The position numbers were made by a program, and so were the translations under genes. A stretch of 64,000 bases of DNA from positions 86,924,001 to 86,988,000 of the forward strand of contig NC_092348.1 in the NCBI RefSeq assembly GCF_963676685.1, in the 5' to 3' direction. The notes under the pieces are model-generated. The model saw only the letters and a program-made list of their open reading frames with translations. It did no database searches and was not told the origin of the DNA. Positions 1-64,000 of this stretch are shown here, piece after piece (within the stretch, counting starts at the first letter, position 1; each line of letters begins with the position of its first letter). The stretch is from Mytilus edulis. Its lineage: Eukaryota.

Positions 1-180
1 AACAGTTGTATATTGCTGTTCAATAGTCATAAATCGATTGAGCAAATACAAATACAAATCCGGGTTACATAGTAGAACCGAAAGAAACACATCAACTATA
101 ACAGGAACAATGAACTGCAACAAAAATGCCAACATATATAGAAACGGACTTTTATTTGGCTTTTTAAACTTTTGTTTATT

Positions 181-228
181 CGAGCGTCACTGATCAGTAT
201 ATTTGGAGACGAAACGTGCGTCTGCAAC
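181..228 (+). mobile_element. Degenerate hammerhead-ribozyme motif of a Penelope-derived/retrozyme-type repeat
   Basis: cgagcgtcaCTGATCAgtatatttggagacGAAAcgtgcGTCtg follows the hammerhead layout CUGAUGA-stemII-GAAA-stemIII-GUH, but the core is mutated (CUGAUCA). Related decayed copies lie at 6316-6360 and about 32358-32420. Confidence 0.45.
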
Positions 229-1849
229 ACATACAATATTCCAATTCTTGTATCAACGATGAGTTTTTTTTTATAACAACTGCCATATCCTGACTTGGTA
301 CAGGACATTTTAAGAAAGAAAAAAAATGTTGGGTTGAACCTGGTTTTGTGATTTTTTATGTCTATTAATTCCTCTCGCTTATATGGCAATGTTGAAAATA
401 CCACTAAAATGATAATTACAGGACAGCAATACAGAGCAAACAAACACAAAAACGCTCACCCCAGAAAAATGCATAAATAAATAATAGAATAGTACATTAC
501 AACCGCAGAATTACAACGAGAGCACAAAAGCAAATATAATCCTCTTATGAAACATTATATCTACCGCGGCTGAAATCATAGGAGATTGTTATAAGATGTG
601 CATCATTACAAATAAATAGATGTAACATATCTTTATTTGCCACTATACGTCAGACTGCATGCGATTGACTGACCGTTTACCGGAAGCCATGCTAGAATAT
701 TATATGTATATATCATCTATAGGTTGTGCTATTCTTAAACAGCAATCTGAATCTGAAAGAAGCTTTCACGTTCACGACTCAATCATTACTAATCATAGCA
801 GTTAAATATGAACATTTAAAATTTAAAATTATGAGATTTAAACGACAGCAAAGTACTGTTCCTTTCATTAATCGACAAACGCGAAAAACAGATGTTATGA
901 TTAATTTATATGATGTATGTAACGTCGTTTGACATACTAACTCATTTAGATAAATATAACAAACAAATTTTACATGTAACTTTGATGATTGCATATTCTA
1001 ATTGACCTGCTGACGACACCCCTTCCTTGTGGTTAAAGGGATATGAATACCAATGAGGCGTCTGTTGGCTGTGTGGGATGCATAAATTATTAACAGCCGT
1101 GTCCAGTCGGAATAGGGACGTTTAGTTATATACCTCGGGTTGTAATGATCGTGCCACCCATCTGTGCTTTACAGAACACTCGGCACAACTCTTTGCGAAT
1201 TGACTTTTTTCATGTCAAGTTTCTAATTCTTTAAAAGTAACACATGATCTACCTGTTTATAGCATTTTTAATATTCATCAGCATATGGTCTACCCGAGGC
1301 TCTGTTGTATCCTTTATATCAAGTTCGATGAGATAGATGCGTCAATATAGTAACCAACTTTTGAATTATTTAGTGGGGGACATGATCTTTATAGTGGAAA
1401 GTGAAGTTAAAGGATACTACTAACGTCTTTTCTATCTACCTTAGAAGTTCCTGCATGACGTCAGCCACATATAAAGAAAGAAACACGTCGTTTTTTTTTA
1501 AATAGTCCAAAATTCATCACATGTATATTAACCATGTATTACTATTGTTGCCTTTATTTATGAATCAAGAAATTAAGCATCTTCATTTTTTGTTTAATTG
1601 GAGTGATTTTCAACAAAGTCCGATTTATCCCTCCATAAGAAAAGCTATTTGTATCTACGTTGTCCATTCTTGTTTATGAAACAAGCCAACTATTTTTGTC
1701 TTTTAGTTCAAATATGGAAAACTTGTGTAAAGTGTCGAAAAGTCAAATGAATCAAGAGTCTTATATTTTATTTACTCTAAACGACCTTTGAAATTTTTAA
1801 GTATCTACATCTGATTCATAATACCTCTAGAATATGTAGTTAACAATAA

Positions 1850-2390
1850 CTTCAAATCCCCGCTGTGATTGATGATATAATGAGAAAAATTTCGTGGAGT
1901 ACTTAGAAAACCCAGCAAAATAATTGTTCTTTGGTTGAAATTCCAAATGAATGGGGAACAAGCACAGGTATACAAAGAAGTTTTAAACTTGAAGTCGTCA
2001 ATATTGAGACCCTGCAACACGTGTTTGTAATTGCAAATTTTAGTTACAATTGGTTTGGTATAGAAACCATAAGAACAGACCATAAAATAGGCAGGTATTT
2101 TCGAATGAAGTTATTTATGATAAAGGATATTGCCCAAGTTAAAAGCATCTAGACCTTTATTGGCAAAGGAAAGTTTTAAAAAAATCTTCTCCTCATCTTT
2201 TCTAATGCCTGCGATGGCAATATCCAATAAGATAGCTGTAAGTTTGTATTTGTTTGAATGGGGGGGGGGGGGGGTTTGTTACCGTGGTTTCCGAACATAA
2301 GTTGTAAAGATAATGATAAGTTGGTCCATCCTATTCATTGAATCCACCACATCTCTAAACTGTTTCGTCCATTCATAAAATGTACCTGGT
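1850..2390 (-). mobile_element. Decayed Penelope-like retroelement ORF fragment
   Basis: Minus-strand translation across frameshifts and stops gives LKLSFANKGLDAFNLGNILYHK*LHSKIPAYF...YTKPIVTKICNYKHVLQGLNIDDFK...CACSPF. I recognise this as the N-terminal region upstream of the RT in invertebrate Penelope-like elements. Assignment is from memory, not from a search. Confidence 0.55.
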
Positions 2391-2406
2391 GTAGTACAGG
2401 ATTTCT

Positions 2407-2890
2407 TCACAAGGTGCTTTTGATCATCTATTCATAATAAATATTGGTACAATTTGGTTTCATAGTTGTCTGTTTAGGAAAAGTATTGCATTAAATCATG
2501 TCTAATATATGTATTGGTTTAGATTTGGCAAAAACTTGTGAATTTTACTGATAGGTGTTACAATTTCTATTCCCAGTATAATGTACTATTACAATATATA
2601 TTTAGATATGTGTGTATATACAATAGTTGATATCAACAAAATGACAACTTCAAATGGGATTCACAGGGTGCTTTTGATCATCTATTCGTAATAAAATATT
2701 GGTACAATTTGGTATTGTTGTTGTCTGTTTATGACAATTATTGCATTAAATGTATGTATGGTTTAAATTTGTAAAAAAACTAGCAAATTTTACTTATAGG
2801 TGATCACATTTCTATTCACAGTATAATGTACTATTACAACATATATATATGTGTGTGTATAGTCAATAGTTGATATCAACTTCAAATCGG
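2407..2890. repeat. Local tandem duplication, about 254-bp unit x2, upstream of LRR gene 1
   Basis: tcacaaggtgcttttgatcatctattc... at 2407 recurs as tcacagggtgcttttgatcatctattc... at 2661. Both copies end ...aatagttgatatcaac...acttcaaat. Confidence 0.9.
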
Positions 2891-3456
2891 GAGTTTGTGC
2901 TTTATTGTGATAGACAATTGCACGATGATACATGTTATCTACAGTACAGATACAAAGTTCACCATCAACAGTATATGACTAATTTTAGACAGTATGTGGA
3001 TACGTGGAGTAAATTATAAGTTTACAAAATCAAAAATAAAGGTAAGGTTTTACTTTTTATTGAAATTAGAAAAAAACTGAAATACGTATATAGTTTCTTT
3101 AATAAAAAAAGCAGTTAATGTTAATATTATTCTATACATGAGTGTAATAAAAAGTAAAATCACAAAATAACTAAATTCCAAGGAAAATTCAAAATGGAAA
3201 GTCCCTAAAAAACGGAAAAATAAAAAGCTAAAACACATCAACGAATGAATAACACCTGTCATATTCCTGACTTGGTATATGTAGACTATGGAAATATATT
3301 TGGTAAATATAAAGATGCTACCATTCTTACAAAAAAATGCACAAACAAATAACAATAAAACGTCTTATAGTAAGTGTACGATCTTCCTAACAAAATAAAC
3401 TCGTTAAACTTGAGTACAATTCAAAATATCAAATACCTTTTTTTATTTCAGTCACC

Positions 3457-5266
3457 ATGCATATCAGTCATACCATGACATTGTCTCCAGTCTTTGTAAT
3501 CGTAGCTATTATCGTTACCACTGGTTATGCGCAGATCTGTGCAGTCAAAGACACGAGTCTTGATTGCAGAAATAGAAACTTGTCAACGGTACCTAGTTTT
3601 GCTAATATACCAGACACTATTACACATTTAGATTTTTCGTTTAATAACATAAAAACTGTTAACAAATTTAACATATCTTTGTTGTCTTCTATTGTTGAAA
3701 TTTCATTTGCGCATAATATAATTACAACTATTCAAAAGGGTGTTTTTGAAATTTTTACAAATGTGGAACATTTAGATCTTTCATACAACAAAATAAGCAA
3801 AGATTCGTTTAAAGATGAAGATTTGGAATCTGAAATTGGACGTGCTAAACGTCTTACGCTACAGGGCAATGATCTTGGATCATTAGAAGATCTTACATTT
3901 TCAACATATCATTTTTTAAAGATGGAATATCTTGATCTCTCCTACTGCTCTTTGAAATTTTTGGGAGATATGTCAATCAATAATCTTGTGAATTTGAAAT
4001 TTTTAAATCTGAGCTATAATTTCTTATCCGATTTTAATGAAGATTTTTTACCAGGAGAAATGGGCCTAGAACAACTTGACATAAGTTACAACAAAATAAC
4101 AACCGTTAAGAAAGTGCCGGTGTTGATAGAACTGAAAGTATTACGTATAGATTATAATGGAATAGATTTTATTGAAGACGGTGCATTTTCAACCTTACTT
4201 GGACTTGAAGTTCTGTCGCTTGTTGGGAATAACATGAAAACATTACGTCCCAATATGTTACCATTGAAGTCTATTTTCTCTCTCAAAGAGATCAGACTGG
4301 ATAAAAACCCATGGCGATGCGATTGCAACATGAAATGGTTATTTAATGATATGGACGATGATTTTAACTTTAAAAACTTTACATTAATGTAAGTATATTG
4401 AGTATTGTAATTGGAAACTTTATTGTAATAGGAAATATTTTGTTTGATTTTGAAAATTAAGGGTTTTCGTAGTGCTTGTCAGTCTGATGAACTGATGAAA
4501 TTGTTTTTTTTTTTTTCTTCAATAAAACAATTCTTGACTTTCCTTGAATTGTATAATGTAGGCATTTGCGTGAATCGAGAATTAATCTATTGCCGGAAAA
4601 AAAATCATTATATTTGGTTAACCATATCAACTGTGAGTTTCCTGTTAGACATTGAAATAAACAAAATACACATCAACTAAAGATTTCATAGGCACATTGG
4701 AACAACACATTTCTTAGATTTGTGAAAAATCCTACACGTAATTTTCATTTGGTAAATAATTTTGGATTTCTTTTTTAATAATTAACCTGAAATGTATTGT
4801 ATTTATTTCCCTTTCCCCGTGAAATCTGGTCTAGAAGAAAGATTATTTTGAAAGTGATGGTGGTATTCCAAAGTAAGTTGCAAATTCTTAATATACCGGT
4901 ATCTTTATTTACTTTTTCAGATGTTCATTTCCTTCAAGACTTCGAGGAAAGAATATTTTTACTACGTCTAGTAACGCGCTGACATGCAGGGCAGAATATT
5001 CAAGACTTACATATATATTGATTTTATTTTTTTCCGCGAGTTTTATGGTGACAGGACTAATTTATGCAGTTTATATCAAACGGAAGTATTTCAAGTGTAA
5101 CAAGTGTTGTGAGAAGAAAGGAGGCGATTATGTCGCCGTATTTACAAATGACAATACCAATGCCGACGAAGGAACAAACGTAAAAATCACAACTGCAGAC
5201 GATGAATCGTTGGTCAAAAATGAAGAGAGAACGGGAAATGGACAAGTTCATTATTTCGATGTTTGA
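3457..5266 (+). CDS. LRR single-pass transmembrane protein 1 (signal peptide, LRRNT, LRR array, LRRCT, TM, short tail, no TIR); 425 aa
   Basis: Coding exons 3457-4388 and 4921-5266 are joined by a phase-2 GT-AG intron that splits the LRRCT (NPWRCDC...TLI|CSFPSRLRGK...LTC). LxxLxLxxN repeats are present. TM segment YILILFFSASFMVTGLIYAVYI is followed by KRK. Start context is caccATG after an acceptor at 3450-3451. A probable 5'UTR exon donor lies at 3042. Confidence 0.92.
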
Positions 5267-5688
5267 TTTGGGTTTTTTTTTGCGCTCAATAAAATTTGTT
5301 AAATATTACTGAGATTATTTTTTTTGTCATAGCCTCCTTCATTCCTTTAAAAGTTTGGCTGTACCACTCGTTCAAAAGTTATATATGTATATGCATGGAT
5401 AGGTTGTCCGTTATACGATTAGTTTTGGTGTTTTTTTGCCACTGCTCTCCTCATATGAAGTATAACAACATACTCAAAAAATATTCTTGAGTGATCTACA
5501 CTGTGTGCATTTTCTGTAACAAATATATATGATTGTGAAGATGTGTTATGATTGCCAATGAAACATCTGTATACAAAGGCATTCGGTACACCGACGACAT
5601 CCACTAAATATGATTGGGAGCGCCCATGGAGAGTGTGTAACAAGACAACATAAGAAACAACTGTAAAAATCAGTTGAAAAGTGTCTGA

Positions 5689-7219
5689 CGCATTTGCGCC
5701 AATTTTTGAAAATTTCAATCTTTCATTTGCGCCACAAGGTTATATTTCATTTGCGCCAAAAGATTAAAACTTCATTTGCGACATTTTACATGTATTTTAG
5801 GTAAGATATAACGGAAAAGTTAAATATTCTTTGCTTTAAAAGGTTTGTTTCTACAGTATTCCCCTGGATAATTGAGTGAGTTCAATGCCATACTCATTTC
5901 TGAAGCTGAGAGTCACTAAGGTTTATAATTATAAATAGTGTTCACATGTTCGAGGTGACAAGATGGGAATTTATAATTTATAATGCCTTTTCACCATCGT
6001 ATGTGACGTCATTTTCATAACTTACTGCGTTGAGGCCTGGACTGAGTCGGGTGGGTCTAGTCTGGGTGAGTCTTTTTGCATTATGTATTCGTGTTTGTTT
6101 TATGTAATGAGTTAATACTTCAGTTTCATTATGTATATCTGTTATATTCATTTGATAAAATTTACTGTTTGCAATAGCATTTATTGTTCTAAATAACAAG
6201 GATGTTCATATCCCAAGCATAAAAACATAGCCGTATTTGACACAACCTTTTTCAACTTTTGATCTTCAGTGCTGTACAACTTTGAACTTTTTTTCGCTTT
6301 CGATCTTTTATATCTGGGCGTCACTGATGAGTCTTGTTTGGACAAGGCGTGTTTTTGGCGTATTGAATTGTAAACCTGAAAATTGTGTTATTCATTAATC
6401 ATGTGTTTCTTTGTCTAATACGTTCTCCTATTTATTTGTATTGTAGTCCTGTAATATTATGTTGTTATTTCAATGTTATATTTAACATTGCCATTAAAGT
6501 GCGAGGTTTGGCATGCCACAAAACCAGGTTCAACCCATCATTTTTTCCTTTAAAAATGTCCTGTACCAAGTCAGGAATATGGCCATTGTTATATTATAGT
6601 TCGTTTCTGTGTGTGTTACAATTTAATGTTGCGTCGTTTGTTTTCTCTTATTTTTGAGTGTAAATTGACATTGCGATAAGACGTGTCACGGTACTTGTCT
6701 ATCCCTAATTCTTGTATTTGGTTTTGATGTTATATTTGTTATTCTCGTGGGATTTTGTCTGATGCTTGGTCCGTTTCTGTTTGTGTTACATTGTAGTGTT
6801 GTGTCGTTGTTATCCTCTTATATTTATGCGTTTCCCTCAGTTTTAGTTTGTTACCCCGATTTTGTTTTTTGTCCATGGATTTATGAGTTTGAACAGCGGT
6901 ATACTACTGTTGCCTTTATTAGACATAAACAGAAGAACTAAGTCTGTAAATTTTGGACAGGTTTAATGATTGATTTATAACAGAACTGTGTTTCATCAAG
7001 GTTTTAACATTACTTGTATGGTTTAATGTCGACTGATTTCTAAGGAATAAGTTTAATTATGCAAACCAAAACTGCCTTAATTATCAAAAGTCTTATTTTT
7101 GACATATGTTATATATTTTTTACCAGTAATTTGGCGCAAATGTTAGGTTTTATTTTGGTGCAAATGAACTATTTTTTCGGCGCAAATGAAATGGCAATTG
7201 GCGCAAAAGCAAAACACTG
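5689..7219. mobile_element. Non-autonomous TIR DNA transposon with 8-bp TSD and a nested insertion
   Basis: TSD gtgtctga at 5681-5688 and 7220-7227. The left end has repeated catttgcgcc and the right end has the inverse ggcgcaaatg, ending ...gcaaaacactg. The left TIR is partly deleted. Confidence 0.7.
5982..6919. mobile_element. Dispersed repeat nested in the TIR element, carrying a degenerate hammerhead motif
   Basis: Shares blocks with 30-360 (e.g. aaaccaggttcaaccc, cctgtaccaagtcagga, tactgttgcctttat). Contains cactgatgagtcttgtttggac at 6322-6343 with the GAAA core mutated. Confidence 0.6.
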
Positions 7220-8904
7220 GTGTCTGACACATAAGATCGACACCATAAGTACAAAAATATCTACAAAGTGACAACGAAACAAAGTAATGATCTAAGAGTA
7301 CTCACGTTATTGAAAACTGATTCTTATCCAAATTTCATCTGATAAATAAACCAACTGTTTACAGATTTTTCAGTCGATTTTTTTTTCTAGACTGTTTTAA
7401 TCATTTCAGTAATATTTAGCGTTCACATTTACCAATTTTTTAAGCTTCAACATCTATGTTTATATCAGGCTCTAAGCTTATTCGAACCCCATAATAAATC
7501 CACCTCAGTATAATTTTGCATCTTTCATTGTATCACTGTACTTATATATCACTATATTCATTAAACGTGACTTCACTTTAGCTGTGTTGGGTTTTTTTAG
7601 GTGGTGTTTTTCATCATTCCTTCGTTCTTGTTAATACCAATGTGCAATGCTATGTTAAAACACTGTCTATAGGGGCGCCCTACTTGCCAATAAAGAATAT
7701 TTTGTTACTACATTTCGGTTGGAACCTCTGCTGGTGGGCAGTCATTTTACGGAGGATTAATTTACCTTTATGCATCAATTTGGAACAGTTATGATTTGAA
7801 CTATCGATGTTGTATTGCAATGTCATTCAGTTCAATCGAAACTTTGGTAAAAATTCCTAATGGATGACTTTGACACAATATCTTTATGTACAGTTCTACT
7901 GATCAACGAGAGCAAATATGTATTTTTATACTTGTTCAAAAGTTTGCTGATTGCAAGACAGAACAACGTTTAAGTTTAAATTTATATCAAAACAACAGCA
8001 TATAAACTCATTATCTTTGGTATCACAATATTATCTATGTAAACAGACAGTTGATATGAACAAACTTGTCTCAGTAAATACGGGATAACAAAAAAAGAAA
8101 GCTGTCACAAACTGAAGTCCAAATTGTACAATCAACGAGAAGGGAATATATATTTAAATGTAAGCTAAAATCATTTTTTATCTATCCGTTTATTAGTTTG
8201 TGTTTTACCTTATTTACAAATTGGTTTTTAAGTACCACAATTCGGTACTTCGATACTGATATACATTTTTTTTTATCATTTGTCCGTTTATGTTATATAA
8301 AAACTAAGGGTTTAACTCCCTCAGCGACCAACAGTTGAAGTTTAATTAAAAAAAGCGCTTCGGATTCATTAAATACGAAACCCCAAAAGACGAGGATATA
8401 AAAGTGTTGTTTCCATTTTTCAATCTTAATTGTCTTTTAATTAGTTTATTTGTGTTTTTTGTTGCTGTTTCATAAAATTATACCATGCATCTTTGTTGTT
8501 TGGTAGTTGATTCATCTTTTGAAACGCTGATAGCTCACACCGAGCAGCAAGCTATATGTGTTTAATTGTATGTAAGCAATTGTGCTTCCATCTGTCGTTC
8601 CCTATCTTTTAAGTCAATTCGAATATTTCTAGTTTAGGTGTATATCAAATCAGGTAAACACGAGATGATGACTATGTGGATAGCCTCAAACCAAACATGG
8701 ACTTGGGGCTCACTAAAGCATCTCATGTAAAGCATTCAATGTTTTTTACAGATTCACCTGTTATAAACGCAAAATTTATTTGTCTTTTTTATTAAACAAA
8801 AATATCATAGGAAATACAAATTCATAAATAAACAAACAAAAACAGAGACACTACGAATGCAACTGTTCAACAAAAATGATTGGAGCAGGGTTTGACTGAA
8901 GGTT

Positions 8905-11900
8905 TTAATGTCTGTTCAGAATACATCCAACAAGGCTTCTGACATAATCCATCAGCTTAGGTCTATTCACTGGTTTTGCTTCCCCTACAAAATAAATATA
9001 GAAAATAATAAAATTGAGAATGGAAATGGGGAATGTGCCAAAGAGACAACAACCCGACCATAGAAAAAAACAACAGCAGAAGGTCACCAACAGGTCTTCA
9101 ATTTAGCGAGAAATTCCCGCACCCGGAGGCGTCCTTCAGCTGGCCCCTAAACAAATATATACTAGTTCAGTGATAATGAACGCCATACTAATTTCCAAAT
9201 TGTACACAAGAAACTAAAATTAAAATAATACAAGACTAACAAAGGCCAGAGACTCCTGACTTGGGACAGGGACATGTTTGTGAGATCTCAACCCTCCCCC
9301 TATACCTCTAGCCAATGTAGAAAAGTAAACGCATAACAATACGCACATTAAAATTCAGTTCAAGAGAAGTCCGAGTCTGATGTCAGAAGATGTAACCAAA
9401 GAAAATAAACAAAATGACAATAATACATAAATTTTAACAGACTACTAGCAGTTAACTGACATGCCAGCTCCAGACTTCAATTGAACTGACTGAAAGATTA
9501 TGATTTCATCATATGAACATCAGGCACAATCCTTCCCGTTAGGGGTTTAGTATCATACCATCATAACATATATGAGAATAACATAACCCGTGTCATGCCA
9601 ACAACTGGTTTTTGAATAAATGTGTTTAGTTTCGATGCAAAGACCCTATAAGTGAATCAATATTAACGCCAAAATATGCAATCTTTAATGACCTGACAAC
9701 AGTATCGTAACTATATCCCTTCTAAATAAGTCTATTCAAAGGTTTTGTAAGTTTTTGAGGTGAATACTGACACCTTTGCATTAATAGTAACGTAGTCATC
9801 TGTTTTGTTAATCATCACAAAAATGTTCTTAATATTTGAAACGAGCTATTCATATTAATACTATGTTTCGTTTAAAGTCGATTTGAAAAAAGCGATCATT
9901 GGCATCAATGTTGTCAATACATGTAATTAAAAGTCACAAATATAAATAAAAATACAATTTAGAATAATGCACAGTTTTGTTTATATTACCTGTAACGATT
10001 TTCTCTTTAAATTCCTTTGATTTAAGTTGTTCGTTTAGTTTAGTTTCATTTCCTCTAGGTTTGCCCTTCCCATCAAATTCACTGGCTTCAGGTAATCTCC
10101 TCACATGTACTTTGTTTGTTTTCACCTTTCCTTTCCCTGTGGATTCTTGAGCTTTCTGCTTAGATTGGTTAGCCTCCGATATTTTTTTTTCCTGTAATGA
10201 TTTTATTTCTTCTTTTCTTTTCTGTTTTGACTCGTATTCATCTCCCTTCGCTACACATTTTTCATATTTCTTTTGGTTCTTTGCTTTCTTTTTATCCATC
10301 TTTCTTTTATTTTTAATTTCCTTTTCTTCTCGTGTTTTTTTCTCCTTAGATTCCTGAGCCTCCATTATTTTCTTTTTTGACTCGTATTCTTCTCCTTTCG
10401 CTACACATTTTTCATATTTCTTTTGGTTCATAGCTTTCTTTTTATCCATCTTTCTTTTATTTCTAATTTCCTTTTCTTCTCGTGTTTTTTTCTCCTTAGA
10501 TTCCTGAGCCTCCATTATCATTTTCTTTTTTGACGCGTATTCTTCTCCCTTCGCTAGACATTTTTCATATTTCTTTTGGTTCTTAGCTCTCTCTTTATCC
10601 ATCTTTCTTTTATTTTTAATTTCCTTTTCTTCTCGTGTTTTTTTCTCCTTAGATTCCTGAGCCTCCAATATCATTTTCTTTTTTGATTCATTTTCTTCTA
10701 GTTTTCTTTTCCTTTCAGTCTCCGGGGCTTCAATTTTTCGTTTTTTCTTTAATTCTTTTTCTTTCAGTTTTCTTTTCTTCTCAGATTTCTTTGCTTCCAT
10801 TTTTGCTGTTTTCTTTGCTGCTATGAAGAGATCTTTGATTCCAACCTTGTAACCATTAGCCTTTTCAGCAGATACATTTTTGTGATTCGTTTTATTTATT
10901 TCAAGTTTGTCTTCTGTCAACTGAAATCAATAAAGGTATAAGGCTTCCATCACTGATCTGTTTCTTACTTAATGCATGCAGTATCAAGCACAACACATAC
11001 TGCAGTATCAAGCATAACTCATATTGCAGTATCAAGAATAAAGTATACTTCAGTATCAAGCATAAAGCATACTGCAGTATCAAACATAACTCATATTGCA
11101 GTATCAATCATAAAGCGTACTGCAGAAACAAGCATAAAGCATACTGCAGTATCAAGCATAACTCATACTGCAGTAACAACCATACAATATACTGCAGTAG
11201 CAAGCATAACTCATACTGCAGTATCAAGCATAAAGCATACTGCAATAACAAGCATAAAGCATACAACAGTATCGACCATAAAGCCTACTGCAGTACCAAG
11301 CATGAAACATACTGCAGTATCAAGCATAAAGCAAACTGCATTATCACACATAAAGCATACTGCAGTACCAAGCATAAAGCATACTATCGTATCAACCATA
11401 AAGCATACTGCAGTATCAATCATAAAGCATACTGCAGTAACAACTATAAAGCATACTACAGTATCAAGCATAACTCATACTGCAGTACCACGCATATAGC
11501 ATACTGTAGTAACAACCATAAAGCATACTGCAGTAACAACCATAAAGCATACTGCAGTATCAAGCATAAAGCATACTGCAGTATCAACCATAAAGCCTAC
11601 TGCAGTACCAAGCATAACGCATACTACAGTATCAAGCATAACGCATACTGCAGTATCAAGCATAAAGCATACTGCAGTAACAAGCATGATACAACTTACG
11701 TTAAAAACGTTTTCATGATAGACTAAAATGTAAATACAAATCCTGAACAGTTGTTTTATCATTTGACTTTGTTAATATTAATTGATGAGGAAATAGAAAC
11801 TAGAATAATATTAAAATGTTCACATGAAAGCATCAAAATATGCGTATGAATAAAATTTATAACTATAGAAATGTTCCATTAATAAGCATCATTTTCTTTA

Positions 11901-13646
11901 GCTTGAGCATATACTGTGCACTTCTACAGTATTTTGTGTGTTTTTGACAAATCTTTACACATTTGTTTATCATTCCGAATTGAAGATTTCGCTACATACG
12001 TTGCTTCTTATAAACAGGGAGATGTAGCATGATTGCTTATGAGACAACTATCCATCAGATACAAAAGAGCAAAGATACAAACAATCATCACTGTACTGCC
12101 TTCAATAATGAGTAACCTATTAGTTTGTTTAATACGGTCTTGGGGTTTATGTCTCATTGACCTTTAGTACCTATCTTTTTTCAACATATTACGTACCTGT
12201 AAAGCTCCCAGTCCATTGCTGTCTTCGTTTTCAAATAAATCGATCAGGGATTCACATCCTTAAAATAAATAAAACTATAAGAAAGATGATTCTACATTGT
12301 TTTTTTTTAAGTTATTTTGGTTCGATCTTTTAGATATATGATTGAGTATCAATTGAGATATCACATTGGTAAAGGTGAAGCGATAAGATTGCCAAGTAGA
12401 CGACTACTAGTTTCCACCAGCGACAAAAAAGACGTTGATATTAGCAACTTGAGGCCCAAAGTGAAAGATGTTAACAACAAACGATCCCCATACTATATCT
12501 TAAGGTATAAAAATCCTTGATAAAATGTGAAATAATCAAGAAGAGAAAACAAACAATATGGTAAAAGGTTAACGAAAAACAAATATGGCAGACGGAGAAA
12601 ATATCAAGATGGAGAATTGAATGCATACATAGTAAATTAAAATTATCACTTGAAATTAAAGCAAACCATTCTTCATTGAGATAGAATGGTGATCACGTGC
12701 TCTTCATATTCTTTTATAAATGTTTGTAATATCTGATATTTCCTCTATCATTATTACATAAATTGTTGTTGTTTTTTCTCTATAACTTACTAGTAGCGTT
12801 ATGATTGAAGTCATGCTCCATGCCATCACTCTGGAATATAAAATTCTTTTGAGGCAAAGGTGTATCATCTCCTGCTCCATGTTCCATCTCAGATATTTGG
12901 AATGTTACTGTATGTTCTTTTAAACACATTTCTTCGTCGGCTCTTTCGCCAGCAGCTGACTTCTTTTGGGTTATTTCTTCTTATATAAAAAAAGTATATG
13001 AAAGGATTGTAATCATAAAACAAACACAAGGAGTTCACAAAACCTGTTAAATCAGTAATTCGGTTTTATAGTTATTTGTAGACTGTCTTTCCGTGTTGTT
13101 TTCATGGTTTTGTTGGATTGTCTTCAAATTAAACGAATTCGTGTTGTCCCGATTTGTGTCTTCAGATTATTACTTAAAAAAATAAATTTTAAAGCAATGA
13201 AGTAAAAATCGTTTCCAAATCCCCCCCCCCCCCCCCATATATTTTCTTGCCTTTACCCAAATTCTCCCCCTCTACTTGTTCTTCGTCTGTTAACATTTAC
13301 TTATCTCACCAGACCCCTACTTTATGTACTCTGTGTATTTACTTATCTCACCAGACCCCTACTCCATGTATTTACTTATCTCACCAGACCCCTACTTCAT
13401 GTACTTCGCGTATAAATTTACTATCTCACAAGATCCCTACTCCATGTACTCTGTGTATTTACTTAGCTCACCTGTCGTATCTCCTGATGAACTGTCCTCT
13501 TGCGAATGTGGATAATTATCTCTTACAATTTCAATTCTATTCCAAAATTCTAACTCTTGAGCGGACTTTGCATTTTCTTTAAATTCCATAATAAGCAGCT
13601 TTTTGGCAGCCTCTAACTGTTGGAACGGATTATACACGTCACCCAT
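8905..13646 (-). CDS. Uncharacterised 478-aa protein: acidic N-terminus and Lys/Glu-rich helical region with three ~51-aa repeats
   Basis: Coding exons on the minus strand: 13646-13472, 12979-12791, 12258-12197, 10920-9990, 8984-8905. All introns are GT-AG and the phases match (1,1,0,1), giving an open 1437-nt frame from MGDVYNPF to VGCILNRH*. AATAAA-type signals lie at about 8776-8793. Confidence 0.82.
9005..9775. mobile_element. Unclassified dispersed repeat (aaaattgagaatggaaatggggaatgtg head) in the last intron of the minus-strand gene
   Basis: Head fragments recur at about 32800-32895 (reverse), 39290-39400 and 46440-46515 (reverse). Contains the tcctgacttgggacagg core. Confidence 0.65.
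10972..11690. repeat. 24-bp minisatellite (catactgcagtatcaagcataaag), about 30 copies, intronic
   Basis: A strict 24-bp period is visible. The array lies in the 12196-10921 intron of the minus-strand gene. Confidence 0.95.
13290..13471 (-). repeat. About 42-bp tandem repeat starting at a splice donor (about 5 copies)
   Basis: Minus-strand unit gtgagataagtaaatacacagagtacatggagtaggggtctg. The first copy is the authentic donor ACAG|gtgagctaagt at 13471. Confidence 0.85.
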
Positions 13647-14243
13647 AGCTACAATAAAGGTTTAACGCGTGTGAATTAAATTAAAGGAGATGAAAAATAT
13701 ACAGACAAATGGAACAAGATTCCTCCCCTTTACTCTCTTGTTTATTAAGTTCCGTTTCGGTTATTGTTGGAAAACGTGTAGGCTTTCTACAACGAATGCC
13801 GCAACGCTGGATCACGTATAAAACGCAATGAACAAGGTTGAAATCAATTCGTGTGGTTTCCTTGTTTTACAAATATTGCTATCATGGCTTTACTTTCGTA
13901 TTGTAATCTGTTGATGTAAGTCAATACGATATTGACTGATTTGGCGTTAAAAAATGTATTGTACGGACAACACTAAAATATCATTGACAGAACAAAGCAA
14001 AAAAATAACAACTATGATCATCTTAACTTTAAGTAAACATTTCATTTTCAAAGTAACATGATATTAAGATTAAAATAGTGTTTCGTGAGTTCTCATTTCT
14101 GTCGCATTTATACAAAATCACGAGAATGCGATATGTGATAAATAATAAAATTCAAAAATAAAAAATATCTTATCTTTAACTTCTGTACATATTTCATATA
14201 CAGTAAAATCGACAGAGAAAATAGTTTGAATTTGTGTTCTTAC

Positions 14244-14421
14244 CTTACTCGGATATTTTTTTCTCTTCAATTCTGTTTTATAAACAATTAAGAATGAAAC
14301 ACTTCTTCAATTGTCTAGATATCGCTCTGTGAGTATATCGATGCGATTCTTCAACGCCGATCTGTAGCCAAGATTGAACTGTGACGTCGCCAGCATTGTT
14401 ACAGCGATACCGTGACTTCCG
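14244..14421 (-). promoter_or_regulatory. Probable non-coding first exon / promoter of the minus-strand gene
   Basis: CpG-richer patch with CGGAAGT (ETS-like) and TGACGTC motifs, ending in a strong donor AAG|gtaaga at 14243. The next exon has an acceptor at 13650-13649 two bases before the ATG. Contains a 29-codon upstream ORF (MLATSQ...DN*). Confidence 0.5.
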
Positions 14422-14565
14422 TTTTTTTTCGATCCCTACTTAAAATACTATCAGTGGTCAATTAACCTTTTGAATGAGCATAACTCGATCGTCAATGCAA
14501 ATATTTTTACCCCATATATGCTCCCCCTGGTGGACACTTTAAAGCGGGTGTTATTCGACAAGTAC

Positions 14566-15599
14566 TTTTTATACGCCCGTCGTCTTTTAGACGGGACGTA
14601 TTATGGTATACCGTTGTCTGTCCGTCCGTCCGTCGTCCACACTTCGGACAATAACTCAAAAACACTTGAAATCACCAATTTCCATGAAACTTTGGTGAAT
14701 TTTTTATATCTATTGATGTAAGCTCCCTTTCAATTTTTATAAATTTCAGATTTTAAGTTTTAGATTTATGGGGCTTTATTCATAAAAAAAAGGAAGATTT
14801 TCAACACTTCGGACAATAACTCAAAAAGGCTTTCACCAATGTCCATGAAACTTTGGTGAATTGTTTATATCTATTGATGTAAGCTCCCTTTCAATTTTTA
14901 TAAATTCAGATTTTACAAGTCCGTTTTTTTTTAATTTCAGATTTTAAGTTTTGGATTTATGTGGCTTTATTCATAAAAAAGGGGGGATTTTCAACACTTC
15001 GGACAATAACTCAAAAACACTTTCACCAATGTCCATGAAACTTTGGTGAATTGTTTATATCTATTGATGTAAGCTCCCTTTCAATTTTTATAAATTTCAG
15101 ATTTTAAGTTTTGGATTTATGGGGCTTTATTCATAAAAAAAAGGGGATTTTCAACACTTCGGACAATAACTCAAAAAGTGTCCATGAAACTATGGTGAAT
15201 TGTTTATATCTATTGATGGTAAGCTCCCTTTCAATTTTTATAAATTCAGATTTTATATTTCCGTGTTATGAATTTTTATGCTAAAAAAAGGGGGGATTTT
15301 CCAATTTTGGGACAATAACTAACACTTTCACAAAATTTTATGCAACTTTGATAAATTGTTTATATCTATTGACATAAGCTCCCTTTCCATTTTTATAAAT
15401 TTTAGATTTTACGTTTTCTTAAGTAATGAATTTTTATACTTAAAAAAGGGGGATTTTATGAAACTTTGGTGAATATATTAATGTAACATCCCTTTTGATT
15501 TGTATATATATTTCTAGTTGATCATATAAATTCATTTAAAGCATAAAAGACAAGTTAAAAGAGCAACGGGCGTATCATGCGCTAAAGCGCAGCCCTTTA
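14566..15599 (+). mobile_element. HINE/DINE-1-like (Helentron-associated) element with internal ~175-bp tandem repeats
   Basis: T-rich start, subTIR atacgcccgt with a nearby inverse gacgggacgtat, gtcc microsatellite, about five central repeats (cacttcggacaataactcaaaa...), 3' subTIR acgggcgtat and terminal hairpin tgcgctaaagcgca. Confidence 0.85.
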
Positions 15600-15819
15600 T
15601 TTAGTATGTTCTTATAACTATTTATAAGATGTTTCTTCGCATTATTTGTGACGAGTTTGTCAGACTTACTCTTCTGAGCCGCATGACGTTTTTCTGAGGT
15701 CCGTATAAGCCACTATTATATACGAGTATAATAAACATGGTTTAGTTGTGTGACTTTATAATTGGTTCGATATGCTGAAATTTTTCAAATTTTTCTGATC
15801 TTTTCTAAAGAATTGAATG

Positions 15820-15900
15820 TCTGGCTGGGTTCATGGTAGCCTTCTTGCCTCGAGTGCGATAGGATGAAGGTTCAGACAAAAGACTTTGAAATTGCAAGCA
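15820..15900 (+). mobile_element. Degenerate tRNA-derived SINE head (Meta-SINE-like)
   Basis: atggtagccttcttgcctcgagtgcgatagg...ggttcagac-aaaagactttgaaattg resembles an A/B-box head followed by a Meta-like domain start; heavily decayed. Confidence 0.35.
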
Positions 15901-16198
15901 AGTGGTATATAGTAGTACTAGTCACCTTGAATACAAAATATGCATCCTATTAGAGAAACGTAAACCTCACCTAGGCGACAGTTACCTGATTAGTTAGTAA
16001 GTTAATAATTTAAACTCAATGTGTCAATGCTAGCGTCATGAATGTTCATTTAATATTTGCCACTGGACATGTAGCAAGAACAAATAGATCTATAACTTTA
16101 TTATGCTGATACGACATTCTATTGTTTGACACTATTTTTTCAAGCTTTACAGATTTGTAGCTTAACTTACATGATGTCATCATTACTATTTAAGGCCT

Positions 16199-16910
16199 TA
16201 TACACAAGGTTATAATAAGGTACACACAAAGTTATAATAAGGTATAAACAAGGTTATAATAAGGTATATACAAGGTTATAATAAGATGTATACAAGGTTA
16301 TAATAAGGTGTATACACGGTCATAATAAGGTGCATACAAGGTTATAATAAGGTATATACAAGGTTATAATAAGGTGTATACAAGGTTATAATAAGGTATG
16401 TATACAAGGTTATAATAAGGTATATACAAGGTTATAATAAGGTGTTTACAAGGTTATAATAAGGTGTATACAAGGTTATAATAAGGTATGTATACAAGGT
16501 TATAATAAGGTATATACAAGGTTATAATAAGGTGTATACAAGGTCATAATAAGGTGCATACAAGGTTATAATAAGGTATATACAAGGTTATAATAAGGTG
16601 TATACAAGGTTATAATAAGGTATGTATACAAGGTTATAATAAGGTATATACAAGGTTATAATAAGGTGTTTACAAGGTTATAATAAGGTGTATACAAGGT
16701 TATAATAAGGTATGTATACAAGGTTATAATAAGGTATATACAAGGTTATAATAAGGTGTATACAAGGTTATAATAAGGTATATACAAGGTTATAATAAGG
16801 TATATACAAGGTTATAATAAGGTATATACAAGGTTATAATAAGGTGTATACAAGGTTATAATAAGGTATATACAAGGTTATAATAAGGTATATACAAGGT
16901 TATAATAAGG
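16199..16910. repeat. 22-bp minisatellite (tatacaaggttataataaggtR), about 32 copies, with a 224-bp higher-order repeat
   Basis: Period 22 with 24-bp variants. The variant cataataaggtgcatacaag occurs at 16321 and 16545, 224 bp apart (8x22 + 2x24). Confidence 0.95.
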
Positions 16911-18328
16911 CATTACTAGTAAAATATCACAAAGAATCCATTATCCTATTTATCTGTTATCTTACAATAGTATAATATACAAGGTTTTGTGTGACTTTAT
17001 AAATGATTTGATATGGTTTAATTTTTCTAATTTTGATATAATCTTTTCTAAAGGTTTGAACGCCTGGGTAGACTCGAGGTAGCTAACTCAGTGTGTCAAT
17101 GTTATCGTCCTGAATGTGCATTTTTAAATATTTGCCACTGGACATGTAGCATTAATAAATAAATCATAAAGTTCAGTTTACTGTTACGACATTTTGTATC
17201 TTTATGACACTATTACTCCTTACTATACATTTGTAGATTATTTTACATCATAACTATTTTAAGACCTTATATACAAGGTGATAATAAGGTATTACTAGTA
17301 AAATTTCATAAAGAATTCATTATCATATTTATCTATCCCGTTATCGTAATACGGATGATACAAAGTTCGATTAACATAGAAATACCAAGTCACAAATGAA
17401 CGCAAATAAATCTCTGATAAAAATATATGTGTATAAACAGCAGCACATGACGGTTAGTTTCTTTATTTTTCTTATTCTTTGTGCCTTTTTTTGGTTAAAT
17501 TCTATTCCGTAAAAAGAAATTGAACAACATAAAAGAAACTTAATTATCAAAGGTACCTTTGATAAAACACAGTCATTTATATTTTTTACACGTATCAGAT
17601 TTCTGTATTAAAGTGTTCATTAAACAGCAACTGGAATATGAATAGCAATGAAATACGAACACTAAAAAAACTAACAAAAAGAATTCATGTTTGTTGAGTT
17701 GTGGCAGGCAAAAAGTTTTATATATTCTTTGTTCAAAAGAATTATCAACATACACTTATTTTTAATATTTACTGTTGTGCAATCAAATAAATACTGAATT
17801 CTCATTTATTGTATAGATTAGATGCAAATAACACATTTATTCAATTTGCATATGTTCTTAATCATGCACAGATAATACATGTTAGATTTTCTGCTTTATT
17901 GTAACGAAATAACAGTCAACCTCAGAGTTTAAAAGAAAAAACCACGTTTAATAACATTTCTGCACAGCTTAATAGATTATAAAATCGTGCTATAATTACC
18001 ACACACAAAAAAAAAGTACATGAAAGGAATAGCAAAATTCATCTATAGACTGTCGACTGTATTTCATTAAATACGAAATACGAAATATTTTATTAAAGAA
18101 AGCTTAAATTATTTCTATATCTGTTGGCGCTAACAGAAGGTCGCCGAAGTTACCATAATGACAAAAAGAGAACTAGCCTATTCTGGACGGGTGTACACAA
18201 TTTTAATCTTGGTATCTATATGATGAGTTTACTATACGAAGGACACTATTTTACATTGAAATCATAAACACTTCTGATTGGTTTGATTTTGATTTTAGAT
18301 ATTATTTGATTTTTCAGAAACTCAAACA

Positions 18329-20443
18329 ATGGATACTTCTATCATGTGCAAAATACTACCAATACTATCTTTAATAACATTTGTGATTGGTACAACTAGT
18401 TCCAGTATATGTAGAAGAAATGAAACAATCTTGGACTGTAGAAACACAGGCTTAAAAGACATTCCTTATATACCAGAACTTCCAGGCACTGTGACACATT
18501 TGGATTTTTCCTTCAATCAGATTAGAGTGGTCTCCCCTTTTAACTTACCACACCCGTCCTCGGTGGTAGAGGTTTATTTGGCGCATAATAACATCGATAC
18601 TGTGGTGAGAGGTGCATTTGACGACATGACAAGACTTGAAGTTTTAGATCTGTCATACAATCAAATAAATGGCTCATCGTTAAACATTTATACATTCAAA
18701 TATGAAATTGGACATTTTGAAAATATAAAGCAATTGATTTTGAAAGGCAATCATTTAGGAAAACTGGAAAGACTAACTTTTACAGCCTATGGATTTTCTA
18801 CTTTAGAATATTTAGATCTATCGTCGTGTTCCTTATACACACTTGAACATTTGTCGATTGATAATTTAGCAAGATTAAAACATTTGAATTTAAGTTTCAA
18901 TCATCTTTCGAAATTTGAAGCGTTGTCACTAGAAGGTCTTTCAGAATTAGAAGTGCTTGATTTGAGTCATAATGAGTTTTCAATATTAAACGAAATGTCA
19001 CGTTTAGTATCCCTTAACACTTTGTATTTGGATAGCAATAAGCTAGAAGCTATTAAAGAGAATATATTCAAACCATTGTTCAATTTAAAAATGTTGTCGC
19101 TGAAAGGGAACATGTTTAGAACGTTGTATCCGTATTTACTTCCCTTGGATTCTCATATTATTAAGGACATACGATTGGACGATAATCCTTGGCATTGTGA
19201 TTGCAGAATGCGCTGGTTAGTGGAAGACAAAACTGATGAGATCATCTTCAGGGATTTCAAACTAAAGTGAGTATAAAAATACCAGTTAATTAACGGCATT
19301 GATCGATCAATTAGCCATTTGAAAAGGATTTCCCGTTTGTAATTTTCCTTTGAGTTTGGGATTTTCGTTATTCTACTTTTTAGATAATCTTTCGTGGATT
19401 CTACACTATTTCTTTGCGATGTCAGTTGGTCTTTTTTTTCTCAGTAAACTGTATTTCCTTAACCGTTTAATCGGATAGATGATGGTGGGAAAACCTTCTG
19501 CTCGGTGTGAGCCAAGGCTGCCGTACCTTGACCTTTCATGGTTTACTTTTACAAATTGTGACTTGGATGGAGAGTAGTCTTATTAGCACTCATACCACAT
19601 CTTCTTATATCTATTGTGAGCTACATGTGTAGACATGATGTGCATAATAAATATACAAATGATACAGCGCTTTTTTCGTCTGAAAATATCCATAAAATAA
19701 TTCCAAAAACACGTAGTTCTGTGATGTAGCTTTTCATGTAAATTGACAAATTACCAGGGAAAACACACCACAATTAAAATTCTTAAATAGTTAATTTTTT
19801 GAATTATCGTTTAGATTCATATAAGTGTTGTTCAAATAGATAGGTACATGATTATCTATAGACGATCATGATGTTTAGAGAGAACGACTACATATTGTTT
19901 TAATTAAATGACGATGTTTGGTCCCTGAAGTCATAACAATTAAATGAATTCTCCAAACATAGAAAATAAGTATGTGTCATTATTCCACTTGTATGAGATT
20001 TGTCAAAAATAGTAAAAATGGCGATATATTTGTCGTTATATATAGACAGTGATTATAGAGACCTGGTTCTTTTTTTCAGGTGTGAGTTTCCCTCAAGATA
20101 CAGGGGAAAGAATGTTTTTGACATCCGAAGCAAAGACCTGACCTGTTATGCAGATTATTCTAGACTCATTTTACTATTAACATTATTCATTATAGTGTGT
20201 TTCATGTTAGTTGGGATCGTGTGGTTTATTCGTGCTAATCGGAAATATTTAAAACATTTACGGTGTTGTGATAAAAAGGGGGGTGAGTACGCGGCTGTAT
20301 ATCACCATGAGGACGATGGTAATGGAGATGGCAAAGATGTTCAAGTGAATATTATAAACACGACGACAGAAGATGATTCACTACTCAATAATGAAGAAAC
20401 TACTGCTACAGAAGATGTTAAATTACAATATAGTGATGACTGA
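18329..20443 (+). CDS. LRR single-pass transmembrane protein 2 (paralog of gene 1, no TIR); 433 aa
   Basis: Coding exons 18329-19266 and 20080-20443 have a phase-2 intron at the same position as in gene 1 (NPWHCDC...FKLK|CEFPSRYRGK...LTC). Signal peptide, LRR array and TM LILLLTLFIIVCFMLVGIVWFI are present. Acceptor at 18316-18317 precedes the ATG. Confidence 0.92.
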
Positions 20444-21212
20444 ATATATATAGTATAGAGAAAGACCAAAACGCCATACACCTCATCGCTAATCCCGGCT
20501 GACCCGGCCGCTTGAACTTTTGACGCATACAACAATCACTTTTCCATTGTGGCATCAGATATTTTGTTTTATGACGTCAAATTTTTGCGGGAACCTGTGT
20601 GATATCCAGAAATGGCGGACACATTTTGTTCTTTCAAAACTGTATCCGAATTTTAGTTCTTTCAGTTTTTATAAAGCTATAAAAGATTCACAAAAGCCGT
20701 TGTTTTCTATTAATGAACGATGAATAATGAGATAAATGTACTGAGAAACTGGCCTTGATAAGACACAAAGTCAAAATGTATTTGCAAAATTAAAGTCATT
20801 GAAAAATAAATAAACAGAATATGACATTCATTCAACTTAAACGGAATAAAATTCCTTATAAAAAATGTTAAACTATTTTGACCAATAGATAGAGATTAGG
20901 ATAGTTCATAAGAAAAGCTGTTGGAAAAATCTTAATTGCTTTCTTTGAAACTAAGGACAATAAAAATACTGTTACAAAAATGGGCTGCAATAACAGCACA
21001 TTGCACCATATGCTTTATTTATGCTTGTGCTTTTTGTTTTTTTCATTTTGTTTGAATGCGTGAGATTTGTAAAGCTTTTATGTTGCTATTATCTGCTATG
21101 TTATTTGTTGTAACTTATGCAATATTTTAAGATATACTTTATTTTGCATGTATATTTCCTAGACTATTTTTACTTTTATATGTCATCTTAATTTTCTTAC
21201 CATGTACTGAAC

Positions 21213-22544
21213 CAGTGGCGGATCCAGAGGGGGGCGTAGAGGGCGTAGGACCCCCCCCCTTTTTTTGCTTGGACTTTTTTTTTGTTTTGTTAAAGATTAA
21301 TTAGACAAGACTTCGTGAACTTTGATATTTCCCGTGTATTCAGTTTTTATGTGGCAATTCTTTACTTATAAAGATATTTTTCGCTCGTAATTATTGGTTA
21401 TGTCAAAGTCCTGTGATTCGCTACGGTGGAGTAAACCAGTGCGTCGAAAAAACGTCACTATGTCAATTTGAAAATCAAATTACAGTAACAAATTGCTTAA
21501 TATGCTGACAGTGACAAGAATGACACCTTCAAAGTGACAAGGATTGAGCAAGAACGTATTGACTTCAATTTCACAATTCCACCAAACAGAAAGTAATACT
21601 CTATTATAATGTCAGGAACAAAAAAGTTCCACAGCAATATTATTTACACGGCCAAGCCTATTAATAACATAGCTGAATAATGATCCTCTGTCAGTCAGCT
21701 TAAGATCTAAGGTACGGACCATTTGATTTGAGGGGGCAGTCTGAGATATATGAGAGGAAAAGTTCTGACACTCTTTTTGCCTTAAACAAAAAATCTTATC
21801 GTATTAAAATTGAAAACATTAATCTTGTCCACTTTTTTGCCATTTGAAACCAAAATTTAAGATTTTTTTTAGAATTAAATGAACATGATGATTAATAAAC
21901 GGCGTAATTTTTTGGTGGCCGGGGTTTTGCTTGTAAATCCCATATCTGACCGGAATGTCTGTTTCGCCGAACTGATTTATTGAATACTTTGTTCAAGGCC
22001 CGACTGCAACCTGCCTGCTGGGTGTTGCCTTAATGTCTCCATTTTTCGACCGTCCGATTCATAAATTCGTTGTCATTTCAGACTCATTTGTAGCCTTTGG
22101 TTGATTTGAAACCCCTCACTTCCCTTGTTGGCGGAAACATTTCTACCAAACATTTGGATAAAAATTGTCTGTTTGTTTCTTAACTCGTGTCGGTCGTATT
22201 GTAAATTTCATCGAATAGCCCGGCGTATATCTTGATACTAACTAAACATACAACAAACGAGAATTTTCCATGTCCATTTTTAACTGGCAAGTCCCACATC
22301 AAATATATTAGTACATAGCTTTGGATCATCCCATTATTTTATAATAGACAATTAATCTGGAGAATACGGCATAAAAAAAGTCCAACCCTTACACTTTACA
22401 GCAGCTATATACATGCCCAAAGTCAAGAACCGTTTAAAAAGTGCATTTTACACTTATTTTATGTTTTTAGTTTAAAAAAGGTCCCAAATTTTTTTCGCCT
22501 CGAGTTACTTCGCCCCCCTTTCCAAAATCCTGGATCCGCCCCTG
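21213..22544. mobile_element. Non-autonomous TIR element (CAGTGGCGGATCC termini, hAT-like)
   Basis: Left cagtggcggatccag and right ctggatccgcccctg, with G/C-run subtermini and no ORF. A tiny decayed relative lies at 44449-44586. Confidence 0.75.
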
Positions 22545-22842
22545 GGTTCAGTTTAAAATTGTTTTGTTTTCATGACTTTTGTATGTGTTTATATATTTTG
22601 TTATTCCGTCGATTTTAAAAGCTCATTACAGCTTTTGTGTTTTATGTAGAGTACTGAATTTCGACTTAAAATAAAACTTTGAATTGAAGTGAATAGAAAT
22701 TAAGGTTTCTGTTCCCTTAAACAAAGACGATCATAAGATCTGTTAAGTATCTTATTGACGTTGTATGGAAAATTTCCCCCAAAGAGTGAAATAATTCCAC
22801 GTTCCGTTGACCGTAGCTGGATTTGGCTATTAGTTTTTGTAC

Positions 22843-23305
22843 TTTTTATGCCCCACCTACGATAGTAGAGGCGCATTATGTTTTCTGGTTTGTGTCTCCG
22901 TTCGTTCGTCCGTCCGTCTGTGCGTCCGTTCGCTTCAAGTTAAAGTTTTTGGTCAAGGTAGTTTTTGAAGAAGTTGAAGTCCAATCAACTTGAAACTTAG
23001 TACACATGTTCCCCATGATATGATCTTTCTAATTTTAATGCCAAATTATAGTTTTGACCCCAATTTCGTGGTCCACTGAACATAGAAAATGATAGTGCGA
23101 AGTTCAGGTTAAAGTTTTTGGTCAAGGTAGTTTTTGATGAAGTTAAAGTTACATCCACTTGAAACTTAGTACACATTTTCCCTATGATATGATTTTTCTA
23201 ATTTTAATTCCAAATTAAAGGTTTAACCCCAATCTTCACGGTCCACTGAACATAGAAAATGATAGTGCGAGTGGGGCATCCGTGTACTGTGGACACATTC
23301 TTGTT
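22843..23305 (+). mobile_element. HINE-like element (tttttatgcccc...ggggcatccgtgtact), copy 1 of 4
   Basis: subTIRs atgcccc/ggggcat, gttc/gtcc microsatellite, two central repeats, 3' hairpin gtgtactgtggacac. Other copies at 37461-37917, 47779-48023 and 63892-64000 (truncated by the window). Confidence 0.85.
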
Positions 23306-26300
23306 AATCATATAGTTATTCAACTGTTTCGGTTCTTATATAGACTAGTTATAAGGAGATTTGGTATGAAGGCTAATGAGACAACTCTTCATCCAAGTCA
23401 TAATTTGTAAAATTAAACCATTATAGGTCAAAGTATACGGTCTTCAACACAGAGCCTTGGATCACACCGAACAGCGAGATATACAAGCCCAAAAAAAAAT
23501 ATTAGTGTAAAACCATTCAATCAGAAAAACCAACGGTATAATCTATATAAAAAACGAGAATCGAGAAACACTTCAACAAACGACAACCACTGAACATCAG
23601 GTTCCTGACTTACAATGTAGGACAGGTGCAAACAAACACATGATTGGCTTTTAAAAAAATCGGCTTTCAGTGAGCCTGTTAAGAGTAAATCCAGACAAAA
23701 ATGCTTCGAACACTTTATAATTTATATCTAAAAAAAATGTTGATTTAAGTTTGACAATACGGGGTCGACACAACTGAAGGTAGAATATTAGTCCCTGATG
23801 TAGCGAAAGCAACAAGAAACGTCAATATCTGTTATTTCAAGTGCTTTTCTATGTTAACTATATTTAGGCATGATAGACAAACAATGCATAGTAACTTTTC
23901 GTACGCGTCTGGGTATAAAAATAGAAGCAGCGTCATTATGACATTAACCATAGTTCCTTAAAATATTACACACATTTGCAAGTAAAGGAAATGCAAAAGG
24001 TTTCAAAGGAATATCCAAATTCATCAGTCGAAAAGAAACTGACAATGCCATAGAAACAAAAGAAAAAAGACTAAAATACTAAAACAGTTTACAAAACACA
24101 ACATAGAAAACAAAGACTGAGCAACACAACCCACCAAATTCTGGGGCTGATCGTACTCCACATGTAGCACCTCTTATGTTGCTCATGAAAGTACAAACTC
24201 AATGACAAGTCTAATTTGATAGTTTGTATAGTGTGTATGGTCAATACCGGATTTAGATTTACTGCCGTGATCCATAAGACATCTGTTTATAGTAAATCTT
24301 TCCAATGCCAAACACTGACCATTGAATGGTTATCTACATGCAGTTTGCAATCAATTGTATAAGAAATAGAACTAAGACCAACCGAGTTTCCCGCTTTCAC
24401 GGCACTTCTGATAAGTAATCACGGCAGTTCTATGACAGATATATTCTACGAACATTATCTGGCTTCTAGTTGTTAATTGTTATCTCATTATAAGAAAACC
24501 TTAAAATTTTCGGTGAAAATTTTGGAAGTTAAACTGGTTCGTCCATTCTTCAAGGAAATCAACTGAATAAATTGTACTTGCAAAACGTTTTGTGGCATGA
24601 CAGGGACGACGGGGAGCGGGGAGTCAACTGTGCTCAATCTTGTGTACTTTATGATTATCATTCAGATAAAGTAGAACGTTTGAGTTGGTACTTTGTTTTC
24701 TGTTATTTATCCATTTTGACTTTTTAGATTATACTCTTTTCTTTACTATATTTCCTATATATATGTGTCACTAAGCCGAGTAAGTTATATTGAAATTTAA
24801 CTATAAAAATAAAGAGATGTGGTATGATTGTCAATGAAACAAGTATCCGCCTAAGTTCAAATTAAGTTGATGTAAGCAATTATATGAATCATTACTGCCT
24901 TTAACAATGAGAAAAAAAACCACACCGTATAAATGGCTACAAACGACCCGATATCAAAACTGTCTTTATTCTGATAATGTCTTTCACAGTTGGTTAAATT
25001 AGTGGATGTCTTGGCTTTATTTAAAAAAAACATTGTAGAGTTGCTATAGGAAAAACTCAAAAAGGGTGTGTAATAAAATGTGTGAGACTCTTTGACAAAC
25101 AAAAGTGTTATCCCTCTCGATATGCTGTAAATAAGATAAACAGGACAAACATAACACCGGTAAGCCACTGCAATCATAAACTGTAAAACTCTTGATTACC
25201 CAAACGGATAAAAGCCTCATCTGATTTAACGACAGAGCTTTTGTTGGGTGATTTGGGAAGTTGGACTAGGTGCAAGCAAGAAGGTCACCGTTGTATATTG
25301 TGTAAGCAAAATTGCTTTGGTGCCTCAAAAGCTTGGGTTCAATGCGAAGTATTGATATGAATTTAGAGTGCGTGCGAAAATGCAGTTAAAACACATTAGA
25401 ACGAGTTTCAGTCGTGATAAGTGTTCAAAGTTTACGCGGCTATTAACGGCCGCCACTAGTTTAGGTGGAATTATTTATCCTTCAAGAATACCAACATTCG
25501 CTGCTGATTATTGGTGGGATTTGTGTTGCTAAAAGATTTCGGTTCAAAGTTGTGTAGTCTAATGTGTTCGTCTGTTTGCTTTTATCATTTGCTCATGATG
25601 CTGTTTTTGCTTTGTCTTTTTTTTTTGCAAACATTTAATTTTTAAAGTAACACCAAATGGATAAAATTGACATAAAATGACACTTTTTTTTAAATGATAA
25701 TAACCTTTTCTATTAGAATGTAAAAAATTTCATCAATACAACAAGAAAGACAATGATTACCATTTCAGAGTTTTCTTGGCTTTAAAAAATTAAAAATCTT
25801 CTTATTATGTGCAATATTGGTCTCAATACATTGGTTTATAAATACTATAAACTATGAGAGTTGTTTCGTGCCACAAATATATAGGTTAGAAAGACCACTA
25901 CCATTTAGCAAACATGAACAAAAATAATAAATCTGTTTGGTAATTACAACAACGAAATCATTTAATGTGCGAACACCATTAGATAACCCAACATTGTGCA
26001 TCATGAAGAATTGTCAGTTTATACATGGTATATACCTTTAAGCTCTTTCATGGTATGGCACATTCGGTAAATAAAGTCGTTAAAAGTAAAATTAAACGAA
26101 AGGAAAAACAATTGTATAAACAATTAGTAAAAACATATTAAAAATGTTGAGTGTTGCGGTCATTTTTCATTTTATTGTTTACACAAATTGAAGCGATGAC
26201 ACCAACCATACCCTAAAGTACACGAAAATTCTTACATAAATATTAAGTTCAGAAGACCCCTAATGTAGGCATTCCAAACTTAGTGTTAAAAAGTAGCAAG

Positions 26301-26580
26301 AAGTCATTACATGTGACTCCAAATAACAACATGGAAATGCGTAACTAATTATTGTTTTTAATTTATCAAAATTTTATCATTGATGTTAGGTATTAAAATA
26401 ACAAAGACAGGAAGGAAAAAGTGATGGTCTTTACTTAAGTAATTACAAAGTAAACAGCGCATACTATTCCATAGCAGATCATCTTTTATGTGCTTTTACG
26501 TCGGAACATTACGTATGAAGTATTCCCGTTTCAAAGATAATGTAATCTGTCCCCCTTCGTAAACAAAGCCCAGCCTCCAC

Positions 26581-26644
26581 TATATAAGAAAGATGACAAG
26601 GGTCGCGGCAGTGAATTCTCGGCGTCCGTGTTTCTCCTAACAAG
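26581..26644 (+). promoter_or_regulatory. TATA box and short non-coding first exon of the large chitin-binding gene
   Basis: TATATAAG at 26581, Inr-like CAGT about 28 nt downstream, strong donor CAAG|gtaaga at 26645. The next exon (acceptor at 29670-29671) carries the ATG. Confidence 0.6.
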
Positions 26645-27734
26645 GTAAGAGGACCGTGTTGCTCAGCGACTTGGACTACTATGTCACAACATCAAAGCAA
26701 ACTTACTGACAATAATTACTTTTATTTTAATGTGTTCTATACAAATTGCAGGCTTGCAAAATTAACTAATTATTTCAAATGTTTCACAATTTTAGTAAAA
26801 GAAATGTTATTAAATTAGAATGACATGAAATTTGTTTTTTTTTAAATTTCCCTGACTTAAGTTGGCTTTCTTTTATCGAACGTTCTTTTAGAAAAATCTT
26901 CGATCTACCAAATACTGCAAATTATTTTGATATAACTCAGAAGGAAGCACCTTTTATTTGAAAGAAAAAAGAATATTATTAACATTTAAAAAAAAAAGAA
27001 CTTGATGTTTAACGTTAATTGACGTTTATGTGCAACCAAGTCCTGCATATTTTAAGGAGAGTTAAGCTTATTAATCTTGCATTTGAATTATTCTTTTCAA
27101 CCGTGCTTTTTGTCAAATTGCAGATGAAATTCTCATCTTTTTTTCTTATTTTGACTTTTTTTTTAAAGAACATCATTGGTCCATACTATGTTTTTTTTGG
27201 TTCCATTTACATTCTCAAAACCAGTTTTTATTTCATTTATCAACTGATGTAAAACCTGGATTGGGACGTTTGTCCTCTTTGATATGACATTGATATGGCG
27301 CTTTTTTAAATGTACATTTTTGGGGTATGTGTTCTTTTAAAAAAAGACATTTGCACTTGTTCTAAAAGACATTTTTCGCTTTATTAGCGCAATATTTGAA
27401 CTATCATGGAAAGTTTTTTTTAAATGTTCGCCATGGCAGATGTTACCGTCAATATTTGAACTATCATGGAAAGTTTGTTTTTTTTAATATTCGCCATGGC
27501 AGATGTTACCGACAACACTTCACAAACTAAAACAAGCAAATCCCGTCCGACTTTTCATGCAATAACATGGACATGATTTGAATTTTAGATCCACAAATTG
27601 CATTACGCTGCTTGAAGAATTTAGGACAACATTTAAAAGTTCAATTAAAACACAAAATTGTTTTCTATACATGGTTTATCCGAATATTTTTTTTTTCATT
27701 ATTTCTGTTTTGTATTTGAAAAATTTATAATATA

Positions 27735-28385
27735 AAAAATAAGATGTGGTATTATTGCCAATGAGACAACTATCCACAAAAGACCAAAATGACACAGACA
27801 TTAACAACTATGGGTCACCGTACGGCCTTCAACAATGAGCAAAGCCCATACCTCATAGTCAGCTATAAAAGGCCCCGATAAGACAATGTAAAACAATTCA
27901 AACGAGAAAACTAACGGCCTTATTTATGTAAAAAAATAACGAAAAACAAATATGTAACACATAGACAAACGACAACCACTGAATTACAGGCTCCTGACTT
28001 GGGACAGGAACATACATAAATAATGTGGCGGGGTTAAACATGTTAGCGGGATCCCAACCCTCCCCCTAACCTGGGACAGTGGTATAACAGTACAACATAA
28101 GAACGAACTATAAAAATCAATTGAAAATGGCTTAACTCATCAGATGGACAAATATATAAGTGGACGTGGCCCGGTACTTATACATCCCGACACGAAAAGA
28201 CACAATGAACAGATCTGAGAGTACTCGCAGTTATCTGACAGCTAGTTCAAAGCCACTAACAACTAATAAAAAAATCATGGAACTAAGACTAAACTATCAA
28301 TCCGTACACATCCAACATCCCATGGATTTAGTGTAAAGAAGTCATCAATAGCCAGAGAAATACATGACCTTGTACAATGCCAAGT
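27735..28385. mobile_element. Unclassified dispersed repeat (agatgtggtatgattgccaatgagacaact head)
   Basis: The same head occurs at about 12020, 19480-19612 (reverse), 23355, 24813, 30095-30132 (reverse), 48530 and 55130. Confidence 0.75.
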
Positions 28386-29713
28386 TAAGAATGTTTGAAA
28401 AATTTTAGTTCAGGTGTATGAAGGATTTAACTGCAAATTTCCATAGTATGTGGAGCGCAAATGTTCTTTGGTTTAACAGGTGAAAAAAAGCGCAAACGTG
28501 CATTCCTCCGTACAACCGTGATGCTCATTTATAAATCTACACGTAATTTCAATTTGTACATTTTTTTTAACATTTATACACGTAGATAATATATACGCAA
28601 ACAATTATTTGTTTCCATATTTGACAAAATGGTTATCAAAACTACCCCGTCTCATTATTGAAGAAAACCCTATATATATCAGTGTCAGGATTTCTATTAA
28701 AATCCTTTTCACATTTAATATCATACAATTTACTGCATTTTGATGCGGTAACTATATGCGTACTTGTTGAATTAAGATAAAACTTATATTCTCCGAGTTC
28801 AACAATCAAGGTTAATAACTATTTTTCATCTTTATCTAAATTTATTCAACCAACAAAAAAAATATCGAACAACAGACCTTTTATTGTGAAAAATAATTCT
28901 GATATGAAATCGTTTTATTCATTTATATATTTTTTTTTAAACTTTTTTTTAATTTATCTATGTTTTCCTCATGTCAGATCTTTGGCGTTATCAGTTTTCG
29001 CCTTTTCACTTCGTTTATTTTTATTTTGTGGTTATTTCACTCATTTTACGGCAGTTGATAATTTTGGGCAAAATTTCAAAGAAATTCTACAAATTCCTTG
29101 ACATTGAAAAAGTAATCGTTAATCTTAGAGTATGTGTTAGTTTAATTTAATATTTGTAGCACATTGGTGTATACTTTCAACATTTCTTTCGTATGACCTC
29201 TAATTTTCACGCGATACTTTTTTTACATTAAAATGCAGCAAATCAATAATTATTATCCATTTTGATTCTGTTATACATATTTTCCATAGTTAGAATGATT
29301 TTTTGTATCCTGAATATGTATAAACAGAATGTCTGTCTGTCCTTCCGTTTGCATATTCCATCTGCAACTTCTCCTTCTTTTAAAATATTATAGAATGTTC
29401 AGTAAAAAGTTATATCATGTTTTATTTTATTAACGATCAATTGTTTTTCCATAGCATAACTCGGATTTTGTGAATGACGGTTTTAAAATGTGTGAATTCT
29501 GCTTATGTATTGTAGCATTGTAGAGCTATTTGTTAATATTCTTTTTTTTTCTTTCTTTCTCTGAATAATATATCTTTATCATATACGTTTATACAAATTG
29601 ACTGAAACTTTCTAATTAAGCTTAAACATTTTTAAAATGTATAACAAGATAATTAAATGCATTACTTTCAGACTGTATAAGATAATGGTTTGATAGACTT
29701 AAGATTTTTCAAG

Positions 29714-32700
29714 ATGATAGATGTTCGGAAGCTGTTAGCAGTTATCTGTATATTAAGTTTGTCTTTCGGGCAAGGTAAGTTTACCTTGTTTACCTGTCAC
29801 TGATATAAAGTGTTCAATTATCTCTATTTAATCTTTTTTCCTGCGTAAACCGTAAAACATTGTCTGGTAAGCTGTGAAGAAGTCATCCAATGACACGCGC
29901 CTTATTATCAACAATCTTTTTATCAAAGAACAAACTTTGTTGTCAACCGACGTTTTCTTATATCATCTGACAAATTATATGTATCAAACTGATATCGCAG
30001 CGCCAGTAATATAACGACATATAAAGCTGCACCTTACATTAATAGTGACAATAGTCAAAATAAGACCAATACAGAAGATCGCATGGTGATCTATTGTAGA
30101 GAGTTGTCTCTTTAGCAATAATACCACATCTTTTTTTAATATTTTGATTCTGTTTCGTCAATGTATCGAGTAACGTACTAAAAAATATTAAAAAAAGAGA
30201 AGAAACAATAAAACTTGACAATACTGTAATAGTCTGTTCCTTCTGAAACACATTAATGTTGTGTGTGTTTTTTTTTTTAAATCATTTGAATTTCAACTAA
30301 ACCGATAGACCAACTATATTTTTATAGTTCCCGAATTCATATTAAAAATGAATGGATTTATACAAATTCTATTAAAGAAATATATGTAACACTAATTTAA
30401 ATAAATAACGAATCGCTAAAAAGAACAAACTAGGTATCATAAATATAAGCAACATAAGAAAATAATGTAAACCTTTGAAAAATTGATTGATTTTAATTTC
30501 AAAACAAAATGTGGTATGACTGCATATAATACAAATATCGACCAGAGATCAATTGACATAGATGTAAGTAACTGTATGTTAATTGTGCTACCTACAACAC
30601 TAAACTTCAACAAAAACACAAGTTTTAAGTTAGATGGGTCTAACATAAAAAATGGTTTCTGATTTCTTTTAAAACCTATTAGACTGCAAATGTATCATGA
30701 AATAGTTGAGTAACTTTATGACTTTTATGTAATGATTTACATTTTGATAAATTTAATGTAATAATTTACATTTTGATAAATTTAATGTAATAGTTTACAT
30801 TTTGATAAATTCAATGTAAATAATTTACATTTTGATAAATTCAATGTAATTATTTACATTTTGATATATGTAATGTAAGATTTACATTTTGATAAATTTT
30901 ATGTAATAATTTACATTTTGATAAATTTAATGTAATAATTTACATTTTGATAAATAGGTCCTCCTGATAATATAGGAAGAGAGTTTGTCGTGTCTTTTAT
31001 GGAGAATGATGAATACGGCAATGTTTTTCCGCTGGAATTGTATGTAACTACGTCAGAGAAGCATCCTGTCCATGTAACAATTACATCACCAAAATGGACG
31101 AAACCTTCAGTATCAGAATCCGTCACTGTCACACCTGGACAGGTAGTCAGGGTCAATATAAGTGACGAGTTCCGTATGAAGGGGAGTTTGAAATCCTCTA
31201 AAGCACTCCTTGTTAAGTCGGATGGTGACATTGCTGTTTACGGAGGAAACAAGGAGGACTATTCTAATGATGTGTTCTGTGGTATTCCTACAGATGCATT
31301 AGGGAACGAGTACTATGCTATGTGCTACGGACCAGCGTACCGTAAAACTGAACTTGGAGTAGCAGCCACACAGGACAACACTGTAGTTAAAGTAACGCTT
31401 CCAAAGGCTCCTAACATGACTGTCACATACAATTCAACGACTTACCATGGAGGAGATATGATAACTATAAACTTAAACAAATACGAAAACTTCCAACTAC
31501 AAAGTATCGGTGATTTAACGGGTGCACATATTGAAGCCACACATCCTGTTTCGGCATATAGTGGTAATATCAAAACAAACATTGGTACGGGGAAATTTCA
31601 AGACCATCTGGTAGAACAGCTTACGCCTGTTGATACTTGGGGAAAAAAATTCGTAACAGCTCCAATTCCAAAAAGAACCGTCGGGGACTACTTCCGTGTT
31701 GTAGCGAGTGAAGACAACACTGTAGTCAATATCGCTGGCATGCCATCCTTCACCCTTGCAAAAGCAGGTGAATGGAAGCAAATTCAACTTCCGTCTAAGT
31801 CGTACAAGTCAATTAATGCATCAAAGCCTGTACTGATGGCACAGTTTGTTTTAAGTCAACTGGACAAGTATGAGCCGGCTGATCCGTCTATGATGATTAT
31901 CCCACCTTATGAATTGTTTAATTCCGGATATACTTTTGCTACACCAGAATACTCACATCCCGAATTTTTCAAGTATGAAAATCAAGTTTTGCTGGTAATC
32001 GAATCTTCTAAGAAAGATGGACTACTACTAGACGGAAAACCTTTACCAAAGGGAACAAAATGGAACCCAATTGAAGGAACAACTTTAGTCGGAACGTATG
32101 TCGATATTCCAAAAGGATCACATTCAGTGGTACATAAAGATTCCTACACAATATTTGGAAGCTACCTCTATGGTCATGCCTACCATGAATCCTATGCTTT
32201 TCCAACAGGAATGAGATTAGCAAAGATAAACGCGGTAAGACTAAAGATACATTCCATATGTTTCCTTATTTCTCATATTCGTATGCATATTTTATATATT
32301 TAATAATTTATTACACTGATGTGGTTTCCGATTGCTCTTCTCTTTTTTTTTTTAATTTGAGTGCCACATGTAAGTCTTATGTTGACGACAGGCACATGTG
32401 GCGTACTTAATCTGTTATCTTTGGTGACTTGTTTCTAGTTAAACATGTTTGTAGGTATAAACACTTTATTACAGGATTATAATTGGCCGATCCATACGTA
32501 TTATAATTTTTACATGATACAAACTAAAATCTATTTTATTTACATTTTGAAATTTTAAACGAAAACGACTACTTTCTTTATATGGCCAATGGTACATTTT
32601 CGAATACTCATTTTACACTAAAATGAGATGTGATTTAAAATATATTTTGCAGCCATGTAAACCTACGACATCAGTTGATGGTGATGGTTTAGACAATGAC

Positions 32701-35700
32701 TGCGATGGTAAAATAGATGAAGAATTGTGCACAACCGATAACAAGAAACAAGGCAAGTGTCTTCGTTGTGTAAAGTACTTGTTCATAAAATGTCCTTCTT
32801 GCGTTGACGACCCATTGGTGGCCTTCTGCTGCTATCTGCTCTATGGTCGGGTTCTTGTCTCTTTGACATATTATCCATTTCCATTCTAAATTTTATCAAA
32901 TATTGTGAATGATTAGACCGTCTGGATGGGGTTTGCAGAATAGAGAATACTGGGGCAAAGTGCAGAACAAAGGGCTAGAAAATAGGGTGTTGGAATAGAG
33001 AGATTAGATAACAATGAACAAAATTGAGAAAACAGAGAAAAATGGTTAAAAAAAAACCGGAACACAGAATTAATGGACCTTCTTTCCTGACTCTTTATTT
33101 TGACCATCAATAATCGTGAAATTATATGCGAAAAGTATCAGGTAGAGGCCTAATAGTAAATCATCTTAAACTTATTATCTTGTAATAATTATAGTAAATC
33201 ATCTTAAATTTATTATCTTATATATTTGAGAAGATTTTTTGTCAGAAATTCAAAATACTGGTTGTACAGTAATTGCTAATATTTCTTTCTTACTATTATT
33301 TTGTCGTATAGATGATGATGGTGATGGAAGAATTGATGAAGACTGCACCGATCCTACTCCTGGTACATATAATGTATTAATTATTCTATCGTGAATTAAG
33401 GATGAGGCATAACACAAAACAGCTAAATATGTCATTTTTTTCTTATATAAAAAATAATTAATTAAACAACCTATAGCGAACTTTAAACAATGTATGGAAC
33501 ATTTTAGATATGGAAAAGGAATTTAAAACGAATTTATAAAATATCACGGTAAAATGTCATATAATATAAGCTGCTTGTGGCATTCAGCCATACAGATCAT
33601 CTGAATTTCCCCTACACTTGAGTTTTTATTCCTTCGACATGTGAAGTGGCGGTGTGTAATTATCAGTGTGTCTGTTGGCTAGTTTTCAATACAGAGAACC
33701 TGGTCATGAGTTAACTATGAGCTAACAATAAGTTTAATAGGGTTTCTGATGATTAGACTTTTATACCTCACCTTAATAAACTGATTATTTCTACTTGATT
33801 CGTTTTAGTTGACGGTCTTTGGGGATCATGGGGTCCATGGTCTGGCTCTTGTTCAGTTACCTGTAGCAAAGGTGTACTGTTTCGAAACAGGTCATGCGAC
33901 GATCCAGCACCATTATATAATGGAAAGAACTGTATCGGCAGCGATCAGGATACTAAGCCTTGTGACACAGGAGTAAATTGTCCACGTAAGTAAAAACATG
34001 TAACATACTTTGTAATATATATGCTGTGTTTCAAATTGAACAGAATGTCTATCTGACTGAGTATAACTTTTGAAGTCTTTCTGTTGTAATTTTAAGAAGT
34101 AATCTGCATTTGAATCGTTTTACATTCTACAACACTATAGTCATTACAGATATCATGAGTTGTACTTAGCTTAGAATACGTGACCAATTTTGCTCGTGTT
34201 GTATTTAAACTTATGCTTACTTAAAATTTATATAAAGTGCTAGCCCTGGAATTCCGCTGTATTTCTCTATAAAACCATCAATCGTAAATATGTATAGTTC
34301 TGAACAATGAGTTATGTATGCATTGCTATTACAGTTGATCCTTCTGTGGCATGTAAAAACAATCCACACCAACTGTTAGCCAATCCAGTTGACTGTGCAC
34401 AGTATTACGACTGTAGTCAGAAGACATCCTCAATGGGACAAGACTATCTTAAGGAATGTAAATATCCAAACCTGTTTTCAACGGTGACCAAAAAGTGCCA
34501 AGACTTTCAAACGGTTAAATGTGACAAAAGGCCTGAACCACAGGCACCTTGTAAGTATACATTAAAATACATTTGCTGTGTATATCGTCCGTTAAGAATA
34601 ATTTCAGGACGGAATGTTCTTATCATTGCGCCAGACACTAGTAGAAATCGTGTTGTTCTACGGGTCATCTGCTATCATTGGAAACGGATTCGGAGTCTCG
34701 TGTTGCTCAACCTTAAGATTTGTGTAGTGTTTTCTAGACTGTTGTTTACCTGTTTGTCATTATCAGGTTGTATGTCATGTCGTTTATTTATTGTTTTAAT
34801 TCTCTCCTCTTCTGTCTTTATTTCTTTATAAATATCGACAATTCTATATTTACATTTTTAGTTTCTACTTATCCCATGAAATTATATACAAATTGTCTGT
34901 CTACCACTATGTCTGAAATCTGAAAATTTATTTATATAGAATCTTTTTCCAGGTGAATACGACCAGAACAAATGTAACGGCACTGATCCAACATGCAATT
35001 GCCCAGCACGTCTACCTAGCTGTATAGCAAAACCGGATGGAGATCAGTTGTTTCCTGGTAAAAAAGGAGATCCTGCTTATATTACTTGCTTCAAGAATAG
35101 AACAACGATAGCCAAGTGTAAACCTGGCTATTTTTTCGAACCAAGAGGAAAGATCTGTAGACCAATGAATGCAGGTATGAAAAACGTGTAGGTCAATGAA
35201 TACAGTTACGCCAGCCTGACGTGTAAACTAATGAATACAGGTACGAAATACGTGTCGATCAATGAATACAGGTGTACCATACGTGTAAACAAGTGTTTAC
35301 TGGTATGGAAAACGTGTAGATCAATGAATACAGGTATACCAGACGTGTAGTGTTTACAGGTATGGAAAACGTGTAGATCAATGAATACAGGTATGTCAGA
35401 CGTGTAAACCAATGAATACTGGTACAAAAACGTGTAGATCAATGTATCCAAGTATACCTGACGTGTAAACCAATGAATACAGGTATGGAAAACGCCGGTG
35501 TAGATCAATGAATACAGGTATACCAGACGTGTAAATCAATCAATACAGGTACGAAAAACGTGTAGATCAATGAATTCAGGTATGTCAGACGTGTAAACCA
35601 ATGAATACAGGTACGAAAACGTGTAGATCAATGAATACAGGTATGCCAGACGTATAAACAAGTGAATACAGGTATGGAAAACGTGTATATCAATGTATAC

Positions 35701-38700
35701 AGGTATGCCAGACGTATAAACAAGTGAATACAGGTATGCCAGACGTATAAACAAGTGAATGCAGGTATGGAAAACGTGTATATCAATGTATACAGGTATA
35801 CCAGACGTGTAAACATGTGAATACAGGTATGGAAAAAGTGTAGATCAATGTATACAGGTATACCTGACGTGAAAACCAATGAATACAGGTACGAAAGACG
35901 TGTAAATCAGTGAATACAGATGAAGCAGGAGTATGGGCAATTTATTATAAAAATGAACTATTTTATGAATACGGGCAAATAAAAAGATGCACGGCACCTG
36001 AAATTATAAGTAAACGATCATTGGAATAAATGACTGACGAATACAGGCATGAATGACGAATTAATGCTTATAACTATAGATGCAACAAAAAAAACTTATA
36101 GACAAATGAATGCAGGTGGAAATTCGTGTTGGAAAATAACTGAGATGTTTAGAGTAGATAAGAGAAATTCTTTTTCGTTTTATGTGTGTTTAGAATTTAT
36201 TGGTTCATTTTAGTTTTATTTTTTTTTCAGCGGTTGTGCGATTTTTCTGTAGATCGCATTCAGCAGATAAAGTACCAGATATTCACAATTGTGCTAAATA
36301 CCAAGACTGTTCTAAAACCCCCACAGCATCGGAATGTACATATCCAGATCTGTTCTCAACTGTTACAGGCAAATGTGAAAATTTCACCACAGTCAAGTGT
36401 GAAAAACGACAAGAACCTCAAGCTCCATGTAAGTGAATCATATTTGTATTTGTTTACATGTGTATAAAATGTATTTAAACTTTGTATAATTTAATTGTAA
36501 TAATCGAGGATCTCAAAATATACTGGAATAACCACTGTTGTGTTATCTTTTAAATTGGTATACCTGTATTAACATCGGAGATAAGTTATTTTTTATTCTG
36601 AAAATATATGTATAAAAAAAAACATGTGATTACATCAATGACACAACCCCTAAAAGACATGTTTTGTGTTCATTTTACAGGCGAATATGACCAAAACCTT
36701 TGTCCAAGTGGCAACACAACTTGTCAGAAATGTCCAGAAAGATTGCCAAGTTGTATTGGACTGCCTGATGGAGACAACCCAATACCCAACCACAAATGGA
36801 CAAGCCGATATATTACTTGTTATAAAAATAGGACCCTCCTCCCAGTTCACAAATGTCCTGCACCAAAGATTTATCACCCAATTAAAAAAATATGTACAGA
36901 GGATATTCAGCCTAGTAAGTAAAACTGTCTTTCATATGATTATTTCAATAACTGCTCGAAAGAGCGTTGCGGTACTGCAATGTGATATGAATTTATTTGT
37001 GATGGTTTCTATAAGTTAATCTATAGCCTGTTAACAATGAGGTGAGCTCTTGGGGTTGTGAGTTTGAACCGTGGCAAGTGCGTTTCACTCTGATCTTACT
37101 TAACTAGACATATCCGCTCCCTGCCGAAAATTCGTAGTGTTCTTCGGTGGTAATCCGGCTTCCTCTATTAACAAAAACTGAACGCTGTGATATAGCCAAG
37201 TGTGTTGAAAGTGGTGCCTAACAACAAAACATTGCACCTGATTGTAGTAGATTGTTCCTTTGATATATAGTTATTTGTTTTTTAAACTTTTTTTCATAAG
37301 ACCTTTGTCACATATTTGTCAACCGTACGGGTCCCCTTTCTTGTCATATTATGAGTGCATTTGAAACCCACAGTATACTGACGTACATATGCACATGCTC
37401 ATGGTTTGTATTGGATCTTGTGTTTCAGCTTATGTTCAGTGTTTTCTATAAAGTTTAAACTTTGTATGCCTCATATATGGGCATTATGTTTTCGGGTCTG
37501 TGCGTCCGTTCGTTCGTCCTTCCTTCCGTTCGTCTGTCTGTCGCGCTTCAGGTTAAAGTTTTTGGTCGAGGTAGTTTTTGATGAAGTTGAAATCCAATCA
37601 ACTCGAAACTTAGTACACATGTTCCCTATGATATGATCTTTTTAATTTTAATGCCAAATTAGACTTTTGACCCGAATTTCATGGTCCACTGAAAATAGAA
37701 AATGATAAAGCGAGTTTCTGATTAAAGTTTTTGGTCAAGGTAGTTTTTGATGAAATTGAGGTCCAATTAACTTGAAACTTAGTACACATGTTCCTTATGA
37801 TAAGATCTTTCTAATTTTAATTTCAAATTAGAGTTTTTACTCAAATTTCACGGTCCATTGAACATAGAAAATGATAGTGCGAGTGGGGCATCCGTGTACT
37901 AGGGACACATTCTTGTTAAATGTGTTATGCTACTGAATCTTAATGACGACATGCAATTGATCTCAAACTGACCATGGAAATTATACCTCTTTACTTAAAT
38001 TATAATCCTTCGTTAAATACACAATTCCGTGTTTGAACTGGTCAAATTTCTGTCAGATTGTAAATAGATTTGTGAAATGCATATACAAATGTAGTTTCAT
38101 TTTCATATTGCTTTTAACCTTAAAGTTAACTTGAAACTTGAAACTTAACTTCAAATATGTAGAAAAAAAAGGTAGAAGGGATCATTTCACGATTGCTTAA
38201 ACTGAAAGTTTCATTAACCACATTCCACCCATATATGCTTATAAAATTTAAGTAATCTAATTATTAGTAATAAAGTTGAAAACTCAATATGACCCCTTGA
38301 TATGCAACCTTTGTGACACTGACATACCACTGTGCCTCGGGTACCAAAATAACTTGTGACCCTTACATCAAGACATCTACATCAATTGCTTGGTCTGCAG
38401 AAATCCATATCGCAAATGCTACTGTGCATAGGCATAGTATTGACAAAGTTTCAAAAGAGGGCTCTGCGTTTTGTAACTAACACATACAGAAATGCCTTAA
38501 GCGTGCGGGTAACCTGTTCAATGACACCACCTGTTGGTCACCTGTGCAGCCTCTTTGACAGAAGAAAAATAAACGACTGTGATTGGTAATGCTGTGCAAA
38601 ATTCATAGAACCAGACAACAAATGGAAGTTTTTAACGACCTTGACTTGCTATACAGCCCTTGCACGGTCGGTAATAGAACCAGAGACTTCAAAAAGTTTC

Positions 38701-41700
38701 TGGGAGACTTTTATACTAACTAGTATAATATTCCAAGATAGAACACGCAGAGACATATAATACATATTAATATATTATACAAGTATGGACACAGACGCAA
38801 ATTGTCAGGGGGGTTAAAGGTCGTTACAAATGTATTGAAAGCTAGACTGGAAATGTGTATTAACAAATTGAGTTGATGTGTACATGTCTTCATTCAAATG
38901 CATTGACTGATAAAAAAAAGGGGGGCTTCAACTTCCACCCCTCTCTGTGAATTAGTTGTTTGAGTGTTTGAATATGGAGTTTGTTAATAAATAGCTGCAC
39001 TGTAAGCGCATGATATGTCTTGATTCCTTTTAAGCTTGCTTAAAGGTTGAACTATTTTGTTTTGTACAATTATTAGTCTATTTGTTTTCTCATTTCAGTT
39101 GTTTTATATTTGTCATTTTAAGGTCTTTTATAGCTGACTGTGCTGTATGAGCTTTTGTCATTGTTGAAGGCTATTTGGGGACCTGTAGTTGTTAATCTTG
39201 TTTTAAATTTTGGAATGTAGCTGAAGTCAACAGACATAGACAATTCACCCAAGTTTTATAAAATGATGTGGAAGTGTTTATGTGAATAATTGAGATGGGA
39301 AATGAGGAAAGTGTCAAAGTGACAACAACCCAACCATAGAGTAGACAACAGCTGAAGGCCTCCAATGGGTTTTCAATGTAGCCAGAAACTCCTGCACTTA
39401 AAGGTGTCCAAAAACTATAAAATCCCTTCTTTTTTTAGCATATATAAAAATTCATAACACAGAAATGTATAATCTGAAATTTATTACAATCAAAAGGGAC
39501 CTTAGGTCAATGGTGTAAACAATTCACCAAAGTTTAATTAAAGGTGATGGATGCATTTTTGTGTTATTGTTCAAAATTGGAAAATTCTCTCTTTTTTAAG
39601 GATAAAATCTCTCTTCATAACATGATAATGAAAATTCTAAAATTTATAAAATCGATGTGGAGCTTATGTCAATAGATATAAACATTTCAACAAATTTTCT
39701 TGAAAGTAGGGGGAAGTGTTTTCTAGTTATTGTCTGAAGTGTGGATGATGGACTAATAGACAACAGTATACTATATTATGTTGTGTGTGAGACATTGGTA
39801 TAATAAAATGGTTTCGAATGAATAATGATTAGAAACTGTTTAATGCAGTTATTGAGGGAACGACAGTGAAGAAATTCCTGAGATCAATGCGTTTGAATCC
39901 TAAGAATTCAATTTTTGTTGAAATGAAACAAAGTTCAATTTTTGACCCTTTGGATCTTAATGTAAACCAATTTGAAAAAGGGACAATCCTGTGCAATTGA
40001 ATATTTCTTGTAATATATTATATTATATTAAATTATATGTCTGGAACACGTAAAGGTTGCAGAACCCAGAGACATATATACACATATATACATGTGTATA
40101 TAGCAGCCACTATGTTCCGTCAGTTACTTTGTTCCGGCGGAACTTTTCAACTAGTTATTTCGTTCCGATGGAACTTTCCAACTAGTTGTTTTATTGGCGA
40201 GTGCAGTCGAAAAGTTCCGGAAAAAAGTAGCTAGTTAAAAAGTTCCCGGAACAATGTATCTAGTTGAATAATTCTGGCAGAACAGAACAACTAGTTAATT
40301 CGGTCAGAATGTTGCCTTCATAACGAAATAAGTTGTAATTCATTGTTATACATTAATCTGAAATTGATATTTTTAAAAGTAACCACATGAGGAGGAACTT
40401 TTGGGCTAGTTTGTTAGTTCCGGTTTTGACTTAATATATTTCCCAAAGAGGAACTTTGTGACTAGTTGATATGTTCCTTTTGACTTTTGTAATCAGTATC
40501 TTGGTTCCCCTTTGAAAGGTTCAAATATAATATGTTACGCTTTTACTTTGCATCAATTCTCCAAATGGAACTTTGTGACTGGTTGGTAAGTTCCGTTCAG
40601 GGAACTTTTGGGCTGCCGGGTTTGTTAGTTCCAGTTTTGACTAATTTGGCAAAAAGGAACATTCTAACTAGTTGATATGTTCCGTTGGAACTTTTCAACT
40701 AGTCACTTTGTTCCGGTGGAACTTTTAAACCAAAGGAAGAGCATAGTAACTAGTTATTAAGTTCCTCCGGAACTTTTCGGCTAGACTAGTTAGTTCTTTC
40801 CGCCCGGAACTTTCCAACGTCGGAACAAAAGAGCATTTACATAATATATGTCTCTGCAGAACCTAAAAGAAAATAATAAAAAAAAAAAGACATTCAAAGG
40901 AGTAGGTCCGGTAAGGACCGATTTTGGCCTCAAATTTCAGGTTCGTCTAACGAAAGATTTTGACCACTTTTTAAACACTTAAGTGTCTATTTTATTTGAT
41001 TCAATTAGTTTCTGTGAAAGATTTTAACTAATTTGGTCATTAAAAACGACCAAATTCAAGCTGAAATATGAAAACTCTACCAAATATGCCGAAAAATGTC
41101 ACTTTTCAGATGGTTTTTGTCAAAAATGAAAGTGGCCGCATCCGTGTTCATCCTCAACCTTTATATATGTTATGTTCTCATCATCAAATACAACTTACAT
41201 TTCAATATCAAGGATGAACACGAATGCGGCAACTTTCGTTTTACACGGAAACCGTCTAAAATTTAATTAAAATGCTAGAATATTGAAGATTTCAGTAATT
41301 TAGCATGACTTAATGGTGCTAGTACTGATATATGTGCATTGTATGGTCAAAAACAGCCCATATTTATCTAGCATAAGCATGCTAGTGTCCAATAAATAAC
41401 TAATAGTTTACATTTTAACAATTTTGTAAAACTGCTATATTTTGGGGCCAAAAAGGGGTCTTACTGAACCTACTCCTTTGAACAGTTAGCTTGAAATAGC
41501 TCCTAATTAGAATCAAGGATGTATGTCAGATATACATCCTTGTTTTAATCAATTTAATATCTGAACTAAATGATCCTAAATGAATTAGACAGTGAACCAA
41601 AGAAAAAGAAAAACTTAAACAAAAAGTAAAATCACAAAAATACTGAACTTAGAGGAAGATCAATTGGGAAAGTCTATAATCACATGGCAAAATCAAATAA

Positions 41701-44700
41701 CAAAACACATCAAAAACGAATGGACAAAAACTGTCATATTCCTGACTTGGTACAGGCATTTTCAAATGTAGAAAATGGTGGATTAAACCTGGTTCTATAG
41801 CGCTAACCCTCTCACTTTAATGACAGTCTCATCAATTTCCGATATTTTTACATTGATGCGTTAAATAAACAGACACAATAAATATAATAGTCAAAATATG
41901 GGTACATCAGTCATCATCGTTTGACAATTTTAAAAGGAACCACAGTCGAATTCATACTGGAAAGTTCGTTACTTTCCCCTTCTTGCAATGGCTCATTATT
42001 GAACAGGTTGGGAACAAACCCTCTATATGGTGATTATACCTGTATAGAGGGATAATCTTTCTATAGAGGGATAAAATTATCCTTCTATAGAGGGGTATTT
42101 TTCTTTAGACTGGATTTAAATCAAAATTATGGGGCAGAATGGCATTCTCTACTTTAATATTTATATGGCAGTAGCCTCCAACAGTTGATGTACCAATTGA
42201 TGTACTTAGTTTAATATGCACATGTCCAGTTTGCTGCTTATCTGACTAAATATAAAATCTATTGTTCACCATGATTGAAAGCTGTGAGGATCAGGTAAAT
42301 TCTACTCACTTATGCCTCACTGAACAGAATTTCTATTGTTAGATTTAACATGAAATTTAAAGGTCAACTATTCCTTTTGATGTTGATCAGGTGTTCAGAT
42401 AGGTATACAAAAGATTGCAAGTTTTGTCACTTTAGCAGAAAACTGGTTATCCCAAATTTTAGTAAAGTGCATATATTGATACATATAATGCTAGAGATTA
42501 TAGCCAATATAACTAGAAAATGCCATTCTGCCCTAATTTGCTTTAAATCCAGTGCAAACAAAAATACCCCAGGCCTCTATAGAGGGATAATTTTATCCCT
42601 CTAAAGAAGGATTATATCTCTATACAGGTATAATCACCATACAGGGGGTTTATTCCCAACCTTGAAAGTTCAAGACTGCAGAGTAGCCCAGATTTACTGT
42701 AGATGACGAAGATGAAGGTAACATACTCATTCACTACATGTTGTTAGCAGGCACTCTTAACACTAGACAACTTGATGCAATGTATGTTCGTTCAAGTCGA
42801 TCAAGAATTTATTAGGTCAACATTCATTTTTACCTCATCACTACTTTTAGTTACACAGTGTGTAATTGTCATAATACGAAAATTTATCGGGTCAATAAAA
42901 TTCATATCGGGTGAGGCGAAGCCAAACCCGATATGAATTTTATTGACCCGATAAATTCCGTATTAGGACAATTGAACACTGTGTAACGAATTTATCCTGA
43001 TTTTGTTATATTACATGTTATTATATTTAAATTCAATATAAGGACAATATCAACCAAATATATTTTAGATATTTAATCTAAAACTGTGAAAAATTAAAAT
43101 ATTAGGACTATGAAGCAATTCATTTTTAATTTTTATTAGGTCAATGGTATAAGGGAGATAGTCCCAATTGACGTAATAAATAAGGGAGATAATTCCTATT
43201 GACGTAATAAAAAATTGTACTGAAATTTATTAGGACAATATCAGCCAATCAAATTGCGAGAAATTACTCTAAATCAGGATAAATGTTATTAGCAGGCACT
43301 CCTAACACTGGACAACTTGATGCAATGTATGTTCTTTCAAGTCGATCAAGAATTTATTAGGTCAACATTCATTCTTACCTCCACATGTCCAGCAATGTGG
43401 GTGCTATTACCATGTATTACACTAATGTTGATATGTAAGTCATAAGTAGTGTTAGACCCTGTTCACACTAGCATTTTTGTTAATCGATCTAATTTAAATC
43501 GATCGAAATAAAACCAGTTAGCGTTCACATTATCCTTAATCATAGCGATCTCTATCAGTCTAATCTGAACCACTGCGTTCACACTGAGACTACTATAAAA
43601 CTGTGTTATAGTAGTCTCAGGTTCACATTACAATTAAAAACGCAATCTGTCTGACCTTTTTACCCGTAAAACTGTAAACATTGTGTATAAATAGAACTGA
43701 TTTATCAAATTCATGTATAATACAACGATACACATACTTGACAGAAAGTAAAAGTTATTGTTTATCTTGAATCACAAGTTAAAATTTTTGTGATACGGTG
43801 TAATTGCAGTTTTCTTTAAATTTGAAAAAAATATCTTTAGCAACAAAGTTACAACATGACAAAATACTGTGGTTCCTGAAAAGAGAAAAAAAAATATCTA
43901 AGAAAAAAGACACAGATTTTGCAAATCTATGCTACAGCTAAGACAACATGTTTTCAGTTATTTTAAAGGCCTGTTAACAGAAATATGGGTTAAACAACGA
44001 ACCTCTGGGATATTTTGCCGCTATACATGCGCATAAGTTATTTTCAATTCAATGGTACTAGTTTAAACCGATCTCTGCGTTCACGTTTAAAGTAAGATCG
44101 GTTTACTTTAGATCAATTCAAACTAAACTACCTCTTTTGGTGTTTTAGTTTAGACCGATTGAAGATCGATTCACAGCGTTCACATTGGCCCTTAAATCGA
44201 TCTAAAGTGAACCGGTCTATTTTAAATCGATAAAAATGTCCTAGTGTGAACGGGGTGTTAGTAGATAATTGATATTTTTTATAAAATTTTAAATTATGAA
44301 GAGTAGATCCACCCACAGGCATGTGATATCCCAGTGGATAGAAACAAATGCCTGTGGATTTAGTGGTGCCTCCCTTTTCTAGATACAAAACAGCCCTTCA
44401 TCAGCTGTGCTAGTGGAATACATCTTTAGCTCAGTTTGAACACCTGAACAGAGGTGGTTTTAGGGCCCCTAGGTCCCACCCTTATGAGGGAAAAATTTGG
44501 TTTATTTTTTAGGGAATCACTGGAAAAGGCCACTCTTATGACAGTCTGTGTGTTCCCCCTCTCAAAAATGTCTAGATGCACCACTGTTTTTTCTTCCTGG
44601 GACATGTACCAGATTTGAATAACAGCTGGTACTGTGATTGATTTTGGAATGAAACTATGCTCTCTGATTACTATTGGCGCCCAACAAAAAAAACATGTAA

Positions 44701-47700
44701 AATTTTGTACTACCTCTCCCTTCACTTTAGGTCTTCCACAGAATTCAATTTGGCCCCATCTACTTGTATTTATATTGGCAACGTTCTCGAGTTGTGACTC
44801 TTTCAGATGAAACAGAAAGGTCATAATTTAGAACCAAAATATGAATATTAAATTTCTTCCCATAAAAGGTGTGGTTTGTAAAACAGCTGTATGTGTATTA
44901 AGAAAGTGTGACATACAATGTGTAGACCTAAATTAATAGTCTTTCAATTCGAAATATGATATTACTTAAAAAGTAACCATCAATGAATCAATCTAAACAA
45001 GAAAGTAGATATTCTCCTTGGACCCAGAATAAACAAATGTTGTATATTTCAGAGGAAGTACCAGATTTTTGTAAAGCCAATCCCACTGCAGTAATACCAA
45101 GCCTGACAAACTGTGCAGAGTTTTATAACTGTTCAGATGGAAACAAAGCCCATGAATGTCAATATCCAGATCTCTTCTCTAAGATATCTCATAAATGTGA
45201 AAATTTTACTGGTGTACAATGTAACAATAGGACAGAACCACAAGCTCCATGTAAGTATGAATTTTTAACATCTCAATTTGTATTAGGTCATATATTTTTG
45301 TAAATATTTTTCATTTTGAAATATTTTTACACAGCTTAATGCATGAATTTTCATACAGAAATACTGGCAACAGTGATCTTTCTGTAACCATGCAGGACTC
45401 ATGCTACCAAGTGACTGGGGTGAAGAAGTTTCTTTTCCTAATTTGGTTAAATGTATATATACATTGTTATACCAGGTAAAAGCATTGTTTCAATTTTGGA
45501 TATCATTTTGTTAAGTTTATATATCTTTATACAAATGAATGTCTTCAGCAGAATAGTTTCCTCATTGAAATTTTGTTGATAAAAGATAATTTCTTTTCAT
45601 ACAAAATACAATCCTGTACACTCATGAACACTTTTCATAAGATCCAAGACAGCAATTGATTATTCCATCAACATATTTGATAAATTAGTACCATATTTTA
45701 ACCACAGCTTTAAACATCCTTAGAAATATACCTGTAGTTACAATGATTACAGTAACAAAAAAGTATTATATTATATTTCCGAAACTTTAGTATTCTTATT
45801 GTATGAATTATAATGTTACATCTGAATATATATATGACTTCTCTTTTTTATTTTAGGTGAATATAATCAGAACTTGTGTAATGGTAAACCAGGCTGTATA
45901 TCATGCCCAAAACGATTGCCAAGTTGTGTTGGGAAACCTGACGGGAGTCAACCATTCCCTAGCAAACTGTGGATGGAGGACTATGTCAAATGTTATAAAA
46001 ATAGGACAATGTCAGTGGTCAAATGTCCTAAAGGACAATATTTCCATCCTAACGAACAGAAATGTAAAACTAAAGTAGATAAAGGTAAACCACTGTTAAT
46101 TTTGTATCCATATTTTGAATTATTGATGATGAAGAAGGGGTAAGGGGTATAAACTCATGAAACAAAATTCCTACACATTGAAAATCTAGAGGAAAAGAAC
46201 AGACTTTTTTACTGTCTTCAAGTCACAGTGACTTCAAAGCTAAATAGGTCCAGATGAACGGAGCACCAGAGTGAATGGAGTGATTCACTTGAAGTTGATA
46301 ATGATATATCAAGATGAACACAGATGAGGGATAATATCAACCAATTCAGGACAAGAATTTTACAAATACTTGTCATTATTTAAAAACAATATCATTTGTG
46401 ATATACAGATGAATATGGTGTGGGATTTTCTCACTTTGTTGAAGACCCATTGGCGGCCTTCAGCTGTGCTCTGCTCTATGGTATCTTTGACACATTCCCC
46501 ATTTTCAAACTTTATTTTATTCCTTTTACAAGGTTATCTGGAAAAACATAATTTCCAAAACCAAATTAAGGAACATTTATAAACTTTAAAATGTGATGGG
46601 CCTTAACAGAACTTAATTATCAAACCTAAGAAGTCAACTTTCCCTTCAAAGGATGTAAGTTTCTCTTTTCAGTGCACTCCACCTTTGTCCACCAATATCA
46701 AGAAATAGAGGCGGGTCTATTATTGAATTTTTAGAGTTGATATACATGTACAAGATTACTGTCAAACCATCAACTAATATTCTATCAGACAAAGTTCAAT
46801 CATGCTCACTACTTTATTCTTCCAGACCAAGAAAATTGAATGTTAAGAAGTCATCAACCTATCACATATATTCATTATATTTCAGTTGATGTACCAGATT
46901 ACTGTACAGCCCATCCCAGCGCCATTTTACCAGACCCAGATAATTGTGCTCACTACTTTAACTGCTCTGATCCCACAATGGCCACCATAACCAGAGGAGC
47001 AGGTCAGACTCCAGGAAATTACAGGAAGGAGTGTCACTATCCAGACTTATTTGATGACAGTATTAAACAATGTAATAAGTTTGAAATGGTCAACTGTGAC
47101 AAGAAACAAGAACCTCAAGCTCCTTGTAAGTTATTATTTTTTTTGACTTGTTTAGCTGGTCAATATAAATAATATGAAGTGAGGATGAAGATAAAACATT
47201 AGAAGTTTACCTTCATTTTTTAAATGAAGAAAACAATACGTGAGAAATTAAGTTTTATTGAGAATCAGATGCATGTTTGTAAAAAAAACCCTGAATAATG
47301 ATAAAGAAACTCATCTGGCCAGTGACAGAAACATCTTGAAATGGTTTAATTACTACAATACATAAAATTGGAAACAAGAAGAAATAAATGGTTGAATTAT
47401 TTGTCTGGATTTTGCATTCATATTTTATTTGATTTTAAGGTGAATACCAACAAAACTTATGTCAAGCTGTCAACAAAACCTGTGATCCTTGTACAAAGAG
47501 ACTTCCATCTTGTGTGGGGAAATCTGATGGATTAAATCCATTCCCTGCCAAGTTGTGGCAAGCAGATTATGTCAGATGTTATAAAAATAGAACAATGGCC
47601 GTCTCAAAATGTCCAACTGGAGAATACTTCAATCCTAGACTGGACAAATGTATGAAAGTTGTACAACCAGGTAAGTCATAATTTCTTCTGAAACAGGTCT

Positions 47701-50700
47701 TTTTAGGATATTTTGTAACCTATGTTTTTAAAACTCATGAATGAAAGTTTTGGAATGAGGTTAATCATATCTTCTGACTTTTTTATGTCCCACTGAGGGG
47801 CATTATGTTTTTTGGTCTGGTGTGTCTGTTCTTATGTCTATCAAGGTAGTTTTTGATAAAGCTGAAGTCCTATTAACTTGAAACTTAGTACACTTGTTCC
47901 CTATGCTATGATCTTTCTCATTTTAATGCCAAATTAAAGTTTTGACCACATTTTAATAGTCCACTCAACATAGAAAATGATACTGCGCATGGGGCATCCC
48001 TGTACTATGGACTTATTCTTGTTAATATATAGGTTTGCTTTGTATTACTTATATTATACAGCTATGACAATCTCAGATTGTTGTTAGGTTCACCTTTGTT
48101 CCTTATTTAGTTATCATACCATTTTATTGCGAGTTACGCCTTGAAGGCTATGGTTTTTACTATTCCAGTTGACATACCAGATTATTGTAAAGTCCACCCT
48201 ACAGCCATGATACCTGACCCTACAAACTGTGCCAAGTTCTACAACTGTTCACAGAACATGGCCACTAAAACAGCTGTAGCATCAGAGTGTAAATATCCTG
48301 ATCTATTCTCTGACGTTTCCCAGAAGTGTGAAAGATTCCAGAATGTGTCGTGTAAATCGAGGATGGAACCACAAGCTCCCTGTAAGTTTACAACTTTAGG
48401 TATAGGGATAAAGTCATTTCTTGTGTACTGTTCTTTAAAGTCAATTAAAGTGATGCAAATTATAATGTATTGTTGCATCATGTATTTTCATTCTTCTGAC
48501 AGATTTAAATTTACTGTATATAGATATAAGAAGATGTGGTATGGTTGCCAATGAGACAACTTTTCATTCAAGTCAAATTTATAAAAGTAAACCAGAATTG
48601 GTCAAAGTTAGGTCTTTTACACGGAGCCTTGGCTCACACTGAACAGCAAGCTACATGTATAAAGGACTTAAAAAATGACTTGTGTAAAACCATCCAAACA
48701 GGAAAAACAACTGTCTAATCTATATAAAAACGAGAATAAAAAAAAACATGTATGAACCTTATCAACAAACAACAACCAATAAACATGAGGTAATTTTCAT
48801 GAATAAGGCTGATTCCATCAATTTCTTTCCGTTCTTACAAACAAAGCTTTGTCAAACTGAATCCACATTTAAATGAAAGACATCATTATTAAAAATATCA
48901 TGTTTTTACACAGAAAACAAATTGTAAGGTTGTTTTGGTTTTGCAATGGCACTGTTCATATGGCATCTATGCTTCATGCCATAGTGTAAAACTTGCATTG
49001 ATTTGCACAAGGAAGAAAATTGTAAAAGAAGAAAAGTGTTATTTTAGTGAGAAAGTATTAAATCACTGCAGAGAAATTACAAAAAATATTTTATATGTAC
49101 TTGTCTTATAATGCAGATATATTATAATTATTTTATTCCTCAGGTGAATATGACCAAAACTTGTGTAAGCCAGGAGACATGAACTGTGAATTATGTCCTA
49201 AACGTTTACCGAGTTGTCGTGGACTACCTGATGGTGATGAAGCTGTCCAATCAGCTCTGTGGACAGATCTGTATGTCACATGTCTGATAAATAGGACCAT
49301 GGCTGTGCGTCACTGTCCTGTTGGTCAAGTGTTTGATCCCAGTCAGTTACACTGTGTCAGTAAAATACCAAAAGGTAAATTTGTAATTAATAGTTAAAAG
49401 TTTTGAATGTTCTCTTATTTTTTCCTCTTTTAACAATTACAAGCAAAATGTTCAAGATTTTCTGATAGCTTGTTAAAGTTGTCTCTGCAACCATACATTA
49501 TGGGATCTTAAGTGATCTGGTTAGAGAATTCTGGGAAAGATGTTACACGCATGATGTTGATGGATTTATAATATTGGTAATGATTACTTACCAAGCTAAG
49601 GTACTTTAAATTTCTCAGTTACTTATAAAAGAACAATTGCAAGCATGTGAATGATTGAAAAACAATTAAGCTTTCCTTTATGATTTTAAAATGTAGACAA
49701 AAAAAAGCATTGATGATAATTCTAGTGTGACATTTTTCTTTTAAAGAAAAATTAAAAATCCTATAATAGAATTTGTTTGGAACATTTTCCAGGAAATATT
49801 GATGCCTTCTGTCTGGCTAACCCCACATCTATAGTGCCACACCCAGACACATGTGGTCAGTACTACAACTGTTCAGCCATGTCCAAATATGGTCATCATC
49901 TCCAGGAATGTCAGTACCCAGATCTGTTTGATGATGTCAGTCTGACATGTAAAGACTTTGAACAAGTCAAGTGTAACAAATCAAAACATGAACCAGAGGC
50001 CCCATGTAAGTACTTTTATCCAGCACTGATGAATTTGATTGAAACATCAACTGATCTTCATAAAATGAAAACATTAATGAAAACATTATTTTGTGTTATT
50101 CTCCAAGTAGATTAATGTACTGTTCTTAATGCAGAAAAGAAAATAATGAAACTTTTTAGTCACATTTTAGTTTGTCGTTTTGTATATAAACAAATTAATG
50201 TATATGTTACTCTAATATTTTTTCTTACAGGTGAATATTTACAGAATAGATGTAATGCATCAGATCCAAGTTGTCTTCCATGTCCCAAACGTCTGCCTTC
50301 CTGTGTTGGACATCCAGATGGAGACAACTCATTCCCAAACAAACTATGGATGTCTGACTACATCACCTGTTATAAAAATAGAACATTGAATATAGCACAC
50401 TGTAGCCATGGTTACTTCAATCCAAGGACAGCCAAATGTGAAGATGATGTTCCTAAAGGTAATATTTAGGAATTAATTAAGGGAGAAGGAAAGCAAATCC
50501 ATATTTTATTATTTACAGAGTCTGTTACATAGTAAAATGTAATAAAACTTTTTTTAATTAAAAAAAACGTCAGAATGCTATTAATTTGGTATTATATATT
50601 AGTTAAAAGAAGCTATTTTAAATTTCCTGCCAAAAAAGGGCAGTTGATGTATTTTTATATATGTGACATCATTTCTTTTATTCTGGTTCCGCATTAATAT

Positions 50701-53700
50701 AAAAAAATGCTTACCAATTTAACAAGTTAAAAGAAAAAACCTTCAATTTCATAGAAACAGAGTTCTAGAGCTTTAAAACATTGTTATGATAACCTCTTGA
50801 ACTTTGTGCAAAACATAATCGTTACATTAATAAGCATGTAATCTTTGGATGTTTTTCAGTTGATCTGGTTTGTTCATCAGAACCAATTTATATTATAGTT
50901 GATTTTAATTTTGTTTTTCAGTTGATGTACCAGACTACTGTACAGCCCATCCCAGCGCTGTTCTAGCAGATCCAGATAACTGTGCTCACTACTTTAACTG
51001 CTCTGATCCCTCCATGGCCACCATAACCAGAGGAGCAGGTCAGACTCCAGGAAATTACAGGAAGGAGTGTCACTATCCAGACTTATTTGATGACAGTATT
51101 AAACAATGTAATAACTTTGAAATGGTCAACTGTAGTAAGAAACCAGAACCACAAGCTCCTTGTAAGTATGCTTGAATAGAAAAATAAATCTTGGCTCCCT
51201 TGCTTTCTGAACAGATATATCATGTTATGGAGGGGTAATTGCGAGAAATACTAGTCAAGGGACTAAAATTTCCCAAGCCACCAGGCGAGGAAAATTCGGT
51301 CCCAAGACTGGTATTTTTTCACAAATACTCCTCCATAACATGATATATCGGTTAAATTACACTGAGTAGGTTTGGATTTAAACTCTTGGTACAGGTGAAG
51401 ATAAATTTTATTTTTATTTGAAAGCTGTAATTCATTAACATGTTGATGCATAATTTTGAGGATAAGAGGATATTATCATAGAACCGCGGGAATTATGAAT
51501 GTACTTATAAGCTTAAGCTAGGTTTTTTTTAGGTTATGTCATATCCAAAAAAAATTTGGCGGGGAGATGCTCGAGAGTGTAAAAAAGGAATATTCAAAAT
51601 GCAAATTCACTGGCAGTGGTGAAAACAGGCAACTATTTTTAAAATGAGGAAAAATATTAGAATATGCAAAAAATACACTGGGTATCAACCAATCAAAATC
51701 TGGCTTTCTTATATAAGGTGTAATTATATTATAAATTCACCAATTCTGTTGGCCTTCATATCAATTTTTCAGTTCATATAAAGTGACAAAACATTACCTA
51801 ACCTTACTTGGCCTGAAAAATTTAACATAATTGTAATTGCATACAAGAGTCAACTGGTTCCCAGATGTTTGTTAGTACATAAACAGTAAAATATACCTAG
51901 CTTCAAGCTTTCATTTCAAACCAAAATTGGCATTGCATTTGGGTGAGTTCTGTGCAAAACATTTACACTCACTTATATGTTCTTCCCGGCTTGGCTTAAA
52001 TAAATGGTTCTATATCCATGAAACGAGCATAAGATAATTACCCCCGGAAAAATAATGAATCCACAGTTAGTTTATACATGTTAAGTCTCAACTTTCTATT
52101 AGCATTTCTGTCATCTCCTGACTTCAAAATTTACAGTACAATAGAAAAGAGTAGTGATGTTTGTAAGTGAGTGTTTTGAAATAAGATATTTAACATAAAG
52201 ACAAAAATCATGTGCAGTTGTTGTGGAACTATATCAAATTTCTTGGTTTTTCATTGTAATGTATTTATTTATTTCAGGTGACTATCAACAGAATTTGTGT
52301 CAAGCTGTCAACAAAACTTGTGATCCTTGTACAAAGAGACTTCCATCTTGTGTAGGGAAATCTGATGGGTTAAATCCCATTTCTGCCAAGATGTGGCAAG
52401 CAGATTATATGAGATGTTACAAAAATAGAACAATGGCGGTCACAACATGTCCAACTGGAGAATACTTCAACCCTAGACTGGATAAATGTATGAAAGTTGT
52501 ACAACCCGGTAGGTATTTCTCAGTAAAACATTAATTGAAATAATTATATTTTTGTGATCGGATTGCTTTCCTTAATAAATGTGGTAGGGCCACAATTAAA
52601 AATATTTCAGTTTGTCCAAACCCGACCCATGATGACTGGGTGTTGGTAGGTAGGTAGGCAAATTCTTTTTTTTTTTTTTTTTTATCAGAATTTGCATGAA
52701 AATATTAAAAGATTTTAAAACAGTATATCATGGCTTTTTTTTCCGTCAAACCTTTGTAGAGAAAACCAAAAGCCATGAATTTAAAACCTCTATAAATAAA
52801 TTAGTCTACTATATGATTTGTATCCTGAGATGTTTATAACACTGACAATTGCTAGCTGTGTGAAAGTGCTGGTGGATTTATGAAGTGATTTTCAACAGTT
52901 CCATCAACACGATGTTTGTGTAAAAAAAATATCAGCTGAGTATGTAATTATTAAATTTGTTTGCAGTTTTTAAATCCTATTTCTATTAAAATATTTATAT
53001 GAATTATTATCTATCATCCTTAGTTTGTGTCTTGTTTATGTTTTGAAAACAAATTTGTATTTACATTATCACACAGGTTAACTAATTTGGCTATAAATAG
53101 ATCAAAGCATGTTCTGTAGAATCTCCAAACTAAAAACGTATTTGTTATAATTTTATTTCTTTAAATAATCAAGTTTAAATTTTTGAAAATAATCATTATT
53201 GATAAAATATAATTGCATAAAGTTAACGTTTTCTGAAGACTATTTATTTTTAGGTCATGGTTCTAGAGGCTTCCTCACAAATTTGTATAAAAATCCAATA
53301 TGGCGTCCATAACATGTTTTTACTTTTGCACATGTGAAAAAAATATTTCTGTCAAAAGTCAGATTTCTCTTGTCAAAAGGGATTTATATTGCAATAAATT
53401 ATTCAGAGGGAGTTACATTCAGTTAAGATTATATTTCTGATTCTGTGAACAATTATAGTTTTATCAAATTCTCCCAAACAGCAACGTACTGATCTTGTCT
53501 AATGAGACTTGTAAATTTGAACTATTTGAATAAAAGGGCATCTAATTTACATGATAAAGAAAGATTATAATTAAAGACAACAATTTATCAAGAAATAATT
53601 CCTTTTTATTCAGTAAAAACAAAATCTTCTTGCAAGATTGTAAATTCGCAACTTCCGGATCCATTTCCTGTCAGAATAACATTGAAAATATTCGATTGCA

Positions 53701-56700
53701 CATGGTTTTGAACAAATCTACCTGAATATTCTTATCAGATATTCGATAACACGATGAAATTAACATTGAGCATATAGGTAAGGGTTTGGTAGTACAGACA
53801 ACTACAGCGTAAAAAAAACTGTGCCACTTCACATGTTTTACTTCTTTACGTTCGTTAAATCAGAAGATAAAAACAGAGAACATCGAATCGATTAACTGCG
53901 TCTTTTATACGCTTTCTTTTAATCTTATTCACAGTTACTTTAAAACGCAAAGACGACAAACATTAAGTTTTGTACGATGACGGAGCGGACCCAAAAAAAA
54001 TCTGAAAAAAAAAAAATTCTTCAAAAAAACGTCAAAAAAAGAATTTGAGTCGGCGGGTTTATTTTGGGTCGGTCGCGTTTGGGCAAACATACAATCTTTT
54101 TATTTTGGCCTAGTCTACTAGATCCTTGGTCGAGCTTAGGAAGTACTCTTATTTTTAGCTCAGTCAGTATAAATGCTGCTTTGTAATACATAGGTTCCTG
54201 TTTCTAGCCCATGGGGAGAAATAAGAAATAAGTGATTTTGCAATAGAATCATGCTATCCTGTCCTGTTACATTTGTAATTAAGATAAAGTGTTGAAAATT
54301 GAATGGCTAAAGTTCAAAACCTACCCTGAGATTCAAACAAGTATTGATATGTTTCTCTTTATAAGCGCTTATGTCTGTATCCCTCTTTCTGTCTCCAATG
54401 ATAGTTAAATAAGAGTTGAAAGTTTCAATGAAGTGTGAAGCTAAGGACTTATCTATTTGTGATACATGTTCCATTTATTTGTATGAATCCATTGTAATGC
54501 TCAAGGCTTAAATATTTGTAAATCTAAAACAAACTATATAGATTGAAGAGTTTTTAAAACAAAGAGAACCTTTCATGAAAAGTCATTGATTTTTGGTATA
54601 ACAGAGTTTCTTTGTTATTGTCTGATGACTATGCATGTATTGCATGTTAAATTTGTGAATAGGTCAGTATGGCCAATTTACCAAGCTCAGGCAATAGTGC
54701 TCTCTGTAACACTTCTTGGTTATCTTTCAGTTGACATACCAGATTATTGTACAGCCCATCCCAGCGCTGTTCTTCCAGACCCAGATAATTGTGCTCACTA
54801 CTTTAATTGCTCTGATCCCACAACAGCCACCATAACCAGAGGAGCAGGTCAGACTCCAGGAAATTACAGGAAGGAGTGTCACTATCCAGACTTATTTGAT
54901 GACAGTATTAAACTATGTAATAAGTTTGAAATGGTCAACTGTAGTAAGAAACCAGAACCACAAGCTCCTTGTAAGTATATGATGAAAAACATTAGTAATA
55001 TAAAAAATGATTAATTAATAAATTTCTTTAAAAAAAAATTACATTATTACATGTGTATTGTATGGGACACTTCTAACTTATTTGAGAAAAAGAAAAATAA
55101 CTTTTGACATGATTTGTTAAATATTGATATGAGGAGGTGTGGTATGAATGCCAATAAGACTACTATTCTACTAAGACTAAATGATATGCATGTAAATGCC
55201 TGTAGTGCTTTCAACAAAGAGCAAATCCGATACTGTATAGTCGATTACAAAAGGACCCCTCTAAGACAAAATGTGAAACAAGAAACCAATGTCCAGATTT
55301 ATAAAAAAAACAATATGATAGCAACCAACGACTTGGACAGAATTACAGGCTCCTGATCATACTGATGATCCCTGTTAAAAACATATTCTCATGACTCATC
55401 ACGGTCATGTCTTGTAATAATTTTATACAATTTAGTTTTAGCAACATATTTTGAAATATTTAGACTTCCTGTTAGTAACAGTAAACAATGGCCATATTAA
55501 TCTTGTTTGGATTTATTGCCTATTTAATTACACAATTTTGAAATATCGCTACATTGACAACAACACGTGGGATACTCTATATCATTATGTAATGTTGAAC
55601 AGAAAATGAATCAAACATAGTGCAATGCAAATGAAGTTACTAAATTTAGAGTTAATCTATAATTTTTCGAATTGTCTTTAACTTTAAAATGGTTGTAAAC
55701 TATTATAATGGTAAGTGTATAAATAAAATGTGTTTTTAAATAGAAATTAAATTTGTGTAACATGTATGTAAGTACAATGTCAGTGTACAGTTTTATAAAG
55801 TTTCTTCCTAATTTGGACAACACTAATAGGGCACACCCCTACCACTTCGACTGGGTTCCCTTTGGCCGGAGGTACTACTTCCAATCGCGTCGGGAATGCC
55901 GTAAAGTGGTTTACTGTCGCAGAATTTCTTGGCAATGTTGGTTGAACTGGAAATGGTGGTGGGAAGGATTTATGTTCTTTGTATCTTACTTCTTTTAACT
56001 TTAATTTGCTGCAGGTTTAAAATAGTACTGGAAATCTATCTTGGCTGTTTTGTGTCATCTCCATTGACTTTTGAAAGATCCTTTTTAAGGTTTCACACTA
56101 AAATAATTTTACATTTAATTTTCTGATGGCACAGAATGATGGTACATATAAATCTTGATATATTGGCCGTCCTGTTGTAGAAATGTAGTCCTCTGTTTGT
56201 TCTTCATATAAGTTTCCTTTTGTTTGGTGGTTTCTTGGCAGTAATTGATGGTATCAGTTGTTTGTTGGCTTCTTGGAATTCTTCGTTCTTGCTCGGTATA
56301 GAGATGGCCGTGGGGTCGGCGCTGTGTGGTATAGGCGGATCCGGGGATGCAGGGGTTCAGATGGAATATCAAAAGATAAATAAAGAGCTGCTGAACCAAC
56401 GCCTCTTATGTTTTGTGCTGGTAGAGTTCCCTTAAGTGGATATCTGGATATCTGGTATCCACTTAAGGGAACTCTACCAGCACAAAACATAAGAGGCGTT
56501 GGTTCAGCAGCTCTTTATTTAAATTTTGAAATATATATAACAATTTAAAACAAAAATATAAATAAGAAAAATCTGGAAGTGCTGATGTATAATTTTTGTT
56601 ATCACTGTTTGAATAAAATATATTGCACTAGAAATATGAAAAGGAAAAAAATATAAAAGTGTCCTTACAAATTCAAGTAAAAGGTACACAGAAGCTATGA

Positions 56701-59700
56701 ATGATGATAAATGTATGTTAAAACAATATCTTTTTTTAAATGAATGTAAGCAGCAATATAGTGAGGTTATGAACTATTTATTTCAGGTGAATATCAACAG
56801 AATTTGTGTCAAGCTGTCAACAAAACTTGTGATCCTTGTACAAAGAGACTGCCATCTTGTGTGGGGAAATCAGATGGATTAAATTCCTTCCCTGCCAAGA
56901 TGTGGCAAGCAGATTATATGAGATGTTACAAAAATAGAACAATGGCGGTCACAACATGTCCAACCGGAGAATACTTCAATCCTAGACTGGACAAATGTAT
57001 GAAAGTTGTACAACCAGGTCAGTTATTATTCTTTTGATTTTTTTTCAAAAAGCTCAGTCCATATATATTTCATATTGTAGAGTTTAAATATGTTGTTTCT
57101 GACTGCAGTGAAAGTCTACAAACTGTGCCACACTAAATATATAATATCCGTTGTCTCTTTTTCAGTTGACATACCAGATTATTGTATAGTCCACCCAACA
57201 GCCGTAATACCCGACCCTACAAACTGTGCCAAGTTTTACAACTGTTTACAGAACTTGGGCACTAAAACAGCTGTTGTATTTGAGTGTAAATATCCTGACT
57301 TATTCTCTGACGTTTCCCAGAGCTGTGAAAGATTCCAGAATGTGTTGTGTAAAACCAGGAAGGAACCACAAGCACCTTGTAAGTATTGAAGTTAATAAGA
57401 TAAAATCAGAGTTCTTTGAGGATAATTTTTTTATGTATATTTTCAATTTGATGTGTTTGATATCTGCCTCATAAGGACATCTAAAAAAAAAATTACATAT
57501 ACATTGCTTGTGATTGCTGAGGCATGTTTTTATTGTGATCCACAGATTGTGGGTTACTCAACATTTTTGTGATGTAAGGTTAAAATGATATCCATAGAAG
57601 GAAATTTTGAAATTTATATTTGTTGCTATGACAAAATTTAAAGGAGGTAATTAATAGACTAAATACTTTAAATAATATAATGTGTAGATGTATGTCAATG
57701 AGAAAGCAACCAAACAATGCAAAAATAAAAAAATGATGTATAGAGGTCAATAAACAGTCATATAACATTAAACAATAGACATGTGTCTAAACAATATGTT
57801 AAAGCAGTAAATCTTCCAGAGTTTAGAATAGATGTGAATAAATTTATAACCAAGGTTAAATACTTTATTCTTCAGGTGAATATGACCAGAACTTATGTAA
57901 GCCAGGAGACATGAACTGTGAAGTATGTCCTAAACGTTTACCCAGTTGTCGTGGACTACCTGATGGTGACGAAGCTGTCCAATCAGCTCTCTGGACAGAT
58001 CTGTATGTCACATGTCTGATTAATAGGACCATGGCTGTCCGTCATTGTCCTGTTGGTCAAGTGTATGATCCTACTCAGTTACACTGTGTCAGTAAAATAC
58101 CTAAAGGTTAGTTACTACCTTGTGTTTTACAAGTATTGTATAGATGTTGCAAAAAGTGGTGGTTCTGAAGGTTTTGACCACCAACATTTTACAAAGGACC
58201 AACATGCTTTAATATTTTTCAATAGAAATAATTTGAAGACCAGCAGATTTTCTATATAATTCCACCTTGTGTGATATTGCTGTATTTTGATTGGATGAGG
58301 CATGATATTTTTTACCATTTTCTACTGGTATGTATTAAGATTTTCTTTTCTTTGCCAGTGTATTTGTCATTAGAGAATTCCATCTGCCTGGGTATTTGCA
58401 AGCATCCTATTAAAATTCAGGCGAATAACATTAAAATTTGTATTGCACTTATAAAATGTAGTGGATTGTAATATATATGGCAATAGCATTTATCTGAATA
58501 TGTCCTAAAACAAAAGGTTCTTGTGAGTTTAAGTTTTATTGTATTTTTTCTAGGAAATATCGATGCCTTCTGTCTGGCTAACCCCACATCTATAGTGCCA
58601 CACCCAGACACTTGTGGTCAGTACTACAACTGTTCAGCCATGTCCAAATATGGTCATCATCTCCAGGAATGTCAGTACCCAGATCTGTTTGATGATGTCA
58701 GTCTGACATGTAAAGACTTTGAACAAGTCAATTGTAACAAATCAAAACATGAACCAGAGGCCCCATGTAAGTACTTTAACATAGTCAATAAACTATATCT
58801 TTAAATTCAAGAGATAGAGATTCATTAGCATTTATGCTTTCTTAAATGTCCAGAATTAAGATCCAACAAATCCTTAGAATCATTATGCCATTAACCATTC
58901 AAATTTATGCCTAATTTTTCTATGGCAAAATGCAGTGTTGAATTGAATGAATGAATGAATTCTTTATTTGCCAAGCAGTAATTACATACTATTGCAACAC
59001 AAACATATTTACATTGTGACACACAATAAACAACACAGAACAATATTATAAGATATTGCAATAGACAAATAATCAACAACTACCAATTATATGTGATCTA
59101 ATCTGCCTTGCAGATTTCGAATAATTACACAATTTTCCAACTAAAGATCTAGAGTTTGAAACTAAAAGAAACACAGAGATTTGATTGATGTTTCATTAAA
59201 TATTTCTGAACACAAAAGATCTACAAAAAATACTAGAATACCAAACTGAAAGATCTGTTTAAAACAAAAAGGTGTTTAAAAGGAAAGACTTTTAGATCAA
59301 TAAACATTTAATCTTTAATGGCATAAGGTGATTTCATGTTTACATCTTTACATATTTAATAATGCATGTCTAAATGTGCTGCAAATTTTATATTTAAAGA
59401 CAAATTTTGTTTTCACAGGTGAATATTTACAGAACAGATGTAATGCATCAGATACTAGTTGTCTCCCCTGTCCTAAACGTCTGCCATCTTGTGTGGGACA
59501 TCCTGATGGAGACAACTCATTCCCCAACAAACTATGGATGTCTGACTACATCACTTGTTATAAAAATAGAACATTGAATGTGACACAGTGTAGCCATGGT
59601 TACTTCAATCCAAGGACAGTCAAATGTGAAGATGCTGTTCCTAAAGGTAACAGATAACCACTAATCATTGTGTTTACTGAACAGGTTTCAACCATTACAA

Positions 59701-62700
59701 ATAAATTTTAGTAACAAATCAGCTAAGGAACCATGCGGTAGAGGGGATCAGCAAGGAACAAGTCACTGTAAAATATTAATACACAATTTAATGCAATGTT
59801 TCTGTACATCATTTATATGTAGAAAAGACCAAGAAACAACTAAAATTAAAGTCTTTAAGATTCATTCTGAGTACGAACTATGATTTTTATCCAAGACTTA
59901 TTTTTCTAGACTTGCAAGTATTTTAAATAAAAGGGACAAACATTTGATATTTTGATTGTTAAAAAGCGGATGATATTAGAATTCATAATGCCAACCAGCC
60001 ACTAAATAGTATTAGAAAGGCAAAAACCATTTTGTACCCTGACCATTTCGTACATTGACCATTTCGAAGCTCATGGAATATTAACATGTAATACCATTTT
60101 GTACCTCATTGAAGATTAATATGTATGCCATTTTGTACCCCCATGGAAGATTAATATGAATGCCATTTCGTACCTCATGGAAGATTTATATGTAATACTA
60201 TTTCGTACCTCATGGAAGATTTATATGTAATACTATTTCGTACCTCATGGAAGATTTATATGTAATACTATTTCGTACCTCATGGAAGATTTATATGTAA
60301 TACTATTTCGTACCTCATGGAAGATTTATATGTAATACTATTTCGTACCTCATGGAAGATTTATATGTAATACTATTTCGTACCTCATGGAAGATTTATA
60401 TGTTTGCCATTTCGTACTTCATGGAAGATTAATATGTATGCCATTTCGTACCTGATGGAAGATTTATATGTAATACCATTTCAAACATCATGGAAGATTA
60501 ATATGTATGAAATTTCCTACCTCATCGAAGATTGATATGTAATACCATTTCGTACCTCATGGAAGATTACTATGTAGGCTTTTTGTACCTCATGGAAGAT
60601 TATTATGCATGGCATTTCATTTTTATGTGTAACATGTCTTGGTTTATCATACAAGGAAAGTCAAGGCACTTTGCACATATCTCTATTCATAATGTCATTA
60701 CTGAGAATCAGGATTGTACACAAGGCGTCCATAGAGATGTTAAAGGCGGCTTACACAAATATCAACATCAACGTACTTCTGCCGGTGGTCAAATGTTGCT
60801 TTCCGTGTTGTACGAGCCTGCTTTTTTTGCATCTTCTTCAGTTTACCCTCTGATACCAAAAAAAACCTTTAAAAACATGAAAAACTGTACAAAAATATGA
60901 TAGGAAATGGCTTACATGTATTAAGTCCATGAGGTATGATGCATTTGGCCCATTGGGTACAAAATGGATATTATCGTGGGTACAAAATGGTAAATGTTAG
61001 GTACGAAATCACAGATTTGGGTATGAAATGGCAGAGGTACGAAATGGTCAGGAAACGAAATGACTTGCTTTCTTAGAATGGACACAAGAGGAATATGATG
61101 TGACATCATAATCAATGAGCCAGCCTGTTTAATAACATGTTTGATTTAATAATAACTTGACATGTTTAATAAGCTTTAAAAAGAGGTCTGCATGCATAGT
61201 TCTTTAAGATAAGATTTAGGAAAGAATATTTGTTACTGCTTGATCAATTTATTTAAATTTTCCCATCCCCATTCCATTTTATAAAACGCAGATAATTGTG
61301 CTTCCTGCAATGTTTTAATTTTGTTTTGCAGTTGATGTACCAGACTACTGTACAGCCCATCCCAGCGCCGTTCTACCAGACCCAGATAATTGTGCTCACT
61401 ACTTTAACTGCTCTGATCCCACCATGGCGACCATAAACAGAGGAGCAGGTCAGACTCCAGGAAATTACAGGAAGGAGTGTCACTATCCAGACTTATTTGA
61501 TGACAGTATTAAACAATGTAATAACTTTGAAATGGTCAACTGTAGTAAGAAACCTGAACCACAGGCTCCTTGTAAGTATTTGAAAAACATGTGATGAAAA
61601 AAAAATAATGTCTTTAATTTTCTAGGTGGACAGATACTATTAGTTGCTTCTTCCTTACCCCTAGCTAATAAAGGCAGTATAACTTTGTATGTAAGTACCA
61701 TATTTTACAAGGATTTGATTTAAAGAATGAAGATAGAAAAAGAAAGAGTATTAGGTTTTTGAATTGCATATGTTTTTAGCTCACCTGGCCCAGAGGGCCA
61801 AGTTAGCTTTTCTCATCACTTGGCGTCCGGCGTCCGGCGTCCGTCGTCGTCCGTCGTCGTCGTCCGTCGTCGTCCTGCGTCCGGCGTTAACTTTTACAAA
61901 AATCTTCTCCTCTGAAACTACTAGGCCAAATTTAACCAAACTTGGCCACAATCATCATTGGGGTATCTAGTTTAAAAATTGTGTCCGGTGACCCCGCCAA
62001 CTAACCAAGATGGCCGCCATGGCTATAAATAGAACATAGGGGTAAAATGCAGTTTTTGGCTTATAACTCAAAAACCAAAGCATTTAGGGGAAATCTGACA
62101 TGGGGTAATATTGTTAATCAGGTTAAGATCTATCTGCCCTGAAATTTTCAGATGAATCTGACATTCCCTGGTTAGGTTGCTGCCCCTGAATTGGTAATTT
62201 TAAGGAAATTTTGTTGTTTTTGGTTATTATCTTGAATATTATTTTAGATAGAGATAAACTGTAAAAAGCAATAATGTTCAGCAAAGTAAGATCTACAAAT
62301 AAGTCAACATGACCAAAATGATCAGTTGACCACTTTAGGAGTTATTGCCCTTTATAGTCAATTTTTAACCATTTTTCGTAAATCTTAGTAATCTTTTAGA
62401 AAAATCTTCTCCTCTGAACCTGCTGGGCCAAATTATTTGAAACTTGGCCACAATCATCATTGGGGTATCTAGTTTAAAAATTGTGTCCGGTGACCCCGCC
62501 AACTAACCAAGATGACCGCCATGGCTATAAATAGAACATAGGGGTAAAATGCAGTTTTTGGCTTATAACTCAAAAACCAAAGCATTTAGAGCAAATCTGA
62601 CATGGGTAAAATTGTTAATCAGGTGAAGATCTATCTGCCCTGAAATTTTCAGATGAATTGGACAACTTGTTTTTGGGTTGCGGCCCCTGAATTGGTAATT

Positions 62701-63807
62701 TTAAGGAAATTTTGCTGTTTTTGGTTATTATATTGAATATTATTATAGATATAGGTAAACTGTAAACAGCAATAATGTTCAGCAAGGTCAGATTTACAAA
62801 TAAGTCAACATGACCAAAATGGTCAGTTGACCTCTTTAGGAGTTATTGCCCTTTAAAGTCAATTTTTAACCATTTTTCGTAAATTTTATATATCTTTTAC
62901 TAAAATCTTCTTCTCTGAAACTGCTGTGCCAAATTGATCCAAACTTGGCCACAATCATCTTTGGGGTTTCTTGTTTAAAAAATGTGTCCGGTGACCTGGC
63001 CATCAAACCAAGATGGCCGCCACGGCTAAAAATAGAACATAGGGGTAAAATGCAGTTTTTGGCTTATAACTCAAAAACCAAATAATTTAGAGAAAATCTG
63101 ACATGAAGTAAAATTGTTAATCAGGTCAAGATCTATCTGCCCTGAAATTTTCAGATGAATTGGACAACCTGTTTTTGGGTTGTGGCCCCTGAATTGGTAA
63201 TTTTAAGGAAATTTTGCTGTTTTTGGTTATTATATTGAATATTATTATAGATTTAGGTAAACTGTAAACAGCAATAATGTTCAGCAAAGTAAGATCTACA
63301 AATAAGTCAACATGAACGAAATGGTCAATTGACCCCTGTAGGAGTTATTGACCTTTGTAGTCAATTTTCAATCTGCTTCCTTTGTTTAATATTCACATAG
63401 ACCAAGGTGAGCGACACAGGCTCTTTAGAGCCTCTAGTTTTTTAAAGAAAACAATAGATAAATGTTCTAAAAAAAAAACCAAACACATTCAGTAAAGTTA
63501 ATTGTAAAAATTTGTTGCATAGTGGCAGTTCTTATAATTATATTATTGTATAACAACAAAATGCACATTATTTTAGGTGACTATCAACAGAATTTGTGTC
63601 AAGCAATCAACAAAACCTGTGAGCCTTGTACAAAGAGACTTCCATCTTGTGTAGGAAAATCAGATGGATTAAATCCTTTCCTGGCCAAGATGTGGCAAGC
63701 AGACTATGTCAGATGTTATATCAATAGAACAATGGCCGTCACAAAATGTCTAACTGGAGAATACTTCAACCCTAGACTGGATAAATGTATGAAAGTTGTA
63801 CAACCCG
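29714..63807 (+). CDS. Very large secreted protein: signal peptide, FCGBP/IgGFc-binding N-domain, acidic DNDCDGxIDEE motifs, TSP1, at least 22 chitin-binding type-2-like domains (3'-incomplete)
   Basis: 27 phase-compatible coding exons (6616 nt, about 2205 aa): 29714-29774 (MIDVRKLLAVICILSLSFGQ), 30958-32234, 32653-32752, 33312-33362, 33809-33985, 34335-34550, 34953-35174, 36231-36428, 36681-36914, 45053-45250, 45857-46084, 46886-47125, 47440-47670, 48169-48381, 49144-49374, 49793-50005, 50231-50458, 50922-51161, 52278-52508, 54731-54970, 56787-57017, 57166-57378, 57876-58106, 58554-58766, 59419-59646, 61332-61571, 63577-63807. No in-frame stop was seen, and the last exon ends at a donor. Confidence 0.88.
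30735..30957. repeat. 29-bp minisatellite (atttacattttgataaatttaatgtaata), about 8 copies, ending in the splice acceptor
   Basis: The last partial unit reads ttacattttgataaatAG|GTCCTCCT, so it supplies the acceptor of exon 30958. Confidence 0.92.
30958..32234 (+). CDS. Exon encoding the FCGBP N-terminal (IgGFc_binding) domain
   Basis: Hallmark motifs: DNIGREFVVSFMEN, PTDALGNEY, DLTGAHIEATHPVSAYSGN, DHLVEQLTPVDTWGKKF, DPSMMIIPP, YLYGHAYHESYAFPTG. Confidence 0.9.
32653..33362 (+). CDS. Two small exons with acidic putative metal-binding motifs (GDGLDNDCDGKIDEELC and DDDGDGRIDEDC)
   Basis: Exons 32653-32752 and 33312-33362 are joined by a GC-AG intron. The motif resembles the Pfam Cu-binding_MopE (putative metal-binding) repeat consensus DGxDNDCDGxxDE. 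Confidence 0.8.
33809..33985 (+). CDS. Thrombospondin type-1 repeat exon (absent from the ORF track)
   Basis: VDGLWGSWGPWSGSCSVTCSKGVLFRNRSCDDPAPLYNGKNCIGSDQDTKPC has WxxWxxW, CSVTC and RxRxC. 177 nt, phase 1-1. Confidence 0.93.
34335..46084 (+). CDS. Three divergent two-exon chitin-binding modules
   Basis: X exons have six Cys in peritrophin-A spacing (C-x13-C-x5-C-xn-C-x12-C-x7-C) and end EPQAP. Y exons begin CEYxQN and contain RLPSC...C[YF]KNRT. An 8.1-kb intron (36915-45052) separates modules 2 and 3. Confidence 0.85.
35163..35920 (+). repeat. About 31-bp minisatellite built from an exon/intron junction (about 24 copies)
   Basis: Alternating units aatgaatacaggtatggaaaacgtgtagatc and aatgaatacaggtatgccagacgtgtaaac. 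The first copy is the authentic exon end AATGAATGCAG|gtatga at 35174/35175. Confidence 0.92.
37035..37225 (+). mobile_element. Degenerate tRNA-derived SINE (RUDI/V-SINE-like)
   Basis: B-box-like gagtttgaacc, then ...ggtaatccggcttcctc...aaaactgaacgctgtgatatagcc...gttgaaagtggtg, which resembles the V-domain and tail of bivalve SINEs as I recall them. Confidence 0.5.
38748..40043. mobile_element. Non-autonomous TIR element with 7-bp TSD (P-superfamily-like)
   Basis: TSD gaacacg at 38741-38747 and 40044-40050. Left TIR cagagacatataat; right TIR attatatgtctg (2-nt deletion). Confidence 0.75.
40067..40856. mobile_element. Non-autonomous TIR element with 7-bp TSD (P-superfamily-like) and internal ggaactttt...actagtt repeats
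   Basis: TSD cagaacc at 40060-40066 and 40857-40863; perfect 13-bp TIR cagagacatatat/atatatgtctctg. Confidence 0.88.
40898..41477. mobile_element. MITE, Kolobok-like termini
   Basis: Left aggagtaggtccggtaagga and right tcttactgaacctactcct; flanks tcaa / ttga are TTAA-like. Confidence 0.7.
42005..42662. mobile_element. Foldback-type MITE with ~150-bp imperfect TIRs
   Basis: aggttgggaacaaaccctctatatggtgattatacctgtatagag...ggggcagaatggcatt is mirrored by aatgccattctgccc...ctctatacaggtataatcaccatacagggggtttattcccaacct. Confidence 0.85.
42850..43284. mobile_element. Hairpin-ended non-autonomous element (possibly Crypton-like)
   Basis: 138-bp near-perfect palindrome at 42850-42987 with a GGCGAAGCC apex, followed by a module bounded by atttatcctgattt / aaatcaggataaat with a CCAATCA box near its end. 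Superfamily assignment is a guess. Confidence 0.6.
43455..44257. mobile_element. PIF/Harbinger-like MITE
   Basis: tta|gaccctgttcacactag ... ctagtgtgaacggggtg|tta: 3-bp TTA TSD and Harbinger-type TIR. Confidence 0.85.
46886..52508 (+). CDS. Chitin-binding super-repeat block 1 (exons A1 B1 C1 D1 E1 F1 A2 B2)
   Basis: Exon lengths 240, 231, 213, 231, 213, 228, 240, 231; all phase 1-1. Confidence 0.88.
51214..51724. mobile_element. Second hairpin-ended element (same architecture as 42850-43284, different sequence)
   Basis: Imperfect palindrome at 51214-51349 (gatatatcatgttatggagg...cctccataacatgatatatc), then a module bounded by aattacac / gtgtaatt with aaccaatcaaaat near its end. Confidence 0.6.
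52588..54110. mobile_element. Non-autonomous TIR element with GGCC termini and 3-bp TSD (Zator/Harbinger-like)
   Basis: tag|ggccacaattaaaaatattt...gtttgtccaaacccgaccca ... gggtcggtcgcgtttgggcaaac...tttttattttggcc|tag. Confidence 0.75.
54731..63807 (+). CDS. Chitin-binding super-repeat block 2 (exons A3 B3 C2 D2 E2 F2 A4 B4)
   Basis: Same exon-length series as block 1, with near-identical exon sequences. Confidence 0.88.
56377..56521. repeat. Perfect palindrome, 66-bp arms and 13-nt loop
   Basis: 56377-56442 is the exact reverse complement of 56456-56521; loop tctggatatctgg. Confidence 0.95.
60015..61072. mobile_element. TIR element with an internal 35-bp minisatellite
   Basis: tta|gaaaggcaa...ttgctttc|tta. 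Subterminal motif ccatttcgtacc on the left and ggtacgaaatgg on the right. The unit tttcgtacctcatggaagatttatatgtaatacta repeats about 15 times over 60060-60605. Confidence 0.75.
61773..63440 (+). mobile_element. HINE/DINE-like element with three ~502-bp internal repeats
   Basis: tttttagctcacct subTIR, cgtc microsatellite, repeats starting aaaatcttctcctctgaa at about 61899, 62401 and 62903, 3' aggtgagc subTIR and hairpin aggctctttagagcct. Confidence 0.88.
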
Positions 63808-64000
63808 GTAAGTGTTTTTCTGTATATATCAATTTGTTCAATCAGCAACTTATGAAATCAGGTTGACAAAATTCTACCAAACATGTACAGATTTTTATGC
63901 CCCATTAATGGGCATTATGTTTTTTGGTCTGTGCGTCCATTTGTCCATTTGTTTGTCTGTCAGTTCTTTCATCCGTCCATTCATTAGTCCGTCAATCATT

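Follow-up and report, generated by a model that had tools for sequence, protein, structure and literature searches.

Insect peritrophins are secreted proteins with tandem CBM14 domains, up to about 19 in an array, and in some cases with PTS stretches; GDPH autocleavage motifs are a feature of vertebrate-type FCGBP. The vertebrate FCGBP consists of a signal peptide, an N-terminal FCGBP_N domain and a long Cys-rich tandem array of VWD-C8-TIL units; most of the invertebrate FCGBP_N proteins contain no VWD, and the carriers of this domain are typically secreted (Lang et al. 2016, PMC4948705). Some gel-forming mucins, such as Ciona Ci-GFM1 and the protostome mucins, in which F5/8C domains are known (PMC4948705), are giant secreted mosaics with CBM14. 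In the shell proteins Pif and BMSP, VWA domain(s) precede the chitin-binding domain (PMC3374290). The EHEP protein of Aplysia (PDB 8IN3), a molluscan tandem of three CBM14-fold domains (25 kDa), binds polyphenols rather than chitin (eLife 2023).

Domain architecture and comparison with known protein classes

In the window analysed here (64,000 nucleotides of the Mytilus edulis genome), 27 exons on the + strand, from the ATG at 29714 to the end of the last in-window exon at 63807, form a frame of 6,616 nt (2,205 aa) that is open throughout, in line with the continuous frame of about 2,200 aa proposed by the first-pass annotation. The gene extends 71 kb beyond the window, which makes it about three times as large as its in-window part, and the full predicted model includes 93 exons with compatible phases in a single unbroken frame of 6,947 aa (~782 kDa, no internal stops); all splice sites are GT-AG, with the sole exception of a GC donor after 32752. 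In the window, a signal peptide, an FCGBP N-terminal domain, acidic DxDxDG motifs and TSP1 are followed by 11 pairs of CBM14-fold modules (A and B), which agrees with the earlier count of at least 22 such domains; that count proved too low because the window ends before the array does. In the full model, the head is followed by 41 A/B pairs, then by LDLa and F5/8-type-C domains, a short Thr/Pro exon and, at the end, a single canonical CBM14, so that there are 83 CBM14-fold domains in total, namely 82 repeat modules and the terminal one.

29714..29774, +: first coding exon, predicted signal peptide (20 aa), from sequence; N-terminus identical in model P0003
30958..32234, +: exon 2, FCGBP N-terminal (IgGFc_binding) domain, aa 21-446; Pfam PF17517, E 9e-63
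32653..32752, +: exon 3, acidic DGDGLDNDCDG motif, GC-AG donor; MopE-like PF11617, E 5.5e-4, below cut-off
33312..33362, +: exon 4, second acidic DxDxDG motif; weak EF-hand-like matches, E about 0.01
33809..33985, +: exon 5, thrombospondin type 1 repeat; Pfam TSP_1, E 6e-13
34335..34550, +: module A1 (6-Cys CBM14 fold)
34953..35174, +: module B1 (Cys knuckle and 4-Cys CBM14 fold)
36231..36428, +: module A2; covered by RNA contigs from runs X1, X2, X3
36681..36914, +: module B2; RNA coverage in run X1
36915..45052, +: 8.1-kb intron; neither hidden module nor alternative start detected
45053..45250, +: module A3; an X1 RNA contig fits the bounds exactly and extends past both ends
45857..46084, +: module B3
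46886..47125, +: module A4 (type X); RNA joint 47125>47440
47440..47670, +: module B4 (type X); RNA joint to 48169
48169..48381, +: module A5 (type Y)
49144..49374, +: module B5 (type Y)
49793..50005, +: module A6 (type Z)
50231..50458, +: module B6 (type Z)
50922..51161, +: module A7 (type X)
52278..52508, +: module B7 (type X)
54731..54970, +: module A8 (type X)
56787..57017, +: module B8 (type X)
57166..57378, +: module A9 (type Y)
57876..58106, +: module B9 (type Y)
58554..58766, +: module A10 (type Z)
59419..59646, +: module B10 (type Z)
61332..61571, +: module A11 (type X)
63577..63807, +: module B11 (type X), last in-window exon
63808..64000, +: intron, then the remainder of the gene, 66 further exons past the window including 30 A/B pairs
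C5:87035745-87035885, past the window: LDLa; joint predicted from splice sites and phase
C5:87053570-87055158, past the window: F5/8C, three exons; joints predicted from splice sites and phase
C5:87056741-87056899, past the window: Thr/Pro exon, 52 aa, found by phase 1-1 scan; joint predicted
C5:87058915-87059090, past the window: terminal canonical CBM14 with stop; joint predicted from splice sites and phase

The protein is probably secreted, given that the signal-peptide stretch is the most hydrophobic segment of the whole model and that the 93 exons encode no membrane segment, only a hydrophobic N-terminus. The FCGBP-N domain and TSP1 are where the first-pass annotation placed them (Pfam E-values of 9e-63 and 6e-13). 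The AlphaFold model of the FCGBP-N domain is all-beta (pLDDT 92, pTM 0.91); a fold search with it yielded low-TM Ig-like and macroglobulin matches only (TM up to 0.17), and a PDB sequence search with the head gave no match. The acidic motifs, described earlier as metal-binding, are present in exons 3 and 4, but Pfam gives only sub-threshold MopE and EF-hand matches for them; the exon 4 motif is common to the headed paralogues P0007 and P0008.

With the FCGBP_N domain at the N-terminus behind a predicted signal peptide and a long Cys-rich array downstream, the layout resembles that of vertebrate FCGBP, but the array is built of CBM14-fold modules. No VWD, C8 or TIL match was detected in the Dreissena orthologue or on the scanned exons (32 of the 41 A, 33 of the 41 B and, apart from the signal and Thr/Pro exons, every other one of domain size), and the 6,947-aa model contains no GDPH motif. 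Nor were the VWD (D1-D2-D'D3) assemblies and the cystine knot of gel-forming mucins found; the Mytilus model ends in CBM14. In these respects, the protein is neither FCGBP nor a gel-forming mucin. Unlike Pif and BMSP, it gives no VWA match on any exon or orthologue scanned. It differs from the insect peritrophins in the strict two-module unit, the Cys knuckle, the 4-Cys form of B, the lack of the canonical aromatic residue in the repeats, and the added head and tail domains. EHEP shares the fold and is the best structural match to the array; however, at ~20% identity, it has no B-type knuckle, head or tail. The 83 CBM14-fold domains far exceed both the peritrophin arrays and the others that we compared from the literature (23 at most). 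The earlier proposal of a single gene for a likely secreted protein, with an FCGBP-N head and a CBM14-fold array in place of the vWD units, is supported.

The A/B modules and the residues of chitin binding

The 11 A and 11 B exons in the window alternate without exception, all in phase 1-1. The proposed assignment of the modules to CBM14 is confirmed by both profile and predicted structure: Pfam CBM_14 matches all six singly tested module exons (E-values from 5e-6 to 1e-3, five exceeding the curated cut-off), and at E-values up to 0.05, PF01607 matches 31 of the 32 A and 30 of the 33 B exons scanned. Profiles derived from Dreissena modules alone recover 11 A and 11 B modules on the + strand of the window and none on the - strand, and find nothing in any of 20 locally shuffled windows. 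Each A/B unit contains 14 Cys, with six in A (40/41), seven in B (39/41) and one split by the A-B intron. The six-Cys CBM14 pattern is present in the A modules (40/41) and in the terminal domain; the B modules represent a 4-Cys form, without Cys2 and Cys6, plus the Cys knuckle. An AlphaFold model of two units (pLDDT 93.7, pTM 0.77) suggests fixed packing between modules. The best 11 Foldseek matches and the best 8 VIA-align matches (Z from 3.8 to 6.8) are CBM14-fold proteins, with both modules covered; the ESM Atlas search returned only leads below 0.9, in generic CBM14 clusters. There are 101 N-glycosylation sequons, which make N-glycosylation probable; N-R-T is present in 36 of the 41 B modules, and the Dreissena protein has it 26 times. 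Among near-duplicate exons, pN/pS is 0.17, indicating purifying selection, and the repeats are homogenised rather than diversified.

The residues of chitin binding set the repeats apart from the terminal domain. An aromatic residue at Cys5+2 (the position of chitotriosidase Trp465) is found in one of the 41 A modules and in no B module, so that it is absent in 81 of the 82 repeats, and none of the 82 has Trp at Cys5-1 (the position of Avr4 Trp100). Other aromatics are retained: Tyr at Cys4+2 is invariant, Phe/Tyr is found at Cys5+3 in 41/41, Tyr/Phe is invariant in A, and the B modules keep Trp (36/41) and Tyr/Phe (41/41). In Sinanodonta, 5/19 and 4/21 A modules have an aromatic at Cys5+2. The terminal domain, which is the best CBM14 match of the gene (E 3e-11), has Pro, Gly and Leu after Cys4, Asp at Cys5+1 and Tyr (not Trp) at Cys5+2, and the positions that it retains are those important in chitotriosidase and Avr4.

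EHEP and Der p 23 have the CBM14 fold and do not bind chitin (eLife 2023). With the canonical aromatic gone from nearly all repeats and EHEP, the closest solved structure, a non-binder, a chitin-binding array is unproven; of the multivalent chitin array envisaged by the first-pass annotation, the fold stands, and the chitin-binding role is putative. Still, because binding residues vary across CBM14 proteins and are not conserved (eLife 2023), the repeats may bind via another face. A true multivalent binder, which would cross-link chitin fibrils as a giant relative of the peritrophins in function and act through a non-canonical aromatic face, is a possible but doubtful alternative: the CBM_14 matches, the chitin binders among the fold matches (chitotriosidase, Avr4, tachycitin), the conserved aromatics and the presence of relatives in chitin-containing shell matrix are all in its favor, and weak sites could be rescued by avidity over 82 modules, but the Cys5+2 aromatic is missing, EHEP sets a contrary precedent, and the aromatics that are conserved may belong to the core or to an interface.

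A proposed chitin-tethered scaffold and other possible functions

LDLa, F5/8C and the canonical CBM14 lay outside the stretch available to the first-pass annotation, and this tail changes the likely mechanism: because the usual chitin-binding aromatic is missing from the repeats, a rod-like scaffold tethered by its tail becomes likely. We estimate at roughly 50% the probability that the predicted secreted glycoprotein is a long matrix scaffold, a rod of A/B units anchored on chitin by the tail. The terminal canonical CBM14 would provide the anchor, as its residues suggest, and the 41 tandem A/B units, binding chitin weakly or not at all, would form a semi-rigid, disulfide-locked, N-glycosylated rod, a shape to which the pTM of 0.77 for the two-unit model points. 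Such a rod could space or cross-link a secreted chitin-mucus or chitin-mineral layer, with the FCGBP-N head contacting mucus or matrix proteins and the acidic motifs and LDLa binding calcium. Against the scaffold, the terminal CBM14 is joined to the model by splice-site and phase logic and by the AATAAA signals 98 and 183 nt 3' of its stop only.

The gut lining and the mantle or shell matrix are about equally likely as the site of action, as the pointers differ: RNA is present in gut libraries, whereas the headless gastropod relatives are shell proteins. The evidence for a shell role comes from these headless relatives, and a second Mytilus gene, on C3 and likewise headless, may be closer to them in layout.

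A rather unlikely role for the array is that of a sink, secreted in the gut, for polyphenols from algae or other small toxic ligands in the food, similar to EHEP and held by the chitin-binding tail. EHEP ranks first by Foldseek (E 1e-9), VIA-align (Z 6.8, rmsd 3.3, 63 aligned) and profile search, the array is composed of 9.3% Pro, 9.4% Cys and 5.4% Tyr, residues in which EHEP, too, is described as rich, and the RNA comes from gut libraries; however, the rank owes something to the three tandem CBM14 domains and the molluscan origin of EHEP, which is also the best match of the canonical terminal domain and ties in Z with Der p 23 and Avr4, and a sacrificial sink should be abundant, whereas RNA depth is low. 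Even less probable is a role in mucus as an agglutinin for immunity or particle sorting, with glycans of microbes or food particles recognised by the array and F5/8C. CBM14 domains can bind non-chitin glycans (Nat Commun 2018), an F5/8C domain is present, and FCGBP-N proteins are typically secreted, but there is only one such gene, purifying selection acts on it and its repeats are homogenised, and no evidence of expression or induction was found in support of such a role.

Continuity of the gene and its relatives in molluscs

Spliced RNA from the gene is present in two gut metatranscriptome runs of one study, at low depth (runs X4-X14, with small shares, were left out of the evidence), and head and array exons occur in the same runs. 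Two array joints are seen in RNA, 47125>47440 (GT..AG; X1, X3 and one X21 read) and 47670>48169 (X1 and X3). The head-to-array, B2-to-A3 and array-to-tail joints are absent from the 15 of 151 RNA joints listed, so that the head-to-array and tail joints remain predictions based on splice sites and phase. In any tissue, libraries made by random priming are biased towards the 5' end of a 21-kb mRNA. No sign was found of a gene break in the 36915-45052 intron, the point singled out by the first-pass annotation: it contains no module or signal-peptide-like exon, its two ORFs of at least 90 aa are not module-like, and the models that databases give for Dreissena and for a different Mytilus assembly continue across this point. 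A fusion of two or more adjacent genes (head, array, tail) in the model, to which the three joints absent from the RNA list, the splitting of the Tegillarca and Sinanodonta locus in several databases and two Mercenaria models without array in the head clade could be attributed, is highly improbable given the single open frame with compatible phases over 93 exons, the joining of head and array in independent models from four genera, the Sinanodonta link of array to F5/8C with last units that parallel Mytilus units 37-40 in order, the long intron without a start exon, and the shared RNA runs.

Databases contain models with head and array for Dreissena, Mya and Tegillarca, the heads of which group in one clade; the architecture is thus already recorded, as unnamed predictions, and the gene is a new arrangement of known parts that is common to bivalves. 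The Mercenaria models in this clade (P0001 and P0002) are either split or reflect losses of the array. The Sinanodonta and Dreissena models stop short of the terminal CBM14 exon, and unit-by-unit colinearity with Dreissena was not recoverable. The Sinanodonta orthologue has a Thr/Ser/Pro stretch of ~870 aa; in Mytilus, the phase 1-1 scan found only the 52-aa Thr/Pro exon.

Gastropod proteins from Lottia (Lotgi1|231869), Nucella and Bulinus have the same alternating A/B unit, but with ~6 units, one-seventh of the Mytilus number, and without FCGBP-N, TSP1, LDLa or F5/8C. Lotgi1|231869 is a major acid-soluble shell protein of Lottia gigantea (PMC3374290). The second Mytilus A/B gene, on C3, with 11 units, may be its counterpart; the gastropod shell proteins score equally, within a few bits, against the two Mytilus genes, with no separation. 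Two shell proteomes include multi-CBM14 proteins, Haliotis idb_1745, for which a signal peptide, 23 chitin-binding domains and no FCGBP-N are listed, and Cepaea 14003; the best match of both is the 'IgGFc-binding protein' K1PRD3 of Crassostrea gigas (28% and 30% identity, respectively), a lead which, by name and matches, suggests part of the orthologue in oyster. Settlement genes of oysters that are labelled 'IgGFc-binding', considered as relatives, are mostly zonadhesin-like, with no mention of a chitin domain, and were rejected. In the shipworm crystalline-style literature consulted, no protein of this kind is named.

Annotation pipelines truncate the gene or split it into up to several models in Tegillarca, Sinanodonta, Mya and another Mytilus assembly, so that its peptides have probably been credited to fragments in proteomes of shell, mucus and gut. 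A single chain that combines 82 non-canonical modules with a canonical control offers a test of the 'chitin-binding domain' labels in mollusc matrix proteomes, and the grafting of an FCGBP-N head on a different long array bears on the role of the head. Tentatively, the bivalve FCGBP-headed giant might have been kept since the Pteriomorphia-Heteroconchia split, with the CBM14 fold repurposed as a rigid two-module block in a glycosylated rod of ~200 nm (a crude estimate), chitin at one end and mucus at the other, the length of which would be tuned in each lineage by exon-level repeat expansion and homogenisation. If so, the protein would be an invertebrate analogue of FCGBP made of different parts.

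Structure of the giant gene

The first-pass annotation described a single spliced frame of about 2,200 aa with at least 22 chitin-binding-type domains, and this description is borne out: the 27 exons in the window encode 2,205 aa and include 11 A and 11 B module exons in strict alternation, all of phase 1-1, with each A-B intron splitting one Cys codon. The five head exons are two acidic exons, a TSP1 exon and the following:

29714-29774, + strand: signal peptide exon
30958-32234, + strand: FCGBP-N exon (exon 2)

Among the domains claimed, IgGFc_binding (Pfam, E 9e-63) and TSP_1 (E 6e-13) were recovered; the acidic motifs score below the Pfam cut-off, so metal binding by them is putative. The modules indeed match CBM14, with CBM_14 (Pfam) detected in 6 of 6 module exons scanned one by one and, with near-duplicate exons left out, in 31 of the 32 A and 30 of the 33 B exons scanned. 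Profiles derived from Dreissena modules alone give 11 A and 11 B matches on the + strand of the window, no more and no fewer, and no match in any of 20 shuffles.

The window (G000:C5:86924001-86988000) consists of AT-rich eukaryotic DNA in a 1.37 Gb genome, and a genome search with one B exon extended the array 61 kb beyond it. The whole-gene model, built using 100 kb downstream of the window, consists of 93 exons (20,844 nt) and encodes 6,947 aa (~782 kDa predicted; 8.7% Cys; 101 N-glycosylation sequons), with a single stop, at the end, and a hydrophobic stretch at the N-terminus only. From the N-terminus, the model comprises the signal peptide, FCGBP-N, the acidic motifs, TSP1, 36 A/B units, LDLa (E 1e-8), 5 more units, F5/8 type C (two of three exons match, E 2e-9 and 2e-5, the first being located by tblastn), a 52-aa Thr/Pro exon and a canonical CBM14 (E 3e-11) before the stop. 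Exon boundaries were picked by splice consensus and frame, with one donor shifted by 6 nt because the first choice gave a stop; all introns are GT-AG except for one GC-AG after the first acidic exon (window 32752-32753).

A good acceptor site immediately 5' of the start codon (29660-29713) suggests an upstream non-coding exon. Minisatellites are intronic and intergenic (16199-16910, 30723-30955, 35156-35919, 60058-60601), and a 29-bp minisatellite supplies the exon 2 acceptor. Downstream of the window, three partial copies of an A-exon 3' end with a donor site, one with a stop, follow exon A31 (L004:2200-2460), and an intronless 516-aa M20 peptidase ORF lies antisense inside the A34-B34 intron (L005:1041-2588, - strand). 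The surrounding sequence holds the following:

3391-5263 and 18299-20440, + strand: two paralogous LRR genes (signal peptide, leucine-rich repeats, LRRCT, one membrane segment, short tail; no Pfam match to a TIR domain)
9937-10926, - strand: 330-aa Lys/Glu-rich ORF inside a 153-bp tandem repeat (no useful Pfam match), adjoined by a 24-bp minisatellite of 30 copies (the two together at 9937-10926 and 10977-11687)
151740-153915 (window-equivalent, L009), - strand: two ORFs downstream of the giant gene, presumably reverse-transcriptase remnants of retroelements, judging by motifs

One gene or several

The head-to-array and tail joints of the model are predicted from splice consensus and frame, and among 229 proteins compared, 70 have the head and 6 have the head with modules. 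The 36915-45052 intron, singled out earlier as a possible gene break, contains neither a module nor a signal-like exon, and its two ORFs are unremarkable. Head and array are joined in independent database models:

P0003, other Mytilus assembly: 8 units (97% identity to exon 2; a named Mytilus edulis protein)
XP_052252890, Dreissena: 31 A, 30 B
WAR05417, Mya
KAJ8316017, Tegillarca

The Tegillarca array fragments have close locus numbers (006023-006031). In Sinanodonta, three models in succession contain 21, 9 and 19 units, and the last, ending in F5/8C and a Thr-rich tail, has units 15-18 matching Mytilus units 37-40 in the same order. Among the 15 of 151 RNA joints listed, 47125>47440 is covered by contigs in sequencing runs X1 and X3 and one read in X21, and 47670>48169 in X1 and X3; 36914>45053 does not appear among these 15. 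An X1 contig equals 45053-45250 to the base and extends at both ends, and one X2 contig carries a B exon followed by an A exon, both of type X, an order that fits units 7-8 or 11-12. That the model fuses separate genes is highly improbable.

Evolution of the array and its relatives

Units 4-14 follow the order XYZX XYZX XYZ, and the DNA identity of their exons is 83-98%; 32 exon pairs give pS 0.21 and pN 0.037 (ratio 0.17). The introns between near-duplicate exons (window 46886-63807 and stretch L001) align over a few tens of bases at most: 61 of 64 flanks score at or below the 95th percentile of random intron pairs (13), the best scoring 37, and copies simulated at 18% divergence score at least 95 in 95% of trials. 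The simplest reading of these sequences is exon-limited homogenisation, the alternative being very fast intron turnover. Every one of the near-identical Sinanodonta trimers has Mytilus unit 3 as its best match, so these trimers arose by an independent expansion. In the units 4-8 region, P0003 has XYZXY vs XYZXXY in this genome; repeat number possibly varies between individuals, or annotation skipped a unit.

In a midpoint-rooted tree of 26 heads, a selection from database search matches, the four array-bearing heads and two array-less Mercenaria heads form one clade (99/97) that splits into Mytilus+Tegillarca and Mya+Dreissena+Mercenaria, with 16 TSP1-rich paralogues outside. This topology fits a single head-array fusion before the Pteriomorphia/Heteroconchia split. 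The databases are limited to proteins of 5,000 aa, which hides full-length relatives. The genome has at least 74 FCGBP-N-like matches, many clustered on contigs C10, C11 and C12, so these sequences have expanded greatly in Mytilus. No such match is close to the one other large array:

G000:C3 ~98.587-98.615 Mb (L012-L015), - strand: headless paralogue with a signal-like start, CBM14 and 11 A/B units

One 353-aa exon of this gene carries several short B-like repeats, and the gene resembles gastropod proteins; gastropod arrays are headless, with ~6 units.

Every domain of the giant protein is known, and the fusion is already in NCBI and UniProt, unnamed. Searches of the open-access literature yielded no description of the giant bivalve gene, subscription journals being outside the scope; in the Fig. 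S5 text of Lang et al. 2016 (PMC4948705), one CBM_14 label stands beside an Aplysia FCGBP_N protein. Peptides of the giant protein may be present in supplements of mussel and oyster proteomes. Sources were drawn on in part (PMC4948705, PMC6109156, PMC6003135, PMC3374290, PMC6972802, PMC10619976, PMC5271319, PMC5459812, PMC6128652, PMC7333891, PMC4457423, PMC8561940, PMC4023409, PMC6337334, PMC5549309).

Module fold, expression and predicted function

The A module is a 6-Cys CBM14, and B combines a small Cys knuckle with a 4-Cys CBM14 without the Cys2-Cys6 pair (pairing as in the part of eLife 2023 consulted). AlphaFold modelled two units of P0003 with pLDDT 93.7 and pTM 0.77, and in fold searches CBM14 proteins rank first for both modules at middling scores (Z 3.8-6.8), namely EHEP, chitotriosidase, Blo t 12, Avr4, Der p 23 and tachycitin. 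In published work, Trp at Cys5+2 is essential in chitotriosidase, and Avr4 depends on both Trp (Cys5-1) and Asp (Cys5+1). An aromatic at Cys5+2 occurs in 1 of 41 A and 0 of 41 B repeats of the Mytilus model and in 0/30 and 0/31 Dreissena modules, and Trp at Cys5-1 in none of the 41 A and 41 B repeats. The missing Cys5+2 aromatic is not to be over-read because binding residues vary among CBM14 proteins (eLife 2023, in part), the A modules have an aromatic without exception at both Cys4+2 and Cys5+3, and some Sinanodonta A modules (5/19 and 4/21) have it. EHEP and Der p 23 show, for their part, that possession of the CBM14 fold does not by itself imply chitin binding. The terminal CBM14 retains Pro, Gly, Leu, Asp and Tyr at the chitotriosidase/Avr4 binding positions.

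Among 24 runs listed, the three RNA-recorded runs holding exon 2 are all invertebrate gut metatranscriptomes of one study (exon depth 3-9 in two of them); X1, presumed RNA of unrecorded tissue, has exon depth 8-114, and X21 almost no exon reads. Some 20 kb of mRNA separate exon 2 from the 3' end; poly(A) libraries would therefore sample it poorly, and library type may account for the gut bias. In the literature, as far as consulted, the gastric shield of the bivalve stomach is chitinous. On the side of the shell, Lottia 231869 is described as a major protein of the acid-soluble shell fraction (PMC3374290), and two other shell proteins, Haliotis idb_1745 (with 23 domains, and listed for all six fractions) and Cepaea 14003, both match best, at 28-30% identity, an oyster protein (K1PRD3) that bears the name IgGFc-binding protein; the mytilid mantle rim is, moreover, enriched in peritrophin-A domains. 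These facts concern other proteins or tissues than the giant gene itself.

The window observation is real, the gene is larger than first described, its parts are known, and its function is predicted. Membership in FCGBP proper, gel-forming mucins or Pif/BMSP was rejected. We favour, at a probability of about 0.5, a secreted scaffold that would hold on to chitin by its tail, extend through its array as a stiff, glycosylated rod and make contact with mucus or matrix proteins through its head. A multivalent chitin cross-linker, the array binding through a new face, is a tentative second choice. An EHEP-like polyphenol sink is doubtful. An agglutinin is unlikelier still. As a scaffold, the giant protein would work like a peritrophin-mucin hybrid.

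What the first reader, a model, noticed from the sequence alone, without database searches (positions are those of the whole stretch)
46886..63807. Exon-only homogenisation: paralogous exons 94-99% identical while the introns between them do not align
Seen: E1 (49793-50005) and E2 (58554-58766) differ at 3 of 213 nt (2 synonymous). D1 and D2 differ at 13 of 231 nt (10 synonymous). A core of about 75 nt (agaggagcaggtcagactcc...gacagtattaaac) is identical in all four A exons. The corresponding introns (e.g. D1-E1 418 nt vs D2-E2 447 nt; E1-F1 225 vs E2-F2 652) share by eye only 10-20 nt at splice sites and carry different transposons. Established: purifying selection on protein does not keep synonymous sites near-identical. 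Inference: an old duplication is being repeatedly homogenised by conversion tracts confined to exons, either DNA-DNA conversion limited by intron divergence or conversion templated by spliced RNA/cDNA. The uneven synonymous divergence between neighbouring exons D and E fits this.
Basis: partly seen in the sequence, partly recalled or inferred. Interest (0 to 1): 0.85.

Follow-up and report, generated by a model that had tools for sequence, protein, structure and literature searches.

The report
Exon-only homogenisation in mollusc chitin-binding gene
In a giant bivalve gene made of about 83 chitin-binding-domain exons, a block of 22 exons has stayed 83-99% identical while the introns between them have diverged beyond recognition, which is a clean new example of the known process of gene conversion confined to coding sequence.

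Summary
In-window paralogous exons are 89.2-98.6% identical, not 94-99%, and similarity ends within about 10-30 nt of the splice sites. Same-position introns score no better against each other than unrelated introns do.

The exons are phase 1-1 CBM14 (peritrophin-A) domain exons of one roughly 90-kb, 83-exon gene. The near-identical block is an 8-exon unit (A B C D E F A B) present about three times. The third copy lies just beyond the window.

dS between copies ranges from 0.05 (E) to 0.82 (F2-F3) in neighbouring exons (heterogeneity p = 1e-6). GC3 is close to intron GC. In the same genome, TE copies at 74-84% identity and 95-99% segmental duplicates align through non-coding DNA. The last ~30 nt of upstream introns still keep a positional genealogy that the exon sequences contradict.

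Best reading: an old genomic duplication whose exons are homogenised one at a time by short ectopic conversion, with the diverged introns acting as barriers. A cDNA donor cannot be excluded. ORF fragments from another taxon cluster by source, but only at protein level.

Read data and orthologous DNA could not be obtained. This is a new member of a known kind and of moderate interest.

The parts
46886..47125 (+). Exon A1 (240 nt, phase 1-1, CBM14 domain), first A of unit 1
   Evidence: AG/GT borders and open frame. Pfam PF01607 at 25.7 bits. 93-94% identical to A2-A5.
47440..47670 (+). Exon B1 (231 nt, CBM14)
   Evidence: 90-95% identical to B2-B5.
48169..48381 (+). Exon C1 (213 nt, CBM14)
   Evidence: 89% identical to C2 and C3.
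49144..49374 (+). Exon D1 (231 nt, CBM14-like, just under the Pfam cut-off)
   Evidence: 94-95% identical to D2 and D3.
49793..50005 (+). Exon E1 (213 nt, CBM14), the most homogenised family
   Evidence: 3 differences from E2 and 2 from E3; dS 0.05.
50231..50458 (+). Exon F1 (228 nt, CBM14-like)
   Evidence: 92% identical to F2 and 85% to F3.
50922..51161 (+). Exon A2, second A of unit 1
   Evidence: Its upstream intron flank groups with A4 (17 of 26 matches).
52278..52508 (+). Exon B2, second B of unit 1
   Evidence: Its core (exon positions 132-169) shares states with the neighbouring B3.
54731..54970 (+). Exon A3, first A of unit 2; its first ~20 nt carry C-type states
   Evidence: sites 5, 6, 17. 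Its upstream flank groups with A1 and A5.
56787..57017 (+). Exon B3
57166..57378 (+). Exon C2
57876..58106 (+). Exon D2
   Evidence: 97.4% identical to D3 (dS 0.09).
58554..58766 (+). Exon E2
59419..59646 (+). Exon F2
   Evidence: dS to F3 is 0.82.
61332..61571 (+). Exon A4, second A of unit 2
63577..63807 (+). Exon B4, second B of unit 2. Unit 3 (A5 B5 C3 D3 E3 F3) follows beyond the window, at L031:622-6498.
47126..63576 (+). The 15 introns between these exons (148-2222 nt). They are not alignable between units and are filled with different TEs and tandem repeats. Only the last ~30 nt before each exon keep a positional signal.

Best explanation
An 8-exon genomic unit (A B C D E F A B) of a giant CBM14-repeat gene was duplicated to about three copies, introns included. 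This happened long enough ago for the introns to be saturated by substitutions, indels and TE insertions. Since then the paralogous exons, each about 213-240 nt, have been homogenised one exon at a time and at different times by short non-allelic (intragenic) DNA-DNA gene conversion. Heteroduplex can form only where homology survives, that is in the exons, so the diverged introns act as tract barriers and uncouple neighbouring exons. Purifying selection on the domains (dN/dS 0.07-0.29) keeps exons similar enough to remain conversion partners. Shown: the exon/intron contrast, the heterogeneity of dS, and the conflict between flank and exon genealogies. Inferred: that conversion is the homogenising process, and that the donor is genomic DNA.
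For: 1. Exons are 83-99% identical, and similarity ends within about 10 nt downstream and about 30 nt upstream of the splice sites.
2. Same-position introns are no more alike than unrelated introns.
3. In the same genome, neutral DNA at 16-26% divergence (TE copies) and at 1-5% divergence (C10 duplicates) aligns end to end. Intron turnover therefore cannot explain unalignable introns beside exons with dS 0.05-0.4.
4. dS differs up to 16-fold between adjacent exons for the same pair of units: E 0.05, D 0.09, F 0.82 for unit 2 versus unit 3 (chi-square p = 1e-6; p = 1.6e-4 for unit 1 versus unit 3).
5. GC3 (0.35) is close to intron GC (0.31), so there is no codon bias that could hold synonymous sites.
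6. The upstream intron flanks keep the positional groups {A1,A3,A5} and {A2,A4} (15-17 of 26 matches, against 9-13 for other A pairs and a background of 10.4). Exon A distances ignore position: they average 15.5 differences within groups and 14.5 between groups, and A3-A5 is the most different pair.
7. 52-62% of informative site pairs in A and B are incompatible. B has two well-supported conflicting splits, with ends {B2,B4} and core {B2,B3}, and B2 and B3 are physical neighbours.
8. There is a sharp gap in identity: 83-99% inside the block and at most 74% for any other exon pair of the gene. This is as expected for an identity-dependent conversion domain.
9. ORF fragments of another taxon carry E-type and A-type exons in several flank contexts. 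These share 5 (E) or many (A, including a 1-aa indel) states that are absent from all copies here.
Against: Formal tract tests are weak. The PHI-like test gives p = 0.13 (B) and 0.97 (A), and the best GENECONV-like run (B2-B3) has p = 0.015 before correction for 10 pairs. There is no significant GC3 excess of the kind biased conversion would give (p = 0.058). Synonymous differences are not enriched at exon edges (28/27/27), although homology-limited DNA-DNA tracts should convert edges less often. Most exon pairs still have dS 0.2-0.4, so 'homogenised' rests on the introns being much older. The cross-taxon evidence is protein-only, and independent amplification in each lineage would give the same clustering. 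In the other taxon the A-type copies share their intron flanks, which suggests recent duplication occurs there. The assembly could not be checked with reads.
Confidence: 0.6

Rival explanations
1. The homogenisation is confined to exons in the same way, but the donor is spliced RNA or cDNA of this gene rather than genomic DNA. This is the explanation proposed for fungal ribosomal-protein paralogs.
For: dS is far below intron divergence, which is the criterion used in PMC6993855. E1/E3 are 99% identical up to the acceptor site, while the adjoining 46 nt of intron are only 76% identical. Synonymous differences show no edge effect.
Against: None of the ~83 exons is fused, so there is no intron loss, which is the usual by-product of cDNA recombination. 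Neighbouring exons have independent histories. A tract confined to one exon is equally expected with a DNA donor. Germline expression is unknown.
Confidence: 0.15
2. There was no conversion. A burst of duplications occurred at about dS 0.2-0.8, the introns were replaced by unusually fast indel and TE turnover, and exon E (and D) evolve slowly because of stronger constraint.
For: Most dS values are 0.2-0.4 and the A copies are roughly equidistant, i.e. star-like. E is also the exon most conserved between taxa, at 91-93% aa against about 80-85% for A, B and F. Intron lengths differ up to 7-fold and the introns carry TEs. Lineage-specific near-identical units also exist in the Sinanodonta homolog, with 435 of 441 aa identical between units.
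Against: TE copies 16-26% diverged still align over their full length in this genome. 1-5% diverged duplicates align through all non-coding DNA. Yet the introns beside exons that are 1-3% diverged show nothing. GC3 is close to intron GC, which argues against synonymous constraint. dS heterogeneity has p = 1e-6. Flank and exon genealogies conflict.
Confidence: 0.15
3. The pattern is an assembly or polishing artefact, in which multi-mapping short reads or RNA reads homogenised the exon sequences.
For: Reads could not be examined. The 77-nt invariant core lies in the centre of the A exons, where short reads would multi-map.
Against: Every copy keeps private differences. E identity runs right up to the intron borders, where reads are anchored. 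Other families show no central depletion. Each exon is embedded in unique intron sequence. No collapsed or alternative copy of the locus exists elsewhere in the assembly.
Confidence: 0.04

Closest known systems
Coding-sequence-only concerted evolution of duplicated ribosomal-protein genes in fungi (Mol Biol Evol 2019, PMC6993855)
   Same: Synonymous divergence is far below intron divergence. Homogenisation stops at the coding sequence, while introns and flanks diverge. The pattern is interpreted as gene conversion.
   Different: Those are dispersed two-copy genes with one intron, are highly expressed, and a cDNA donor is favoured. Here there are 22 tandem exons inside one gene, 3-5 copies per exon type, each exon has its own history, and the donor type is unresolved.
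[quoted passage not shown]
   Same: [quoted passage not shown] The phenomenon is rare and lineage-specific, and is tested with PHI on short alignments of low power.
   Different: That survey worked on coding sequences only and did not contrast exons with introns. Here each domain is one exon and the introns give an internal clock.
Long-lasting gene conversion between mammalian gene pairs (PMC2720389)
   Same: It involves non-allelic conversion with regional boundaries and patchy divergence along the duplicates.
   Different: In those pairs the tracts span exons and introns alike and raise GC content. Here the introns are excluded and GC3 is not clearly raised.
Ordinary recent segmental duplication (internal control: C10:52.25-52.81 Mb of the same genome)
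   Same: These are tandem copies carrying CBM14-like exons.
   Different: In the control, exons and non-coding DNA are uniformly 95-99% identical over 10 kb. In the finding only the exons are similar.

Membership tests
Concerted evolution by non-allelic gene conversion | [quoted passage not shown] | tested here: inconclusive
   The test was at protein level only. E-type and A-type exon ORFs of another taxon, in several intron contexts (three A-type ORFs each list a 317,758-bp contig as their longest, apparently the same one), share states absent from all copies here. Positional orthology could not be established and no DNA was obtainable.
Concerted evolution by non-allelic gene conversion | Divergence is heterogeneous along the duplicated region, with sharp boundaries | tested here: met
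   dS ranges from 0.05 to 0.82 between adjacent exons (p = 1e-6). Identity drops to background within 10-30 nt of the splice sites.
Concerted evolution by non-allelic gene conversion | Statistically significant tracts or mosaicism (GENECONV, PHI) | tested here: inconclusive
   52-62% of informative site pairs are incompatible and B shows two conflicting splits. However, the PHI-like test gives p = 0.13 and 0.97, and the best run has p = 0.015 uncorrected.
Concerted evolution by non-allelic gene conversion | Raised GC at silent sites (biased conversion) | tested here: not met
   GC3 is 0.353 in the block against 0.331 in the other 61 exons (p = 0.058). This feature is common but not obligatory.
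cDNA/RNA-templated gene conversion | dS is much lower than intron divergence, and tracts end at exon borders | tested here: met
cDNA/RNA-templated gene conversion | Intron loss or fused exons as by-products | tested here: not met
   All ~83 exon hits are single-domain sized (66-240 nt aligned; nearly all 186-240 nt) and are separated by introns.
cDNA/RNA-templated gene conversion | Transcription in the germline | not testable with these tools
Recent segmental/tandem duplication | Exons and introns are similar to the same degree | tested here: not met
   contrast with the control.
CBM14 / peritrophin-A chitin-binding domain (PF01607) | Match above the Pfam gathering score, one six-cysteine domain per exon | tested here: met
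   A, B, C and E score 25.7-31.4 bits against a cut-off of 22.1. D (21.0) and F (17.3) fall just below the cut-off but are homologous to B.

The most novel reading that the evidence does not exclude
Exon-by-exon homogenisation is templated by the gene's own spliced transcript (RNA- or cDNA-templated repair in the germline). The mRNA carries 3-5 near-identical copies of each exon type, so repair picks a paralogous exon as template. That would explain why identity stops exactly at splice sites and why exon edges are converted as well as centres.
Probability: 0.15. Interest if true: 0.8.

Novelty: new member of a known kind. Interest (0 to 1): 0.45.

Why it matters
The locus is an unusually clean natural experiment. 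It has 22 domain-sized exons in 3-5 copies each, separated by introns that have lost all homology, so every exon records its own conversion history. With orthologous loci and population data it could give tract lengths and the minimum homology needed for ectopic conversion. It could also give a direct test of genomic versus cDNA donors in an animal. It further warns that exon-based dating of duplications in repeat-domain genes can be far too young.

Tried and rejected
Blocked or blank steps:
- Two metagenome scans, with E1 and with P0151, found nothing.

Tests that gave no support:
- The PHI-like and run-length tract tests were not significant.
- There was no GC3 excess and no edge effect.
- Rooted triplets with an older exon as outgroup resolved only F, as (F1,F2),F3.
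- No single other exon explains F3's private states, so F3 is simply the least homogenised copy.

Readings considered and rejected:
- Intron gain after a cDNA-borne duplication. All introns sit at the same phase-1 domain borders as in the 61 older exons.
- Codon-usage constraint. GC3 is close to intron GC.
- Conversion from other loci. No other locus exceeds 74% identity.

Every search was done exon by exon, by reference.

Full report
WHAT IS THERE

The window is G000:C5:86924001-86988000 of a 1.37-Gb assembly with 14 chromosome-sized contigs. The nearest named homologs are 'chitin-binding type-2 domain-containing proteins' of the bivalves Sinanodonta woodiana and Tegillarca granosa and of the limpet Lottia gigantea. 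The organism is therefore a mollusc, most likely a bivalve.

The finding lies in one very long + strand gene. A tblastn of the six exon peptides against 144 kb (the window plus fetched downstream DNA) finds 83 exon-sized hits between window position 34.3 kb and extended coordinate ~125 kb. In the 22-exon block every exon has AG/GT borders, is flanked by phase-1 introns and has a length divisible by three. Each encodes one CBM14/peritrophin-A domain. Pfam PF01607 scores lie above the cut-off for A, B, C and E and just below it for D and F. Two exon types alternate along the gene.

THE REPEAT ARCHITECTURE

Self-BLAST, an own-genome search and BLAST on the extended sequence show a block of 22 exons in three units:
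- Unit 1: A1 B1 C1 D1 E1 F1 A2 B2
- Unit 2: A3 B3 C2 D2 E2 F2 A4 B4
- Unit 3: A5 B5 C3 D3 E3 F3

Unit 3 starts 622 nt beyond the window end (L031:622-6498). Inside the block, same-family exons are 83-99% identical. Every other exon pair of the gene is at most 74% identical, so the block is a discrete class and not the top of a continuum. No other locus in the genome matches these exons closely.

CHECK OF THE OBSERVATION

- E1/E2 differ at 3 of 213 nt, 2 of them synonymous.
- D1/D2 differ at 13 of 231 nt, 10 of them synonymous.
- The invariant core of A1-A4 is 77 nt.
- The intron lengths are as stated.

The title's '94-99%' is generous. In-window identities are 89.2-98.6%. By Nei-Gojobori, dS is 0.14-0.26 (A), 0.23-0.43 (B), 0.28 (C), 0.24 (D), 0.05 (E) and 0.31 (F). 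With unit 3 included, the extremes are 0.05 (all E pairs), 0.09 (D2-D3) and 0.82 (F2-F3). dN/dS is 0.07-0.29 in the window.

Similarity ends at the splice sites. Averaged over within-family pairs, flank identity is at background by +11 downstream and by about -31 upstream. With the exons masked, a permissive BLAST of 46-71 kb against itself finds only intron-internal tandem arrays, shared TE pieces and one 46-nt, 76% match directly upstream of E1 and E3. Local alignment scores of same-position introns are indistinguishable from those of unrelated intron pairs (p = 0.42 and 0.79).

CONTROLS FROM THE SAME GENOME

A TE in intron A2-B2 has dozens of copies, about 520 bp long, that align over their full length at 74-84% identity. 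Four CBM14-bearing segmental duplicates on C10 align over 10 kb, non-coding DNA included, at 95-99%. Neutral DNA of this genome therefore remains alignable at divergences equal to or larger than the exon dS values. The introns must be much older than the exons look.

EVIDENCE ON MECHANISM

1. Heterogeneity of dS. For the same pair of units, synonymous differences per site vary from 2/42 (E) to 23/46 (F). The chi-square p is 1e-6 for units 2-3, 1.6e-4 for units 1-3 and 0.12 for units 1-2. One duplication followed by clock-like decay cannot give this.

2. No synonymous constraint. GC3 of the block (0.35) is close to intron GC (0.31) and to the GC3 of the 61 older exons (0.33).

3. A relic of the true history survives in the introns.
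   - In the last 26 scored bases before the acceptor, positional homologs match at a mean of about 13.8 of 26. Non-positional pairs of the same family match at about 11.1 (both means computed from the table). Pairs from different families match at 10.4.
   - In family A the two classes separate completely. {A1,A3,A5} and {A2,A4} score 15-17, and all other A pairs score 9-13.
   - This shows that the units were copied as genomic DNA with their introns.
   - The A exons ignore these groups, with a mean of 15.5 differences within groups and 14.5 between groups. A3 and A5 have the most similar flanks but are the most different exon pair.

4. Reticulation. 52% (A) and 62% (B) of informative site pairs are incompatible. 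In B the exon ends support {B2,B4}|{B1,B3,B5}, which is the positional split. The core (positions 132-169) supports {B2,B3}, which are physical neighbours. Spatial tests are underpowered: the PHI-like test gives p = 0.13, and the best run test gives p = 0.015 uncorrected.

5. Other taxa.
   - Exon-sized ORFs from metagenome and run assemblies carry E-type exons in at least three different intron contexts. All have P4, Q7, H40, E47 and N54, where all three copies here have A, L, Q, D and D. Their best matches in this genome are E1-E3, and the next best match is at most 58%.
   - A-type ORFs, three of which each list a 317,758-bp contig as their longest (apparently the same contig), share many substitutions and a one-residue indel against all five A copies here.
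   - The copies therefore cluster by source, as concerted evolution predicts. Independent amplification in each lineage would do the same. In that taxon the A copies share their intron flanks, which hints at recent duplication there.
   - The Sinanodonta homolog has three 441-aa six-domain units that are 98.6% identical.

WHICH DONOR

A genomic donor with homology-limited tracts is the default. It explains why neighbouring exons are uncoupled and why no intron has been lost among the ~83 exons.

Two observations fit a spliced cDNA donor at least as well. Synonymous differences are not enriched at exon edges. In E1/E3, identity steps from 99% in the exon to 76% in the adjoining intron, right at the acceptor. 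The published precedent for exon-only homogenisation, the fungal ribosomal-protein paralogs, was read as cDNA-templated on the criterion dS << intron divergence (PMC6993855). That criterion alone does not discriminate once introns have lost homology. I put DNA-DNA at 0.60, cDNA at 0.15, no conversion at 0.15 and artefact at about 0.04.

COMPARISON WITH WHAT IS KNOWN

Concerted evolution of metazoan domain repeats is documented but rare (PMC5100051). Long-lasting conversion between mammalian paralogs spans introns and raises GC (PMC2720389). Coding-only homogenisation is known for dispersed duplicates. The present case combines these: intragenic, multi-copy, exon-by-exon homogenisation with fully decayed introns. 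It is a new member of a known kind and not a new mechanism.

LIMITS

All searches were done exon by exon, by reference.
- Splicing of the 22 exons into one mRNA is inferred from intact frames, canonical borders, uniform phase and dN/dS < 0.3.

Noticed in passing
window 51205-51735 (intron A2-B2): A ~530-bp repeat element has an internal 39-nt inverted repeat (51210-51248 / 51315-51353). Dozens of copies lie on nearly all large contigs at 74-84% identity. It looks like a non-autonomous TE family.
   Followed up: partly
window 54731-54750 (5' end of exon A3): The first ~20 nt of A3 carry the states of the C-type exons (exon sites 5, 6, 17) and not those of the other A exons. This could be a short conversion between exon families or the breakpoint relic proposed in note s1-832581. 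A5, at the same unit position, lacks the feature.
   Followed up: partly
window 47780-48054 and 63892-64000 (continuing to L031:245): The same repeat family sits 85-110 nt downstream of both B1 and B4, in introns that are not positional homologs. The match is 90% over 40 nt, then 74% over 214 nt. Other copies at 22873-23326 and 37481-37935 are closer to the B1 copy (84-88%), so independent insertions seem likely.
   Followed up: partly
window 60058-60601; 61886-63371; L031:1073-3060: Large intron-specific repeat arrays are present: a 35-bp unit x15.7 in intron F2-A4, a ~500-bp direct repeat (about three copies, 89-92% identical) in A4-B4, and a ~2-kb array with self-matches at offsets from about 62 bp in A5-B5. 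They account for much of the intron length differences.
   Followed up: partly
window 34300-46100 and extended coordinates 70.7-125 kb (L031, L032, L057-L062): The gene has about 83 CBM14 exons over ~90 kb. Older copies of the same A B C D E F order can be recognised downstream (for example at 71951-77684) at only 50-68% aa identity. The unit has therefore been duplicated in at least two eras.
   Followed up: partly
G000:C3:98.588-98.608 Mb (- strand) and G000:C10:52.09-52.94 Mb: There is a second CBM14 exon array on C3, at 35-46% aa identity. On C10 there is a cluster of at least four ~10-kb segmental duplicates, 95-99% identical, each carrying a CBM14-like ORF.
   Followed up: partly
P0001 (Sinanodonta woodiana KAL3884668.1): This homolog consists of three 441-aa six-domain units that are 435 of 441 aa identical. 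Near-identical multi-domain units therefore recur in this family in a distant bivalve. Its introns could not be examined.
   Followed up: partly
window 10215-10699, 10977-11687, 14596-15457, 16199-16913, 35148-35919: Several long tandem arrays lie upstream of and within the start of the gene region. Their copies are 75-96% identical.
   Followed up: no
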